Origin: an uncultured Verrucomicrobiae bacterium
Lineage (GTDB): Bacteria; Verrucomicrobiota; Verrucomicrobiia; Chthoniobacterales; JAFAMB01
Length of the DNA: 64,000 nucleotides
Direction: 5' to 3'
Assembly (NCBI GenBank): GCA_963762565.1
Contig: CAVXLD010000012.1
Span: 513,697-577,696, forward strand
This document shows, piece by piece, positions 1 to 64,000 of the stretch (position 1 is its first letter; every line of letters begins with the position of its first letter). The translations under genes and the position numbers were made by a program. The notes below the pieces were generated by a model. It was not told where the DNA came from, did not search any database, and saw only the letters and a program-made list of their open reading frames with translations.

Positions 1-669
1 GTCGCGTTTCATCCGAGCTTGAAGGCATAGCATAATGTGATCATAGAAGGTTCGCCGGCTCTTGGTCGTGCTGGTTAGCATCAGAGCCACGCTCGAAAAC
101 GGGAAGGGCGGTTTTATCGAAGATAGGAAGCGCCCGGCTGTCTGTTCGAACGGTTCGCCAATTCGCCAGAGATGACTTTGGCCCTCGAGATTCACATTGC
201 AGAAAAGCCTTAAGATCCGATTGCCTTGCACAGGTGACGATGGGAACGCGTCGATATGGAGCCGGGTATCATCCTCGCGCCATGCCCTAGGCCGAGCTTC
301 GATCTCAATTGGGCGAAAGCTTGCTCGCACAGGGACAAGTCCGCTTCGATAGATCGGTAACAACCGGGTGACAGTTCCTTGGGCGAAAGCCGTAAATCCT
401 GCCATCATTTCTTGGAGTAATGATAGGCTGCGTCCCGCACTCTTGGTTCCATAGAGTTTCCGGTTGACCGGACTGAAGCTGACCGTCTTCGAGTGTTTGC
501 GAAGTATAGATGGAGAAAAAAGAGGCTGATTGGAGTCCGGTACTGGGAATCCGTACCCAGGAAGAAACAGAATCTGGCCGGCTTCGAGAGCTTGAGCTGA
601 ACGATAGCAGGTATCCGCTGCCACCGGGGACCGCCCCGGTGGAAGATCGACCGCCTCAATGTACTTCAT
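1..669 (-). CDS. Kdo hydroxylase family protein (KdoO-like), 3' end runs off the window
   Basis: Manual translation from ATG 669: MKYIEAVD...ALEAGQILFLP...RASFRPIE...DDTRLHIDAFPSSPVQGNRILRLFCNVN...GEPFEQ...YDHIMLCLQARMKRD. It is absent from the ORF track because there is no stop in the window. Confidence 0.8.
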   Translation of the reverse strand, partial: MKYIEAVDLPPGRSPVAADTCYRSAQALEAGQILFLPGYGFPVPDSNQPLFSPSILRKHSKTVSFSPVNRKLYGTKSAGRSLSLLQEMMAGFTAFAQGTVTRLLPIYRSGLVPVRASFRPIEIEARPRAWREDDTRLHIDAFPSSPVQGNRILRLFCNVNLEGQSHLWRIGEPFEQTAGRFLSSIKPPFPFSSVALMLTSTTKSRRTFYDHIMLCLQARMKRD

Positions 670-876
670 AGTCTGAGGGGTTTAAGACGGGCAGCCGGGC
701 GATGCGCTTGCCAAGCTAACCGTAAGCCCATTAAACTGAGCATATAGTTGATAATCTTCAACTTACAACAGTTTGTCTCAAAATGAGATTTTTCCTTGCC
801 AGGTTGAGACAACACTTGGGGATCATTGGGCGAGCCTAGCTTAACTAGCCGCGGACAGATGGCGCCTGAGTTTCGT

Positions 877-891
877 TGGCACGGAAGCTGC
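877..891 (+). promoter_or_regulatory. Possible sigma-54 (-24/-12) promoter upstream of the kinase
   Basis: TGGCACGGAAGCTGC has GG-N10-GC spacing, about 120 nt before ATG 1010. Confidence 0.35.
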
Positions 892-1009
892 CTATCACTG
901 AATGGGCCTGAGCCGGTAATGCAGGTCACTATCACATCTGCATGATCCTTGGTGACTACTTTCTAAGGTCGCTAAGCATCTAGTCTAACAGAGAAGCAGA
1001 GGAACTAAC

Positions 1010-2266
1010 ATGAGCGTCGTAGCTGTCAACGCGCTAATCCGCTGGCTCCGCAACCGCGGCCGATCAGCGGAACAGCAGCTACGGAGCTGCGCGCTCTGTG
1101 GAACGAAATTGGCCGCGGAGGCAATGGAGTGTCCGGTTTGTATGTTGCACGGAGCGCTTCGCCATAAATCTGCAACCGTCGACGAGCTATCTGTTACGCA
1201 AGACGCAAAAGATTGTTCTGTTAAGGGCGTCGGATCGAGGTCGTTCGTCCGTCGCTTTGAGAACTACGAAGTGATGTTGGATCAGGAAGGTAACCCGCTC
1301 GAGTTAGGCCGCGGCGCGATGGGCATCACTTACAAAGGGCTCGACGTCGATTTGCAGGTCCCAGTAGCGATCAAAGTCATCAGCGAGAGATATCTTGATA
1401 ACGAGTGGGCGCGCCTCCGTTTTTTGCGGGAAGCTCGAGCCGCGGCGAGAGTTCACCACTCGAACGTAGCTTCCGTGTTTCATCTAGGTTGGAGCGGTGG
1501 AAATTACTTTTACGCGATGGAGTTTGTTCATGGTGAAACCTTGGAAAAATTAATTCGAAATTCTGGCAGATTAGCGATTCCAGTTGCACTCGAAGTTGTC
1601 GCCCAAGTGGCTTCCGGGTTGGCAGGTATTGACAAACAGGGCCTGGTTCACCGCGACATTAAACCAACCAATATTATGGTTCTTTGCCAGGAGAACCGCC
1701 TGGAGACCGTCAAAATTATCGATTTAGGGTTGGTTAAGGGTGTGACAGAAGAAAACACGATTTCGGTCCCGGGCAGCCTGGTTGGAACGCCAGCCTACGC
1801 CAGTCCCGAGCAGTTTGCCGGAGTAACCATCGATATTCGTTCTGACCTGTATTCGTTAGGCATCATGCTCTGGGAGATGGTCTCGGGTAAATTGCCTTTC
1901 GAAGGTTCGGCGGCGGAGTTGATGTATCAGCATCAATATGCCGCGCCGCCGGTTCAAAAGCTGCAAAACATTCGGGCGCAAGTTATAAGACTGCTCCGGG
2001 TTCTCCTGGAAAAGGATTCCAACCGCCGTTTTCAAGACCCTACGCAACTTCTGAACTCGATCACCAGCATTAAGAACGCGATCGCTGCTAGCGACGTTCT
2101 GACCACGAATGGACCACGACGTATTAGCTATCGGGTATCAAATCGATTGCGAAGAATATTGCCAACAAAGAAGGCTTTTCGTTGGCCGGCGCGGATTGGA
2201 TTGGTTTTGGGTTATCTTGCGCTTGGCGCCTTCTTTTCCCACGCGTATCGGGAAGCAAATCGCTGA
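1010..2266 (+). CDS. Hanks-type Ser/Thr protein kinase with N-terminal CxxC..CxxC ribbon; C-terminal part disrupted
   Basis: Kinase motifs LGRGAMG, VAIK, HRDIKPTN, DLG and GTPAYASPE; TM segment near the C-terminus. Confidence 0.9.
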   Translation: MSVVAVNALIRWLRNRGRSAEQQLRSCALCGTKLAAEAMECPVCMLHGALRHKSATVDELSVTQDAKDCSVKGVGSRSFVRRFENYEVMLDQEGNPLELGRGAMGITYKGLDVDLQVPVAIKVISERYLDNEWARLRFLREARAAARVHHSNVASVFHLGWSGGNYFYAMEFVHGETLEKLIRNSGRLAIPVALEVVAQVASGLAGIDKQGLVHRDIKPTNIMVLCQENRLETVKIIDLGLVKGVTEENTISVPGSLVGTPAYASPEQFAGVTIDIRSDLYSLGIMLWEMVSGKLPFEGSAAELMYQHQYAAPPVQKLQNIRAQVIRLLRVLLEKDSNRRFQDPTQLLNSITSIKNAIAASDVLTTNGPRRISYRVSNRLRRILPTKKAFRWPARIGLVLGYLALGAFFSHAYREANR

Positions 2267-2555
2267 GGCATTGGGTGTCGCCAATGTGTTGGAAGGAGTT
2301 GTACGTCGGAATGGTAATCGAGTTCGGGTAAGCGCAGAACTGATCGATGCCTGCAACGATCACATGACTTGGGCGGATAGTTATGACCTCGATGTTACCG
2401 ATATATTTGCCATTCAGAGCGAGGTAGCTCAGGCGATTGCTCGGAAACTAACGGTGACTCTATCGGATGGTGAAACGGGGCGGAATGGACAAAAACCGAA
2501 GGGCAAACTTGAGGTCTATAACCCTTTCGCCAGAACCGGAGTAGCTGGTCCGTAG
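2250..2555 (+). pseudogene. TolB-like (adenylate cyclase-associated) domain fragment, out of frame with the kinase
   Basis: KQIAEALGVANVLEGVVRRNGNRVRVSAELIDA...WADSYD..TDIFAIQSEVAQAIA lacks the usual SIAVLPF N-terminal part and any TPRs. Confidence 0.7.
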
Positions 2556-2782
2556 CACCGCTTTGCGGCTCTACTAGGCTTCGCATATCTAAGGCGGTCG
2601 GCCTCGCTACCTGTCGCGCCGTAGGCTTGGCGAAGGCGGAAGCGAGGCAGCGCTCCACAAAGGGCCTACCCCATCTGCGTAAATTTCACCCCGGAGAATT
2701 TCGGGGCTGCGTTTATCTGCGGTTGAATTTGTATTCGCGTTTATTCGTGGCCTGTCGCGCCGTAGGCCTGGCGGAGGCGGAT

Positions 2783-3736
2783 TCATTCGCGGTCCAAAAA
2801 CTCCACCACCCGCCGCTCAGACCAAGGCTCAATCCCGTGAACTAGATCAATAAACCCTAGGTGACCTCCCGACTTCGGCATCTCCAAGAACAGACTCGGA
2901 TTACCTTCTGCTTCCGTAACCGGAAACGATTCCGGGGTAAGCAACGGATCATCACAAGCAATCAAAATCAGGGTCGGAACGTTGATCCGATGCAGATACT
3001 GGCGAGCACTTGTCTTCCCCCAATAGTCTTCTGCATCACGAAAACCATGAATCGGTGCAGTATACCGATCATCGAATTCCTCGAATGTCCGGATCATGTG
3101 GATACCGCTCACATCGAATTTATCGGGAAACCGAACTGCTTTAGCTTCAACTTTGGCGATCAAACTTTTGATAAAACTGCGTCGATAGATCCGGTTACTC
3201 CAATGCCGGTCCAGCGCCCGTGCTGTAGCCGCAAGATTGAGCGGCGCAGAAATCGCAGCCGCACTCACTACCGCTGGATGCGGGCTCGATTCGCCCAAAT
3301 ATTTCAGGGTTACATTTCCTCCGAGACTGAACCCGACTAACGCGACCCGGGAATATCTGGTCGCCGCAAAATCAATCACCGCGCCGAGATCACCGGTCTC
3401 GCCACTATGATAAAGCCGCGGTAACCGGTTCGTCTCCTGACTACAACCGCGAAAATCCCATACCAACACATCCCATCCCGCGGCATTGAGCTTTGCCGCC
3501 ATCCCGCGAATGTAACGAGCATCAGCAGACCCCTCTAATCCATGTGAGAGAATGACCAGCCGGTCTGCACCGATCCGCGACCAGCCCAGATCAAGAAAAT
3601 CGCCATCGATCAACTCCAAGCGTTCACGCTGAAACGCAACATCCGACCGCGGCGGTAGTAAGGCTGATAGCACCGTCTGGATATGCCCGTTGCAAAGGAA
3701 GAAAGGCGGACGAAACCGGGAAACGAGAACAGGCAT
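2783..3736 (-). CDS. YheT-like alpha/beta hydrolase
   Basis: NGHIQT, HGLEGS, GFSLGG nucleophile elbow, DDP and GGHLGF. Start set at ATG 3736. Confidence 0.9.
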   Translation of the reverse strand: MPVLVSRFRPPFFLCNGHIQTVLSALLPPRSDVAFQRERLELIDGDFLDLGWSRIGADRLVILSHGLEGSADARYIRGMAAKLNAAGWDVLVWDFRGCSQETNRLPRLYHSGETGDLGAVIDFAATRYSRVALVGFSLGGNVTLKYLGESSPHPAVVSAAAISAPLNLAATARALDRHWSNRIYRRSFIKSLIAKVEAKAVRFPDKFDVSGIHMIRTFEEFDDRYTAPIHGFRDAEDYWGKTSARQYLHRINVPTLILIACDDPLLTPESFPVTEAEGNPSLFLEMPKSGGHLGFIDLVHGIEPWSERRVVEFLDRE

Positions 3737-4742
3737 AACAGAGTATCCACGCGGAGCAAAGCGCTGACAAACAGACGGAAGCCGCAAGAGACACAAAAAT
3801 GAACCGCGAATGCACACGAATTGACACGAAAACAGAAGACTAAAGCGAACCACAGATAGACGCAGATTTACGCAGATAGGGGCCGCTAAAAGAAGCGAAG
3901 CCTAGTAAAGCCGCGAAGCGGTGGAATATCTATAGCTGCTAGGGTGAGTCTGCGAGCCCTAGGAAAGCATCCAAAAAACCGCCCAGCGCTGAAAGCGCGC
4001 AAGAACCGCATCTCAAAGACCACGACTTGCAAGCTCAATCTAGGCTCCTGTAACAGACCCATCAGCGTAAATCTGCGTCCATTTTACCCCGAAGAATTTC
4101 GGGGCTGCGGTTCGTCTTTCTTCGCGGCTATTAAGCTTTTCCACTTGGCGTGAATTCGTGTCCATTCGCAACCTGGCGCGCCGTAGCGAGATAAGGTTGG
4201 CTGGCTGCAGCGAGCGCGAACTTCCTCTGGCTGTTTCAATGCTTCCAGATCAAACCGCTTAAAATCATGCGGCTGATCCCCGTGCACTTCTGCCGGCACC
4301 GGGTGCCGCAGGTGCGGTCTCAGCGCGATCAAGACCATTCCGAATCCATCCATGGTTTATCCTTCAGTTTGGTTCCTCTCCGCATTCTAGTTCCCTCACC
4401 TCGCAATGGTGGGTGCTTTCCAGAATGCCCAGGGGTCCCGATTTCCGGAAACCAAGCTGGACAGCTTTGGTCGTTTATTTAGAGATCACGCTAGCTCTCT
4501 TTATAGACCCACCTTCCCGGATACCGTTCGAAGATCCCGCTGAGCAGCCACCGAATGCGTGAGATTTTCATTCGCGTCTATTCGTGTCCATTCGCGGTTC
4601 GTTTTTGTGCCTTTTGCGGCTATTGAATTCATCTGCGTAAATCTGCGTCCATCTGCGGTTGTTGTCTTTTCTTTGTGGCTTTGTGGCTTTGTGTCTTTGT
4701 GTGAGATTCTGGTTTTAACGCCCAAGGGGTGGCCACCCCGTT

Positions 4743-4770
4743 CGGCCTCGCAAGCAAGGCAGCGCTCCAC
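4743..4770 (-). repeat. REP-like palindrome GTGGAGCGCTGCCTCGC-TT-GCGAGGCCG (other copies 2599-2658 interrupted, 7835-7863, 11615-11642, 14577-14603, 25670-25697)
   Basis: GTGG tetranucleotide followed by a GC-rich hairpin, repeated in both orientations between genes. Confidence 0.75.
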
Positions 4771-4908
4771 GGGCGTCGCGGCTTCGCGGCGTTTGAGGTC
4801 TTCCACCAATCACCAATCACCAATCACGTTCTTCCGCTTTGCGTCTTTGAGATAGACATCAAACCCGAGGGTCGCTAGACCAGTACCAGGCTGCCACCGA
4901 GCGCTCAG

Positions 4909-6573
4909 ATGAGCCCCGGCATCGAAATGAAGAAAGAAGAGCAGGCGCACAATTGGCGCATTATTTACACTCGAAGATCGATTATTTGTCGTTCCTGGAT
5001 CAGTTGCCTCTCATTGGGAGCCGCTTGGTCGCTTCTCACATTGGGACTTTTTACTCAACCTGCCTATTGCCAACGGCAAGAATTCATCGGACGCGGAAAC
5101 AGCTCTGTCAGCTGGGGAGTAGTCGAAGTTCAGAATGTTGATAAAGGCTCAGCAGAAGGTCGAATTGGTGACCGGATTGTTGTAAAAATAAAAAACTTCG
5201 ACGGGTGGCTCGTCGAACAAATTGGCGACGGTAACTACCCGAAATCGACGACACCTGGCGAGGGTTTAGTTAACCTGATTAAAGCCGGCCTATTTAAATC
5301 AGCGCTCGATGCCAGGCATGAAGCCGGCGCTGAGGCCCACCAGTTGGGTGGAAACCTTGAAGATTGGTTCAAAAATGATAACCCGGCGACTGGACCCAAT
5401 GCGAACGATCGGGCAACCCGAATTAAGACCTTCAAAGACAAGTACGCCGTCCTGCTCCAGCAACTGCAAAAGGATTATAAAGAAAATCCTTATCAAGGAA
5501 TTCGGGAGGCATACAACTATATCCAAACTGTGTTTGATCAGCAGGTAGCCGGGCTCCGCCTGAAAATTAACGATTATACGCTCGATAACATTGCTCCGTC
5601 GAGCTCCCGCATCAATGCAGAAGAATCAAGCGGCGAAGATTCTTACCATGATGTTCCCTTTGATCTGGATCCGCAGTTGAACGATGACGTCTGGCAGAAA
5701 CTACGTTCCCGCGTCTTTCCCTGGGGAACAGTTAATGTGACGCTGGTTACAAAGCTGACCGACCGGGAGCACGATTTTCCGACTGCCGTTGTTTCTGCTG
5801 ACAACCCTCAAGGAAACGAGCTCATTGCCCCTAAACACTTCAAGCTCTACACCGTTGACCCAGTTACACTTTGGGCGGCACTGGGGGTGGTGCTCTTTCT
5901 GGTTGTTTTATTTATATCCGTAGCGTTCCGCACTGATCTGCTCCGGGATCCAACCAGAAAATTGCGACCGGACAAAAATTTTCCATTTAGCCTTTCCCGG
6001 GTACAAATGGCGTTCTGGCTTTTCATTATCGTATCGAGCTTCCTCTTCCTGTTTGTGGCGACCCAAAAAGTAACGGTGCTTAATGTTACTTGTCTCTGGC
6101 TCATCGGCATTGGGTCCGGAACCGCGTTAGGAGCTGCTATCATCACTCCGTCCAGCGACCCAAACAGTACGAACCAGGCCGCTGAGAACAAAAAAATCCA
6201 AGCGGAAGTGGCCAACGAGAGGTCGCGACTGCGAGACCTGGAAAACAAAGCAAAACAAGGCGCCCTTGACCCGGCGCGACAACAGGCCCTAAACGATCTC
6301 CGTCAGAAAGACCTCCCGAGAGAATACACCGGCTTCTTCTCGCTACGACAAATGCTGATGGATCTAATTAGCGACGACGTTGAAGGGGTCGCCATCTATC
6401 GATTCCAGATGCTGGCTTGGACCATTGCCCTAGGGTTTGTCTTCGTGTTCAAAGTTGCCACCGAGCGGGCGATACCAACGTTCGACCTCGCCACACTCGG
6501 TCTTCTTGGAATCAGCTCCGGAACCTACCTCGGCTTCAAGTTACGGAACGACGATGGTACCGGACGAAAATAG
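4909..6573 (+). CDS. Hypothetical membrane protein with a large periplasmic N-terminal domain and a C-terminal multi-TM domain
   Basis: 554-aa ORF with a signal-like segment; C-terminal TM motifs SLSRVQMAFW, YRFQMLAWT and LLGISSGTYLGFK. Confidence 0.8.
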   Translation: MSPGIEMKKEEQAHNWRIIYTRRSIICRSWISCLSLGAAWSLLTLGLFTQPAYCQRQEFIGRGNSSVSWGVVEVQNVDKGSAEGRIGDRIVVKIKNFDGWLVEQIGDGNYPKSTTPGEGLVNLIKAGLFKSALDARHEAGAEAHQLGGNLEDWFKNDNPATGPNANDRATRIKTFKDKYAVLLQQLQKDYKENPYQGIREAYNYIQTVFDQQVAGLRLKINDYTLDNIAPSSSRINAEESSGEDSYHDVPFDLDPQLNDDVWQKLRSRVFPWGTVNVTLVTKLTDREHDFPTAVVSADNPQGNELIAPKHFKLYTVDPVTLWAALGVVLFLVVLFISVAFRTDLLRDPTRKLRPDKNFPFSLSRVQMAFWLFIIVSSFLFLFVATQKVTVLNVTCLWLIGIGSGTALGAAIITPSSDPNSTNQAAENKKIQAEVANERSRLRDLENKAKQGALDPARQQALNDLRQKDLPREYTGFFSLRQMLMDLISDDVEGVAIYRFQMLAWTIALGFVFVFKVATERAIPTFDLATLGLLGISSGTYLGFKLRNDDGTGRK

Positions 6574-6609
6574 TCCACCTAAACACTCACAACAACTCCC
6601 ACCCAAATA

Positions 6610-7068
6610 ATGTCTACTTCAAATCTCCGCCTGACCGCTTTACGTCTTCCTGTTCGGCGGCTTCTATCAGCGGTACCGGCACTCGTCCTCGTATTAACTG
6701 CGTGCAGCATCATCGCGCCGTACGACCAAGCAGCATACGAACACGCCACGAGTACCAAGGCAGAGGCACTCCTGTTAATGGACCGAGCGACGACATCGTA
6801 CAGCCAGAATATGGACAAAATCGATGCGGTTATTTTAGATCTCAACAAAGCATACGAGTACGACAAGGGTCGGGTCAGAAACCAGGACACCGTGGGGATG
6901 TGGACGAGATTGCTAAGCCCGGACAAACTCTTTGGCGCCTTTATCCGGACATGGAAAAGTAAAGGCCAACTTCCTCCCGGCTACATCGAATTGAAAAAGA
7001 AAGATGTAGAAGGCGCCTTCGATCAGATCATTCAGCTTGAACAAGGAAAACAAAAAACAGGGACCTAG
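6610..7068 (+). CDS. Hypothetical lipoprotein
   Basis: Lipobox LTAC followed by SIIAPYDQ; 152 aa; co-oriented with its neighbours. Confidence 0.75.
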   Translation: MSTSNLRLTALRLPVRRLLSAVPALVLVLTACSIIAPYDQAAYEHATSTKAEALLLMDRATTSYSQNMDKIDAVILDLNKAYEYDKGRVRNQDTVGMWTRLLSPDKLFGAFIRTWKSKGQLPPGYIELKKKDVEGAFDQIIQLEQGKQKTGT

Positions 7069-7359
7069 TGTCCTGTCCCATAAATAACGTGGCTTTCGTT
7101 GCGATCAAAATGGGCCGCCGGCAAGGCGCGAGGAGGGCGCATATCTTGATCGATACGTAACCGACGAGCAACGCGGCCGCCGGCCCATTTTCATCGCAAC
7201 CCTCCGGGCCGTGGCCAGTTGGCTGTTTTTCTGCGTTGCTTGCTCCTTACGTATCAATTTAGATATGCTCGTCGTTAGTGCCAGTGCGGCTCGCACCGCC
7301 TTGAAAAACAGCCAACTGACCGACGGCGAAAGCCACGCTATTTATGGGACAGGACACTA
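7066..7359. mobile_element. MITE with 33-bp terminal inverted repeats and a TA target duplication (IS630-like target)
   Basis: TAGTGTCCTGTCCCATAAATAACGTGGCTTTCG versus CGAAAGCCACGCTATTTATGGGACAGGACACTA (32/33 match including the TA); two internal long hairpins; no transposase. Confidence 0.85.
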
Positions 7360-7371
7360 ATCAAACTTCTT

Positions 7372-7707
7372 ATGCCGACCTTTAATACCGACAATTTTGT
7401 CCAGGCCGTTCTCGCGGACGTGAGCAACCTCGCCGCCACGCTGTTTAAGAACTATGTAGGACAGGCCGAAACCGATGCCCGAGCTTTTATCCAAGCCTCC
7501 AAAGATACCATCGCTAGCGCCGCTTCACTCTATCAGCAGGGCCAAATCGACCAAGACGAGCTCGAAGATATAATCAACGACCAGAAAGCCTTAGCCGAAA
7601 TGCACGCCCTAAAAGACACCGGGCTAGCCAGCGCCGCGATCGACACGTTCGTCGACGGAGTGATCCAGATCATGATCAATGCCGCCGTTGCCGCCTTGAA
7701 GATCTAA
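7372..7707 (+). CDS. Hypothetical small acidic helical protein
   Basis: 111-aa ORF with protein-like composition; third gene of the putative operon. Confidence 0.75.
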   Translation: MPTFNTDNFVQAVLADVSNLAATLFKNYVGQAETDARAFIQASKDTIASAASLYQQGQIDQDELEDIINDQKALAEMHALKDTGLASAAIDTFVDGVIQIMINAAVAALKI

Positions 7708-8090
7708 ATATTGCCCGTTCACGAGATTCCGCAGGGGCATCCTTTCTTTTGCGTCTTTTCTTGACCTACAATTGGTTCCAGTGCTTCGCACCTCTACTAG
7801 GCTGCGCGTCTAGTTGAGCGCTTCGCGCAGTTATCGGCCTCGCAAGCGAGGCAGCCCCTCCACGGGCGTCCGTCGGACAAGTCTCACCTCTACCAGGCTC
7901 CGATTCTCGACCAAACCCATCTGCGTTAATTTCACCCCGGAGAATTTCGGGGCTGCGGTTGTTGTCTTCTCTCTGAGCCTTTCACCAATCACCAATCACG
8001 AATCACCTCTCACCCTCTGCGTCCTTTACGCGAGGTTTTATTTGTCATCTGTCATCTGTCATGCGCTTCGCTCGGCTATTCGCGAAGCGC

Positions 8091-10037
8091 CTATTCCGGC
8101 CCGAAGGCGATGCCGTAGGATTGATTCCGGAGCGGAATCCCTTTAATCACCGAGCCGGTAGCGATATCGATCACCCACGCGGAGGTAGCACGTAAGTCGG
8201 TAGCCCACAGCTCGCTACCATCGTGCGTGATCGCTAGCGAACCTGGGGCTTGCCCGACAGGAATCATCTCCACAAATTTTTGCGTGGTTAGGTCGACTTC
8301 GAAAATCCCCGCGGTACCGCTATCGGTAGCGAACACTTTCGTGCCATCGGGCGTAACCGCGATCCCCCCGGTTACCGGCTGGGTGGGGGGACTGGATGGG
8401 AGATCCACGGCATGCGTGATTTTGTGGGTTGCAGTCGAGATCGTATACAGCGTATCGCTGAATCCTCCTATTACATAGATCGCTTTGCCATCCGCCGAAA
8501 GGGTGAGCGCCATCGGATAGCGAATGCGCGTGGCGCTTGTGACCTGACGCGTGCTGGTATCGATTCCGACGATCCAACAAATCGCGTTCCCAAAATCAGG
8601 CTGGGGATTGTTCACGGCCACGTACACGGTTTTTCCGTCCGGCGCGACGGCGATGAAAGAGGGATATCCCTGGTATTGGTTCGGAATCACAATCGTCTTT
8701 CTCTTGAACGTCTCGGCATCGACTACCGTTACCGAGTTCGAGAACGAGTTAGCCACATAGACGGTCGAGCTGTCCGGTGAAACCACGACACTCACGGGCT
8801 CGCTCCCCACCGGAACGCTATAAACAACCTTTTTCGAAGCGGTATCCACTGCGGCCAAAGCTCCCGACCCGAAATCGGTCACATACGCGCGTTTTCCGTC
8901 CGGGCTGACCGCCACGCCCCCGTACTCGAGGAAGAGCTGGCTGCCGTAGGTAATGGCTCCCACCGGCAAGTTGGCGGCTACACCTGTGCTATCGAGCGCT
9001 ACTAAGTTGGACGTACCGGAGCTTGGACTCAGCAGCGTGCTCCCGTCCGGGCTGATCGCCATCCCGCCAACCGACGAAATCGAATCGATCAGCGCCTCCG
9101 TCTTACGGGTCGCGACGTTCATGACCGCGATTTGCGGCCCATTCACTGGCACATAGGCGGTGCTCGAATCCGGCGAAAACAGAATCGCACCGGGCGATTG
9201 AACTGCCGGCAGCGTGATTGTGTTGGTGTCGAACGTGCTGGTTGAAATCACGACGATGATCGAAGTGACGCCGCGATACAGCGGGAATTCTCCCAGCCAA
9301 GCTTGCGACCCATCAGGAGTAATCTTGATAAAGCCCGCAGAAACATTAGAGGGTAGCGGAATGGTTTCAACGACCACGTAGTTCGCTGTGCTTACGACCT
9401 GAACGCTTTCCTGCGGATTTCCAGTATTACCGACGGATGCGATATAGAGATACTTACCATCCGGCGTCACTGCCTGGCTGGCCGCCGATATAGAGGGAAT
9501 CGTTTTCGTTACGCTAAGCGAGCCCGCGTTTATCACGTAGAGACCAACGGAACCGATGACGTACAACTTCGTTCCATCAGGACTCAGTGTCATAGCATCT
9601 ACCGAATAATCGTGAATCGCGAGCTTGCCGGTCACCGTGTTGGAGGCAGTATCAATTGCAACGATATGGTAAAGGTTAGCCGCATCGAAAGACTCTGCAT
9701 ACAACCTGGTACCGTCGGGACTAATAGCCTCCCACTGCACGGAAAACCCGACCTTAACCTTGGCAAGAGTTAATCCAGTAGTCGAGTTCAGCACCGACAC
9801 CGATGCTGAATTCGTGTTTGAAACATACACCTTGTTGCCGTCAGGCGAATAGACGGCTTGAAAAGCGTTTTGCCCAACGGTCCACTGCGCCTTTTGCTTA
9901 TTCGTAGTGGTTTGAAAAACGTCGACAACCGAGGCGTTGTTGCAGCAATCCGAAATGTAGGCCACCTCCGCCGAAACCGGCGACGTGGCGGAAAAGAGCA
10001 GAGCGGCATAGCCGACGAAATACGTTCGCAATGACAT
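8091..10037 (-). CDS. Secreted YVTN/YncE-family beta-propeller repeat protein
   Basis: Many SPDG/TPDG-xxxYV repeats; signal peptide from ATG 10037 (MSLRTYFVGYAALLF). Confidence 0.9.
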   Translation of the reverse strand: MSLRTYFVGYAALLFSATSPVSAEVAYISDCCNNASVVDVFQTTTNKQKAQWTVGQNAFQAVYSPDGNKVYVSNTNSASVSVLNSTTGLTLAKVKVGFSVQWEAISPDGTRLYAESFDAANLYHIVAIDTASNTVTGKLAIHDYSVDAMTLSPDGTKLYVIGSVGLYVINAGSLSVTKTIPSISAASQAVTPDGKYLYIASVGNTGNPQESVQVVSTANYVVVETIPLPSNVSAGFIKITPDGSQAWLGEFPLYRGVTSIIVVISTSTFDTNTITLPAVQSPGAILFSPDSSTAYVPVNGPQIAVMNVATRKTEALIDSISSVGGMAISPDGSTLLSPSSGTSNLVALDSTGVAANLPVGAITYGSQLFLEYGGVAVSPDGKRAYVTDFGSGALAAVDTASKKVVYSVPVGSEPVSVVVSPDSSTVYVANSFSNSVTVVDAETFKRKTIVIPNQYQGYPSFIAVAPDGKTVYVAVNNPQPDFGNAICWIVGIDTSTRQVTSATRIRYPMALTLSADGKAIYVIGGFSDTLYTISTATHKITHAVDLPSSPPTQPVTGGIAVTPDGTKVFATDSGTAGIFEVDLTTQKFVEMIPVGQAPGSLAITHDGSELWATDLRATSAWVIDIATGSVIKGIPLRNQSYGIAFGPE

Positions 10038-10539
10038 ACGGAACCTCCAGGGGAGGACGAGCATATCAAAGACTTGGTTCTTAGGGTAGAACGATTTGTT
10101 CGACGCCAAGGCAGAAGGGTCACGCCTTTTGGGGCGTGTTGCCCAATTGGATGTCACACAACAAGACCCCAAGGGACACGAAGAGAACAAAATCTCACGC
10201 AAAGCCGCAAAGACGCCAAGCAGAGACAGATTTAACCACAGCCCCGAAATTCTCCGGGGTGAAATGAACACGGATTTACGCAGATGGATTTTCGAAAGAC
10301 ACCAGATTTACAAACATAGCAGAGTCTATCTGTGTCAATCTGTGTTCATCTGCGGTTCAGTCTGATTTGCTTTGTGTTTTCGTGCCTTCGTGTGAGGCCC
10401 TATTTGCGTTTATTCGTGTGCATTCGCGGTCCCTTTTTTTGCGTTCCTTGCGCTCTTTTGCGGCTATTCAGACTTAACGCCTCCGACCCACCCCATCTGC
10501 GTATATCTGTGTTCATCTGCGGTTCGTCTGTCTTCGTTT

Positions 10540-10995
10540 CTATTCACCTTCAATCGCGAAGCTTTCGATATACTTCGATGATTGTTGCTGTAACGGCTTA
10601 AGCTTTTGGAACTGTGGCGAAGAACGCCACCGTTCCGCATCGGCCAGACTAGGGAATTCGATCACCACGACTCGCTGAGGAGCGCGTCCATCAAATACCA
10701 CTGCTTTCCCGCCACGCGCCAAGATTTTACCGTGGTAAGTCGTAACCACTGCGGCTGCTGCCTTCCCATATTTCTGGTATCCAACCGGATCAGTCACCTC
10801 AATATTCGAAATCACAAATGCAGGCGGCGCCTTAGCCTGTCCTCCCTGGAGCCCGCTAATGGCGACAATGCCCATACCAACGCCGGCCAGAGTTGCCGTT
10901 ACCGCTTTCAATTGAATCTTCATGGCGATGGCAATCATGGGCAATTTGATAGGAAATGAGAAGTCAGGACTCTCAACGGCCGCTGTGTCTGACAT
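10540..10995 (-). CDS. DUF1330 domain protein (true start probably internal, about 10923)
   Basis: YHGKILARGG..VFDG..PQRVVVIEFPSLADAERW.SS. Confidence 0.8.
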   Translation of the reverse strand: MSDTAAVESPDFSFPIKLPMIAIAMKIQLKAVTATLAGVGMGIVAISGLQGGQAKAPPAFVISNIEVTDPVGYQKYGKAAAAVVTTYHGKILARGGKAVVFDGRAPQRVVVIEFPSLADAERWRSSPQFQKLKPLQQQSSKYIESFAIEGE

Positions 10996-11047
10996 GTTTC
11001 CGCCGGATCCTATCTGCGTAAATCCGTGTTCATTTCACCCCGGAGGA

Positions 11048-11695
11048 TTAGAATATCCGAGTCTCCTGAAGAGAGGGAGGGTTATCAACGGGCGTACCCG
11101 TTGATCCCCCGAGCTGCCACGCCCCGATGCGCACGGTCTCACCGCCGGTGATCGCCACCTTCGCGTAGAGCGTCTCTTCGTTTAGATAATCCCGCGTCAC
11201 ATAGTCATTAAAGTTATCGAGCACCCTCTCCCGGCTAGGCCAGGTGAAACGGCAAAAGACGTAATAACTGCCGGGTGCGACGTGGCCAAAGCTGAAGTTC
11301 CCGTCGCCATCGGTGGTGGTTTTGCGTACGAATTGCGTTAGTCGGGGATCAAGCACCACCTCGGTAGGTGCATTTTGCCAAATGATACGAGCGACTTCAT
11401 CCGTATAGGCATTGGCCGGCATCAAGCCCACCGCGAGGTGATGCGCCACCCGGGTCTGCATCGGTTCCCAATGTGGATCTCCCATGTACCCGACGGCCCG
11501 GCCTGTGATGGCGGCGGAACCGGAAGATCGGATCAGGGCGAAAGCGGCCTCGTTAAATGGCGTAGCCATGTTCTCGCATGCAGCGAGGGCGAACAGCAGC
11601 AGTGGCCAAGTTATCGGCCTCGCAAGCGAGGCAGCGCTCCACGGGTGTCGCGTCTTCGCGGCGTTTGAGGTCTTCCACCAATCACTAATCACCAA
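11048..11695 (-). CDS. Hypothetical lipoprotein with a carboxypeptidase-regulatory-like fold; 5' end overlapped by repeats, start uncertain
   Basis: LLLFALAAC lipobox; TTTDGDGNFSFGHVAPGSYYV. The upstream codons come from REP and heptamer repeats. Confidence 0.6.
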   Translation of the reverse strand: MVISDWWKTSNAAKTRHPWSAASLARPITWPLLLFALAACENMATPFNEAAFALIRSSGSAAITGRAVGYMGDPHWEPMQTRVAHHLAVGLMPANAYTDEVARIIWQNAPTEVVLDPRLTQFVRKTTTDGDGNFSFGHVAPGSYYVFCRFTWPSRERVLDNFNDYVTRDYLNEETLYAKVAITGGETVRIGAWQLGGSTGTPVDNPPSLQETRIF

Positions 11696-11792
11696 TCACC
11701 TTTCACGCTCTTCCGTGCTTTGCGTCCCTGGCCGACATAGCTAAAGGGGGAGATGGGGCGACGTCTGCTTTGGGCGAGATTTTTCTTCGTCT

Positions 11793-12053
11793 TTATTCGT
11801 CGCTATTGCCGCGCGCGATGCCGTTCAAGCCGCTGGCTACGTTGCAGCCTGACCCGTTTTGCCGAAAGATTTGGCGCTGCTGATACCAAGCCGAGCGGTA
11901 CTTAACAATCCAGTCCATCAACGCACGCTCAAAGCCGATATCGTACCCGGCTTTTTCGCTTTCGATCCATTTGTGTCGCAAGATTTCCGCTCGTTCGGCT
12001 AAAAATTCCTTATACAAGGATGAATTCCTAACCAGCTGAGAGACTTCTTCCAC
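11793..12053 (-). CDS. DUF4032-like small protein (copy 1)
   Basis: SSLYKEFLAERAEILRHKWIESEKAGYDIGFERALMDW; conserved paralog at 35441-35701. Confidence 0.75.
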   Translation of the reverse strand: MEEVSQLVRNSSLYKEFLAERAEILRHKWIESEKAGYDIGFERALMDWIVKYRSAWYQQRQIFRQNGSGCNVASGLNGIARGNSDE

Positions 12054-12537
12054 GGGGGTGTAAAACTAGTTAGGGACACTAACGTCTTCCAATACTTATT
12101 TCGAAGTGTTACTAGACCTTCTGCGTATGGAAAAGAAGGTAAATGTTCAGGGCAGGCCTCTCACTTCCCACCTTTTATTGCTGCCAACGGTTAGTCGACA
12201 AAAGCGAAGAACGGCACCGGCCCGCGGCTTCAAATGCTCGGCAGAACTGTCCAAAGTAAAAAGACATGAGCCTATTTCTTCCCGTCTTAAAACCTCAACT
12301 TACAAACGGAAAGATCTCAAAGGTCACAAAGCCAAAAGACTTCTTACAGAAGCTAACGAAGCAAACGAAGGGTTGTGAAACGCTAAGCTAAACCCGGGCC
12401 GAAAACCCCTTCGTTACCTTCTGTATCACCTCTGTTGCCTCCCTTACCTCCTGTTCAAACCGTCTGTCTTTGTGGCCTTTGTGATCTTTCCGTACTGTAG
12501 GAATCGAATTGGGCAACACGCCTTTAAAGGCGTGACC

Positions 12538-12702
12538 CTATGTGTTAATCAGGAATTTCTGGAGAGGATCCCAATAGTGCGCTTTCCAGCCCGATGCGAA
12601 ACTCTCCGCGTCGCCTTTAGGGAAGCCGGTATGATCAAATACGATTTTGGTTTCGCCGCCTTGTTCCACGAGTTCGAACTTCACAATCGAGTAGACGCCG
12701 AA
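12538..12702 (-). pseudogene. C-terminal fragment of an SRPBCC/AHSA1-domain gene
   Basis: GVYSIVKFELVEQGGETKIVFDHTGFPKGDAESFASGWKAHYWDPLQKFL; the N-terminus is missing and replaced by the DAC gene region. Confidence 0.65.
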
Positions 12703-12762
12703 TAGACAAATCCCCTGAAAGCAAGAAGAATGCAGGATGCACAAGAAGTATAACGGAGAAAG

Positions 12763-14544
12763 ATGAGTTGCCAGCCGATCACCTACCTCATGTGGAAGTA
12801 TCAACCGCATTTCAGAGCTGCAGCGAAACACTTTGCCGAAAGGGTTTTCAAGGATCTAGATCAACTTTTCGAGCCGCAGCTATTTCTGGTTGGTATTCTC
12901 GCTGATAGAAATCTGCAGCGTTTTCCCGCCTGTGTGGAGCCGGAAAAAGACTTTTGGATTCACTCGGAACGTTTCAATGGTGTGCTGGCACTAGCCCAGA
13001 CTCTGAACCCGGCATATCCCGAAACCGGAATGCCTCAATCCCATCCTCTGGCTCAAGAGCGGCAAAATAAAACCTTATTCGATCGATCAATCCGTGATGC
13101 TATCAGGGAGACGATTGAGACGGAGTCATCAGCCAGCTTCAGTTTACGCTACTTCGTCTCACTTCCGACCAGGGTAGAAGGTTACCTGGTTTGTACGGTT
13201 CTCGGTTTGCAGCGCGAGGTAGTTCGTGCGCACTATGAACTGAAGCAATCTGTGGTCCGGATTCATAAACATAGAAATGCTGAGGTGGCGGTGTCGTTAA
13301 TTGACGCTGCCGCAAAAGAGTTTCTCGAGCGTTTGCGCCAGGAGCTTCTGAAACCTGATCCTGGCCTCGGCGAACTCGAGGTCGATCCGGAAGATATTAT
13401 CTGTCTCGCTGGCCGGTCGCTCTGCAGAGATACGGTCGCGCGAATCGATCAACGCCGAATTGAAGGCATGCATGACCTCTTTAACGCATGCTCGACGATT
13501 TCATCTCTTGGATACGAGAAATCGGTGGCATCGGGGCGTATGATCCTTTGCCGAAGGGATCACTTGTCGCTAAACCCCCGGATCTCACTGATAAAGCCGG
13601 AAAAGCTATCTAGATACCGGGCAGCAAGAAAACTTTTCCAGCTCGCATCCGGCGATCTCTCCCTGCATTCGGATTCCGAGGAGGTTTTTGGTTTAGTATC
13701 GCTTCGGGACTACGACGAAACCCAAGAGGACCTCTTTGAGATGCAGGTACTTGGTCATCAGCATTGGGAACTAAATCACGCTGGCAAAACGCTCATGAAA
13801 GTGGGGTACGGTATACCGTCTTTGCCGCGGTTGTCCTTTCATGAAGCCAAGCTACGGAGTGATTTAGCAAGAATCTTCAGATCAATAAGTCCAGAAGATA
13901 CTAGTCGCCTGGTGACATTGATCCGGGCGGCTGAGGAAGTCTCGCACGGCGCCCTTTTGATCATCAGTGAGAATGCTGCCGCTGAGGCGCATCGCCTGCG
14001 AAAAGAGGGGATGCCGGTCGATGCGTGCTTACTCACGCCCGACCTGTTGCGACGTCTCACCACTATCGACGGAGCCATTCTGCTGTCGCCTGATGGCATG
14101 TGTCACGGTTTCGGGACAATTCTGGATGGAATGGCTAGTGAGAGCGGCGATCCTAGCCGCGGGGCTCGCTTTAATTCTGCGCTCCGTTATGTAGAAGCAG
14201 CCTGGCCCTGCTTGGCGGTCGTGGTGTCACAGGATAGCGGAATTGACTTCATTCCAAACCTCCGGCCGGCTGTTCGACGGTCGGCTATAGATAAGGCAAT
14301 CGCCGAAATCAAAGAATTGAAAGGTGCAACCCTGATAAGGAGGGACCGATATGATGCCGCTCTGGACTTTCTGGATGAACACCGCTTTTACCTTCGGAAA
14401 GAAGATTGCGATACCATCATTTCAGTAGTCGAATTTGTCGAGGCAGCTCTCCGGAAGCAGGACAGAACAGGAATCTGGATCATCAGGCAGAAATTCGTAC
14501 CAAACCTTCACCTGGATGAAGAGTTATATTACCAGAAAGAATAA
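12763..14544 (+). CDS. DisA_N/DAC (diadenylate cyclase-like) protein with large N-terminal domains
   Basis: HGALLII...IDGAILL...ILDG...RGARFNSA...VVSQD match the DAC fold motifs. Confidence 0.75.
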   Translation: MSCQPITYLMWKYQPHFRAAAKHFAERVFKDLDQLFEPQLFLVGILADRNLQRFPACVEPEKDFWIHSERFNGVLALAQTLNPAYPETGMPQSHPLAQERQNKTLFDRSIRDAIRETIETESSASFSLRYFVSLPTRVEGYLVCTVLGLQREVVRAHYELKQSVVRIHKHRNAEVAVSLIDAAAKEFLERLRQELLKPDPGLGELEVDPEDIICLAGRSLCRDTVARIDQRRIEGMHDLFNACSTISSLGYEKSVASGRMILCRRDHLSLNPRISLIKPEKLSRYRAARKLFQLASGDLSLHSDSEEVFGLVSLRDYDETQEDLFEMQVLGHQHWELNHAGKTLMKVGYGIPSLPRLSFHEAKLRSDLARIFRSISPEDTSRLVTLIRAAEEVSHGALLIISENAAAEAHRLRKEGMPVDACLLTPDLLRRLTTIDGAILLSPDGMCHGFGTILDGMASESGDPSRGARFNSALRYVEAAWPCLAVVVSQDSGIDFIPNLRPAVRRSAIDKAIAEIKELKGATLIRRDRYDAALDFLDEHRFYLRKEDCDTIISVVEFVEAALRKQDRTGIWIIRQKFVPNLHLDEELYYQKE

Positions 14545-14919
14545 CGTGTCTTTAGCCCCTTCGCCGATTCATCGTTGTGGAGCGCGCCTCGCTTGCGAGG
14601 CCGACATTGAGCGGGTGGCGACATAGAGATTGGGCTACGGCGGACAGGCTGTCCTCGAATCCGGCCACGCGGAGTGATGGAGTGTGGGAGTGTTGGAGTA
14701 GTGCGCCAAGTCCGAAAAGCATCCGCCTTGGCGGATTGGAGAAGCTAAAGGGGGAGATGGGGCGACGTCTGCTTTGGGTGAGATTTTTCTTCGCGTTTCT
14801 TCGTGTCACTCGCGATCCCTATCGGCTATCGGAATGCGCCATCTGTCATTTGTGATCTGTCATGCGCTTCGCTCCCTTCAGAGTTGCTATAAGCCGGTCG
14901 CGAAAGCTACGATCGCCGG

Positions 14920-15231
14920 ATGAAATCCAAGAAATCTAGGTTTCTTCTCTGCGGGGTTTTGGCAGCTTTACTGCCGGTTTCTGCGGGCCAGGCAGCGCAG
15001 GATTCGGCGTCGGCGTGGCATCCGACGACTTTTTTTGAGGCAGTCATAGCCTCCATCGTTTTCGGCGCAGTCGGGATCGTGCTGGCTGTCGGAGGTTTCA
15101 AACTGTTTGATCTGGTGACGCCGTTCAATCTCGAAAGAGAGATGTGCCAAAACAAGAATATCGCTGTGGGAATCCTATGCGGAGCGATCGTCATCGGCGT
15201 TTGCCACATCATAGCAGCATCGATGAGCTAA
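14920..15231 (+). CDS. DUF350 membrane protein
   Basis: FDLVTPFNLEREM...KNIAVGIL. Confidence 0.8.
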   Translation: MKSKKSRFLLCGVLAALLPVSAGQAAQDSASAWHPTTFFEAVIASIVFGAVGIVLAVGGFKLFDLVTPFNLEREMCQNKNIAVGILCGAIVIGVCHIIAASMS

Positions 15232-15259
15232 GAGCCCGGACTCTAAGTTTTTCACTCTG

Positions 15260-15514
15260 GTGAAGAAATCCCGAAGCGTCGTTCTGTTGATCACCGGATC
15301 GGTCGTGCTCGCCTCTTGCCAACAAAAGCCGGGTGCTTCTGAAGATATGCTCGCGACTCCGACTCCTACGGCAACGCCGGCGTCCTCATCCTCCAGCTGG
15401 CATTATTTCTGGAGGAGTTGGCACATCCATTCTTTCTTCGGAAGTAGTTCCTTTTTCAGCGGTATTCTGCGCGGCGGTTTCGGGTCGCATGGTAAAGCCA
15501 GCATAGCCACCTAG
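15260..15514 (+). CDS. Small lipoprotein, YgiB/DUF1190-like by position
   Basis: KKSR + hydrophobic segment + LASC; C-terminal RGGFG; abuts the Gsp synthase gene. Confidence 0.65.
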   Translation: MKKSRSVVLLITGSVVLASCQQKPGASEDMLATPTPTATPASSSSSWHYFWRSWHIHSFFGSSSFFSGILRGGFGSHGKASIAT

Positions 15515-15515
15515 C

Positions 15516-16628
15516 ATGGAACGCATGACCACCGATCCTCGCCCCGGCTGGCAGGCCAAAGTGGAAAAACTTGGTTTAAGTTTCCATTCTGCAGATGAAA
15601 CTTACTGGGACGAATCGGCCTACTATCTATTTACTGCTGCCGAGATTGATACGCTGGAAGCAGCGACTAACGAACTCCACCGAATCTGCCTTGAGGCGGT
15701 TCAGCATGTCATCGATGCAAACCTTTTTTCACGTTTTCAAATTCCGGACCGGTTTGTACGCCTGATCAAGAATTCGTGGGAACGAGAGGATCTATCGCTT
15801 TATGGACGGTTCGATCTTGCTTTCGAGGGAAAAACGGCGCCGAAAATGTACGAATACAATGCGGATACACCAACCTCGTTACTCGAGGCGAGTGTTATCC
15901 AGTGGCATTGGCTGGAGGAAAGGTTCCCCGAACGTGACCAATTCAATTCGATCCACGAGAAGCTCGTTGCGCGCTGGCGAGAAGGCGGATTGGACAGTTG
16001 TGTCCACTTCGCCTGTATCCGCGATCACAGCGAGGATTTTGCCACGACGGTGTATATGCAAGACACCGCCATCCAAGCTGGGTTAGAAACAAAACGCTTG
16101 TTCATAGATGAGATCGGCTGGAACGGACGGCATTTCCTCGATTTGGAGAATGCCAGGATAACAACCTTGTTCAAACTGTATCCATGGGAATGGTTCATCG
16201 ACGAGCGGTTTAGTCCTTACCTTCTCCGGGAACCATGGCAAATCATCGAGCCAGCCTGGAAAATGGTATTGAGCAACAAAAACATCCTGCCCCTGCTATG
16301 GGAGATGTTCCCTAATCACCCAAACCTACTACCGGCCTACGCCACACCTGACCGACTTGGCGGCAGCCACGTCAAGAAGCCGGTATTCGGCCGGGAAGGC
16401 GCCAACATCACGATCACAACCGACGGAACCGAGATTGGCACGGGCGGCGACTACGCTCAAGGCGCCTATATTTACCAGGCGCTCATGCCACCGCCGAAGT
16501 TCGATGCCGTTTGTGCCGTCATCGGCTCCTGGATTGTGCGCGATGAGGCAGCGGGAATCGGCATCCGGGAAAGTAATGTTCCCATCACGGAGAATACCAG
16601 CCGCTTTATACCTCACCTTTTTTGTTAG
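15516..16628 (+). CDS. Glutathionylspermidine synthase family ATP-grasp protein (YgiC-like)
   Basis: YGRFD, EYNADTPT, KLYPWEW, EPAWK..LSNK, KKPVFGREG and SRFIPH. Confidence 0.92.
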   Translation: MERMTTDPRPGWQAKVEKLGLSFHSADETYWDESAYYLFTAAEIDTLEAATNELHRICLEAVQHVIDANLFSRFQIPDRFVRLIKNSWEREDLSLYGRFDLAFEGKTAPKMYEYNADTPTSLLEASVIQWHWLEERFPERDQFNSIHEKLVARWREGGLDSCVHFACIRDHSEDFATTVYMQDTAIQAGLETKRLFIDEIGWNGRHFLDLENARITTLFKLYPWEWFIDERFSPYLLREPWQIIEPAWKMVLSNKNILPLLWEMFPNHPNLLPAYATPDRLGGSHVKKPVFGREGANITITTDGTEIGTGGDYAQGAYIYQALMPPPKFDAVCAVIGSWIVRDEAAGIGIRESNVPITENTSRFIPHLFC

Positions 16629-16715
16629 TTTCGGGCGAAGGAATCTTCCGCTGTAGCTCCTATTCGTTATTTGCTATTTGCTATCCGCGGAGCGCTGCCT
16701 CTCACCGGTCACTTT

Positions 16716-17345
16716 TCACCGGTCACTTTTCACGATCCGCCACGATGGTTCCGTACTAAAATGGCAAATGATCAGTGCTTTCATATAGGCTTCCATATCA
16801 GCTTGTTTGCTGGTGGTAGGGAAAATTGTTTGCTGGAAATTCGTTAAGGCCGGTCGGTCCCGCCAGAATGAGGCGGCTAAAAAGCGGTCCGGGCTATGAT
16901 CTAGCCGGCATATCAAAGCACCTAACATTCCGTCGGCACCTTCTAAAGCGGGGTTCCAGATCTGCATTTGTCTCGCCACGAAAATCGGGGAACTATCCGG
17001 CTCCAAAGTTGCATCAGTGATTCGGACGCACCCGGCCGATTCAACCAGAAACCGTGGATCCGATTCGCCAATTCGCATGATCACAGTGGCAACGCTGGTC
17101 TCAATTCGCGCATAAGTCTCGGTCTGTGGCATAGCCAGATCGTCATGACCAGTCTCCAAGAACCGGCGATAGGTTCCCGGATCGCGCCAGATGGCTAAGA
17201 TACCAGCCTTTGCCGGAAATGAGTCAAGCCATCCACCCACTTGACCCATGAACCCGTCGTAGCGTATTAGCTCCGCCCATCGTCTTTGCGCTTGATCGAA
17301 GGCCGCCCGATCCGAAGCCTCTGCTACGATCCATTTCACGAGCAT
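16716..17345 (-). CDS. DUF4937/YdbC-like protein
   Basis: MLVKWI...AFDQAQRRWAEL..YDGFMGQVGGW...HD; duplicated ABM-like halves. Confidence 0.65.
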   Translation of the reverse strand: MLVKWIVAEASDRAAFDQAQRRWAELIRYDGFMGQVGGWLDSFPAKAGILAIWRDPGTYRRFLETGHDDLAMPQTETYARIETSVATVIMRIGESDPRFLVESAGCVRITDATLEPDSSPIFVARQMQIWNPALEGADGMLGALICRLDHSPDRFLAASFWRDRPALTNFQQTIFPTTSKQADMEAYMKALIICHFSTEPSWRIVKSDR

Positions 17346-17362
17346 GACGCTCTACCTTGCGA

Positions 17363-18143
17363 CTAGATTTGCGTCCAGTCTAGCGTCTCCTTTGACGCAC
17401 GGCGTAGCGCTGTCTGTTGATCTTGATCCCCTCGAAGTAGCTTCCGCATCTGGGCCACAAACTCAGTGCTACCCAATAAGACCGTGTACTTCAGACGGTC
17501 TTTCCAGTCCGTTTCCCAGTCCCCGGTTGCCGCCGCATCGCGGAGTTGGCGGCGAAAGGTCTCTTGACGCTTTCGCTGTGAGCCTTGGCCGAAGCACTCC
17601 AGAATTGCCTGAGTACTTAGCCAATCAACCGGAGTTCTGGTTCCGGCAAAGTATCCGTAAGAACTCCATGGAAATTGCTCCAAGATCTCAACCCGCTGAC
17701 GAGCCAGCTCTTTGGCGATCTCAACCTCCGAGCTTGCCCAACCTTCGTGACCGCCAGCGGCCTTAACCCGATCCGGATTGAGATGGATATAGCGGTTGAT
17801 AATAACCGCTTCGTCCGGTTCATGCAGAATCGCTTTAAAACGCCCCTGAAATAACGGACCAACCCGGCTGTACTTGCGGTTTAACCAAACGCTATAGCCA
17901 ACGTTGAGCCAATGCATAGCCCGCCCTGAGGTTGGCTTCTGGCGTCTCGAGCTGCAGATGATAATGATTCGGCGTCAGCACGTAGCCATGAAGCTTGACC
18001 CCGAACCGTCCCGGCAACGCGCTGAGTAGCTCCAAAAACCTTTCGTAACAACGCTGAGAACGGAAGATAGACCGTTTCTCGATGCCGCGGTTGAGCACGT
18101 GATACCAGGCGCCTGGGAAATCAATCCGGGTCGGTCGAGCCAT
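17363..18143 (-). pseudogene. REP-associated tyrosine transposase (RAYT/Y1_Tnp), frameshifted at about 17925 and C-terminally truncated
   Basis: MARPTRIDFPGAWYHVLNRG...NHYHL in one frame, then GPLFQGRFKA...RYIHLNP...WSSY in another; paralog of 50748-51776. Confidence 0.88.
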
Positions 18144-18355
18144 CCGGATTTTGTGCCAACCGCGGGTCAAAAACTCAAGACGATTCTGTGTAATGTATAG
18201 ACGCGACCCCTTTAAACCCCGCTTGGAGGAGGCAAAGCAGAAGGATTGTTTTGGGATCTACATCGCTCATGACCGGCTTAGGTGGCGCCCCGGTCTCCCT
18301 GTGAAACATAAGCTCGCCCGCGCACTTCGCGAATAGCAAATACTCCTTCTTTGCG

Positions 18356-19554
18356 TCAGATCAGCGCTTGATAAACCAGATTAATAAAGCGCTCGAAGAG
18401 TGCGTGCTCGTCGTATGGGAGATGTTGGGTAAAGACGAGCATGACGAGTTCTTCTGCCGGATCCACGAGGCATAGGGTGGTCAATTTGCCGGCCCAGCCG
18501 AAGGAACCGAGTGTTCCCAGGGTACCCACCAGACCATTGTTTATACGAACGGCAACCCCGAGTCCTAAACCGTATCCCTGGGCAAAAGTCCGATTCGTAA
18601 TGCGTAACCCGCCCAGATGATCGACGGTCATTTGCTCGAAGGCTTTTCGGCTCAAGATGCGAACCCCGTTTAGCTCGCCGCCATTACAAAGCATTTGTCC
18701 GAAACGGCTGTAGTCTTCGATCGTTGAAAACAAGCCGGATCCACCCTCGGCAAATTTTTTTACCCCGTCGCTGACTTCAAACTCAAAACTCTCGACCGGT
18801 TGAAGCTCGCCGTTTTTGCCATGTTCGTAAACCTTGGCCAAACGATCCCTCTTGGCTTGGTCCACCACGAACCCGGTATCGACCATCCCGAGTGGGTCGA
18901 ATATTCGTTCCTTGAGGAAGTGATCAAACCTCGGCCACTCACGACCTCGACCACCCGCGCCAAAATGTCCATCGAAAACCCGTATTCATACATGGTTCCC
19001 GGCTCTCTTTTCAGCGGTAGCGCGGCTAACATCTTCACCAAATCTGCTAGTGACTCGGCTTTCTCCAGGCCGGCGGATCGATAGAGTTCGTCGACCGGTC
19101 CTTCGTCATCGCCGTAACTGTAACCGGAGCTGTGAGTAAAAAGATGATGGACGGTGATCGCGACTTCCGCCGGGATTAGTTCCCGGTGTTGGGCCGTGCC
19201 TCCAACAAAGATCTTCATATCGCTGAACTCGGGAAGGTAGTCTTTGATCGAATGCGATAAGCCCAATTTCCCTTCTTCAATGAGGGTCAGAGCCGCCACA
19301 CCACTAACGATCTTCGTGAGGGAGTAGATCCGCGCGATGGTATCGCTTCTCATCGGTTTTCCCTGTTGCCGGTCTCGAAGTCCGGCGGCAAAGAAATCGG
19401 CTACCTCGCCTTTGCGAAGCAAGAGAGCACAAATACCGGCATGCTTCCCTTCGTCTACGAACGACTCGATCCGGCGATGCAGCCGTTCCAGGCGTTGAAC
19501 AGAAAAGCCAAGTTTCGCGGCGCCAGCGTTAGAAGCCGTTGCAGCAGTAGTCAC
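18356..19554 (-). pseudogene. Beta-lactamase-like serine hydrolase, single frameshift at about 18930 (possibly a sequencing error)
   Basis: YSLTK (SxxK), LFTHSSG and YEYG, then FDHFLKERIFDPLGMVDTGF, GGSGLFST and FGWAG in the next frame. Confidence 0.85.
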
Positions 19555-19819
19555 GCGGGCAACCTATGAAGGAGTTCGCGAAGTTCAAGGAGCTAACAGT
19601 CCGTGATTGGTGCCTTTATCTCTTAAGCGTCGCCCAAGAAAAAGACACGGTCGATCCAAACCTAGCTGAACAGCTCGGAGCGCTCAGTAGAAAAACCGAC
19701 GAGGCATACAATAACGGCGACACCACCACCGGCTCAAGCCGCAACGCCGTCTCCGGCGCCGAGTCCTAGCAACCAATAGTATCTTGATACGCAGAGGTAA
19801 GAAACGGGTAGGACATTTG

Positions 19820-22234
19820 TCATCCGTCATCTGTGAGCGCAACCAACAACTCACGCATCATTCCCCGCGCTCTCTCCCCGATGATGCTGCCTCCATGGAC
19901 CTCGATTGGCCGCCTTTCCTGACGACGAAAAAGCAAGGAGACCCGGTCGACTCTCGGATCCAGCTCGCCGCTCCGGTCTAGATTCACTGATATTCGAGAC
20001 GAATTGCAGTCAACCCTTAGCCGCCACCTCCAGAAATGGCCTTCCCGATGGCCTTCACTTTCACCGTCATCCTCAAAACACTCACACTCGAATTGCCCGC
20101 TGTCAGGATCCGGCCACACGTAGAAGGCGCGCAGATCATCCCGTTTGGAAAAGTGTTGCTCCGCGAGATTCAGCGCAATGGCGGAACCCGCCTTTGCCAA
20201 CAGCGGCGGGCGATCCCAAGGGGCAGGTAGAACAATCTCCTGACCGCCAGAGAAATAAGCTCCGGTCCAGAAATCATACCAGCCGCAACCTTCAGGTAAG
20301 TAGACGGGCCGCGCCAGTTGACTCGGCTCGACCACGGCAGGAACCAGCAGGTTCGCTCCCACCAACATATCGTCATTCTCATCGTAACACCGCTCATCGT
20401 CCGGGAAGTCAAAAAAGGTGGGCCGGATAACCGGTTCGTAATCTCGATGTGAACGCCAGAGCAAGTCGTACAAATAAGGGATCAGCTGGTAGCGCAGCTT
20501 AACTAAATCGGAAATGTAGGGCGTGATCTCCGGATACATCCAGGGCTCATTGGCAGATCCGTCATCGTTCCAGGAATGGATACTGAAGCGCGGCAGAAAA
20601 ATCCCGAATTGCACCCAGCGCAGGAACAGTTCTTGGTCCGGCGCTGGTCCCGAAAAACCACCGATATCATGCCCCAGATTCGACACGCCGGACAACGCCA
20701 GTCCGATTCCCATTTTTAGGTTGTACCGGAGCGACTCCCAAGAGGTGTAATTGTCACCGGACCAAGTCTGTACATATCGGTGCATGCCGACGGCTCCGGA
20801 CCGTGAAACTAGAAATGGCCGCTTGACGGGCGCGAATTCACGCTGGGCATCCCTCGAGGTTCGTATCATCAAGAGGGTTTGTAACACCTTCGCTTCGACT
20901 GCTCGCCGTGGCTGACCGAACCCGTGGATCTGGGGCGTTAGGCTCCAGATCTCAAACTCGTTGTTGTCATTCCAGGTCGCAGCGATGCCGTACTCGAGCA
21001 ACGCCTCCTTGACTGAAGTTTTCCACCAATCCACCGTCTGCGGGTTGGTGAAGTCGAGATAAGCGCCCACCTCATCCCAGAACTGGGTCAGGGCCGGTTC
21101 TCCATTCGGCTCATGCACGAAAAGTCCTTTGGCATCGGCCTCACCAAACCGAGGATGATCCCGCAGTAAACATGGTTTGATATTGGGACAAAGCCGAATG
21201 CCATGCTCCAGAAAATGGCGTACGAAACCAGCCGGGTCGGGGAACTTGCCTCGATCCCAGTTGAACACATAACGTTTACCATCAATCGATGTGTAGCCGG
21301 ATGAAAGATGGAACGAATCGCAGAGAATGTCGTGTTCATGGCAGCGCGCCAGGAACTCATTCATTTGTTCCTGGGCATTTGGAGCATCCGTATAAGCCAT
21401 GGTTGAACCGGAGTAACCCAAACCCCATTTAGGGGTAAAAGCGGGCCGGCCGGTCAGCCAAGTATACCGGCGCACCACTTCCGCTAGAGTGGCGCCCGCA
21501 ATGAAATAGTAGTCAAGATCGCCATAGTCGCCGACGAAATAGCGATAGTGACCGTGATAGTTATCAAGTTCGCGACCGAAATCGAACGTGCAGTCGGCGA
21601 CGGTATCATAGAAGAGGCCGAATCCCGTTTTTTGACGCCGTTTCCAAGTCAAATAGAAAGGGATATGTTTATAAAGCGGGTCGGTCGTTCTGGCGCTATA
21701 ACCCATCGCATCGACGTTAGTCAGCCGGTAGCTTTTGCCAGCTCGATTAGTGTCTCCGGCTCGTTCGCCCAAGCCGAAATACATTTCGTCAGGCTCACGT
21801 TTCAGATAGTGATGAACGCGGTCATCCCACCAACCGAAGTTGTAGCTTTGAGTCGCGCGATCCGCGGCCGCTGGCACCCACTGGTCGCCTTTCCTTGTCT
21901 CCCACTCGCAGAAAAAGCCTTTCAACCTGATGGTGAGCCGAATGCTTTGAGTGGTCAACTTGAGTTGTTCGGGCGTTTCTACGAGTTCGAACCCAGGCAA
22001 CGTAAAATGATCGAGATCGAAGCGGTCCCGGCCAGCCAAAGGAACATCTTCAAGTCCGGGGGCAATCGCCCAGGTCTTGGGAAAGCGTAGCTTTCCATCG
22101 GGAAGTACCAGGACCCGAATGATATCCTGCTCTAAGATGAAGAGATGAATCAGCTGGTTCTGCGAGCTCTGTAGTGTTATCCGAGCTCCGCTCCGCTCAG
22201 TGATTGAAAAATTCGGTATCTCGCCAACGGACAT
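19820..22234 (-). CDS. Glycoside hydrolase family 31 alpha-glucosidase
   Basis: GLGE, PLYKHIPF, WNDNNE, WSGDN and GHDIGGF. Confidence 0.93.
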   Translation of the reverse strand: MSVGEIPNFSITERSGARITLQSSQNQLIHLFILEQDIIRVLVLPDGKLRFPKTWAIAPGLEDVPLAGRDRFDLDHFTLPGFELVETPEQLKLTTQSIRLTIRLKGFFCEWETRKGDQWVPAAADRATQSYNFGWWDDRVHHYLKREPDEMYFGLGERAGDTNRAGKSYRLTNVDAMGYSARTTDPLYKHIPFYLTWKRRQKTGFGLFYDTVADCTFDFGRELDNYHGHYRYFVGDYGDLDYYFIAGATLAEVVRRYTWLTGRPAFTPKWGLGYSGSTMAYTDAPNAQEQMNEFLARCHEHDILCDSFHLSSGYTSIDGKRYVFNWDRGKFPDPAGFVRHFLEHGIRLCPNIKPCLLRDHPRFGEADAKGLFVHEPNGEPALTQFWDEVGAYLDFTNPQTVDWWKTSVKEALLEYGIAATWNDNNEFEIWSLTPQIHGFGQPRRAVEAKVLQTLLMIRTSRDAQREFAPVKRPFLVSRSGAVGMHRYVQTWSGDNYTSWESLRYNLKMGIGLALSGVSNLGHDIGGFSGPAPDQELFLRWVQFGIFLPRFSIHSWNDDGSANEPWMYPEITPYISDLVKLRYQLIPYLYDLLWRSHRDYEPVIRPTFFDFPDDERCYDENDDMLVGANLLVPAVVEPSQLARPVYLPEGCGWYDFWTGAYFSGGQEIVLPAPWDRPPLLAKAGSAIALNLAEQHFSKRDDLRAFYVWPDPDSGQFECECFEDDGESEGHREGHFWRWRLRVDCNSSRISVNLDRSGELDPRVDRVSLLFRRQERRPIEVHGGSIIGERARGMMRELLVALTDDG

Positions 22235-22249
22235 AGGAGTTTCCCGGAG

Positions 22250-23518
22250 TTAGATGGTGCTGCGCTTAGCCGTACCTCGGAGCAGCACAATGACCACCGT
22301 CGCCCCAATCAGATCGAACAAAGTTAAACAGGCAAACAAAGGGCCATACCCGATGGTTGTGGCCAGGGCGCCGACTATCAGCGAAAAGGTCAATCCGCCG
22401 GTCCAGGCGGCGGTGCCGGTGAGCCCGTTGGCCGTCGCCACTTCATGCGGATCAAACACATCAGCGCTCAATGTGTTCAGCAACGCCGAAATCATTTGGT
22501 GAGCGAAGCCTCCGATGCAGAACAGTGCAATCGCGAGATAAGGGCTGGCAGCCAGTCCGATACAGCCCGGTCCGATCATGAGAATCGCTCCCAAGACTAT
22601 GCCGGCAATTCGCGAGGGGATTAGCTTCACCTTGAAATACTTCATCAAGAGCGGTGATAGATAACCGCCAAAGATTCCGCCCAGATCAGCCGCCAGGAAA
22701 GGCAGCCAGGCGAATATAGCGATCTGCTTCAGATCCATGTGGCGTTCGTTCGCCAGATAAAGCGGGATCCAGAAATTAAAGGTTTGCCAGGCCGGCTCGG
22801 CTAGGAAACGAGGTAGGGCGATCCCCCAGAACCGGGCAGAAGAGATAATCTCTAAGATCGGTGGCGGTTTCCGTACCTCTGCTGTGGCTTTCGTTTCCTG
22901 GCCCGCGAGAATGTAATCGCGCTCTTGGTCACCTAGTAACCAATGTTTACTCGGCGACCGGTAGAACAGCCACCAAAGCAGGGCAAAGATGAACCCCAGA
23001 CCGCCTGTCACCACGAAGGCCATCTGCCAGCTCGATTGCACTAGAACCCAAATCACTAACGGCGGCGCCAGTAGAGCCCCGAGCGAGGTGCCCGCGTTGA
23101 AATACCCAACTGCCACCGAGCGTTCTTTAGCTGGGAACCATTCCGAGATCGCCTTGATGCCGGCCGGAATAGCCGAGGCTTCGCTTAGTCCCAGCAATCC
23201 GCGAAAGCAGGCCAGCGAACCCCAACCGGTGGCCAGCGCGTGTAACAAATTCGCTACTGACCAGACAACCGCGAACAAAGCAAACCCAACTTTCAACCCC
23301 AAAAAGTCGAGTATATAGCCACACACAGATTGCATGACCGTGTAACCAACCTGGAAGGCCGCTACGATGTAGGAATATTGCTGGGTGGAGAAACTTAATT
23401 TCGTTTGCAGCACCGGGGCGAGAACCGCCAATGAATTACGTGCCAGGTAATTAATAATTGTCCCCAGACAGATCAGCCCGACTATCCACCAGCGGAGTCC
23501 TTTGAGCTTTTTCATCAT
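22250..23518 (-). CDS. MFS transporter, ExuT/hexuronate-like
   Basis: LRWWIVGL..INYLARN, EWFPAKER; multiple TM segments; operon with GH31. Confidence 0.9.
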   Translation of the reverse strand: MMKKLKGLRWWIVGLICLGTIINYLARNSLAVLAPVLQTKLSFSTQQYSYIVAAFQVGYTVMQSVCGYILDFLGLKVGFALFAVVWSVANLLHALATGWGSLACFRGLLGLSEASAIPAGIKAISEWFPAKERSVAVGYFNAGTSLGALLAPPLVIWVLVQSSWQMAFVVTGGLGFIFALLWWLFYRSPSKHWLLGDQERDYILAGQETKATAEVRKPPPILEIISSARFWGIALPRFLAEPAWQTFNFWIPLYLANERHMDLKQIAIFAWLPFLAADLGGIFGGYLSPLLMKYFKVKLIPSRIAGIVLGAILMIGPGCIGLAASPYLAIALFCIGGFAHQMISALLNTLSADVFDPHEVATANGLTGTAAWTGGLTFSLIVGALATTIGYGPLFACLTLFDLIGATVVIVLLRGTAKRSTI

Positions 23519-23933
23519 TCTGTTGGGGGAACAGCCGCACCGATTACGCGCCCCGGCTTTTGGCGCGAAGCGTTTGCCCGTCGCTCATGTAAGGAGGCCG
23601 CCCGCTCGGGGTTTAGCCAAGCACGAAGAGGGCGGAAAAGGAAGAAAAATAACCGCAAACGAGCGCAAAGAAAGACGGCGAAAATCTCACGCAAAGACGC
23701 AAAGACGCGAAGGAAAGACAGATTTGACCACAGCCCCCGAACCCCGAAAGCTGTTACCCCGGAAGTTTTCGGGGTTCGGGGGAACACTCTCCGGGGTGAA
23801 ATGGACAAAAATTGTGGAGGCGGTGAGGGGCGTTGCCGGCAAACGCTTGGATCTGAATAGTAGGCTTTGCAGAGCAGAGGCTACCTCGTCTTCCCTTCGC
23901 GTCTTTGCGGCCCTGCGTGAGATTTTCTTCTTC

Positions 23934-25505
23934 TTATCTGCGCAGCAGCATATTAATCCCGGCCGTTACTTCCTCCTCACCTCTGAGCTCCCTCCAACGC
24001 GCCCCCACATATCCATCCGGGCGAACTAACACCCCACCCTTGACCGAAATCCCATAAAGCTCCTCAAATCCGTCCCCAGCAAAATCGCGCTGATTCCGTA
24101 GAACCCTTACCAAATCACTTTCCACACCCGTTAGTTGACACTCTCTTCCTGTCACCAGCACGAACGTCTCCCCAAAAAGATCCAGCGTAGATTTCTTGTC
24201 TCCGTGCCGATCGATCCATAAATGTGGGGCCCGAGAGCCGGGTCGAGCCGTAGGGTGATAATCATTGATCGGATCTCGAACCGCGGGCTTCTCCGTACCC
24301 TCTTCTATGAACGCACCAAACCCATAACTAAGACCAAGATCCTGGCCCAGCCCGGATCCACCTCTCTGGCTTTTACCTATCAATTCACGCACCTTGTCCC
24401 AATCATTCTCTATCGCGATCGAAACAATCCTGAAGATCTCGTCTGCCGAACGATTCGTGTTCTGCATCGTCCAATGAGCGACGCCCTGCCGTTCCTGTTG
24501 ATACGTATCAAGGAGCGCCTGCCCAGCTCCACCGTTTATTACAAAAGCAAGCTTCCAAGCCAGGTTATGGACTCCTTGTAAGCCTGTGTTCAGCCCTAGG
24601 CCCCCGCTTGGGGAAAGTCGTGCAGCAGCATCGCCAACTAGAAATAGCCGGCCGCTCCGAAACTGCTGGGCGACCTTCGGGCTCATCACCCATGGCATAA
24701 CGCTTAACACTTCGACCGGTTCATCGGGTAACCCGGAAGCCTTTCGAATCATTGATTCCAAGCGTTCCACCGGGAAATCATCGATGGTTTCTCCAGGCTG
24801 CAGAAAATGATGCATTAACCACAACTCTTCCCCGTCAATTGCAACAAAGAACTCAAAGAACTCATTCGAGATCGTATTATACAAAATCGCCGGACGTTCC
24901 TCTAAATGCGCTCCGTACCGCGCTCGGAACATCGTATTCAGAAAGTGTCCCATATCACCCGGGCCATCCGTTTCGATATTGAGTTTGCGCCGGACCCCGC
25001 TACCAGCGCCATCCGCAGCAACTACCCACGGTACATCGAGCAATTCGTTCCCCGGTAAACTCAACCTCACATAATCATCGCGAACCTCGACATCTTGAAT
25101 CTCGGTGCCGAACCGAACAGTTGCCAGCGGCTCAGCCGATACCGCATCTGAGAGCACCTTTTCAGTCCTGGTCTGCGGACAATGCAAAGCGGTACAGGGC
25201 GTGAATTCACTGTGAAGGTCAGTCACAGGAACTCGTCCCAGTTCTTCCCCGACTAGCGATTTAGACCAAATCGCTAAGAACCGATCGTCACGCCCAAGTA
25301 ACCCTTCTGCGATCGCGTCGATTAACCCGAGTTGCCGATACAATTCCGCTGTCCGCCGAGAGACCCCCATAGCCTTTGGATGAGTCGAGATCCCGGGCTT
25401 CTTCTCAAAAACCGTGCACTTAACTCCCGCCCGGGCCAACAATAGGGCCGTCATCAATCCACAAGGCCCGGCGCCAACGATCGCAACTGCCGAATCTGAG
25501 TTCAT
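23934..25505 (-). CDS. FAD-dependent aromatic monooxygenase (PheA/TfdB-like)
   Basis: GAGPCG, ADGAGS, GDAA..GGLGLNTG, NLAWKL and LVRPDGYV. Confidence 0.92.
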   Translation of the reverse strand: MNSDSAVAIVGAGPCGLMTALLLARAGVKCTVFEKKPGISTHPKAMGVSRRTAELYRQLGLIDAIAEGLLGRDDRFLAIWSKSLVGEELGRVPVTDLHSEFTPCTALHCPQTRTEKVLSDAVSAEPLATVRFGTEIQDVEVRDDYVRLSLPGNELLDVPWVVAADGAGSGVRRKLNIETDGPGDMGHFLNTMFRARYGAHLEERPAILYNTISNEFFEFFVAIDGEELWLMHHFLQPGETIDDFPVERLESMIRKASGLPDEPVEVLSVMPWVMSPKVAQQFRSGRLFLVGDAAARLSPSGGLGLNTGLQGVHNLAWKLAFVINGGAGQALLDTYQQERQGVAHWTMQNTNRSADEIFRIVSIAIENDWDKVRELIGKSQRGGSGLGQDLGLSYGFGAFIEEGTEKPAVRDPINDYHPTARPGSRAPHLWIDRHGDKKSTLDLFGETFVLVTGRECQLTGVESDLVRVLRNQRDFAGDGFEELYGISVKGGVLVRPDGYVGARWRELRGEEEVTAGINMLLRR

Positions 25506-25948
25506 TTCGCTTTTCCCACCATCAAAAGAACTCAAAAGAGCACAAAAAAATAAATCTCACGCAAAGCCGCAAAGCCGGAAAGGTTAAGAGGGTGGGGGGC
25601 CTGCCCTGAGCATCTCGACAAGCTCGATACAGGCAAGCTTTGAGCGCGTCGAAGGGTTAATAGCGATTCGTGGACCGCTGCCTCGCTCGCGAGGCCGACA
25701 ACGCGAAGCGCCTAATCTGCGTTCATCTGCGGTTGAACTGTCTTTCCTTTGCGTCTTTGCGCCTTTGCGTGAGATTTTCATTCGCGTCCATTCGCGGTCC
25801 CTTTTTGCGTTCTTTGCGCTCTTCCGCCGCTTACCGCGCCGTAGGCCTTGCGGAGGCGGGGCTATTAACTCTTCCACCAATCACCTGTCACCAATCACGA
25901 ATCACTTCCCGCCTATAGCCATCTGTCATCTGTCATGCGCTTCGCCTC

Positions 25949-26074
25949 GGCTATCGGCTATCGGCTATTGGCTATTGGCTATTGGCTATTGGCTATTGGC
26001 TATTGGCTATTGGCTATTGGCTATTGGCTATTGGCTATTGGCTATTGGCTATTGGCTATTGGCTATTGGCTATT
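25949..26074. repeat. Heptamer tandem repeat (GGCTATC)x2 + (GGCTATT)x16
   Basis: Counted directly; overlaps the pap stop codon at 26070-26072. Confidence 0.95.
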
Positions 26075-27569
26075 CGCGAAGCGACAGCGCCTGCCTAATC
26101 GCCTCGCAGACAGTCTCCAGCACCTTCACCCGAGCATACCATTTGCAGTTCGATTCCACGATCGTCCACGGTGCGTACGGCGTACTGGTCCGATACAACA
26201 TCTCCTCAACTGCATCTCGGTACTGATCCAGTTTTGATCGATTTCGCCAGTCCTCTTCCGTGATCTTCCACTGCTTATGGACATCTTCCTTTCGCTCCTT
26301 AAACCGTCGTAGCTGTTCGTCGGGATCGATTTGCAACCAGAACTTGAACAGGACCGTTCCGAAATGCACCAGCTGTTGTTCCATCGCGTTAATCTCTCGA
26401 TACGCCCGTCGCCATTGGGCCTCAGTGCAGAACCCTTCAACCCGTTCGACCAGCACCCGGCCGTACCACGTCCGATCGAAGATCGCAATGTGCCCAGCCT
26501 TGGGCAACTGCGCCCAGAACCGCCAAAGATAATGGTGTGCCTTCTCGATATCATTCGGGGCGGCGATAGGTATTACCTCGTACCCCCGCGGATCCAGGTT
26601 TTGGGTTAACCGGCGAATATTCCCTCCTTTACCGGCCGCATCCCAGCCCTCATACGCGATGACCACAGGCATACGCCGCCGGTAGATCTGGTGCTCGAGC
26701 TCGCGAAGCCTGTTCTGGGCCTCCTTGAGCCGGTCAGTATACTCTTCGGCAGTTAACGACAAAGACAGATCCACATGATCGAGCGCGGTTGTCTTGAAAG
26801 CATTAATTGTCGGAGCCGGTTGAACCGCTGGCGCCGGTGCTTCGTCGCCTTTCCGGCCGGCAACCGCGACGCCACGCTCCAACGCATCGATCATGGTTGT
26901 GAAAGCCTTCAGAGTCGCGAACCGCCGGTCGTGAGCTTCGACCACGGTCCAAGGAGCGTATTCGGTGTCAGTCTCGGTTAACATGTTCTCGGCAGCTGCC
27001 AGGTACTCGTCATAATGCTTATTCTGCCGTAGATCGGCTTCCGTCACTCGCCAGGCGGTCGCAGCGCTTTCCTTTAGAGCATCAAAGCGCTGTTTCTGTT
27101 CGTGCTTGGAGATGTGGAGGAAGAACTTAACCATCACCACCCCGTCATCGGTCAGTTGCCGCTCGAATGAACGGATGTCTTCTAATGCCTGGCGGAGTTG
27201 TTTCCCTTTGATCTGCCCTTCTACCCGGTCAGTCACGACCCGGCGATTCCAACTCCGATCGAAGATAGCCAACCGCCCCCGCGTTGGTGTGCGTTTCCAG
27301 AACCGCCACAGGAACGGATAAAACTTTTCCTCCTCCGTCGGCCCGCTTGCGCTGTAGACGGTGAACCCTCGCGGATCAAGCGGCAGAATTAACTGGTTGA
27401 TCAATGTTCCTTTGCCAGACGCACTCCAGCCTTCGAATACGATAATAACAGGGATCCCCTGAGCTTTAACTTGCCGCTGCAGGTCCGCCAACTTCAGGTC
27501 CAGATCACTTTTGAGCCGTTTGTACTCAGCTTTTGCGACCTCCCGCGATAGATCGACGTTCTTGAGCAT
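26070..27569 (-). CDS. pap: Polyphosphate:AMP phosphotransferase (two-domain PPK2)
   Basis: Tandem PPK2 domains: EGWSASGKG / EGWDAAGKG, LDPRG x2 and FDRSW / FDRTWYGRVLVERVEG. Confidence 0.93.
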   Translation of the reverse strand: MLKNVDLSREVAKAEYKRLKSDLDLKLADLQRQVKAQGIPVIIVFEGWSASGKGTLINQLILPLDPRGFTVYSASGPTEEEKFYPFLWRFWKRTPTRGRLAIFDRSWNRRVVTDRVEGQIKGKQLRQALEDIRSFERQLTDDGVVMVKFFLHISKHEQKQRFDALKESAATAWRVTEADLRQNKHYDEYLAAAENMLTETDTEYAPWTVVEAHDRRFATLKAFTTMIDALERGVAVAGRKGDEAPAPAVQPAPTINAFKTTALDHVDLSLSLTAEEYTDRLKEAQNRLRELEHQIYRRRMPVVIAYEGWDAAGKGGNIRRLTQNLDPRGYEVIPIAAPNDIEKAHHYLWRFWAQLPKAGHIAIFDRTWYGRVLVERVEGFCTEAQWRRAYREINAMEQQLVHFGTVLFKFWLQIDPDEQLRRFKERKEDVHKQWKITEEDWRNRSKLDQYRDAVEEMLYRTSTPYAPWTIVESNCKWYARVKVLETVCEAIRQALSLRE

Positions 27570-27792
27570 AAAAGCACTCAGTTCAAATCATACCAGGATA
27601 CCATGTCTGTCCTAGCCTCCACAGATAAAAGCAATCGGAACTGATCAACGAATTGAAAGTACGCGAAATGGAATGAACGGGGGTGAATCACGTTCAAGGT
27701 CACGAAGATTCTACACCCATTCACCTTTCACCGGTCACCGCTCACCCTCTTCCTTTGCGGCTTTGCGTGAGATTTTTCTTCGCCTACTGCAT

Positions 27793-27955
27793 GCCTTCAA
27801 TCGCGGAGCTTTCGATATACTTCGATGATTGTTGCTGTATCGGCTTAAGCTTTTGGAACTCTGACGACGAACGCCACCGTTCCGCATCGGCCAGACTTGG
27901 GAATTCAATCACCACGACTCGCTGAGGAGCGCGTCCATCAAATACCACCGCTTCT
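27793..27955 (-). pseudogene. Duplicated 3' fragment of the DUF1330 gene
   Basis: Near-identical to about 10547-10706. Confidence 0.8.
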
Positions 27956-27977
27956 ACGTCGGCCAGGGGAACGCCAC

Positions 27978-28391
27978 CTAAGAATTGAACGGATTCTTCA
28001 CTCGAACACCGCCAAAATCCTGTCCATCGTTCAGGTCCTCCGAGTAAATGATATTACAGCCTGCCGCTTTAGCGGCTTCGATGATAGCAGCATCCCAGTA
28101 GGAAATGCGGAACCTTTTCTTGGTGCCCAATGCCGCGTGCATCACTGGTAACGTCAGTTCTTGTATCTTGAACCGTTCCCACGAAGTGATTAAGGCAACG
28201 GCCTGATCATGGGTGATGCGATCCGCTTTCGTATCTCGAGTCGCCTGTACGTAAAATTCCTGTAACACCTGCACGGAGAGAGCACCATTTGGTTGATCCA
28301 GCAGATTGAGGGCTTGAGCTGCTTTCGCTGCTTCTTCCGGATCAGTGCTCAACGCGTAAAGCAAGATATTAGTATCAATGAAATGCATCAC
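27978..28391 (-). CDS. vapC: PIN-domain toxin
   Basis: FIDTNIL, QVLQEF, SYWDAAI and SEDL. Confidence 0.9.
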   Translation of the reverse strand: MMHFIDTNILLYALSTDPEEAAKAAQALNLLDQPNGALSVQVLQEFYVQATRDTKADRITHDQAVALITSWERFKIQELTLPVMHAALGTKKRFRISYWDAAIIEAAKAAGCNIIYSEDLNDGQDFGGVRVKNPFNS

Positions 28392-28618
28392 CGCTCATGA
28401 GCTGCTGCCCGGCCTAGTCGATCGGCTGCTCGAAACTTCTTGATCTTCTTCCGGGTTTGTTCCTGCAATTGTTTCAGCCGGTCCGTTATATCCTCTTGTC
28501 CAGCGAGTTGGATCAGAAAATCTCGGACCAGAGCCGATACCGACGTATCCGCTTGCGCCGCCCGGATCCGTGCTCGGCGGTACACTTCTTCATCTACGGC
28601 GATGGTTATATTCTTCAC
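28388..28618 (-). CDS. RHH-type antitoxin
   Basis: KNITIAVDEEVYRRAR..AA..DTSVSALVRDFL; overlaps the toxin start. Confidence 0.85.
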   Translation of the reverse strand: MKNITIAVDEEVYRRARIRAAQADTSVSALVRDFLIQLAGQEDITDRLKQLQEQTRKKIKKFRAADRLGRAAAHER

Positions 28619-28775
28619 AGTTCCACAGTATCACAGTGACGAAGAAAATCTTGCTCGGCTACATTTGGGGGGCGAATGCTGCTGGAGCGGCTTTGGGAAG
28701 ATAGCGTTAGCGTTACGTCGGATTGGGGGAGATGGGGAGGGAGCGGTCCTCATTCATGCCAGCAAAGGAGCAGCT

Positions 28776-28961
28776 CTAGCGCCTTGCAGGGAAGATCGTC
28801 CGTCGTTCGATTCCCCGATTCAAGACATGATACCAAGCTCCTGGGAAGTCCACGCGAGTTGCACGCGCCATGCCCGTGAGAGTCGCATCCAATAATAGAT
28901 ATACAATAATAATATGTTATTATGATTCAAGAACTTAGTGTTTTGTTATAGACGCGACCCC
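28776..28961 (-). mobile_element. RAYT 5' fragment with its upstream leader and end motif
   Basis: ATG 28871: MARATRVDFPGAWYHVLNRGIERRTIFPARR*; AGACGCGACCCC at 28950-28961; near-identical to 43919-44092. Confidence 0.85.
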
Positions 28962-29336
28962 GGGACCGACGCCCCAGAACACCAACGCATTAGTCCGGGC
29001 AGGGCTTCATCACTGAAGCACGCGCTTCCCTGCCCGGCTTCATCGAAACCCCCTCGATTGAAACCATCTTTGAAGGGCTAGAGTTGCAGCGAATCCGGCT
29101 TCATCACGATCAGCAAATTCCAGAATGGTAGGGTCAGAGAAAATGGGGGTAAGTAAACAAACAAATCTTGACTAAGTCCATCTAGCGTTTGCTATGGGGT
29201 GTTCTTAACAAGGGTGTGCCCCTCCAAAAACCGCGGCTGTGTCGACCGGCGCTGAGCCTCAACCCCCTTTCACATTATATTTCCTCTAATTTCTCGTCTA
29301 CATATCAAGTAAACCTTCCAATCGACCACCAAAACT

Positions 29337-29642
29337 ATGCCTGAAATCTTTGTCGAGGTTAGGCCCAAAGGCGCTGGCGCTGGCGACTTAAGCGCGAGAG
29401 TCAGTAAGAAAGAACAATTACTAGATCGCATCGACGAGCTGGGTTCGAGTCTGCAAGAAATCTCAAACCGGCTTTCTAAGAAGCTGGATGAACTCTCCGC
29501 AAAAAAAGAGCCCGGCTGGAAGCTGAGGGAAGTATCACTTCAATTTTCTCTGGACTTAGAAACAGAGGCCGGCGTGATCATCGCCCGCACTAAAACCTCC
29601 GCCGGATTCGAAGCCACCTTTTCCTGGAAGTACGAAACCTGA
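29337..29642 (+). CDS. Trypsin-co-occurring (Trypco1/CU044_2847-like) small protein
   Basis: EVSLQFSLDLETEAGVIIARTKTSAGFEATFSWK, directly upstream of a trypsin-domain gene. Confidence 0.75.
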   Translation: MPEIFVEVRPKGAGAGDLSARVSKKEQLLDRIDELGSSLQEISNRLSKKLDELSAKKEPGWKLREVSLQFSLDLETEAGVIIARTKTSAGFEATFSWKYET

Positions 29643-29654
29643 GGCGAAAAACCC

Positions 29655-32525
29655 GTGGAACCAGCCATCGCCCGCCTTTACGCCTTGGATCCGGAGACCG
29701 GGCCCCGCGGAACCGGTTTCGCAATCTCCCCTGATCTTGCTCTCACCGCGTTTCATTGCATTGGGAACCGTTCCACCGGTGAGATCCAATTTACCAAGGT
29801 CCGCTTTCAGTTCAGGAACGACATCGCGCTAGAAGCTGAATATCTCGCCGGAAACCCAAAAACCGACTTCGCCCTTCTACGCTTTAGCACTCCGCTTCCT
29901 TCAGATCTTCGCCCGATTGGTTTAGCCAGTGGAGTGATCGAACGGAGCACGTACCGGGCGATTGGTTTTCCAGTAGGCTATGTTGGTGAAAATGGACCGG
30001 ACCGATTCACGGTTCAAGGCACCGTCACGGATTCTAAAGCTCGATTCACTGACGGCAGTCCGGCGCTACAGCTGCTTTGTCTTGAGTCTCTGGCTGAACT
30101 TTCATTGCACGGTCTAAGTGGCGCACCGGTGCTGGTGGCAACCCGACAAGGTGAGTCAGCGATTGGATTGGTACGTTGGAATCATCCCCGGGAGAGCGAC
30201 GACCGTTTCGCCACCGGCGCAACCATGTTTGCGTGTCCCATTGCTACTATCATCGAACAGGTGCCGGATATCCGGCCACTCGTTCATGAGATCTCGCCAA
30301 TGGCGGAGCTAGCCACCTTTCCGTTTCCCAAGGCAAAAGACGTCGATGGTTACGACCTGTTGCGAGTGGCGCTATCCGAACAGGTCGATCGCTTCCGAAC
30401 TCAAGGGAAACGTCCTCCATATGTACCGCGCGCTAAAGATGCAGAATTAGACGCCGCTCTTCGCCGGAGCTTCTTTGTCTTGATCACCGGACCATCCAAA
30501 GCCGGCAAGACTAGAACCGCTTACGAATTGCTATTGCGCAATTTACCGGAGTCCGCAGTGGTCAATCCACTGAAACCTGAATCGATTCGAGAGCTAATTC
30601 AACAGCTCGAAGTCTTATCTGATCGACCGGCATCTCTGGTCCTTTGGTTAGATGATATCGAAAGATTTGTGTTCACCGGCCGGCTAACCGTCATCGATCT
30701 GAACCAGCTTAGTCGTATACCTGGAGCCAAAATCATCGGCACGCTTCGGAACGAAGCCTGGCAGCGTTTACAGCAATCGACCGGAAAGAACCAAGAGCGC
30801 GATTCCCAGAGTAGGCCGCCTGAAGCCGAGGAAATCAGCCGGGGCGCCCGCGAAATATTCGCTCGTGCAACCACGGTTACGCTTGATGACGAGATGACTG
30901 CAGATGAAAATGCCGCCGCCCAAAAACTCTATCCCGATCTCAAATTTTCGAAGGGTCTAGGTGAGTCTTTTATCGCCGGACCCGAACTGAAAGCGCTTTT
31001 CGATCGCAGCAAAAATTCGATCAGATCCGTTGTCCAGGCTGCCTGTGATTGGGCACGGGCGGGTATGCTCAAGCCCATCGAGCGCGACGACTTAGCTGCG
31101 CTTTTTGAGACCTATTATGGGGAGGCCGAACCACTCTGGGAACCCTCGCCCCAAGAGTTCCAGGACGCCCTGCGAGAGGCTCGCCAACCAATCGTTAGAT
31201 ATAGTGCAATGCTATTACCGATAGATTTGGGCGACGGCAAGAAACGGTTCGGCGTCCCCGATTACCTCGGGGAATACATCGAAACCAAACGGAAGCTCAT
31301 TCTCAACCAAACCTGGGATCTCGCATTCAAAAGAGTCGACCTACCCGAACAATACGGCGTGCTTGGATGGATCGCTGGAATCCGCGGCGTCGAAGAAATC
31401 AGAGAAAAGGCTTACCGGAAAGGTCGCCAACTGCAAGATATCCTTAGCACCTTTAACCTGGCCGTACTCGTGCGTGATCGCGGCGATATTAATGAAGCCG
31501 TCTCTCTGTTTCGCGAATGTCTGGCCTTAGATCCCGATTACGCCGAGGCTCACTATAACTTAGCCTGGCTGATTCAGAAGAAATCTCCTCGCGACGCCGA
31601 AAAGCATTATCTCAGATCGATCGAGCTCAAACCGAGTTTAGCGGCCGCTCACAACGATTATGGGCTCTTTCTTAAACAATTGAATCGAAAAGAGGAAGCG
31701 TTCACCGAATACCTGTCTGCGATCCACGCTGACCCGCTTTTAAGGCATCCGCATATGAATCTGCGGACTTTGATCGGGTCGCAACCAGTACCCGTCGAGA
31801 TTCTATCCCTTTATCAACAACTCTCATCGTGTTTTCCGAACTCCCCTATCATCCAAGGCGCGTACGGCTATTGGCTACTGCGGGTGAACCGACATTCCGA
31901 AGCGGAAAAACCGCTGCGAAAAGCGATCGAGCTTAAAACCGACTTCGCCGAAGCCTATTCTTGGCTCGGAAGCTTGCTCGCAATGACTCATAAATTGGAG
32001 GAAGCCGAAGTCACCTTAAAAACCGCGCTCAAATACGACCCAACCGATGCCCCCGCCCATTATAACCTCGGTTACCTTTATTCCCGGCGCGGTGCCACCG
32101 ATCTAGAGGAGCACGAATATCGAGAAGCGATCCGGCACAATCCTGATTCCGTTGAAGCCTGGTATAACCTCGGCAACATCCTGCGCGAGCGAAACGAGTA
32201 TGAGGAAGCCGAGAAATACTACCGGCAGGCAATCCAAATCAAACCCGACCACCTCTCAGCCCATCACAATCTCGGAATCGTTCTTCATCTTCGCGGAAAA
32301 TTAGTCGATGCAGAAAAAGAGTTCTGTTTCGTGGTAAACGCGGATCCGAATAACTATCGCGCACGCGCTGGGCTTGGCTCTGTGCTCCGCGATCGCGGAG
32401 ATTTAGTCGGAGCAGAACGCGAGCTACGTACCGCCCTTAAGATCGCTCCGGATTACAGGTACGCCCAAGAAGCGCTAGCAAACCTTCCCCCCACCAGCGC
32501 CCGGACCAAAAAGCAGGACCGCTAA
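29655..32525 (+). CDS. Trypsin-like serine protease + P-loop NTPase + TPR protein
   Basis: Catalytic triad TAFHC / DFALL / GLSGAP; Walker A GPSKAGKT; Walker B LVLWLDD; many C-terminal TPRs (AHYNLG). Confidence 0.85.
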   Translation: MEPAIARLYALDPETGPRGTGFAISPDLALTAFHCIGNRSTGEIQFTKVRFQFRNDIALEAEYLAGNPKTDFALLRFSTPLPSDLRPIGLASGVIERSTYRAIGFPVGYVGENGPDRFTVQGTVTDSKARFTDGSPALQLLCLESLAELSLHGLSGAPVLVATRQGESAIGLVRWNHPRESDDRFATGATMFACPIATIIEQVPDIRPLVHEISPMAELATFPFPKAKDVDGYDLLRVALSEQVDRFRTQGKRPPYVPRAKDAELDAALRRSFFVLITGPSKAGKTRTAYELLLRNLPESAVVNPLKPESIRELIQQLEVLSDRPASLVLWLDDIERFVFTGRLTVIDLNQLSRIPGAKIIGTLRNEAWQRLQQSTGKNQERDSQSRPPEAEEISRGAREIFARATTVTLDDEMTADENAAAQKLYPDLKFSKGLGESFIAGPELKALFDRSKNSIRSVVQAACDWARAGMLKPIERDDLAALFETYYGEAEPLWEPSPQEFQDALREARQPIVRYSAMLLPIDLGDGKKRFGVPDYLGEYIETKRKLILNQTWDLAFKRVDLPEQYGVLGWIAGIRGVEEIREKAYRKGRQLQDILSTFNLAVLVRDRGDINEAVSLFRECLALDPDYAEAHYNLAWLIQKKSPRDAEKHYLRSIELKPSLAAAHNDYGLFLKQLNRKEEAFTEYLSAIHADPLLRHPHMNLRTLIGSQPVPVEILSLYQQLSSCFPNSPIIQGAYGYWLLRVNRHSEAEKPLRKAIELKTDFAEAYSWLGSLLAMTHKLEEAEVTLKTALKYDPTDAPAHYNLGYLYSRRGATDLEEHEYREAIRHNPDSVEAWYNLGNILRERNEYEEAEKYYRQAIQIKPDHLSAHHNLGIVLHLRGKLVDAEKEFCFVVNADPNNYRARAGLGSVLRDRGDLVGAERELRTALKIAPDYRYAQEALANLPPTSARTKKQDR

Positions 32526-32632
32526 AAGGCGAGGACTGAAAGAACACAAAAAGTTGACCGCGATGATCCTCGTAGTAAGCCAGACACTGGTAAACCTGCG
32601 GGCCCGTCAGGTCCGGAATAGGTCCCTGAATG

Positions 32633-32700
32633 GGGACAGGTCGACTGTTGGCCGTCCCAAAGGTTGTCGCTATGCAGCAGCACCACTATTGACCTGTCCC
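32633..32700. repeat. REPIN-like mini-element GGGACAGGTC...GACCTGTCCC
   Basis: Terminal inverted repeats, 68 bp; followed by a tandem re-copy of the right end. Confidence 0.75.
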
Positions 32701-32999
32701 TTTTGAACTTTTTGACCTGTCCCTTTTGAACTTTCCCGCGCAAGGAAAAGGCACTGTGAAACGGCTTCGAATGAATGACCGCATGCAGATTGAAGCACGG
32801 CGGCATTGGCTGGAGCTGGAACTCTATCCGTAGAACGGTAGTAGGAAAGGGCAACGCGCTCAGGGTCGGTCCGAAGGGGCTACGATTTGAGGTCCAGGAC
32901 GGCGGCTTTCGAGCGACCTAGTTGGCACAGAATGGCCGTCCGAGGTTCGGAAATCCGCCCTTCTCTCATGGAATGAATCTAGCTCTCTAGCGAAATTCC

Positions 33000-33221
33000 A
33001 TGCAGAAGCATCTATCGGTCATCACCCATAAAGCCGGCGTTGTTCACATTAATCGTCAGAGCGGGAACCTGTTCTGGGAAGAAGAGAACCTCGATCCCGT
33101 CGTGAAGCAGTACGCCAAGAAATACCTGGTGCAGGAGGGTTTCCTTGAGCAAGCGCTTGGGGTTCTTGACCCAGCGCCGCATCCAGTTCCGGATCTCTTT
33201 CTCGATGATGTCTTGAATTAG
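33000..33221 (+). CDS. Hypothetical small protein (copy 1)
   Basis: 73 aa; inverted paralog at 50182-50414 with a conserved peptide. Confidence 0.6.
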   Translation: MQKHLSVITHKAGVVHINRQSGNLFWEEENLDPVVKQYAKKYLVQEGFLEQALGVLDPAPHPVPDLFLDDVLN

Positions 33222-33563
33222 AAACGAAGATTCTTTTTACCGCTGCGGAAATCCCGCATTCGGAATATAGGCTGTCCTTTTTTGAGACGCAGTCCGGGCC
33301 GCCCTCAAAGGCGCCTGAGCGAACGCCGGGGACACCTTCAGTCAGTGCTACTCATTTGCTTTCCGCGATCGTCTGTTCGTCCAACTCCTCCTCTGATTCC
33401 CCGTACGCCGGCGGATAATACAACACCGAGGTGATTTCTTTCCCGTTAGCCTCGACCAGATCCGCAATCCCTTGGGCGAGTTTCTGATGATATGCGCTGA
33501 CGCCAGGCCCTCTGATCACGATCACGCCGGCCGAGCTCGACACCATCTGAGAAAATCGATCTA

Positions 33564-33626
33564 GGGACAGGTCAATAGTCCTGCTTACAGATTGCGAGCC
33601 GCCCAGGTCGATAGTTAACCTGTCCC
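33564..33626. repeat. REPIN-like mini-element (63 bp)
   Basis: GGGACAGGTCAATAGT...TTAACCTGTCCC; related to 34596-34660. Confidence 0.8.
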
Positions 33627-33910
33627 TACCTTCACACCCCCCTCGGGACGAGCAGAAAATTTGGAGCGAGGTCAAGCGGTCGGGGTAAAGGACAGGGCCG
33701 AATGTTGCGTCTCACATTAGCCCAGCTGCCGGAAGATCTCCCACGAAGACTAGCCGCAAAAAGAGAACGCCGAAACTGCAAACAAATAAACACCGACATC
33801 GATTGATATGCATGACGACATATGTATTACAAGTCATAGCGGATTGGTGAGATGGACCGTTGGCCCAGGCCGACAGCCGGTTCCTGCGCACCAATCACCT
33901 TTCACTCTTC

Positions 33911-34309
33911 TCAACCGGTGCGCCAGCTCGCGACCCTTAGCCCTGGAATTCTTTGGAATTCCGCAAGGTTCGAAGTCACCAAAGTACAAGCGGAACGAAT
34001 TGCCTCTGCGGCGATGAGAAGGTCATATGGGCCGATCGAGTGGCCAGCCGACCGCAGGGCGGCCCGAATCTCAGACGCAACCTTCGCGGTCGAGCTATCA
34101 AACGAGATCACAGAAAAGGGCGCCACGAACAAGTCGATCTTACGCTGTTCAGAGGTTGGTCGTGCGCTCAGCAGAGCACCACTACGAAGCTCAAAAACGC
34201 TGATGGCAGAAATTCGGCAGTCATCCGGACTTTGTTGTGCAAGCCTGGTCACTACAGGACTAAGACCGCGCAACACATCGACGCAGGTATCCGTATCGAG
34301 AAGAAACAC
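33911..34309 (-). CDS. vapC: PIN-domain toxin
   Basis: LLDTD, ELRSGA, IGPYDLLIAA and LVTSNLAEFQRIPGL. Confidence 0.92.
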   Translation of the reverse strand: MFLLDTDTCVDVLRGLSPVVTRLAQQSPDDCRISAISVFELRSGALLSARPTSEQRKIDLFVAPFSVISFDSSTAKVASEIRAALRSAGHSIGPYDLLIAAEAIRSACTLVTSNLAEFQRIPGLRVASWRTG

Positions 34310-34312
34310 GAT

Positions 34313-34546
34313 TTATTCGAGCGATCTAATTGGCGGCAACGCCGGCTGGGCAGGCCGCTTGAATCCCGGGTCCTTGATTTTGATTGCTCGAAAAAAGCCA
34401 CGCGGCCATGAACGTTTACGTTTAGGGATCAGAATCACACGATCGCCTTCCTGCTGGATATAGACCTCAGTGCCCTCGAGTCTAAACTCTTTTGGTATAC
34501 GCACGGCTTGCGAACCTCCACTTCGAAAGAGTTTCGCCGTCCTCAT
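34313..34546 (-). CDS. vapB: AbrB/MazE-type antitoxin
   Basis: TAKLFRSGGSQAVRIPKEFR. Confidence 0.92.
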   Translation of the reverse strand: MRTAKLFRSGGSQAVRIPKEFRLEGTEVYIQQEGDRVILIPKRKRSWPRGFFRAIKIKDPGFKRPAQPALPPIRSLE

Positions 34547-34595
34547 GTAGATACAGTAGCTACAAACGACTACGACATCAAAGGAAATAGATCTG

Positions 34596-34660
34596 GGGAC
34601 AGGTCAATAGTCGTACTTACAGATTGCTAGAGCCGTCTAGGTCAAGAGTTGACCTGTCCC
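34596..34660. repeat. REPIN-like mini-element (65 bp)
   Basis: GGGACAGGTCAATAGT...GTTGACCTGTCCC. Confidence 0.8.
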
Positions 34661-34743
34661 AATGACTGACCCCCCAACCACATCATGGACCCCGATCCGA
34701 GTTCCTTCTACAATGTGGACCTGGTAACGCAGCGCGCAGACGA

Positions 34744-34959
34744 TTATGCTGCGACCAAGTCTCTAGGTTCAGGCAGCGGCTTCCCTTCAGCTTTGTAGGA
34801 TTCGACGACGTCAGCCACGACCGTCCGAAGATCCTTGAAGACTTGCTCCGGATCATCGCCATGCGTACCGCCATAGAACAGATCAGGACATAAGCCTACG
34901 TAGCATTGGTCTTCGTCACTCCAATAAACAACGAGGTGATATCTATCTGCTGGATTCAT
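34744..34959 (-). CDS. hicB: HicB-family antitoxin
   Basis: YHLVVYWSDEDQCYVGLCPDL..GGTHGD...EGKPLPEP; ATG 34959. Confidence 0.85.
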   Translation of the reverse strand: MNPADRYHLVVYWSDEDQCYVGLCPDLFYGGTHGDDPEQVFKDLRTVVADVVESYKAEGKPLPEPRDLVAA

Positions 34960-35068
34960 CGATCGCCTTTCTGATTTGTTTCTCCAGGTAAGGCTTAGCG
35001 TCTTTGTTGTCCGCGTCAGGAATAATGACGAAAATTCTCGCATTGTCATGCTTGAACTTTCGCTGATC
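34943..35068 (-). pseudogene. hicA: C-terminal fragment of a HicA-family toxin
   Basis: Manual translation DQRKFKHDNARIFVIIPDADNKDAKPYLEKQIRKAIDESSR* overlapping the hicB start; N-terminus lost. Confidence 0.6.
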
Positions 35069-35188
35069 GTTAATGAAAAGTTAGTCGACTTGAGTGCGGC
35101 ACTGCGCGATGCGTTAAAGGTCTTGCGGTTTGATCCTCGGGAGCTCCGCTGGATGCATCCCGAAATAAAAATCAGCGAGCTAGATTAG
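35064..35188 (+). pseudogene. 3' fragment of the 62573-62938 / 44098-44415 putative immunity gene family
   Basis: VNEKLVDLSAALRDALKVLRFDPRELRWMHPEIKISELD. Confidence 0.75.
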
Positions 35189-35440
35189 GTTTCCACGTCC
35201 GCCTCTTGGTTCACCTTTCATCTTTGCGTCTTTGCGTGAGATTTTTTCGTCTTTTTTTTGCGTTCTTTCTCGACCGACATAGCCTTGGCGACATCTGTTG
35301 CGGCTTTTCCGGATTTTCCACCAATCACCAATCACTTTTCATCTCTCACCCTCTTCCCTTTGCGCCTTTGCGTCCCTGGCCGACATAGTTAAAGGGGGAG
35401 ATGGGGCGACGTCTGCTTAGCGTGAGATTTTCATTCGTCC

Positions 35441-35701
35441 TTATTCGTGGCCATTGCCGCGCGCGATGCCGTTCGAGCCGCTGGCTATGCTGCAGCCTAA
35501 CCCTTTTTGCCGAAAGATTTGGCGCTGCCGAAACCAAGCGGAGCGGTACTTAACAATCCAGTCCATCAACGCATGCTCAAAGCCGATATCGTACCCAGCT
35601 TTTTCGCTTTCGATCCATTTGTGTCGGAGGATCTCCGCTCGTTCGGCTAAGAATTCGTTGTACAAGGATGAATTCCGAACCAGCTGAGAGACGTCTTCCA
35701 C
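35441..35701 (-). CDS. DUF4032-like small protein (copy 2)
   Basis: Lies in a duplicated block, 35366-35790, matching 11718-12143. Confidence 0.75.
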   Translation of the reverse strand: MEDVSQLVRNSSLYNEFLAERAEILRHKWIESEKAGYDIGFEHALMDWIVKYRSAWFRQRQIFRQKGLGCSIASGSNGIARGNGHE

Positions 35702-35947
35702 GGGATATCAATTTAGTTAGGCACACTAACGTCTTCCAATACTTATTTCGAAGTGTTACTAGACCTCCTGCGTATGGAAAAGAAGGTAAAGCCTTCTGTT
35801 TGACTTGAGCTCAGCCGAGTCGTCGAAGTCTCTGTTAGCCCTGTTCAAACGATTGTCTTTGCGAGCTTCTGTGAGGTTTGCCTCCCGGATTTACCTTTGC
35901 GGCTTTGCGTCTTTGCGTGAGATTTTTCTTCGCCTTCCTACTGCACG

Positions 35948-36100
35948 CCTTCAATCGCGAAGCTTTCGATATACTTCGATAATTTTTGCTGTAACGGCTT
36001 AAGCTTTTGGAACTCTGACGAAGACCGCCACCGTTCCGCATCGGCCGTTGGCAATTGTGAGGATTTTGATAGCAAATGAGAAGTCAGGACTCTCAACGGT
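35948..36100 (-). pseudogene. Internally deleted DUF1330 copy
   Basis: The 3' end (matching about 10547-10645) is joined to upstream sequence matching about 10946-10979. Confidence 0.7.
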
Positions 36101-36354
36101 CCCGTTAAAAGCCGCCGGCGCGCACTTTGTGCAACCGAGCGGCAGGTCTGGAATCCAGCCCCTAGGGTTGACGCGAAGCGCTCACAAATCCACTACGCTA
36201 AATGACGTATATCCCGATCTGCTAACGCATGCTTTTGTTTGATCCGGTGAAACGGTTGAACCAATAACGCTTCGATCAATTAATCGGCATCCCGCCGACC
36301 GGTACTCACCGTTAAACGACCATCAACAAAACCAGCCAACAGAAAGGATTGAGT

Positions 36355-37542
36355 ATGTCATCCCGTACCAAAAGGCACGTTCCTCAAACGAATGAGTTTC
36401 ATCCAGGAGCCGTGCGACCAAGCCACATCGCCAAGAATTCGCAGGCCCACGGAGGTGTGAGCCCGCTTAGTTCGGTTAGCCATCGTAACACTAGCTTTCA
36501 ACCACTCCCACGACCTCTAGGTCTGACGCCTTATCATTATCCATTAACTGACCATTTCCCGACGATCGGAGACAATATTAAGGTCGCGAAGAAGATGGTG
36601 TTCCATGTCCTAGGCGATTCAGGAGGCGTCAAGGACGGAGAGTACCAAGACAAGGTTGCGGAAGAAATGGTTGGCCAACTTTCTGGAAACGCGGCGGATT
36701 TCCCCCAGTTCTGCTATCATGTCGGCGACGTAGTCTACTTCACCGGGATGCACGACGACTACTACGGTCAATTCTACGAACCGTACTCTCATTACACACC
36801 TCCAATCTTTGCGATCCCTGGCAACCACGACGGCGAAGTTGATGATCCCGGTGTCCAGACCTCACTCGATGGATGGGTCGATTATTTCATGCAAGCCAAT
36901 CCGGACGTTGATCCGATCTCGAAGGACGCTCCACGCGTCGGCTTGAGTCTTCCCAACGTTTATTGGACGTTCCTGACACCGTACGCCACATTCGTCGGCC
37001 TATACACTAACGTGCCTGAGGGCGGCTCTATCGATTCGGTGCAACAACAATGGGTAACGAACGAATTTGCTACTGCGTCTAGAGATCTACCGCTCATCTT
37101 CGCGCTGCACCATCCAATCTACTCATTCGATGTCTATCACAGCGGCAGTTCTAAAATGGCAGACGTCTTAGAGAATGCAATTCGCGACACTGGACGAGTG
37201 CCGAATTTGGTGTTGACCGGACATGTCCATGACTACCAACGCATCGAACAGACCATAGCCGCCAGTGGGCCTACCCCGTTTATTGTTTGCGGGAACGGCG
37301 GGTACCACAACTTACACAAAATCCATTCACAGCCAGGAGACAAGGCCCCGGACACCGGTGCAGTTCTGAAGTACGGCCAAGATACAGCCTGGGGTTTCTT
37401 AACCCTGACCATCGATGACGAATCGATCACCGGTGTGTCAACTGAGGTGAATAAGCAAGGCGAAGTCTCTCGGGGCGATGAATTCAGTTACCCGACTGCC
37501 GCCGTAATGCTCGAGACCCCAAAAAACGTGCCAACACTCTAA
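36355..37542 (+). CDS. Calcineurin-like metallophosphoesterase
   Basis: GDSG, GDVVY, GNHD, LHHP and GHVH motifs. Confidence 0.9.
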   Translation: MSSRTKRHVPQTNEFHPGAVRPSHIAKNSQAHGGVSPLSSVSHRNTSFQPLPRPLGLTPYHYPLTDHFPTIGDNIKVAKKMVFHVLGDSGGVKDGEYQDKVAEEMVGQLSGNAADFPQFCYHVGDVVYFTGMHDDYYGQFYEPYSHYTPPIFAIPGNHDGEVDDPGVQTSLDGWVDYFMQANPDVDPISKDAPRVGLSLPNVYWTFLTPYATFVGLYTNVPEGGSIDSVQQQWVTNEFATASRDLPLIFALHHPIYSFDVYHSGSSKMADVLENAIRDTGRVPNLVLTGHVHDYQRIEQTIAASGPTPFIVCGNGGYHNLHKIHSQPGDKAPDTGAVLKYGQDTAWGFLTLTIDDESITGVSTEVNKQGEVSRGDEFSYPTAAVMLETPKNVPTL

Positions 37543-37571
37543 GCTGCTTCAGCTAGACACAGACAAAAAGT

Positions 37572-37607
37572 CCGTAGGTGGCCGCGACTGGGTCACCTAC
37601 GGTTTTT
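37572..37607 (+). terminator. Rho-independent terminator
   Basis: CCGTAGGTGGCC-loop-GGTCACCTACGG followed by a T-run, 30 nt after the stop. Confidence 0.7.
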
Positions 37608-37785
37608 GATCTGCAACTTATCGAGCGAGCCCCCCGGCAGCTGCCCATCGAAACGAACGTGCAATTATCCAAGAGCCTTGATAAATAAGATAAAACATCG
37701 CGGAATAATGTTGCTTATTAAGACGTGACCCTAGTTCCGAACGCCCTGGTCATCGAGCTCGACGGAGCCCAGCATTTAGTTGACA

Positions 37786-37920
37786 GCAGCCGCGGCTCCG
37801 AATTCTCCTCCCGCCTCGAAGCTTTCCTTAGGGGCTCTCGCCGACAGTCACCTCGGTTATTCTCTCATGCCGTCCTGAACTCGGCGCTATTCAACTATCG
37901 ACCTGTCCCCAATCCGGTTC
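37786..37920 (+). repeat. Dispersed 135-180 bp repeat (RAYT 3' flank) ending in CGACCTGTCCCC; copies at 38320-38499 and 47117-47297
   Basis: Near-identical GCAGCCGCGGCTCCGAATTC...TTCAACTATCGACCTGTCCCC in three places. Confidence 0.9.
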
Positions 37921-37974
37921 CCTGAGGCGATCGCTAAGAACTCGGCTCAAGCCAAGCTCGGGCTGCAGGAGGCA

Positions 37975-38328
37975 TTGGGGCTAGGGACAGAAAGCAGTTG
38001 GAGGGGCGCGCGCCGGGAATATCGTAAGCTGCTTTTCCAAACTGGAACAGCAGCTTCCAAAGCGGGTGCAGTCATTGATGTGGAGCTTGCCCAGAAAGTT
38101 CTCCAGCAACAGCAAGGCGAGATCCCACTCGCGGAGCTTTTGCGTTGTCGGATACGCTATTTTACCGATGGAGGCATCCTCGGTAGCCGGGCCTTTGTGC
38201 AAGAACAATTCGCCCGCTGCAGAGAAATCCTCTCTCCTGCGCAATCCGATCGTGGCTACCGGCTACGCGTCATTCCCGGCGACCAGATCTGGGTGCTCCG
38301 CAATCTCCGCCTTCAGCCAGTCGGCTAG
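37975..38328 (+). pseudogene. C-terminal fragment of a second RAYT-type transposase
   Basis: LLRCRIRYFTDGGILGSRAFV...LRNL resembles Verrucomicrobia Y1 transposase C-termini; no HUH part. Confidence 0.6.
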
Positions 38329-38503
38329 CCTAGCAGTCTAACCTCTGTGCAGGTCGAGCCACGTCGGCAGCCGCGGCTCCGAATTCTCCTCCCGCCTCGA
38401 AGCTTTCCTTAGGAGCTCTCGCCAACAGTCACGCCGGTTATTCTCTCATACCGTCCTGAACTCGGCGCTATTCAACTATCGACCTGTCCCCAGTCCGGTC
38501 CCC

Positions 38504-38618
38504 CCAAGCTCCTGGGAAGTCCACGCGAGTTGCACGCGCCATGCTGGTGAGTGTCGCATCCAGATACAAAAACACAATAATAGTATGTTATTATGATCCC
38601 AGAGCTAAGTGTTTGTAT
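38504..38618 (-). mobile_element. RAYT 5' stub (MARATRVDFPGAW) plus leader
   Basis: Matches 28833-28948; cut next to the GACCTGTCCCC motif at 38480-38491. Confidence 0.8.
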
Positions 38619-38700
38619 CTAAGCTTTATCCATCACTGTTGGATCAAGAAGCTGAGGCGCTTGCCAATGAAGAGGACAGCGTCGTGGATGAGGAGTTCGA

Positions 38701-40737
38701 TCAGGCACGGCATTCATTAAGCACGTTGGCGACGATCCGTTGCAGGATCGGATCAACGGCGAAACTGCCGGTGAAACAGAGCGACCCCACGGAGAACACA
38801 AGACCGCCGCCGCTATGCTGATAATGGGTCATGTGCCCAACGAGTTGCCCGTCCACCGGAGTATTTGTGCCGAGCGCCAACACCTCAATGCCAGGCGGCG
38901 GCGCGCCGCGGTCGTTGCCCTCCCACGCGGTGACGACCTGGGTCGCGGGTGCAGTTGCGGTATCAGAGGTATCCATCTCCCAGCCGCTGGCCGGGCCATT
39001 GTGCCCCGATTTCCCGATCAGGTCCCCATTAGCGAGCCCGGTGCCATTAAAAAAGCGATGTGTGGGATTTGTCACCTGGTATGGTGCGGGCGGACTTGTC
39101 GTAAGGTAATTGTTGTAGAGGAAGCCGACACCGAGTACGGCTCGTTCGGGCCGCGGCGGATTGGCGTTGCGGAAATAGTTCCGGTCTCGCCCCTGGCTCG
39201 GATCTCCACCGAAGAATTCTTCGACGCTGCCGTCCCCAAATGGCGTACAACGTTCAAACAACCCGTTACCGCCTAAGTACAACAGATTGCCGCCATTCGC
39301 GAGATAGCTATCGAGTTGATCACGCATTTGGTCGCTCCAATATTCCGGATGCGTATTCAGGATCAGCGCGGTGTATTCCCCGATGGAAGGAATGCCATTG
39401 TGAAAATCGAGATCTGTGTAAACATCGGCCGTATAGTTATTTCCATCGAGCCAGTTCAGCAGCCATAGCTCAGCGCGGGTCAAATGATTAACATTGCCGT
39501 CATCGACCGGGGACGTACCCGGATTGGGGCGAAGAAAGCTCAAACGCGCAGCGCCGCCGGTACTGTAGTGGGAGTGGCCGCCCCAATCGTTGTAGGCGTT
39601 CCAGGTATTAACATTAGCCAATACAGCGAAATCGGCCCGTCGCGGCCCTGGTTTAACGGCAAAGACGATATGGAACGCCAACCCGGCCTGATCCACGCAT
39701 TGCGCAGAGTACAATCCTGAGACCCAGTCGTCCGGGATGGTGAGACTAAAGGTTTCTTGCCAATTGCAACCATCGGCCCAGGCTTCAGGCGGCGCGCCCT
39801 GGATATGGGTGGCTCCGTGGAACGGCGGAGCTACCGGTGTGCCCACGGCGCCGCTCTGCGTCTGCAACCGTAGATAGGTCACGGTGTAATCTGAGCGCGC
39901 CGAGATGCAAAAGCTGAGGCGCTCTCCTGGGCCGCCCGATAACGGCCAGCAATAGCCCTGCACATCGCTAGCCTCCGGCGCGATGAACCAGCCGGAGCCG
40001 ATTTGCTGCCCCTGTCCGTTATTAGCCCAGTTTACAGTGCCGTCCTGGGCGAGGTCGCGGTAGAACATTAGGAACCCGTCCGGGGTAACGCCGTAGAGCA
40101 CTCCATCTTGACCCGATAAAATGCGTGCGAAACTGTTCCAACCCCAACCGATACGCTCGCCCGCGCCCGTTTTTGCCCAGCTGGCTGTACCGTTCCGGGC
40201 TAAGTCCTGATACCAATACAGCCCGCCGTCATAGCCGACTGCGTAGATGATGCCGTTGCCGCCATAGGCCACATCACGAATCGTAGTCCAGCCATTACCG
40301 ATTTTCTGCGGCGCACCGCCAAATGACCAACTGGGAGTGCCGTTTCGAGCTAGGTCGCGATAATAGAACAGGTCGCCATTAGTAGCGATGGCGTAAAGGA
40401 TACCATCCCCACCCGAAAAAACGCGGGCATAAGTATCCCATCCTCCGGACCCGATCACTTGTCCGCTGCCGGCTGCCCAGGCTTCGGTGCCATTGCGAGC
40501 AGCGTCGCGATAATAAAGGAGACGGCCAGCTCCGTCGATGGCATAGATTACTCCTTGATCGCCGCAAATGATTTGCCGGTAGCCGTTCCAACCGCTGCCG
40601 ATGGTTTTTGGCGCACCCCCAAACGCCCAAATGCCCGTACCGTTTCGAGCCAGGTCCTGATAGAACACCAATGCACCGGATTCGGTGGCGGCATAGAAAT
40701 GCGATTGTTCATCGCAATCGAGAAGAAAAAAGCTCAT
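38701..40737 (-). CDS. Tachylectin-like beta-propeller fused to an N,N-dimethylformamidase beta-subunit-like domain
   Basis: Five repeats of YY.DLARNGT..W...IG.GW; then TWNAYNDWGG, HPEYWS, GGNLLYLGGN and VFSVGS. Confidence 0.75.
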   Translation of the reverse strand: MSFFLLDCDEQSHFYAATESGALVFYQDLARNGTGIWAFGGAPKTIGSGWNGYRQIICGDQGVIYAIDGAGRLLYYRDAARNGTEAWAAGSGQVIGSGGWDTYARVFSGGDGILYAIATNGDLFYYRDLARNGTPSWSFGGAPQKIGNGWTTIRDVAYGGNGIIYAVGYDGGLYWYQDLARNGTASWAKTGAGERIGWGWNSFARILSGQDGVLYGVTPDGFLMFYRDLAQDGTVNWANNGQGQQIGSGWFIAPEASDVQGYCWPLSGGPGERLSFCISARSDYTVTYLRLQTQSGAVGTPVAPPFHGATHIQGAPPEAWADGCNWQETFSLTIPDDWVSGLYSAQCVDQAGLAFHIVFAVKPGPRRADFAVLANVNTWNAYNDWGGHSHYSTGGAARLSFLRPNPGTSPVDDGNVNHLTRAELWLLNWLDGNNYTADVYTDLDFHNGIPSIGEYTALILNTHPEYWSDQMRDQLDSYLANGGNLLYLGGNGLFERCTPFGDGSVEEFFGGDPSQGRDRNYFRNANPPRPERAVLGVGFLYNNYLTTSPPAPYQVTNPTHRFFNGTGLANGDLIGKSGHNGPASGWEMDTSDTATAPATQVVTAWEGNDRGAPPPGIEVLALGTNTPVDGQLVGHMTHYQHSGGGLVFSVGSLCFTGSFAVDPILQRIVANVLNECRA

Positions 40738-41007
40738 ACATTATTTTCTTAGCCCGGCATTTCCGCTGCGGGTTATGTCCCTCGACGCGGGTAGTAGAGC
40801 ACCTGTCGACAGCCCAGGCGGGCAGCATCGTTCACGGGCATCGAATGCCCAAACTTTATGGCTGCGGTGCACTTCGCGTCGAGCATAATGCAACTATATC
40901 TTTTTGGGGCCAACGAGTTAATCCCGTCACCGCGATTTCGCCGAACCTTGCAAATCCCCTGCCGCTAAAAAGTATCTCGTATCATTTGAGACGGGCTGTT
41001 GCCCGAT

Positions 41008-41407
41008 TCAGGAGATCCCTGGGGGCCAGCCATCTTCAAAATTTCCTTGCCGGCATTTTGGGCACTCCGTTTCAGCTAGTCTACTTACTTCTCTCAACGA
41101 ACTAGCTCCGCACCTCTTACATTTCATTGGATCTCGTTTCGGATCGATTCGACTAACTTCGGCGCAACTCAAGCAAAGGAACTCGGATTCGTTACCTCCA
41201 TATAATTCAAATGCTCGCTTATGTTCGTCCCGAGTAGGCGACCGTCCATAAATCAGGTTCATAATCCGCTCCGTCTCAGAGATATCACCTGGATGATACA
41301 GGTAATGTCGGATTCCCGCCGGCCATTCGAGATACCCGGTTCCCGTCATCCCACCAGTCGACAGAAAAACCGCAGTGATCACAGGTGAATTTGGTGCATT
41401 GAGTCAT
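41008..41407 (-). pseudogene. Multi-CxxC zinc-ribbon protein, frameshift at about 41338
   Basis: ATG 41407 MTQCTKFTCDHCGFSVDWWDDGN, then YLEW..YHPG...CLSC..CKRC..CPKC in the adjacent frame. Confidence 0.6.
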
Positions 41408-41515
41408 AGGTGACAGCAGAAGGGTTATGTCTTTAAACAAATTACACAACGTTGCTTGTTAAGACGTGACCCTGGACCCTAGAGACTTAGAGACCAAGCA
41501 CAGCGGTGCCAAGGA

Positions 41516-43252
41516 TTATTTCGGTTGCCCGATCATGGTGATCGGCGGGTTCAGACTGGCAGAGACGCCGCCCCCCGTCGCGGTGACGGTCACGGTTCCC
41601 TCTGAGAAGGCGTTTCCGGGCGTGGTCAGCGACACGGTGAACTGACCCCCACTCGCCGTCGGCACGGCGACCGTCGCGCCGTTCATCGTCACCGTGACCG
41701 TGCCGCCATTCGCGATGGGGAAGCCCTGACCGCGCACAGCGAAGGTCATGCCGCCAAAGATGGGCGGTTGGACGAGGATTCCGGTTACGGAATCGACCAC
41801 CTCGAGCACGGGCGCCAATGCCCCGGTCACGGTTATAGGCGTGGAGGCCAGAAACTGGCCGGCGAGTGTCGCCCTCAGGGTGTAGGGCCCGGGCGGGGCG
41901 AAGCGCGGAATTCGCGCATCGCAAGTCCAAGGCGCCGAGATCGCCGCGACCGCGGCGCTGCCGATCTCGAACGACGGGCTGACCGCGCCGATCGTGGGAG
42001 GGATGAGCGTCAGCACGACCAGATTGGTGGTGGCGGTAGAGGCGATAAGCGAGGGCCCCCAGCTTGACCAGGTCAGGGTGTCGGCGCAGCGCGCCCGGAA
42101 CGAATAGCTCTCGCCCGGCTGCAGAGGCGGCGTCTGATAGCTGTAGTCGGCGCCAACTTCGGGCGTCGGAACGATGGTGACGACGCCGTCCTGACTGACC
42201 TGCGCCAAATTCGGCGTGCCGGTAGAGGTGTTCGGCCACTCAAGGTTGAGGTGGGTTGTCGTGTCCACAGGGAAACCGGTTCCCCGCACCGAAATCTCCT
42301 CGCCGGGCAAGGCTTGACTGGCGCTCGCCGCCAGGGCCGGCGGATTCTGTAAGACTGTTCCCGGGGGTGGCGCGTTGACGTTCTCAATGGTCGGACCCGG
42401 GTCAAGGGGGTGGGTCAGAGTCAGAGTCAGGGTCGAATTGTTGACGATGGAAAAGGCGCATTGCGAGATGCCGCCGGCGACACACTGTGGCCCGGAATTA
42501 TTCAGGGTTGTGAACAAGGCACTGAACGGCGCCGCCGCCGCGCCCGATAGCGGCACGCTTTGATCAGTCCGTTCCGCCGCCTCCCCCTCGAAGAGATCGA
42601 CGAGGCTCTGGTAATTGTCGCTCTGGGTGAAGAAATTGCCGAGATCGGTAATTAATTCCGAAAGGAACGTGTCGAGTCCCGCTCCCACATTGTCGGTATG
42701 CATTGATGCATTATACAACGCCGCGGTGGCGCTGGGGGACAGTTCGAACGGCCTGACCGGTACCGGCGTCGACACCGACAGCACGGCGTCGAAGTTGATC
42801 TTCCAACCGGCGCCAAACTCGCCCGAATAGAAGTGAAAGTCGCCGCCCGGTAGCCCATAGATCAGCGACAGGGTCGCCGGCTGAGTGGCTGATGTGGCGG
42901 GGATGATGACCGCCGTGACATTGCCGCTTGAGGCCAGGGTGCAGGAGACATTGCTGACAGTGGTTCCGGAAGTCTCGGCCTGGGTCGTGAACATCGCGGC
43001 CGCCTGAATCTGTTCCCCGGCTCGAGCCGACTGCCAGGCGAGGTTGAACAGATCGCCAATCGAACGAGTGAGGTAAGGCTTGAGGGGCGCGAGTTGGGCC
43101 TGTAACGCGCTCGGCAAGATCGGCAGAGCGATGATCAGAGACGCGGAGGTTTGTTGATAGGCGGAATTGGTGAGCGCCGGTTCATTTGTCGGGAAATCGT
43201 ATAGATCGACAACGATGTTCAGCGGTTGGTTGGTTACGTCGGCGGTCGTCAT
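41516..43252 (-). CDS. Hypothetical protein with C-terminal Ig/FN3-like beta domains
   Basis: Long T/P/A-rich ORF; LQPGESYSFRARC..WSSWGP is FN3-like; visibly GC-rich. Confidence 0.65.
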   Translation of the reverse strand: MTTADVTNQPLNIVVDLYDFPTNEPALTNSAYQQTSASLIIALPILPSALQAQLAPLKPYLTRSIGDLFNLAWQSARAGEQIQAAAMFTTQAETSGTTVSNVSCTLASSGNVTAVIIPATSATQPATLSLIYGLPGGDFHFYSGEFGAGWKINFDAVLSVSTPVPVRPFELSPSATAALYNASMHTDNVGAGLDTFLSELITDLGNFFTQSDNYQSLVDLFEGEAAERTDQSVPLSGAAAAPFSALFTTLNNSGPQCVAGGISQCAFSIVNNSTLTLTLTHPLDPGPTIENVNAPPPGTVLQNPPALAASASQALPGEEISVRGTGFPVDTTTHLNLEWPNTSTGTPNLAQVSQDGVVTIVPTPEVGADYSYQTPPLQPGESYSFRARCADTLTWSSWGPSLIASTATTNLVVLTLIPPTIGAVSPSFEIGSAAVAAISAPWTCDARIPRFAPPGPYTLRATLAGQFLASTPITVTGALAPVLEVVDSVTGILVQPPIFGGMTFAVRGQGFPIANGGTVTVTMNGATVAVPTASGGQFTVSLTTPGNAFSEGTVTVTATGGGVSASLNPPITMIGQPK

Positions 43253-43918
43253 TGTGTTGAAGCTTTGTTGTGCACCACGCAAGCGACACCAGGCGATGTC
43301 GCAGGTCTATACGTCTAATGGCTCAGTGTTCCTTTGAGCACTACAAACCGCCGAGTAATTCGTCAAAGACCTGGGTAGATTGGACGACGATTGAATCGCT
43401 GCGCGAAACTGCACCGTACAGCCTGGCTAACCAGTTTCGCTCGAGCGAGATCTCTTTGGCCGGCAAACGGATGACGACACTGGCGCCGCTACCGGCTGTC
43501 TAATTCAGCGAGCTCATGGTCGCACTTGGAATGCGACCAAGCTGGCGACACCGATCGTGCCGCTTCAAGTGTTCGAGGACGCGCCCTCGGCCTAAAATAC
43601 GCTCTCTTCGTTACCCTTTACGCGCTCTTCTACGGCTTCTACCTGTTGCGCACTCGCTGCGAGCCTTTCTGCTACCAATTCCATCTGAAAAAGTTTCTGC
43701 AAGTAAGCTCGCTGGCTGGCAAGGAAATCTGCTTCAAGTTCTTCTAGTGTCGGCATGTTTCGGATCCCCTTGTGGTGTTATTACTATGGAGAGTCATTAT
43801 TGTCATTAGAATTAGTTTCCTCAGTTAGTTCATCAACATCCCTAATTACAGGAAGCGTGTCTATACGCGTTTTGACGTATGTTAGTCAGGGAGGGGGCAA
43901 ACGGGGACGCGTCTACAC

Positions 43919-44083
43919 ATCGTCCGTCGTTCGATTCCCCGATTCAAACCATGATACCAAGCTCCTGGGAAGTCCACGCGAGTTGCACGCGCCATGCCCG
44001 TGAGAGTCGCATCCAGCTAAAAAATACAAGAATAATATGTTATTATAATCCAAGAGCTTAGTGTTTTGTATAGACGCGACCCC
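43919..44083 (-). mobile_element. RAYT 5' fragment bracketed by inverted end motifs
   Basis: MARATRVDFPGAWYHGLNRGIERRT; GGGGACGCGTCT at 43903-43914 and AGACGCGACCCC at 44072-44083. Confidence 0.85.
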
Positions 44084-44097
44084 GGGACCGACCCCAG

Positions 44098-44415
44098 ATG
44101 GAGCGAGGCCTAGCACGCCCGGTCGCGACGCTTCGATTCGAGCCCGCAGAGATCACTAGCCGCTTAGGCTTAAAGTTTGAAGCAGCTCACGACGAGCTCG
44201 ATGATCTGGAAGCGGCCGTTTTTAGTGGTTCGCGTGGACAACAATTCGCGCTGGTCCGTCATCGTAATCAGCCAAATCCAGGTACAGACATCCTGATTAA
44301 CGAGAAGTCAGTCGATTTGAGTGCAGCACTTCGCGATGCATTGAGGGCCTTACGATTTCAGCCGCGAGAGCTTCGCTGGACACATCCCGAAATCAAGCTA
44401 AGCGAGTTAGACTAG
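44098..44415 (+). CDS. N-terminally shortened paralog of 62573-62938 (putative orphan immunity protein)
   Basis: EPAEITSRLGLKFE..HDELDDLEAAVF..QFALVRHRNQPNPGTDIL. Confidence 0.7.
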   Translation: MERGLARPVATLRFEPAEITSRLGLKFEAAHDELDDLEAAVFSGSRGQQFALVRHRNQPNPGTDILINEKSVDLSAALRDALRALRFQPRELRWTHPEIKLSELD

Positions 44416-44712
44416 ATTCGACCGCGCAATTCGGTTTCCTTGAGCGATTAAATCTTCGCGGTCCCCTTCGAAGCAACAAATGCTTGCTCAGCAAGGAGGG
44501 GGCAAACGGGGTCGCGTCTAGGTGGCCGCGAATGCACACGAATAGACAAGACCTGACCCTAGGCTTCTAGCTGTCCGGGCGAAACATACATACGTCAATT
44601 TGCGTACAGACATCGCACGCCGAAAGCCGTTATATCAGCGTTCAAATTTGGACCCTTCTGCATGAGCCCGGATATGAACATCACATTGCCTCCACAGCTT
44701 AGATTATAGTCT

Positions 44713-45837
44713 ATGGAATACCTCCAGCTCTTGCTGATACTGCAGCATGTCGCCGTGGGTGGCACGGCGCTCGCCGGAGTCTCCTATCTCTTCTTTGAGG
44801 ATGCTTTCGCTAAATGCTTTACACCCGAACTTGCCAAATGGCAGCTGCACACGACGCTTCTCCTGGTAACCGCATCCTTCGCGATTAGCTACGCAGTCGA
44901 CGACTTGGCAAAGGAACTCATCGACCGAACGCCTGGAATGTTTTGCATCGGCCGTACGCCTGTCGATGCAGAATTAGGACGTATCTTTCTGCAACCGTTT
45001 TTCAAGACGGATCAAGAAGAGAGATTTACCGCCGTTTTCCCTCAAAGAAATGACAATCATTTTCATGTGACTCCCTTAGCCTTGGAAGTGATTCAGGTTC
45101 TAAAGCAACAAGAACAAAAGGTTACTACGGCAGGAGTTGCTAGGAACTCTGCTGTTCTCGATGACTCTAGCCATGTGGAAGACCCGATGCTGGATGCCCT
45201 GTTAAGCGAATTGCCCAAAGAACTGGATGGAGCGCCCCGGTCACTTGGAGTTCTAATGCACAGCCACAATAAACGGGACGATCAAGTTCAGTTTAGCGAC
45301 GCAACTGTGGCTTCCACCGCGGTTAATCACATTTTCTATCAAGCGCACGACTTGATTTCCCGGGATCCGACATACGCTGATGAAACGAATAGATTCTATC
45401 AGCGCCCGCGATTTCTTCGATCCTTGGGCTTTTTGAGCGAGTTATTTTTCCTTACCTACGGCATTTTAGCCCTTTTATCGCATGAGCAAGATCCTAAGTG
45501 GACCATCCTTCTAGCTCTTACCGGTGCAGCTTTTGTCTATGGTCTCTTCAGGAACGACGCGATCGTGCTTTCTCTTCCGTCATGGCCGTTCCTCTGCTCG
45601 TTCGTGTTTTTCGTTGCCTTCGGTGTGATCCGATACCTGCTCTGGGCGCTCGGACTGCTGGTAAAGCATCAAAAAAGCGAACGCGGCAATTCCTTGGCTG
45701 CAATTGCCATTGCCTCATTTTTTGGAATCATTCTTTGTTCCATTGGAGCGCACGCCGAGAGCGTCGAGTTAAATCAGCGTGTGTTTGGGTATTTCGTCTC
45801 GCTATACCAGCACCCCGAGAAAACAGAATTCAAGTAG
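44713..45837 (+). CDS. Hypothetical multi-TM membrane protein
   Basis: 374-aa ORF with hydrophobic N- and C-terminal segments. Confidence 0.65.
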   Translation: MEYLQLLLILQHVAVGGTALAGVSYLFFEDAFAKCFTPELAKWQLHTTLLLVTASFAISYAVDDLAKELIDRTPGMFCIGRTPVDAELGRIFLQPFFKTDQEERFTAVFPQRNDNHFHVTPLALEVIQVLKQQEQKVTTAGVARNSAVLDDSSHVEDPMLDALLSELPKELDGAPRSLGVLMHSHNKRDDQVQFSDATVASTAVNHIFYQAHDLISRDPTYADETNRFYQRPRFLRSLGFLSELFFLTYGILALLSHEQDPKWTILLALTGAAFVYGLFRNDAIVLSLPSWPFLCSFVFFVAFGVIRYLLWALGLLVKHQKSERGNSLAAIAIASFFGIILCSIGAHAESVELNQRVFGYFVSLYQHPEKTEFK

Positions 45838-46281
45838 GTTATCCAAAGGAACGTCTCTTAACTTTCGACAGTTGCGACTTTTTCATGCGAGTACCCCCCT
45901 CATCGCGAAACCGCTTTCCACCGTGTACCGGCGGGGGCGGTCTTGCTCCCATCCTAGCTATTTCCTCAACGTCTGCCGGTTGAGACGCGAGCCCTTGTTC
46001 GCAGCCTACCGCACCCACGTTGTCCGCCATAGTTTCGGGAACTCTGAACGAAAGAGGAAGCTTTAGTCATCTTTGCAGAGTGCGACAGCCGTTCTAGGTC
46101 AATAGTTGACCTGTCCTCACTTTCATCCCATTTTGATGCCGATTACAAGCCGGCGCCACAAATTCCATGTTCTCGTGCCTTTTGTGATTTTCTGTGAAAC
46201 CTAAACATGCGCCTGCGTACGCTTGCGGAGCCCAGCTTTTGGGGCAGGTTCATCATCGGCAATACCGGGCAATAGGCAGCC

Positions 46282-46602
46282 TCAAGCAAAGTTTATATTG
46301 TGACGCAATCCTGATTCACCAGAACGATCGATTAACGCGAGCAGATTTGCGCATTCAGCGTGCCGGCTCCTGCGACGCACAAGAATAATGATGCCAGGGT
46401 TCGACTGTCCACTGGCCAATCCCAGGAAGTCGTCCCTGTTACAAGTGATCAGCAGTATCTCGTTCTTGCACACGTAATCGAATACCTCGGAGTCACTGGC
46501 CTGGACCGGCAAAACTTGTCTAAGCTCACTGACTTCGTGGCCGTCCTGGCGCAAGACCCGAGCAACCTCAGCCGGCACATCGTGATCAAGAAAGAACTTC
46601 AT
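46282..46602 (-). CDS. DUF5615 PIN-like toxin
   Basis: MKFFLDHDV...GHEV...SDSEV...LITCNRDDF...PGII. Confidence 0.85.
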   Translation of the reverse strand: MKFFLDHDVPAEVARVLRQDGHEVSELRQVLPVQASDSEVFDYVCKNEILLITCNRDDFLGLASGQSNPGIIILVRRRSRHAECANLLALIDRSGESGLRHNINFA

Positions 46603-46850
46603 GCATCCGAACTCATTTGCCTGGCTATGAGAGTATCGATTTCTGCTCGATGGTCCTCGTAGTAGGCCAGGCACTCGTAGACTTGTGCCCGGGTCAGGTC
46701 GGGGAAACTTCGCACAACGTCATCGATGCCAGACCCGTTGACGATCAGCCCAACCACATCATGGACCCCGATCCGAGTTCCTTCTACAATCGCGCTCCCT
46801 CCGCGCACATTTGGCAGGTTGACAAGGTAGCGGTAACCGGTCGCTGGCAT
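46599..46850 (-). CDS. DUF433 antitoxin
   Basis: PNVRGGSAIVEGTRIGV...FPDLTRAQVYECLAYY; ATGA overlap with the toxin. Confidence 0.88.
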   Translation of the reverse strand: MPATGYRYLVNLPNVRGGSAIVEGTRIGVHDVVGLIVNGSGIDDVVRSFPDLTRAQVYECLAYYEDHRAEIDTLIARQMSSDA

Positions 46851-47302
46851 GGTTCCAATGCTAACCGGGGCGGAGTCGTCCTGCAAAGGCCATTTCGAAC
46901 CAAAGGCAGGTCCCAAGGGACAGGTCGGTTATACGTTCAGGGAGTCCGCCTACGAGGGAGGGGTCGTTTGTTCGAGACGAAGAGCGTCGAGTTGGTCCCG
47001 GGGACGAAGAGTCCACTTGGGATCACGCAGATGTCGCCAGAGGATTGTTTGATACATGATTCAGATGTGTTATTAAATACGGGAATCAATGTGACAGCCA
47101 CGAAATCAAAGGGCAAGTCGGCTAGCCTAGCAGTCTAACCTCTGTGCAGGTCGAGCCACGTCGGCAGCCGCGGCTCCGAATTCTCCTCCCGCTTCGAAGC
47201 TTTCCTTAGGAGCTCTCGCCGACAGCCACGCCGGTTATTCTCTCATACCGTCCTGAACTCGGCGCTATTCAACTATCGACCTGTCCCCAATCCGGTTCTC
47301 TT

Positions 47303-49024
47303 CTACCATTCCGGCAGCTGCCAGTCTTGACGCAGACGGGCGCGTTGCAGCTCGGCCCCGTCAAAAATCTCGCCCGGTTCGCACCGACTGCTGGACAGCC
47401 CGGGCAACGACGCGTTGGCCTCCTCGTAGAAACGCGCGCCAATCGCAGACTGGTTCAGATACGCATCCGACCACCAATCTGTGATGCGTTCCCTGGCCGC
47501 ATCAAAACGATCGGCGGACGGCAACCGGTCCTTCTTCTCCCGCTGATTCACGGAGCGATGTGCAGGTAAGAGGTTCCACAAATCACCGCACGGCCAAGCT
47601 GAATAAGGAAAACAATGATCAATGTCCAGAATGTCCAAGCTGAGCTTGGTGCCAGTCCAGACGCAGAACAGTTTGCGCTCGGCAAGCAATTGCATAGCGA
47701 TTTCTCGGGCGACGCGTACATCCCGTTGAGGATCGGCCCAGCGCAGCGCGACGGAGATAACATCTTCCTTGAGAGTCCGATCCTGGGTTTCTGCGTAGGA
47801 ATGCATCAAACGTCGCCATTCAGCGAGAAGGGCGGGCTCGATCCATGCGTTGTAACGAGTTAATGCGCGCCAAAGATTGCCCGGTACGACCAGATACCCA
47901 AACCCTAAGAGATACTCGCTTGTCAGCACGAGTTCCGGACCGCGAAGAACGCGTAACCGCGCGCCTTTTGTTACCCCATAGACTTTGTTTCCCTCCGGGT
48001 AAGCAGTGTGATCGATCGGCATTTGCACCAGGTTCGAGACGACATCCTTGAGCGCCTGATGCAAGGCTCCGGCTGCCGATCCCGTGAACCTGGCCGCGAT
48101 CTGCAGATCAAGCCCGGACACTGTCTCGAGCTGCTGGTAAGCGGTCTTGACAAATCCGAGCTTGGCAGTTCCCACATTACCCGGCGACTGAGGCAAACCT
48201 GCTGTGAGCAGCGGTTTAAACTGGCGCAACCAGAAGAGCCCAACCAGGCCAAGCGGGACCTGAACCGACTCATCGGCGGCTTGCCGCACGAGGCCGAGCG
48301 AATTGTTAGCGATGCGTGATAACACCCGAAGCAACGCCAGCTTGTAAGTCGATGATTTACTGTCAGTGAGAATAATATGCCGGATCAACGGTAACGCACC
48401 GGTGCTGTCATCCGGCAGCCGCACTAGCACCGTTGTCCAGGTTACCCCGACGCGGTTCAGTTTGTCTGCCGTATTCCCCGATTCTTGAACGAACAACCCG
48501 TGATTACGGCAGAGTTTCTCTATCTCCTCCGATGAGACCGGCCACAGCTTACGGCCGTCATGCGACGGACCGTGCCGGAGCGCGAAAAACATGAACCCGC
48601 CTGGCTTTAGCAGGGTTACCAGTTTTCGGAACGCTCTGGACCGATCGGCTGGCGGCACATGCATCCAGACGGCGCTGAGAATAACCCCATCGAACGAAAG
48701 ACCGAGTTCATGTACCCGTTTCAGGGCGGGTAACCGGTCGTCGATCCACCGGATTCTTGGCGACGGATGTAACGTTCGCCCGTGTGCCGCCATTGCTTCG
48801 GCGGGTTCAACCGCCACGACTTCGTGGCCTTGTTCAGCTAACCAAGCAGCATCTCGTCCCGAACCGGCGCCGACATCGAGAATAAGCGCGGGACGATCGG
48901 GCAACATGCCGGAAAACTTCTTTTCCAACCATAGCGTAGGAATGTCCTCGTACCGGGTGCACGTCGCTTCGGCATGTGCGTTGTACCAGTCGATCGCATC
49001 TGGAGATACCGGAGACGATTCCAC
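47303..49024 (-). CDS. Class I SAM methyltransferase fused to an HNH endonuclease
   Basis: LDVGAGSGRDA, SAVWMH, SSTYKLALL and C-terminal DIDHCFP...WNLLP...VNQREK. Confidence 0.85.
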   Translation of the reverse strand: MESSPVSPDAIDWYNAHAEATCTRYEDIPTLWLEKKFSGMLPDRPALILDVGAGSGRDAAWLAEQGHEVVAVEPAEAMAAHGRTLHPSPRIRWIDDRLPALKRVHELGLSFDGVILSAVWMHVPPADRSRAFRKLVTLLKPGGFMFFALRHGPSHDGRKLWPVSSEEIEKLCRNHGLFVQESGNTADKLNRVGVTWTTVLVRLPDDSTGALPLIRHIILTDSKSSTYKLALLRVLSRIANNSLGLVRQAADESVQVPLGLVGLFWLRQFKPLLTAGLPQSPGNVGTAKLGFVKTAYQQLETVSGLDLQIAARFTGSAAGALHQALKDVVSNLVQMPIDHTAYPEGNKVYGVTKGARLRVLRGPELVLTSEYLLGFGYLVVPGNLWRALTRYNAWIEPALLAEWRRLMHSYAETQDRTLKEDVISVALRWADPQRDVRVAREIAMQLLAERKLFCVWTGTKLSLDILDIDHCFPYSAWPCGDLWNLLPAHRSVNQREKKDRLPSADRFDAARERITDWWSDAYLNQSAIGARFYEEANASLPGLSSSRCEPGEIFDGAELQRARLRQDWQLPEW

Positions 49025-49218
49025 TGTTTCAGAGAATATCGACAGTCGCGGCCCGGGTCCAGAAAACGATAGAAGAGTCTGGTGCGAAGCCGTCGCGGCT
49101 AACGAATGCTGGATCCTGACTTTTTAATTGGCCCCTACCTGTTTGCGCGAAACGCATAAGAGACTGAAATAGTTGACCTGTCCCTAAGCGGGAATCCAAA
49201 AGTGAAGAAACGTTTCTG

Positions 49219-49982
49219 TTATTTGATCGTCAGCTCTTTCTTGACCACCCGATGCTGGTTTTGCAGCTGCATTTTAATGGGCGTTCCACCAACACTGGGC
49301 GCCACGGCCCGGGTAATTTGTTCAAACAGCGAAACCTTGTTTTGGTCGTCCCAAATTCCGTCCTGTACGACAAATGACACGATGGCGCCCTGCTTATCCT
49401 TTGACAGGAAGACATCGGCGCCGCGGTCTTGAAATAAGCCGACAGATTTGAGGGCCTCCCCAAGCGCCTTGGCTTCCTTCTCCGTGACATCCTGGGAATA
49501 TAAACGTCATCTTTTGCACCCACAGCGAGCGTCGTGAACCGGCCGGCCGTCGGCAACCCGCCGAAGGATATAAAAGCTACCAGCGTGTAAACCACCCACA
49601 GTGCTGCCCCGACCCCAATCCCGCTCCAAATCGACGCGCGTTGTGTGCCAGCGCTAACCTGCTCTTGGAGAAAAGGGCGGTGGATTTTCACCGCGAAATA
49701 GATGGCCGCAATGAGCGCCACAACGGCCAGGAGGCCGGCGAGTATTGAAGGGAGGAGAAACGGCGCAACCAGGTCCATGGCGGCAATGGCGATTCCGGCG
49801 CTAAGGGTGAGGATCGCCGTCTTTTTTTCGCCAGATCGATAATAGTTTAGCGCCATTAGGATGCACCCCGCGGTCGGCGTTCCGATGATGCTTGCGATGA
49901 TGATCGGGCGGAGATTCCACAACTTGACTGCGGCCATGGACGGCGGGGTTTCGATTGATAGGGGTGGGGGATTTTTGCTCAT
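49219..49982 (-). pseudogene. Membrane protein, frameshift at about 49501
   Basis: N-terminal TM part, then YSQDVTEKEAKALGEALKSVGLF...SFVVQDGIWDD...ELTIK* in the adjacent frame. Confidence 0.65.
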
Positions 49983-50181
49983 TTGGCTTTCTTGAGGCTC
50001 GAGAAATAGACGCGCGACCAAAAGCCACTTGCACCCAATCAAATGCGCAGCGGTTGCCGATGGCCGTCTCTACGACTCGCGTCTAAGAATCGCTCCATCG
50101 CCCTGAACTGGTAGCTGCTCGATCCTAGGCCTTAGGTTACTCCGAGCGGCTTCGCCTGGAGCGCCTCGCTGTCAGCGAGGC

Positions 50182-50414
50182 TTAAACAGGCCCTTGATTC
50201 GAGAAGTCATCTAGAACAGGATCGACACTTTCTGTGGGTGCTGGGTCAAGAGCCCCCAGCGCTTGCTCGAGGAACCCTTCCTGCACCAGATATTTCTTGG
50301 CGTATTGCTTCAAAACGGGATCGATGTTCTCTTCTTCCCAGAACAGGCGCCCGTTCTGGCAATTAATATGAACCATGCCGGCTTTTGGGTGATCACCGAA
50401 AGATGCTTCTGCAT
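50182..50414 (-). pseudogene. Frameshifted inverted copy of the 33000-33221 gene
   Basis: ACCCAAAAGCC versus ACCCATAAAGCC (1-nt deletion); the rest is conserved. Confidence 0.7.
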
Positions 50415-50747
50415 GGAATTTCGCTAGAGAGCTAGATTCATTCCATGAGAGCGGTCCGGAGCACCGGCGCTCTTCTCCCAGCGCTCTATGATTCGCATCC
50501 ACCGGATTAGGCTCTAGGGATCACGCAGCCGCTTCTGGCTCACAAGCGCTTTGGCATTGTAGAGACTGATCTTCTGGACCTCATCAAGGAGCGCTTTGAA
50601 TCGCGCCTGCTCTGTTTTTGTGAGCTCGCCTTGATTATTCTTATCCATGAGCCGGTCGAGCTCCGGCTGCGATTCCGGATCCAGACGCTTCAATTCGAAC
50701 TTGGGCTCTGGAACTGAATCAAGTCTTGGAGACGAACGTCCAGCGCT

Positions 50748-51776
50748 TCACAGAATCGCTCGGACAGCTTTGATTCGTCGTTGCAAATCGCGGTCGATTT
50801 TAAGTCGTTCTTCGAAACGAGTGATAGCCATGCTGACAGCCGAGTAGGCGACGCCGCCGGCGACTGAGCCCAGCTCGGCCAGCCGCATGCCGGCGAAGTT
50901 ACGGGCCAGATACCAGGCGGCAGGCAATGCGTCATTGCCGCGTCCGGCGGCAAGGGTTTCCCAATCCTCTTTCCAGACAGTACTCACCGCCGCGCAGATG
51001 TCCTTCCAGTCCGGACCCAGGCGTTCCGATTGCCGTAACCCGAGCTGTTCATGCCGGTCGCCTTTGAGTCGTTTGACCATTTGCCGGACGAAGGAGTCCG
51101 ATCCGAGCAACAGGGTTGCCGAGACTTTATCCTTCCAATCGATTTCCCAATCGCCGAGCCCGGCCATGTGCTCGAGCTGTCGCCGATATGCAGCGCGTAG
51201 ACTCCGGACACTTTGTTGACCAAAGAACGCGTAGATTGAATCCATAGTCAGCCAGCCCGGATTTTTTTCCTTTCCCACATAAACGTTGTATGAACTCCAA
51301 CGATAATTCAGTGCGGCTACTCGAGCATTAATCATCTCCCGATCCGGTTGGGATTGCTCGGTCGCAACCCGTCCTTCATGTCCTCCTAGAGCGGCGACCC
51401 GCACTGGATTGAGGTGGATGTAGCGGTTGATCGTCAAAGCAGAGCCATCCTGATCATGTAAGAGGGCCTTAAATCGCCCTTGAAACAGCGGACCAACCCT
51501 CCGATGAAGTCGATTGAACCAAGTACTATAGGAGACATTCAGCCATTGAATGGCCTGACTAAGATTAGCCTTAGGGGTCTCGATTTGCAGATGGTAATGG
51601 TTACCCATCAGCACATAGGCATGAATTCGCAGGCCGAACCGAGTCGGGAGAACCCTTAGCAGGTCGAGAAAGTGCAAGTTAGTGCGCTCGTCAGGAAAGA
51701 TTTGTCGCTTTTCCAGGCCGCGGTTGATCACGTGATACCAGCCGCCTTCAATGTCGAGCCTCAGAGGTCTGGCCAT
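50748..51776 (-). CDS. Intact REP-associated tyrosine transposase (HUH/Y1) with C-terminal HTH (DnaA-C-like)
   Basis: WYHVINRG, NHYHL (HUH), GPLFQGRF, RYIHLNP (catalytic Tyr), WSSY; AGACGTGACCCC at 51824-51835 upstream. Confidence 0.92.
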   Translation of the reverse strand: MARPLRLDIEGGWYHVINRGLEKRQIFPDERTNLHFLDLLRVLPTRFGLRIHAYVLMGNHYHLQIETPKANLSQAIQWLNVSYSTWFNRLHRRVGPLFQGRFKALLHDQDGSALTINRYIHLNPVRVAALGGHEGRVATEQSQPDREMINARVAALNYRWSSYNVYVGKEKNPGWLTMDSIYAFFGQQSVRSLRAAYRRQLEHMAGLGDWEIDWKDKVSATLLLGSDSFVRQMVKRLKGDRHEQLGLRQSERLGPDWKDICAAVSTVWKEDWETLAAGRGNDALPAAWYLARNFAGMRLAELGSVAGGVAYSAVSMAITRFEERLKIDRDLQRRIKAVRAIL

Positions 51777-51926
51777 GACCAAGAGAATAATCTCGAGGCT
51801 GATGAGCGCAATGTGAAATATTTAGACGTGACCCCTTCGACTACCCCTTCGGTTTTCTACGAATTCTGGCTGTATAGAATAAAATATGATTTGCTTCTGC
51901 TATATAATAGGATACGATATAACAGA

Positions 51927-52574
51927 ATGAACGGTGAAGAGAGTGAAGGCATTAAGACTGGAATTGCTGCGCTTGGCGACGCAGAGGCTCGGCTCCGCAA
52001 TGTTGCGGCGAAGGCCGCGTCTGAAGGGGACTACGATACAGTGGTCTTAATTACCCACTGGGCGAAAACATTGGGCGCCCTTATGGGCGAGGTGACTAGT
52101 CCTTCAGAGGGGCGGTCGGAGACGCAGTCAGCGACAAATGGCGTTACGAGACGCGAGGGAAGCCCACGAGACGGAAGAAATGGCGAACGGCGCTTGAGAA
52201 CTAAAGGAGTACCGTTAAGTCCCCCCAGTTTTAGCCGCGACGCCGATTATCTGGTCAAGCACGCGCTATCGCGCAAGAGCCACTCCGAATACGAACATCG
52301 AGCGCCAGCGGACGTCGTCTTCGCGGTTGCCGATTGTATAGGCGAATGGCGATCAACGAGGAAGCTATTGAGCAGCGATCAGCTAATGCAAAGTTATTCC
52401 AAGCGAAAGGGGAAAGTCGTGTCGTACCAGATCTACGTCGCCCTAGCTTGGCTAGCGCACGTTGGACTTGTACGCCGGCATGGAAGAAGCGGTTATTCGG
52501 TTCCCTCACCCACCACAATATCGCACGATGTCCAGGCCGCCTGGGCTAAGCTTGGAACTAGTCCCTCCGATTAA
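51927..52574 (+). CDS. Hypothetical protein with a possible C-terminal winged helix
   Basis: ATG 51927 after an AT-rich TTGCTT-N16-TACGAT stretch; YQIYVALAWLAHVGLVRRHGRSGY. Confidence 0.6.
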   Translation: MNGEESEGIKTGIAALGDAEARLRNVAAKAASEGDYDTVVLITHWAKTLGALMGEVTSPSEGRSETQSATNGVTRREGSPRDGRNGERRLRTKGVPLSPPSFSRDADYLVKHALSRKSHSEYEHRAPADVVFAVADCIGEWRSTRKLLSSDQLMQSYSKRKGKVVSYQIYVALAWLAHVGLVRRHGRSGYSVPSPTTISHDVQAAWAKLGTSPSD

Positions 52575-52611
52575 GGGCTCCCCCGGTGTGCGCAAAAGCA
52601 ATTTCCTGCAT

Positions 52612-54813
52612 ATGATCGAAAATCCTGCTTGGCGATTTCGAAAGATAAGGGATGACCAGAAGCATGTGGAGCCTACGCACCGCGAACATTTGGCCACTGG
52701 TGGTGCGGTCGAGCCTTTGGTACGGGAATCAATACAGAATTCGCTCGACGCTACTATCTCGGGCAAATCCACTAAGGTGATATTCACCTTAGGTTTGGCT
52801 TCGGCGGAGACAGCTGGGACGTATTTCGATGAACTGAGACCTCACTTGGATGCGATAGTGCAATCGTTGCCAGAAGGGCTGCCAGGGGTGAGTGAAGACT
52901 TCAGATTCCTCGCAATTGAGGATTACAACACGCGTGGTCTCGAGGGCGATCCTGCGCTTCGAAAGCCGACGAACGTCGACGGGACGAAGAATCATTTTTT
53001 TCGTTTCTGGCATTCAGTCGGACAGTCGACGGGTGAGTTTAAGCGACGCGGTAGCTGGGGCGTCGGAAAGGTAGTGTTCGCCAATGCGTCACGAATCCGA
53101 ACCTTTTTCGGTTTAACGCTCCGCTCCGGAGATCGTTCGGCTCTGCTTATGGGAGAGGCCGGGCTGACTATCCATACCCTGGCCGGTAGCGACGAGATGT
53201 ACGATTGGTACGGGTATTATGCGACTCCTCGATCCGAAGCCGAGCAAGACGTCCCCTTGCCGGTACGGGACGCAGTAACGGTACAGAAGTTCGCGGAGGT
53301 GTTTTCGCTGAGCCGTACAGTCTCTGGCCTTTCGATCCTGGTGCCTTATCTACGCGAGGGAGTGGATTTAGATTCTCTGGCGCGCGCTGCGATCGAGCAG
53401 TACTTCTTGCCAATTCTTTCAGGACGTCTCGAAGTTGTCGTTCGCGATGGTGCGCGGGAAATAGTCATTTCCCGGTCGAGTATTCGAGACGCTGTGGCAG
53501 AGATCTCTTGGCCGCAACGGCGCACCAAGGAAGAGCTTTTCGCCTTATTGGACCTTGCTCAGTGGCAAATCAGTCTTGAATCAGGGAACTATGCGTTGCT
53601 CGAGACTGCGGGTACCGAAAGACAGTATTCGCTGGATCCTATATTGTTTCCGCCTGAAAGCCTTCAGCGCATGACGGATGATTTCGCATCCGGAAGGCGG
53701 GTGGCGATACGCATTCCTATTCGGGTTCGACCGAAGCAAGGTGAGGCCGCTACGGAAGAGGTACGCGTCGTCTTAGAGAGGGATGAAAGATTACGTGTGA
53801 GAAGCGATGTCCCCCATTTGCGGTCTGGCATTAACATTTCCAAGATGCGCGAAACGGGTCCAGCTGGCGTCCGGGGTTTGCTCGTCGTGGGCTTTGATTC
53901 CGAAGCGCGACAAGGGGAGCTAGACAAGCTTCTTCAGGCATCTGAAGGTCCGGCTCATGTAAATTGGGAGCAGAGGGGAGATGGATACGACAAAGCCCGA
54001 CTACTTTATGAAGACGCTCACAAGGTTATTGGATTTGTACGTCATCTTGTGCGGAACTTGGTGGAACTCTTAATCACACCGGCAGACGTGAGGGATACCC
54101 GAACGCTCGCAGCATTCTTCCCGGATCCTGAGCATGACGGAAATTCAAACCATCGGAAGAAGCAGCCGGATCCTAAACAGTCTCCACCCGCAGGCGTGAT
54201 CGAAGGAATTGTGCGGGCCATATTCCCTGGCCTTGGCGGTTTACGTCCAGTGGAAGCTGCAGAACTAGTTCTATCCCAACCGGGCACAATGAAGACCACG
54301 AAAACAGGTGCGGACGGACGCTACCGGTTCGAGGGACTGGGACCCACCGAGTATGAGATCGACGCGCAACGAAGCGGCTTTGGTCGTGCTACTACGACGG
54401 TGACGCTGCCGCCGGAGCATGGCATGCGGGTGGACCTTTTCCTGAGAAGAGAGGCTCCGCAAAAAATGTTCTTCAAAGTTCCCCTTCAGGACGGATTTGG
54501 TATTCGGGGAAACGAGGAGTTTCTCGGGAACCTGCGCCCCGTGAGAGTCAAAATGGCGTATGCCGGATGGGGTGGTTCGAAATCCTTCACGGAAGCGGAT
54601 TTCTCCCTCAACGACAAGACGCTGGAAATTTCCTTCAGCGGCGTTCAAGAGACGGAGCGTCAACACTTAGTGGATGGACCAAATCTGTTGAGGTTTACGC
54701 CTGTGACAAACCAGTTTTATGTGGAGGTAAAGGGTTTCGATCAGAACCGAGCTCTGTACGTAGAAGCTCGGGCCTTGGATGACGACCGCGGCGGGGAGGA
54801 TGAGGGCTTATGA
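52612..54813 (+). CDS. GHKL (MutL/MORC-like) ATPase with a C-terminal carboxypeptidase-regulatory-like Ig domain
   Basis: VRESIQNSLDA (motif I), IEDYNTRGL (II), GSWGVGK (III); KTGADGRYRFEGLGPTEYEI. Confidence 0.8.
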   Translation: MIENPAWRFRKIRDDQKHVEPTHREHLATGGAVEPLVRESIQNSLDATISGKSTKVIFTLGLASAETAGTYFDELRPHLDAIVQSLPEGLPGVSEDFRFLAIEDYNTRGLEGDPALRKPTNVDGTKNHFFRFWHSVGQSTGEFKRRGSWGVGKVVFANASRIRTFFGLTLRSGDRSALLMGEAGLTIHTLAGSDEMYDWYGYYATPRSEAEQDVPLPVRDAVTVQKFAEVFSLSRTVSGLSILVPYLREGVDLDSLARAAIEQYFLPILSGRLEVVVRDGAREIVISRSSIRDAVAEISWPQRRTKEELFALLDLAQWQISLESGNYALLETAGTERQYSLDPILFPPESLQRMTDDFASGRRVAIRIPIRVRPKQGEAATEEVRVVLERDERLRVRSDVPHLRSGINISKMRETGPAGVRGLLVVGFDSEARQGELDKLLQASEGPAHVNWEQRGDGYDKARLLYEDAHKVIGFVRHLVRNLVELLITPADVRDTRTLAAFFPDPEHDGNSNHRKKQPDPKQSPPAGVIEGIVRAIFPGLGGLRPVEAAELVLSQPGTMKTTKTGADGRYRFEGLGPTEYEIDAQRSGFGRATTTVTLPPEHGMRVDLFLRREAPQKMFFKVPLQDGFGIRGNEEFLGNLRPVRVKMAYAGWGGSKSFTEADFSLNDKTLEISFSGVQETERQHLVDGPNLLRFTPVTNQFYVEVKGFDQNRALYVEARALDDDRGGEDEGL

Positions 54814-55616
54814 GTAAGCCACTTTTCTTCACCGGGCGAAAGGAGATTTCGCGCTCAGATGTGACGATTCGCTTGTTTGAGCGACCAGGCCAAGTAACAA
54901 GATTCCAGGCAAACATTGACCTCTCCAAGTATGTCCTGCCAGCAGAAGCTATCGTCGTAGTAGAGGCCTACCACACCACTTATTTCGAGCGCTTCCCGCC
55001 TGACACGGTAGCGAACTACAGAGCTAGAACGCAAGAGATGGCTCGTCTAGAACCCGGAGATCAGCCGAACTTCAGAGTCAAAGTAATAGCCCCAGACGGC
55101 GGGGTGAAAGGCCGTTTGCTAGCCGCGGTCGATGAAGTGCGTCCAACCACTGGAGACGACGATGAAAATGTGGGGTCGCTCTTGCCAATTGTTCCCAAGA
55201 CTCGAAGCATAATGGGAGACGAATTCTGGAGGGTGAATTTCAGTAGCGGAGAAGAAAAGGTGCCCGAGTTGTGGATAAACCGTGACGTGCCGGGACTCCT
55301 GTCCGGCCTCAGACGTCAGGAACCTCAGGTGACAGCGCTGATAATGCCGGAGATCCTCCGTCAGGTATTGCGCGGGTTAGTAGAGGACGAAACAGATTGG
55401 ACGGATGAAGGACGGCTGGGCCAATGGTTGAGCTTAGCACAGAGACTCTACGATCAATTTGAAGGCTGGGATGAGGGAGATCCAGACGGTTCCCGGCAGA
55501 AACGTCGCGAGTGGGTAGACGAAGTTGTAAAACGGTTCTCGGGCGCGCATCACTTTTTTGACCGCTACTGCGAACAGTATGTTCGACTGGTTGCCGAGGA
55601 GGTGAACAATGACTGA
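54810..55616 (+). CDS. Hypothetical protein, coupled to the GHKL ATPase
   Basis: ATGA overlap with the upstream stop; 268 aa. Confidence 0.8.
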   Translation: MSKPLFFTGRKEISRSDVTIRLFERPGQVTRFQANIDLSKYVLPAEAIVVVEAYHTTYFERFPPDTVANYRARTQEMARLEPGDQPNFRVKVIAPDGGVKGRLLAAVDEVRPTTGDDDENVGSLLPIVPKTRSIMGDEFWRVNFSSGEEKVPELWINRDVPGLLSGLRRQEPQVTALIMPEILRQVLRGLVEDETDWTDEGRLGQWLSLAQRLYDQFEGWDEGDPDGSRQKRREWVDEVVKRFSGAHHFFDRYCEQYVRLVAEEVNND

Positions 55617-56334
55617 GATAAGCGTTTTAAATGAACTCGGAATCGAGGAGTTTCGGTCGTTTCTCGTTCAGGTGAAGTCGGATCCAACTGCATCGCCCCC
55701 CCTAAGTATCCTTGAAGATTTGCGGTACAGTGAACTTCTATCGAGCGGCGCCGCCGTTGAGATGCGAGGGTTCTCCTCAAAATTTGAGTTCGGTCGATAT
55801 ATCGCCGACGTGGTCAGTAATAGGGTTCCTGATCGAACTCTACGAACCTCAGTCGGACTCTGGGCGTGGCTTACGCTTTTTTACGTCGATCAGGTCTGCC
55901 CTCCCGACAACAGTGGGAAAAGAAGAGTACTTCGTCTTGAGAAGTATGTGCCGTCCACTGGCCACATCGCGACGGGATTGGACAAACATCTTCTATTCTT
56001 TCCTTGGAAGATGGTTAACCTTCACGGTGACAACGCCGCGTGGCTACTAGGTGGTCCTCTTCGTGAAGATACCAAGGTTATGCGAGAGCTGGCGAATAGC
56101 TACCGCCGAAACGTAAGCACGCCATTCGTTCAGCTTGCAAAATCTCTCTACTTTGACGAGCAGCGAAATCGGCTTAGGACCGGTGCGACCACCAACCGGC
56201 CGGGTAGTTTGCGTCGATTGGACCGAGTTGTAAATCAGCTCGACCTAACCTACGATGTTTTTGGTATTGATGCAGCAAGTCTTGCCGATTTGTTGCCAAG
56301 ACGAGAGTTTGAGCGCTGGTTATCGCGAAGTTAG
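55609..56334 (+). CDS. Hypothetical protein, third gene of the GHKL module
   Basis: 8-nt overlap with the upstream gene; GLWAWLTLFYVDQVCP, KHLL and GSLRRL..VVNQLDLTYD. Confidence 0.8.
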   Translation: MTEISVLNELGIEEFRSFLVQVKSDPTASPPLSILEDLRYSELLSSGAAVEMRGFSSKFEFGRYIADVVSNRVPDRTLRTSVGLWAWLTLFYVDQVCPPDNSGKRRVLRLEKYVPSTGHIATGLDKHLLFFPWKMVNLHGDNAAWLLGGPLREDTKVMRELANSYRRNVSTPFVQLAKSLYFDEQRNRLRTGATTNRPGSLRRLDRVVNQLDLTYDVFGIDAASLADLLPRREFERWLSRS

Positions 56335-56341
56335 CAGGCGC

Positions 56342-57505
56342 TTATGCGGCTCGCGATACGCGGATCTTTTCATCTCGGTTGGCCGCCCAAACGGGTTCGA
56401 GAATGTGAGCTGCAAGGTGGTGGACCACCGGAACGACAACTCCGTCACCACAGAGGTGGTACGCTTGGTTGTATTGCTCGGGCACCACATAGTTTTCCGG
56501 CAGCCCCATCAATCTAGCCGCTTCTCTTGGGGTGAGTAGCCGACTTCTTACTTGTCCATTTTCTACAAAAATGATCGTCTGACGAGAGGAGCCTCCGACC
56601 GGGGTGCGTAGGCACCCGGCAACGTCGTCGAATCGAATCTCTGCTCGCTGTTGACCGTTCCGCCTGCGCCTATAAACAGCGCCCAGTAGGAGAACTCCGG
56701 CTAGCTTGCTTGAGTCCAGCGCGGAATCTAGCTTCTTTCGATGCAATGGAGCCATGAGTGAAATAAGGTAACTCGTTTCTTCAGGCGAGTTCCACATCGC
56801 CCCTCGCGGACTTTCCTCGATGATCTCGGCCAGTGTTAGACTTCGCGACCGGGGTTGCGGCAAATTCCACCAAATCCAGCGATCGTGCGCAGTTTTTGAG
56901 ATCGCTGTATGAGCGGTCCTCAAAGACTTTGAATGCCAAAGTTCAGAAGGCTCTCCCAGAAGTCGCTCGGGGATGGTTAGATCACCTCTTACTCCAATAA
57001 AAAAGAGTCGACGTCGAGACTGCGGAACCCAAAGCCGCGCATCAATAGTCATAGCGCCGAAAACGTAGTTAGAATCAGTGAAAGCAGAGGCAATGGCCGC
57101 AAAGTCTTGTCCCGAGCGCGACGTCAGAATCCCACAAACATTCTCGAGAACTATCATGTGAGCTCCGCGGCGGCGCTTGACTAGTGCGCGCATCAGCTTC
57201 CAAAAGGACCAGAAAGTGCCGGATCGCTTTCCCGCCAGTCCCTCAAACTGACCGGCGAGGGAAAGGTCTTGGCAAGGAAACGAAGCCCACGCAAGATCCG
57301 CTTGATCGGGGATCTCACTCACCTTTAGGTTCGCAACGTCGTCGACAACTAGGGCCTCGCTACCCCAATTTGCTCGGTAGCTCTCGGCCTTTTTTTCGTC
57401 GAAATCGTTAGCAAAGAGACAGCTCCACGACGAACCCAGACCGGCGCGAACCATCCCCCCACCTGCGAAGAACTCAAAGAACCCGGGTGCCTCTTGTTCG
57501 TTCAT
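56342..57505 (-). CDS. dcm: DNA (cytosine-5)-methyltransferase
   Basis: FFAGGG, FPCQDLS, LENV, PQSRRR, TPREAARLMG and GDGV. Confidence 0.93.
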   Translation of the reverse strand: MNEQEAPGFFEFFAGGGMVRAGLGSSWSCLFANDFDEKKAESYRANWGSEALVVDDVANLKVSEIPDQADLAWASFPCQDLSLAGQFEGLAGKRSGTFWSFWKLMRALVKRRRGAHMIVLENVCGILTSRSGQDFAAIASAFTDSNYVFGAMTIDARLWVPQSRRRLFFIGVRGDLTIPERLLGEPSELWHSKSLRTAHTAISKTAHDRWIWWNLPQPRSRSLTLAEIIEESPRGAMWNSPEETSYLISLMAPLHRKKLDSALDSSKLAGVLLLGAVYRRRRNGQQRAEIRFDDVAGCLRTPVGGSSRQTIIFVENGQVRSRLLTPREAARLMGLPENYVVPEQYNQAYHLCGDGVVVPVVHHLAAHILEPVWAANRDEKIRVSRAA

Positions 57506-57619
57506 GCGCTCATTACTGCAAACTTTGCGTCATCAATCTATATTGGAATGTTTCGTTTGAGACAAGCCCAAGATATTGTGGCCGCACTGCGGCGTACTCC
57601 CAGATTTTGAAGTCACCTT

Positions 57620-58048
57620 ATGGATAACCTAACGCCGACACAAAGGCGCACGTGCATGGCTGCGGTTAAGGGAAGAGACACGACGCCGGAGTTCCTCGTC
57701 CGGAGGGTGTTACACGGCATGGGGTACAGGTTTCGGGTCCATCGCGTGGAACTCCCGGGTAAACCAGACATTGTTCTGCCCCGATTTCGAACCGTATTGT
57801 TTATTCACGGGTGCTTTTGGCATGGGCACAATTGCCGCCGAGGCAAAAGGAAACCGGCCATTAGAGTAGCATATTGGGAAGCCAAGGTTCGTAAAAACCG
57901 AGAGCGCGACGAACACCACCTAAGAAACCTGCAGGACCAGGGTTGGAACGTCGTGGTTGTTTGGGAGTGCGAACTTCATGCTAATCGACAGCATCTCGAG
58001 GATTATATCAGGCGCGAAGTCGTCGCTAGATTTGCTAATCACGGATAG
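57620..58048 (+). CDS. vsr: Very short patch repair endonuclease
   Basis: DTTPE, LPGKPDIV, FIHGCFWHGH and VWEC; divergent from the C5 MTase. Confidence 0.95.
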   Translation: MDNLTPTQRRTCMAAVKGRDTTPEFLVRRVLHGMGYRFRVHRVELPGKPDIVLPRFRTVLFIHGCFWHGHNCRRGKRKPAIRVAYWEAKVRKNRERDEHHLRNLQDQGWNVVVVWECELHANRQHLEDYIRREVVARFANHG

Positions 58049-58532
58049 AAAAAAGGGGAGTTTTAATTTAATGCTAACTCGTCTTGCCGGGAGTGCTGGT
58101 AGAAAAGGGGCACACAGCTCTCGGGCATAAGCGCCAGTCTAGTAATCCACAGTACGCCTCTCCTCCGGATTAAAACGGCTGCCACCGCTGCCGAGGTTTG
58201 TAAACATATACACCAGATCTTGTAATGTTTGAGACTTGCCCCGGGGGAAGGGCTATCCCAGTCCAAATCAAATGCATAGCGCCAGATTTGGGCTTGCGAT
58301 GACTCTGCGGGCTACGGAGTAGGGGTCGAGTCTATACAAAACACACAACGACCACGTTGTGGCGACAGAGGTGCTTTCTTTATCTACCTAGATCATGGAA
58401 ACGCGGAGACCTCGTGTACAAGTCGAACGCTCCGAACCAATTCATTGCCAATATCTTGTGCGCAAGCCGCTCAGCGTCTATGAAGACATCGCGAGGCCCC
58501 GACCGCCCAAATCGCGCTCTTTTTGCCTTTAA

Positions 58533-61500
58533 CTAGACTGATTCCGCCATTTCCAGATACCCGCACAACGCATTAGCCAGCTCGATCTGCCGCGGAGTTC
58601 GGCACTCAACCTGAAAGAGAGCCGGACTGGCAACGACAACTGCGACACATCTTGCGCGAGAGATCGCAACATTTAGACGGTTCAGGCTGTATAGAAACTC
58701 CATCCCCCTCGGGGCATCTTCAGGGCTCGAGGTCGTCATCGAATAGAAGACAATCGGAGCTTCTTGACCCTGGAATTTGTCCACAGTCCCTACCCTTGCT
58801 CCATCAGGGAGTTGTTTTCGTAGAGCTGCAACCTGCGCATTGTATGGAGCAACCACGAGGATATCGATCAGGGTTAACTTTTGCGTTTGTCCCTTCTTGT
58901 TTGTCCACGTGGTGTTCTTGGGAAGCAGATCCGAGATGAGTGAGGATATCTTAGTGACCTCCTCATTCGACTCACTCTGGTTTCCGGTATGCGCTACCGG
59001 AACCAGTCGAAGTCCGGTCCCGTTCAACGGACCGTCGGTATTAATCCGTTGCCGCTGGTTTTCCGGACGCGGTTTTAGCCGACCCTCATAAAAGACTTCG
59101 GAGGTAAATTCGCAAATGTCCGGATGCAGACGATGTGTCTCCGCTAAGAATAAGCCTTGCCCCGGCCCGATGGTCGCATGACCACGCAAGAGATGATCGA
59201 AAGCAGACCCGTCCGCGCCTGGCGGATGGATTCCTTGCTGAGGTTGATCCAATTGCTGTGGGTCGCCCAATAGCACTAAGCTCTTGGCGGCCTGGGAAGC
59301 TGCCAAAACATCGGCAAAAGACATCTGACCTGCTTCGTCGATGAACAGAACATCGACTGAACTCGCCATTTCGGTGCGTGCCCAAAGCCAGGTTGTTCCG
59401 GCCACGACATTGGTCGCACCGGTATCCAGTGCATCCCGGACAGCTTGATTGTTGTCTACGAGTTTGATCAGTGGATCAACGCATCCATCGGTAGCATCTG
59501 GTTTTTGTAGTACATGAACCGGAACGTTGTTCTGTCGGGCAACCTTGCATACTTCACTCAGGAGATTGCTGATAACTTTGTGGCTGACCGCGGCGACACC
59601 GACCCGATATCCTTGGCTGATCAGTTCGACGATCATTCGCGCACCGGTAAATGTTTTACCGGAACCAGGCGGCCCCTGGACCGGCAACACGGAGGGTTCA
59701 CTCGCTAGAAGGCTCATCATCTGCTTAGCAGCTGAAGTCAGCTGACCTTGATCATCCGTCACGGATTTTAGGCTTCCTGTTAGGAAGGATGGAGGCCACG
59801 CAGTAGCAGATTGCGCGCGGCTCGATACGGGCCGTCCGCATCGATTCCATTCTCAGTAACCCAAGAACCGAGCCTTAGCAGGCTATCGCGTTGGGCATCC
59901 GAACCAATAATATCGAACGGGATTAGAGCTTCCGGATGCGGCACCGCTGACTTGGCGCCTCTTTTAAGATCAATGGTTAGATTGACTTCATCGATCTGGA
60001 CAATTTCTCCGGGATCTCTCTCTGTGCTCGGATCTCGGATGTCGTGCGCTCGATCTAGTGCGTGATCCTGAGCGGGAAACTTGTATCGGTGGATCAACGA
60101 TCGTTTCTCCTGTCCGACCACACCTTCATGTGTCAACCCTCCCAGTGCGCTCTTGTCTTCAAGCAGCTCCTGATCCGATAGATCCAGTAGCCGGAAATAT
60201 TCCCACCAACTCGACTTCTCTTCTCGCCGATGCCATTCCATCATCTGGGCTAGGAGCCACCGAGCGTACTCTTGGTCGGTTAGCTTGGTCGGATCCAGCG
60301 ACAGTCCTTCAACCAATTTGGCGGCAATTGATCGAGCCTGATTAAGCTCTTCCGCTAGATTGTCGCTAGGCTCACCGGTTGTTTGCTCGGGTCGGATCAA
60401 GGCAGCGCCGGTCTTTATCTCGAGCTCATGCCGTCGGGTCTCTAACCAGTCGCGCAATCGCAGAGTCGAAAGGCAGTCGTCGCGATTATAAGCCTCGATC
60501 TTATCAACCACCTCCTTTGCTCTCTCTTTATCTCCGCCCAGTGCCAAAACGCTCTGGAACGTCTGCAAGGCGACAACCGAATCGCGAGCACTGACAGCTC
60601 GCGTAAAGCCATAAAACCCTTCCAGTTTTTTTATCGAATAACTCTCGACCGATGCACGCAGAGATTGACGAACGACCCGATATAAATCGACGAAGATCTT
60701 GGCGCGCAAGAGCTGATCGACCTCGTCAATGCAGGCGCCATGCCTGGCTGCCAAGCGTTTGATCGCTGCGGATTCGTAAGGCGCATAATGGTAGATATGG
60801 AGTCCAGGGTAACGTTTCCATCGTTCTATTACGATCGCGATGAACTGTTCAAATGCCTGTTTCTCTGCGACGGGGTCAAATGACCACAAAGGATGATATT
60901 CAGGCTCTATATCATCGCTGCCTGACAGAAAGACCATACCGATCAGATATTCGATGCCGGTTTCGAAAGCATAATCAGCAGACTCGAAATCGAGGAAAAT
61001 GTCGCCAGGAGATGGCTCTGGTAATGAAGAAAGACCACAACCTTCTTCGGCCAGCAGCAACTCGTAGAAGAGACTATCCTCTGTCCGACCCTTGACCTGT
61101 AACCGGGCCTGATCGCAAATACGTTTCAGCGCAGTATCGCCAATCCGTTCTGGTTTCGGAACCAGAGGCAACGTGACGTTTCCCAGTGCTGTCATGGTGT
61201 CGATATCTCGTGTCACTAACTCTTTGCGTTGTATACGGGTTATACTCGCTACCAACGACAAATGATCATCTCTGTGCCATCGATCGTTGCAGACAGAGAA
61301 CCATTCACAAACGTCACACAGCGACACCGGTTCCGGGTATGTATCTCGTGGACCCGCTGATGCCTGTTCAAAGTCGCGCTTCACCTTGCGGAAATAAGCG
61401 ATGTAGCGCGATACCTTGAACGTTTCCTGGTCGGTGCTACCGCCAAGTACTACATGCATCGATTCGGGTTGAAGACCTTGTATGTTCCCGAGCAGCTCCG

Positions 61501-61930
61501 AATAAAAACAAAGCTGCAGGATCGCTCGTACCTTAGCCGACTTCGCCAGCTTCGTCTCTACGACTTCGTAAGAGAACGAACCGAGCGAACTGGGCTTATC
61601 GACTCGGACGAGAAAGTCCGCACGCCCACCCCAATTCCCATCCTGGAACGTCGCTTGGTAAATCACATCGGCTCCGCTGCGGATTGCATCGGTCGTTCGG
61701 CTAACCGCTTCAGCCCAAGGCAGGTCAGCCGCAATCGAAACGATGGGGCCACGGGTTTCGTTCAGATGGCGCAGGTAAGCGGCCTCATGCCGGCTTCCTA
61801 GTTCTCGCAGCAGATCTACGCCTAAATCGTGGAAGAAAGGTTTTTGAATCCTCCCCGCCGCTTCCTCTCGCTCGAGTGTTAACAGGTGACGGCACTCTAG
61901 GAAGTTTGCTATATCAGTGGCAAAAAACAT
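58533..61930 (-). pseudogene. TM0106-family RecB-like nuclease / RNase H-like / SF1 helicase, split by one frameshift at about 59797 (possibly a sequencing error)
   Basis: GRADFL..YEVVETK, IFLDFE and YSIKKLE; then QGPPGSGKT, DEAGQ, TVDKFQGQE and NRLNVAISRA. Confidence 0.88.
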
Positions 61931-62233
61931 GCGTTTAGCGGAATCGGCCGAAGCCCGCAAAGGATACAACTGCACACGTGATCTTATCGACTCCATTCTT
62001 CAATCTATCGACGGCATAGGACGGTGGCAGTCCTACCTCGGAAAAAGTAGGAACGTTATTACCAAAGAGACACCGAGAATCGAAATACGCCGCAAAAACT
62101 TGTCGCGCAGTAGGCTTGGCGAAGGCGGAAGGCGCAACGATCTCACGCGTAGCAGACTCCATCCCATTAGCTACGCCGGCCAGGGGCGCAAAGCCCCTAA
62201 AAATTAAGACAGAGACGGATCAGCAAGGCACAT

Positions 62234-62566
62234 ATGTATGGACCATTTCACCGCATCAATGATTCGCCTGAAACCGTAAAGAAGATTATCGAATCCGGTG
62301 AACTCTGGGGTCAGTCGCCAAGGAACATCGGCGCTAGCAATTTCCCAAAAGTGAAGGCATACGAGGGCAAACTTCCAGCCGGGCGAATTGGAATCGAGTT
62401 TGAGACGGAAGTAGAGCCAGACGAAGCAACTCCGCCCGGCCAGCCCATGTGGTCGATGGAGTCAGGACACCCGGGCGTCCAGCGGATTGAGGTAGTGGTC
62501 GACGGACGCCTTGAGGAGTACGTGAAAATCAAGGTGCGTCTACTAAGACAAACAGTTATTGTGTAG
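62234..62566 (+). CDS. Hypothetical protein resembling a stand-alone polymorphic-toxin C-terminal domain
   Basis: GPFHR...SGELWG..PR...PKVKAYEGKLP....IEFETEVEPD; tightly paired with the downstream gene. Confidence 0.55.
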   Translation: MYGPFHRINDSPETVKKIIESGELWGQSPRNIGASNFPKVKAYEGKLPAGRIGIEFETEVEPDEATPPGQPMWSMESGHPGVQRIEVVVDGRLEEYVKIKVRLLRQTVIV

Positions 62567-62572
62567 CAGGCT

Positions 62573-62938
62573 ATGCTGAAACCTACTCTACCGATCGAAC
62601 AGGTACCTCTCGGGAAAATGGAGCATGGCTTAGCCCGCGCTGTCGCAAGGCTTGGACTGGAGCCGGCAGAAATCACTAATCGACTAGGATTACGGTTCGA
62701 AAAGGGACAGGACGATTTGGATGATCTGGAAGCAGCGGTTTTTCGCGCCCGGTCTGGTAAGCAGTTCGCCTTGATCCGGCACCGAAACCAGCCCCACCCA
62801 GGTACGGATATCCTGGTTAATGAACGGCTTCCTGATCTAGCCGCCGCTTTGGACGAGGCCCTACAGGCGCTACAATTCAAGCCCAACGATCTCACCTGGA
62901 TTCATCCAAAGGCAACTCTGGCAGTGAAGCACCAGTGA
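62573..62938 (+). CDS. Hypothetical protein, putative immunity (full-length member of a three-copy family)
   Basis: Starts 6 nt after the upstream stop; paralogs at 44098 and 35064. Confidence 0.7.
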   Translation: MLKPTLPIEQVPLGKMEHGLARAVARLGLEPAEITNRLGLRFEKGQDDLDDLEAAVFRARSGKQFALIRHRNQPHPGTDILVNERLPDLAAALDEALQALQFKPNDLTWIHPKATLAVKHQ

Positions 62939-62960
62939 GATCCTAAATCCGATCCCTCGG

Positions 62961-63812
62961 TCACGAAGCAGCTGCCCCGATGCGCGATTCGCCTGCAATG
63001 TCGCTGCTGGCGATAGGAACGCATGGCGGCATTTTCTCGCTGTCCGCAAGTCGTAACCGCGAATTATCATAGGTCGGAAACCATTCACCTGGCCGCTGAT
63101 CCGGAATTGAATCCCGAGTTCGTAGCATCTTCCGCAGCTCCTCTACTTCTTCCAGACAAATCAGAAGATGTCCCTTAAGTCTCGCTGAAATAAACAGGGT
63201 TTGGAGAAGAATCGTTGCCGCAGCTAACCCGAGAGCTGGCAAAGCGATCCAAGGACTGGGTTTCCCCCTTGCCAATGCTTCGCAAATCGGAACTAAACTT
63301 GAAAAGGAGGCACCTCCGGCGACAATGGCTAGCGCAGCGGACGCTTTCTCTCTAACTTCGATCTCCCCTTTCAACCGCCGCCCAATGGCGGAAACCTCAA
63401 GATGAACGTCCTTTGCCAGGGCTTCGACAAAGGCTCTGTCGCGATCGTAGGACCCACCGGCGGCTGCAAAGAGATCGTCTCCCCATCGGAAAAGGACCTT
63501 CCAGAGGCTCGGGAAGCCAGCTGATGCCAGAAAAAGCATGCCGACACACCACCACGTTATGAGGACAATCCCGATCACCTCCGCACGCGAGCCAGGCGAG
63601 CTCTTAATATACCTAAAACAGGGATAGAAAAGCGGGATCTCAGAAAGCAGAATCATACAGCCCGCAACCAAGCGGCCAAACCCCTGATCCATGAGCTCGA
63701 ACCAGCCTTTGTGCTCAGGAGATTTCTTTATCTTCTGTCGCCTCTCCTTTTTGTGCTCTTTCCATCGGACTAAAACTTCGACACACTGATCCTTCAGCGG
63801 GAGTGGTTCCAT
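62961..63812 (-). CDS. Hypothetical membrane protein
   Basis: 283-aa ORF with about four hydrophobic segments. Confidence 0.55.
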   Translation of the reverse strand: MEPLPLKDQCVEVLVRWKEHKKERRQKIKKSPEHKGWFELMDQGFGRLVAGCMILLSEIPLFYPCFRYIKSSPGSRAEVIGIVLITWWCVGMLFLASAGFPSLWKVLFRWGDDLFAAAGGSYDRDRAFVEALAKDVHLEVSAIGRRLKGEIEVREKASAALAIVAGGASFSSLVPICEALARGKPSPWIALPALGLAAATILLQTLFISARLKGHLLICLEEVEELRKMLRTRDSIPDQRPGEWFPTYDNSRLRLADSEKMPPCVPIASSDIAGESRIGAAAS

Positions 63813-64000
63813 TTTCTATTTTTGGTCGTCATTAACTTGCAGTTAGGCAGCCGGTTAAACCAGACGTTGCCCAACCCACATTGAAACTCCTATCAAAAGC
63901 TGACGCTAACATGGGCTAGCGTCCCGGTGCGGAGATAACCGGTCCGTTTGACACTGCAATTCTCAAACTGCCAAGTATCGTCGACGGTTTGGGGAGAGGG

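Follow-up and report, generated by a model that had tools for sequence, protein, structure and literature searches.

Decayed TIRtrons and their miniature derivatives as the probable source of the repeated motifs in an accessory region of a Verrucomicrobiae genome

We report that the two related motifs recurring in the 64,000-nt window (the whole stretch of DNA that was analysed) are, as judged from sequence, terminal inverted repeats (TIRs) of known RAYT-like tyrosine transposase elements and not a novel recombination site, the element type having already been published as TIRYT/TIRtron. At 18-52 kb, decayed TIRtrons and miniature derivatives of them have probably accumulated locally in permissive accessory DNA, and the region is probably not a cassette array.

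Motif occurrence and structure of the TIRtron unit

Passages of Di Nocera 2013 (PMC3733652) describe a TIRtron as a RAYT-like Y1 HUH transposase gene (TIRYT) located between TIRs with the consensus GGGGWSAS, and the TIRs as single, dimeric or grouped; TIRYT corresponds to TnpA-REP subclass 2.1 in the relevant part of Quentin 2018 (PMC6006769). Both window motifs fit GGGGWSAS (GGGGTCAC and GGGGACAG) and, together with the homologue loci described below, this agrees with the initial annotation, which had taken the motifs for ends of RAYT-like Y1 HUH transposase units. In the window AGACGYGACCC has 7 exact matches (0.05 expected), YGACCTGTCCC has 11 (0.04 expected) and their joint core, GACSYGWCCC, has 22 (1.3 expected), while with one mismatch allowed the bare 10-mer is mostly noise (50 matches vs 31 expected). 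The exact AGACGYGACCC sites are:

18199, 28950, 37721, 41462, 44072 and 51824, plus strand: exact match
44509, minus strand: exact match

As many as 21 of the 22 core matches fall within 18.2-51.8 kb, i.e. 52.6% of the window (binomial p = 1.5e-5). Unpaired copies do recur between unrelated genes and are mostly co-oriented, as had been noted: 22 of the 23 accepted sites in 18.2-51.8 kb are intergenic, though the stretch is 76% coding, and 10 of 11 unpaired exact copies lie on the plus strand (two-sided p = 0.012). The four motif copies adjoining RAYT 5' ends are likewise real. Both motifs in the original list are thus genuine and above chance, but its positions 12528, 33616 and 46107 carry one mismatch. 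We accepted 33616 and 46107 solely because their inner flanks agree with the family, while 12528, listed as an AGACGYGACCC copy, is a variant (AGGCGTGACCC) belonging to a separate 37-nt pair with 10116-10152. The list of the sister motif was incomplete, since it overlooked minus-strand partners at 32633, 33564 and 34596, which turn three sites into ~67-nt inverted dimers.

Of 79 homologue loci, which span at least five phyla (Verrucomicrobiota, Kiritimatiellia, Lentisphaerae, Planctomycetota and Desulfobacterota), 64 have the motif no more than 200 nt upstream of the gene. Both flanks were available for 68 loci: two ends are present in 43, an upstream end alone in 13, a downstream end alone in one and no end in 11. 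The unit is ~1.1 kb, with the TIRYT gene between two 27-nt TIRs; the upstream TIR lies at a fixed distance of ~60-68 nt before the start codon and is in many loci followed by a TTGAC box, and the downstream TIR, which is inverted and directly 3' of the stop, has the same sequence without a promoter. In 46 elements the identity between left and right ends stays at 0.70-1.0 up to position 26 and is random beyond it. The outer block, (G)GGGTCAC(A/G)TCT, is conserved across phyla, with consensus positions 1-10 partly imposed by the search pattern (and hence circular), and position 11 and the inner part free of that. The inner part consists of two heptads, YNACAWT, which vary between lineages and agree between the two ends of one element (0.72-1.00 within vs 0.35-0.88 between the 46 elements). 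No target duplication was found at TIRtron ends (k = 4, 0-1 observed vs 0.04-0.31 in shuffles). The present analysis is the source of the two-heptad module, of the absence of target duplication and of the one-sided remnant polarity described below; none of these appears in the parts of PMC3733652 and PMC6006769 drawn on here.

Intact and decayed transposase genes

The window contains one intact TIRYT, four decayed copies of the same family and one fragment of a second Y1 family:

50748..51776, minus strand: intact TIRYT gene, family 1, lineage A, 342 aa, Y1 HUH domain N-terminal
51808..51835, minus strand: lineage A upstream TIR, GGGGTCACGTCT + AAATATT + TCACATT, matching the upstream TIR of homologue locus L001
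17366..18143, minus strand: lineage B pseudogene of TIRYT covering residues 1-260, frameshifted at about residue 70 and without the HTH domain
18183..18210, minus strand: lineage B upstream TIR, GGGGTCGCGTCT ATACATT ACACAGA, exact motif
28755..28978, minus strand: lineage C copy 1, TIRYT stub (residues 1-39), promoter region and TIR 28934-28961, by similarity
43885..44097, minus strand: lineage C copy 2, internally deleted mini-TIRtron with both TIRs kept, by similarity
38501..38614, minus strand: lineage C copy 3, TIRYT stub (residues 1-13) and promoter, by similarity
37975..38328, plus strand: second-family Y1 transposase 3' fragment, 117 codons, by homologues
38316..38499, plus strand: 184-nt repeat (family D2) with terminal E-type TIR (…CTATCGACCTGTCCCC) and ~10 nt conserved outer flank

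The intact protein matches Pfam Y1_Tnp (E = 1e-11), and the HUH motif (H60-Y61-H62) and Y119 are invariant across a 29-sequence TIRYT alignment. Its C-terminus resembles the DnaA domain IV HTH: the 29-sequence profile matches DnaA 8btg (E = 6e-5, positions 256-344), and Bac_DnaA_C is matched by 13 of the 29 members, every one under Pfam's cut-off. No TIR was found downstream of the intact gene's stop, where the 3' flank has no alignment to the homologues' downstream TIRs.

The lineage B pseudogene is covered by two tblastn HSPs in different frames (49-62% identity), and its 92-aa stub matches Pfam Y1_Tnp. Lineage C copy 1 also bears a 19-nt conserved outer flank and is 92% identical to 43919-44098; in copy 2 the downstream TIR (43904) is fused to codon 26, with the upstream TIR at 44073. 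Copy 3 is without its own TIR: similarity stops at TAT/AGACGCG (slash at the break), and its left side adjoins an E-type end. This break coincides exactly with the inner boundary of the outer TIR block, which hints at site-specific breakage. The second-family fragment matches 247 longer homologues, the best of them at 92% identity and most of them 333 aa in length with PF01797; in the catalytic core this family and family 1 are 24% identical. After the fragment comes the 184-nt repeat, which ends in a YGACCTGTCCC-type motif; further copies of this repeat are present at 47113-47296 (97%) and, partially, at 37786-37922.

Solo ends, dimers and mini elements

Approximately 20 solo, dimer or MITE-like TIRs from five or more lineages are present in the window, among the toxin-antitoxin pairs and defence-like genes of an accessory region. 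They include:

37705..37731, minus strand: solo TIR, lineage D, GGGTCACGTCT TAATAAG CAACATT, resembling the upstream TIR of homologue locus L010
41446..41472, minus strand: solo TIR, lineage D, GGGTCACGTCT TAACAAG CAACGTT, resembling the upstream TIR of homologue locus L008
32631..32723, no strand: F-type inverted TIR dimer (32633 + 32691) with right-end tandem copy
33562..33628, no strand: F-type ~67-nt MITE-like inverted TIR dimer, 84% identical to 34576-34660
34594..34662, no strand: F-type ~67-nt MITE-like inverted TIR dimer, fold z = -2.6
44495..44562, no strand: mini element, C-type downstream TIR (44509) and variant TIR GACCTGACCC (44550), by motif match
46084..46117, minus strand: right half of an F-type element, one core mismatch, inner flank like the copy at 34651
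46917..46943, plus strand: solo TIR, the sole one in opposite orientation, beginning 1 nt past a DUF433 antitoxin ORF
49159..49184, minus strand: solo TIR of F type, with the stop of a 270-aa gene (49230-50042) 46 nt away
10116..12539, no strand: 2.4-kb segment between 37-nt inverted repeat arms (89% complementary), pair I14

The tandem duplication at the right end of the 32631-32723 dimer is 23 nt (32714). For the 33562-33628 dimer the ssDNA fold has z = -3.5, with pairing limited to the TIR arms. The C-type TIR at 44509 retains the conserved outer flank, and the solo TIR at 46917-46943 may be paired with 47278, 360 nt off. The close adjacency of four minus-strand genes to a motif was correctly seen, but their stop codon-to-motif gaps, given earlier as 0, 14, 43 and 34 nt, are 0, 16, 44 and 46 nt on recomputation; the 44-nt gap separates the solo TIR at 41446-41472 from the stop of a 588-aa gene (41516-43282). 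The 10116-12539 segment has GGGTCACGCC outermost in its repeat arms and an internal hairpin, and the genes it encloses are DUF1330, a CarboxypepD_reg-like gene and a small ORF, none of them a transposase; its right arm overlaps the SRPBCC fragment's stop codon. Its pairing is possibly due to chance (about 1 in 4), because this TIR type has two copies only.

The best analogue outside the window, homologue locus L076, has 19 copies of its own TIR in 19 kb, partly between core haem-biosynthesis genes. Its TIRYT is followed by seven downstream co-oriented solo TIRs with the same uniform polarity as in the window, set apart by single accessory genes (MarR-like, Wzz, two DUF4143 ATPases, YafQ toxin and HicB-like). 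The solo units are of a defined length, ~80-100 nt; no gene is duplicated at this locus, where the repeated DNA is 74-157 nt only.

Origin of the cluster

In the scheme we favour, the HTH domain would bind the TIR heptads and the HUH/Tyr domain would nick and rejoin DNA at or beside the conserved outer block, leaving no target duplication, as in IS200/IS605 and TnpA-REP systems. Elements from two Y1 families, with at least five TIR lineages among them, would have inserted between the genes of the accessory region, some of them into one another, and internal and one-sided deletions would then have produced one intact gene, five gene remnants, the ~67-nt MITE-like dimers and about ten solo ends. 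The genes between ends would be resident or island genes rather than cargo carried by the ends. The window holds a corresponding decay series (pseudogene, three stubs, an internally deleted copy with both ends, ~67-nt dimers). We would trace the common orientation of solo ends to a step that acts on one strand, either during single-strand transposition or during the loss of ends.

Random decay leaves the polarity of the unpaired ends unexplained, and strand bias tested against GC skew (counts below) was not significant. Truncated copies retain the right-hand end irrespective of gene direction (family 1 genes on the minus strand, the family 2 fragment on the plus strand). Several copies also have 10-19 nt in common outside the TIR, which a simple TIR-to-TIR element does not predict.

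The initial annotation had proposed that RAYT ends capture, stack and shuffle whole genes, i.e. that TIRYT ends serve as recombination sites in an integron-like array lacking an integrase. The absence of an integrase stands, with no Phage_integrase match among 93 ORFs scanned, and the layout has features that invite such a reading: at 32.6-51.8 kb a TIR lies in nearly every gap between one- or two-gene units, unpaired TIRs are co-oriented, the four minus-strand genes end close to a TIR, the intact TIRYT is at one end of the array, L076 combines a TIRYT with co-oriented solo TIRs and single accessory genes, and the 2.4-kb segment carries a TIR-like inverted repeat on either side of non-transposase genes. 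However, no duplicated gene segment has breakpoints at TIRs, in the window or in L076, where TIRs also lie between core genes; genes between TIRs face both ways, and GC breakpoints are not aligned with TIRs (p = 0.17). Genes ending beside a TIR sit outside that end, and are thus flank and not content, while solo ends retain 25-780 nt of element-internal sequence and therefore look like truncated elements rather than bare sites. One "cassette" would be 10.7 kb of housekeeping-like genes; cassette-type cargo was correctly recognised in part, but the 18.2-28.9 kb spacer holds a GH31 glycosidase, an MFS transporter, an FAD mono-oxygenase and PPK2. The immunity gene copy thought to be clipped at 44098 is probably whole, since its ORF begins at a Met aligned with Met16 of the paralogue at 62573. 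Gene capture by TIRs is accordingly unsupported on these comparisons, and we regard it as very unlikely.

Polarity can also be accommodated by one-ended or abortive replicative copying that begins or ends at one TIR and halts at variable points, which would insert same-end truncated copies strand-specifically between resident genes without moving these, resembling 5'-truncated retroelements or one-ended IS91/ISCR events. The graded right-end series (~25 nt for solo ends, then 40, 137, 115-220, 525 and 780 nt) and the uniform polarity in the window and L076 are consistent with this, as are three right ends within 800 nt at 37.7-38.6 kb, the left parts of all three not having been found; three insertions nested in one another and a single later deletion would, however, account for that stack too. 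The L076 solo units have a defined length, unlike random truncations, strand bias relative to GC skew is not significant (genes 33 vs 23, p = 0.23; solo ends 24 vs 13), and IS200/IS605 Y1 enzymes are known to act by precise peel-and-paste rather than by rolling-circle copying (textbook; relevant part of PMC5027513). One-ended copying is hence unlikely. Finally, TIRs might mainly be operator/promoter modules, with TIRYT a domesticated DNA-binding protein and the neighbouring genes its regulon. The fixed position of the upstream TIR, often followed by the TTGAC box, its more frequent retention than that of the downstream TIR (13 loci vs 1), the DnaA-like HTH and the strong protein conservation (55-93% identity among the 120 best matches) would suit such a role, but the invariant HUH and Tyr residues argue for retained nuclease activity, the downstream TIR is identical in sequence yet without a promoter, and several lineages with decayed copies at one locus look like transposition and not regulation, which makes a mainly regulatory function very unlikely.

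Comparison with known systems

The closest likeness is to TIRtron/TIRYT (Di Nocera, De Gregorio and Rocco 2013, BMC Genomics 14:522; PMC3733652) and TnpA-REP subclass 2.1 (Quentin et al. 2018, BMC Genomics 19:475; PMC6006769), which are the same class. As far as the consulted parts of these sources describe it, the shared features are a Y1 HUH transposase that resembles RAYTs but exceeds the classical ones in length, GGGGWSAS TIRs flanking the gene at fixed distances, a C-terminal Bac_DnaA_C-like HTH, and TIRs that are single, dimeric or grouped. The window differs in that its intact copy has the upstream TIR only, and in that two Y1 families and at least five TIR lineages are packed into 34 kb.

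Classical RAYT/REPIN systems (TnpA-REP with GTAG-tagged palindromic REPs; E. coli, Pseudomonas) likewise have a lone HUH/Tyr gene between inverted short repeats, which are also scattered intergenically as singlets and inverted doublets. In contrast, the window repeats are not hairpin-forming palindromes (pairing occurs only between dimer arms), no GTAG tag was seen in them, and the window TIRYT is under the NCBIfam REP_Tyr_transpos cut-off (46 vs 80 bits). With IS200/IS605 (IS608, ISDra2) the window element shares the Y1 HUH core (Pfam Y1_Tnp) and the lack of target-site duplication. TIRs are absent from IS200/IS605 elements, which carry subterminal hairpins and a TnpA without an HTH extension, whereas the window element combines a 27-nt TIR with a protein of 342 aa and two domains.

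Integron arrays and CALINs (attC clusters without integrase) resemble the window in having short, mostly co-oriented sites between unrelated accessory genes, and some window sites are ~67-nt imperfect inverted repeats. On layout and gene content the two nevertheless contrast: no IntI-type tyrosine recombinase is present in the window (93 ORFs scanned), its genes face both ways with spacers of up to 10.7 kb, and its sites bear transposase-gene remnants and match TIRtron ends.

The TIRYT gene and related elements in the window

We suggest that the locus is probably a cluster of decayed TIRtrons (TIRYT genes between terminal inverted repeats, TIRs; TIRYTs are RAYT-like Y1 HUH transposases) of several lineages and of MITE-like elements derived from them, set in a permissive accessory region. 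The product of the intact TIRYT gene has an N-terminal Y1_Tnp domain (Pfam, E = 1e-11), and the two marks of a TIRYT, the HUH motif (H60-Y61-H62) and a catalytic Tyr (Y119), are invariant in an alignment of 29 sequences headed by the window protein. The profile of this family alignment matched domain IV of DnaA (PDB 8btg, E = 6e-5), indicating that the C-terminal domain is related to it; Bac_DnaA_C matches were obtained for 13 of the 29 family members (best E = 1.8e-4), all below Pfam's cut-off. A C-terminal HTH extension of this kind (kin of Bac_DnaA_C, HTH_23 or HTH_28) places the protein in TnpA-REP subclass 2.1, and it is not a classical RAYT as judged by the NCBIfam model NF047646 (REP_Tyr_transpos; 46.4 bits vs a cut-off of 80). 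More than 2000 relatives were found, the closest named one being from Chthoniobacterales, which makes a verrucomicrobial host probable.

TIRYT copies, solo TIRs and a second Y1 family in the window.
50748-51776, minus strand: intact TIRYT gene of family 1, lineage A, 342 aa, with a TIR upstream and none downstream
17366-18143: TIRYT pseudogene, lineage B, residues 1-260, with a frameshift
28755-28978: lineage C copy, a stub of 39 codons
38501-38614: lineage C copy of 13 codons, own TIR missing, broken exactly between TAT and AGACGCG
43885-44097: lineage C copy, internally deleted, both TIRs kept
37722 and 41463: solo lineage D TIRs, matching the upstream TIRs of homologue loci L010 and L008, respectively
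37975-38328, plus strand: family 2 fragment, 117 codons from the C-terminal end of a Y1 protein family of 333 aa

The family 2 fragment is 24% identical to family 1 (catalytic core); it has no homologues in the fetched loci, and matches on plasmids are only ~30% identical. After it comes a 184-nt repeat, found three times, which ends in CTATCGACCTGTCCCC. Among the F-type GACCTGTCCC copies are three inverted dimers (~67 nt each) as well as solo ends. From its context in the window GACCTGTCCC may belong to family 2, and GGGGACAGGTC is a candidate TIR of the 333-aa family. At 37.7-38.6 kb three right-hand ends are stacked, the left parts of all three being missing.

Motif statistics

The motifs on which the initial annotation was built are real. 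In the window AGACGYGACCC occurs in 7 copies and YGACCTGTCCC in 11, where dinucleotide-preserving shuffles predict 0.05 and 0.04, respectively, and the joint core GACSYGWCCC in 22 (1.3 expected). All but one of these 22 lie within 18.2-51.8 kb, a stretch that makes up 52.6% of the window (p = 1.5e-5). Coding sequence accounts for 76% of this stretch, yet 22 of its 23 accepted sites are intergenic. Moreover, 10 of 11 unpaired exact copies are on the plus strand (p = 0.012). The proposed link between motif and RAYT genes and the described layout are borne out, as is the lack of an integrase: no Phage_integrase or other recombinase family was detected among the 93 ORFs scanned.

Other parts of that description need correction. 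The site at 12528 is motif-like; it is a one-mismatch variant belonging to a separate 37-nt inverted-repeat pair. Those at 33616 and 46107 are likewise one-mismatch matches, which we accepted on the match of their flanks; bare one-mismatch matches are mostly noise (50 vs 31 expected). Three minus-strand partners had been missed. Finally, the immunity gene at 44098, previously taken to be clipped at a motif, has a Met start conserved with Met16 of the 62573 paralogue and, on this alignment, is probably whole.

TIR architecture across homologue loci

One genome scan yielded 79 homologue loci carrying TIRYT genes (best protein identity 81%). The pattern GGGTC[AG][CTA][GA]TC, searched for within 200 nt of the gene, was present upstream in 64 of them. 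Where both flanks were available (68 loci), TIRs were found at both ends in 43, only upstream in 13, only downstream in one and at neither end in 11; the inverted downstream copy sits within about 120 nt past the stop codon (43/68). Based on 46 two-ended elements the TIR is 27 nt long and reads (G)GGGTCAC(A/G)TCT followed by two YNACAWT heptads. Positions 1-10 are partly fixed by the search pattern while position 11, a T in 92 of 92 TIRs, and the heptads are free of it. The heptads vary between lineages, with a left-right match of 0.72-1.00 within an element vs 0.35-0.88 for random pairs, and the left-right similarity drops to random past position 26. No target-site duplication was detected in the 46 elements, direct repeats in the flanks being no commoner than in shuffled pairs.

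An upstream TIR alone, as in the window, is also found in the closest full-length relatives of the window TIRYT on long contigs (loci L002, L004, L007 and L009). In many of the loci a TTGAC box directly adjoins the upstream TIR, which may therefore be retained as a promoter component. Taken together, the architecture suggests a two-part recognition model, in which the HUH/Tyr domain would nick at the conserved outer block and the DnaA-like HTH would bind the lineage-specific heptads.

Other repeats and neighbouring genes

The window also carries repeats of other kinds. A 33-nt inverted repeat (7066-7098/7327-7359, 97% complementary) brackets a 63-codon ORF (7105-7296) and contains GGGACAGGAC, the GGG side of which faces inward, opposite to that of a TIRtron end. 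Many further short repeat families, e.g. runs of CACCAATCAC-type heptamers, TTTGCGTCTTTGCGTGAGATTTT and ATCTGCGTAAATCTGCG, occupy intergenic sites between 2500 and 36100 (among them 4557-4860, 10180-10540, 23660-23935, 25545-26095, 35200-35460 and 35880-35930), and a perfect tandem array of about 17 GGCTATT units (25949-26081) enters the start of the PPK2 ORF. Within a repeat of ~490 nt (11658-12143/35300-35790, 89% identical) lies a minus-strand ORF of 86 codons that matches DUF4032 weakly, and a 160-nt repeat occurs at 10547, 27794 and 35948; neither of the two repeats has TIRs at its ends.

Neighbouring genes.
12763-14544, plus strand: DACNG-DACNH-DAC (DisA-like cyclase) protein
18356-19554, minus strand: beta-lactamase-family (serine hydrolase) gene in two overlapping ORFs, directly beside the lineage B TIR; the split is probably a frameshift
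29337-32525, plus strand: Trypco1 small protein, then a 956-aa trypsin-like protease-STAND NTPase-TPR protein (weak Avs1b/LmuA PADLOC match at the N-terminus)
56342-61996, outside the TIR cluster: defence-like block that opens with a Dcm-type cytosine methylase and a Vsr endonuclease, followed by an MkoA-like SF1 helicase and a 738-aa RNase_H_2-domain protein

The DisA-like cyclase protein aligns end to end with the NCBIfam model "DS2_3 anti-phage protein" (502 bits, cut-off 630), and the start of its gene overlaps an N-terminally truncated SRPBCC/AHSA1 fragment (12538-12831). In the defence-like block the 738-aa RNase_H_2-domain gene is the only one with a homologue close to a TIRYT in another locus (L003).

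Loci L076 and L048

Locus L076, from a Desulfobacterota MAG, has 19 TIR copies in 19 kb. Dimers lie between the genes for sirohaem synthase, cytochrome c assembly and glutamyl-tRNA reductase; the repeated DNA is 74-157 nt long and no gene is duplicated. Seven solo ends, all of the same polarity, are located 3' of the TIRYT gene amid accessory genes. The solo TIRs at 13108-16740 are part of an ~85-100-nt unit with an inner hairpin (GTGGGGC…GCCCCAC) and a conserved outer flank of 8-10 nt (…ACAATAGA); given this defined unit with its flank and hairpin, they constitute a defined repeat family and not random truncations.

In homologue locus L048, tandem 2.3-kb units (2931-7600) each have at their start a solo TIR whose lineage is not that of the locus's own TIRYT. 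The part shared by the units takes in some 280 codons at the N-terminal end of an ORF of ~445 aa; the C-terminus of this ORF and the next, ~155-aa ORF diverge, a layout that resembles variable-toxin/immunity loci. We considered these two-ORF units as TIR-headed cassettes and rejected this, because they are 98.5% identical over 1159 nt including N-terminal coding sequence and then diverge, which indicates duplication with variable 3' ends and not TIR-bounded exchange.

Decay or gene capture

The uniform polarity of the solo and truncated copies in the window, which recurs in the seven L076 solo ends, is not explained by random decay. Neither is the stub broken exactly at a TIR module boundary, nor a 2.4-kb segment (10116-12539) that lies between TIR-like repeats and lacks a transposase. 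These features, and a conserved flank of 10-19 nt outside the TIR that is common to several copies, would fit a reading where TIRYT ends are one-sided recombination sites at which the Y1 HUH enzyme builds polar arrays of accessory genes headed by the transposase gene. Such arrays of toxin-antitoxin pairs, defence-like genes and orphans would then be a single-strand, integrase-free analogue of integrons, seen independently perhaps in the Chthoniobacterales genome and in L076. We consider this very unlikely, however, in view of the mixed gene orientation in the window and a housekeeping-like inter-TIR spacer of 10.7 kb with about nine genes (including those for a GH31 glycosidase, an MFS transporter, a FAD mono-oxygenase and PPK2). 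Gene segments that occur twice in the window (32963-33178/50237-50451, 44098-44303/62618-62823 and 11658-12143/35300-35790) lack TIRs at their breakpoints, and in L076 some TIRs lie among haem-biosynthesis genes, with no gene duplicated.

Two further observations speak against capture. Genes that stop beside a TIR sit on its outer side, and breaks in GC composition do not track the TIRs, the variance from segment to segment being no higher than with permuted segment orders (p = 0.17). The orientation of genes and solo ends in the loci, tested for a strand bias that might explain the polarity, is not significantly related to local GC skew. Among the 79 loci there is no synteny with the window except for one helicase-associated gene in L003. 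Pairwise comparison of loci from related genomes (L005/L006, L057/L058, L036/L037 and L029/L049) revealed indels and synteny breaks, none of them at a TIR; the closest solo TIRs are 0.5-1.1 kb further out. PADLOC matches inside the array are weak or partial (the trypsin-STAND-TPR protein to N-terminal regions of Avs1b/LmuA, the MTase-HNH protein to mad2), and clearer outside it (the Dcm-type methylase and the MkoA-like helicase). The capture of genes by these ends, as put forward in the initial annotation, is unsupported and highly improbable.

Under the preferred reading, a cluster of decayed TIRtrons, the uniform polarity of the decayed copies may be a clue to the mechanism of Y1 enzymes with inverted-repeat ends. 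TIRYT/TIRtron elements are a little-studied class that occurs widely in the PVC superphylum and in Desulfobacterota, and the window provides a well-resolved example. Gene capture, if true, would constitute a new route of gene assembly; a literature search (titles and abstract openings of the top matches) returned no claim of it for such ends.

Comparison with known systems

The locus differs from integrons in that no IntI-type tyrosine recombinase was found beside the array (93 ORFs) and in that the inter-TIR ORFs are distributed over both strands instead of forming co-oriented, mostly single-ORF cassettes. An Rfam scan of the window gave no match (Rfam is not known to include an attC model), and neither tRNA genes nor known RNA families were found in it as island landmarks. 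In classical RAYT/REPIN systems the flanking repeat is a hairpin-forming palindrome, unlike the window TIRs: single TIRs fold no better than shuffles (z = +1.5 for 51800-51880, +1.3 for 37870-37935 and +0.4 for 41430-41500), base pairing being confined to the arms of dimers. The elements share the lack of a target-site duplication with IS200/IS605, which, however, have subterminal hairpins and no TIRs, whereas here a 27-nt TIR forms ends without a hairpin.

RAYT-like genes between TIRs with a common GGGGWSAS, the TIR families being single, dimeric or grouped, are described in Di Nocera et al. 2013 (PMC3733652), from which we took this consensus. It is fitted exactly by GGGGTCAC (lineage A) and GGGGACAG (lineage E), GGGGTCGC (lineages B and C) departs from it at one position, and its fourth G is missing from a number of copies of types D and F. 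Quentin et al. 2018 (PMC6006769) assign most such genes, with Bac_DnaA_C-like/HTH C-termini, to TnpA-REP subclass 2.1, and express doubt that the HTH reads GGGGWSAS. The element type in the window is the published, and hence already known, TIRYT/TIRtron.
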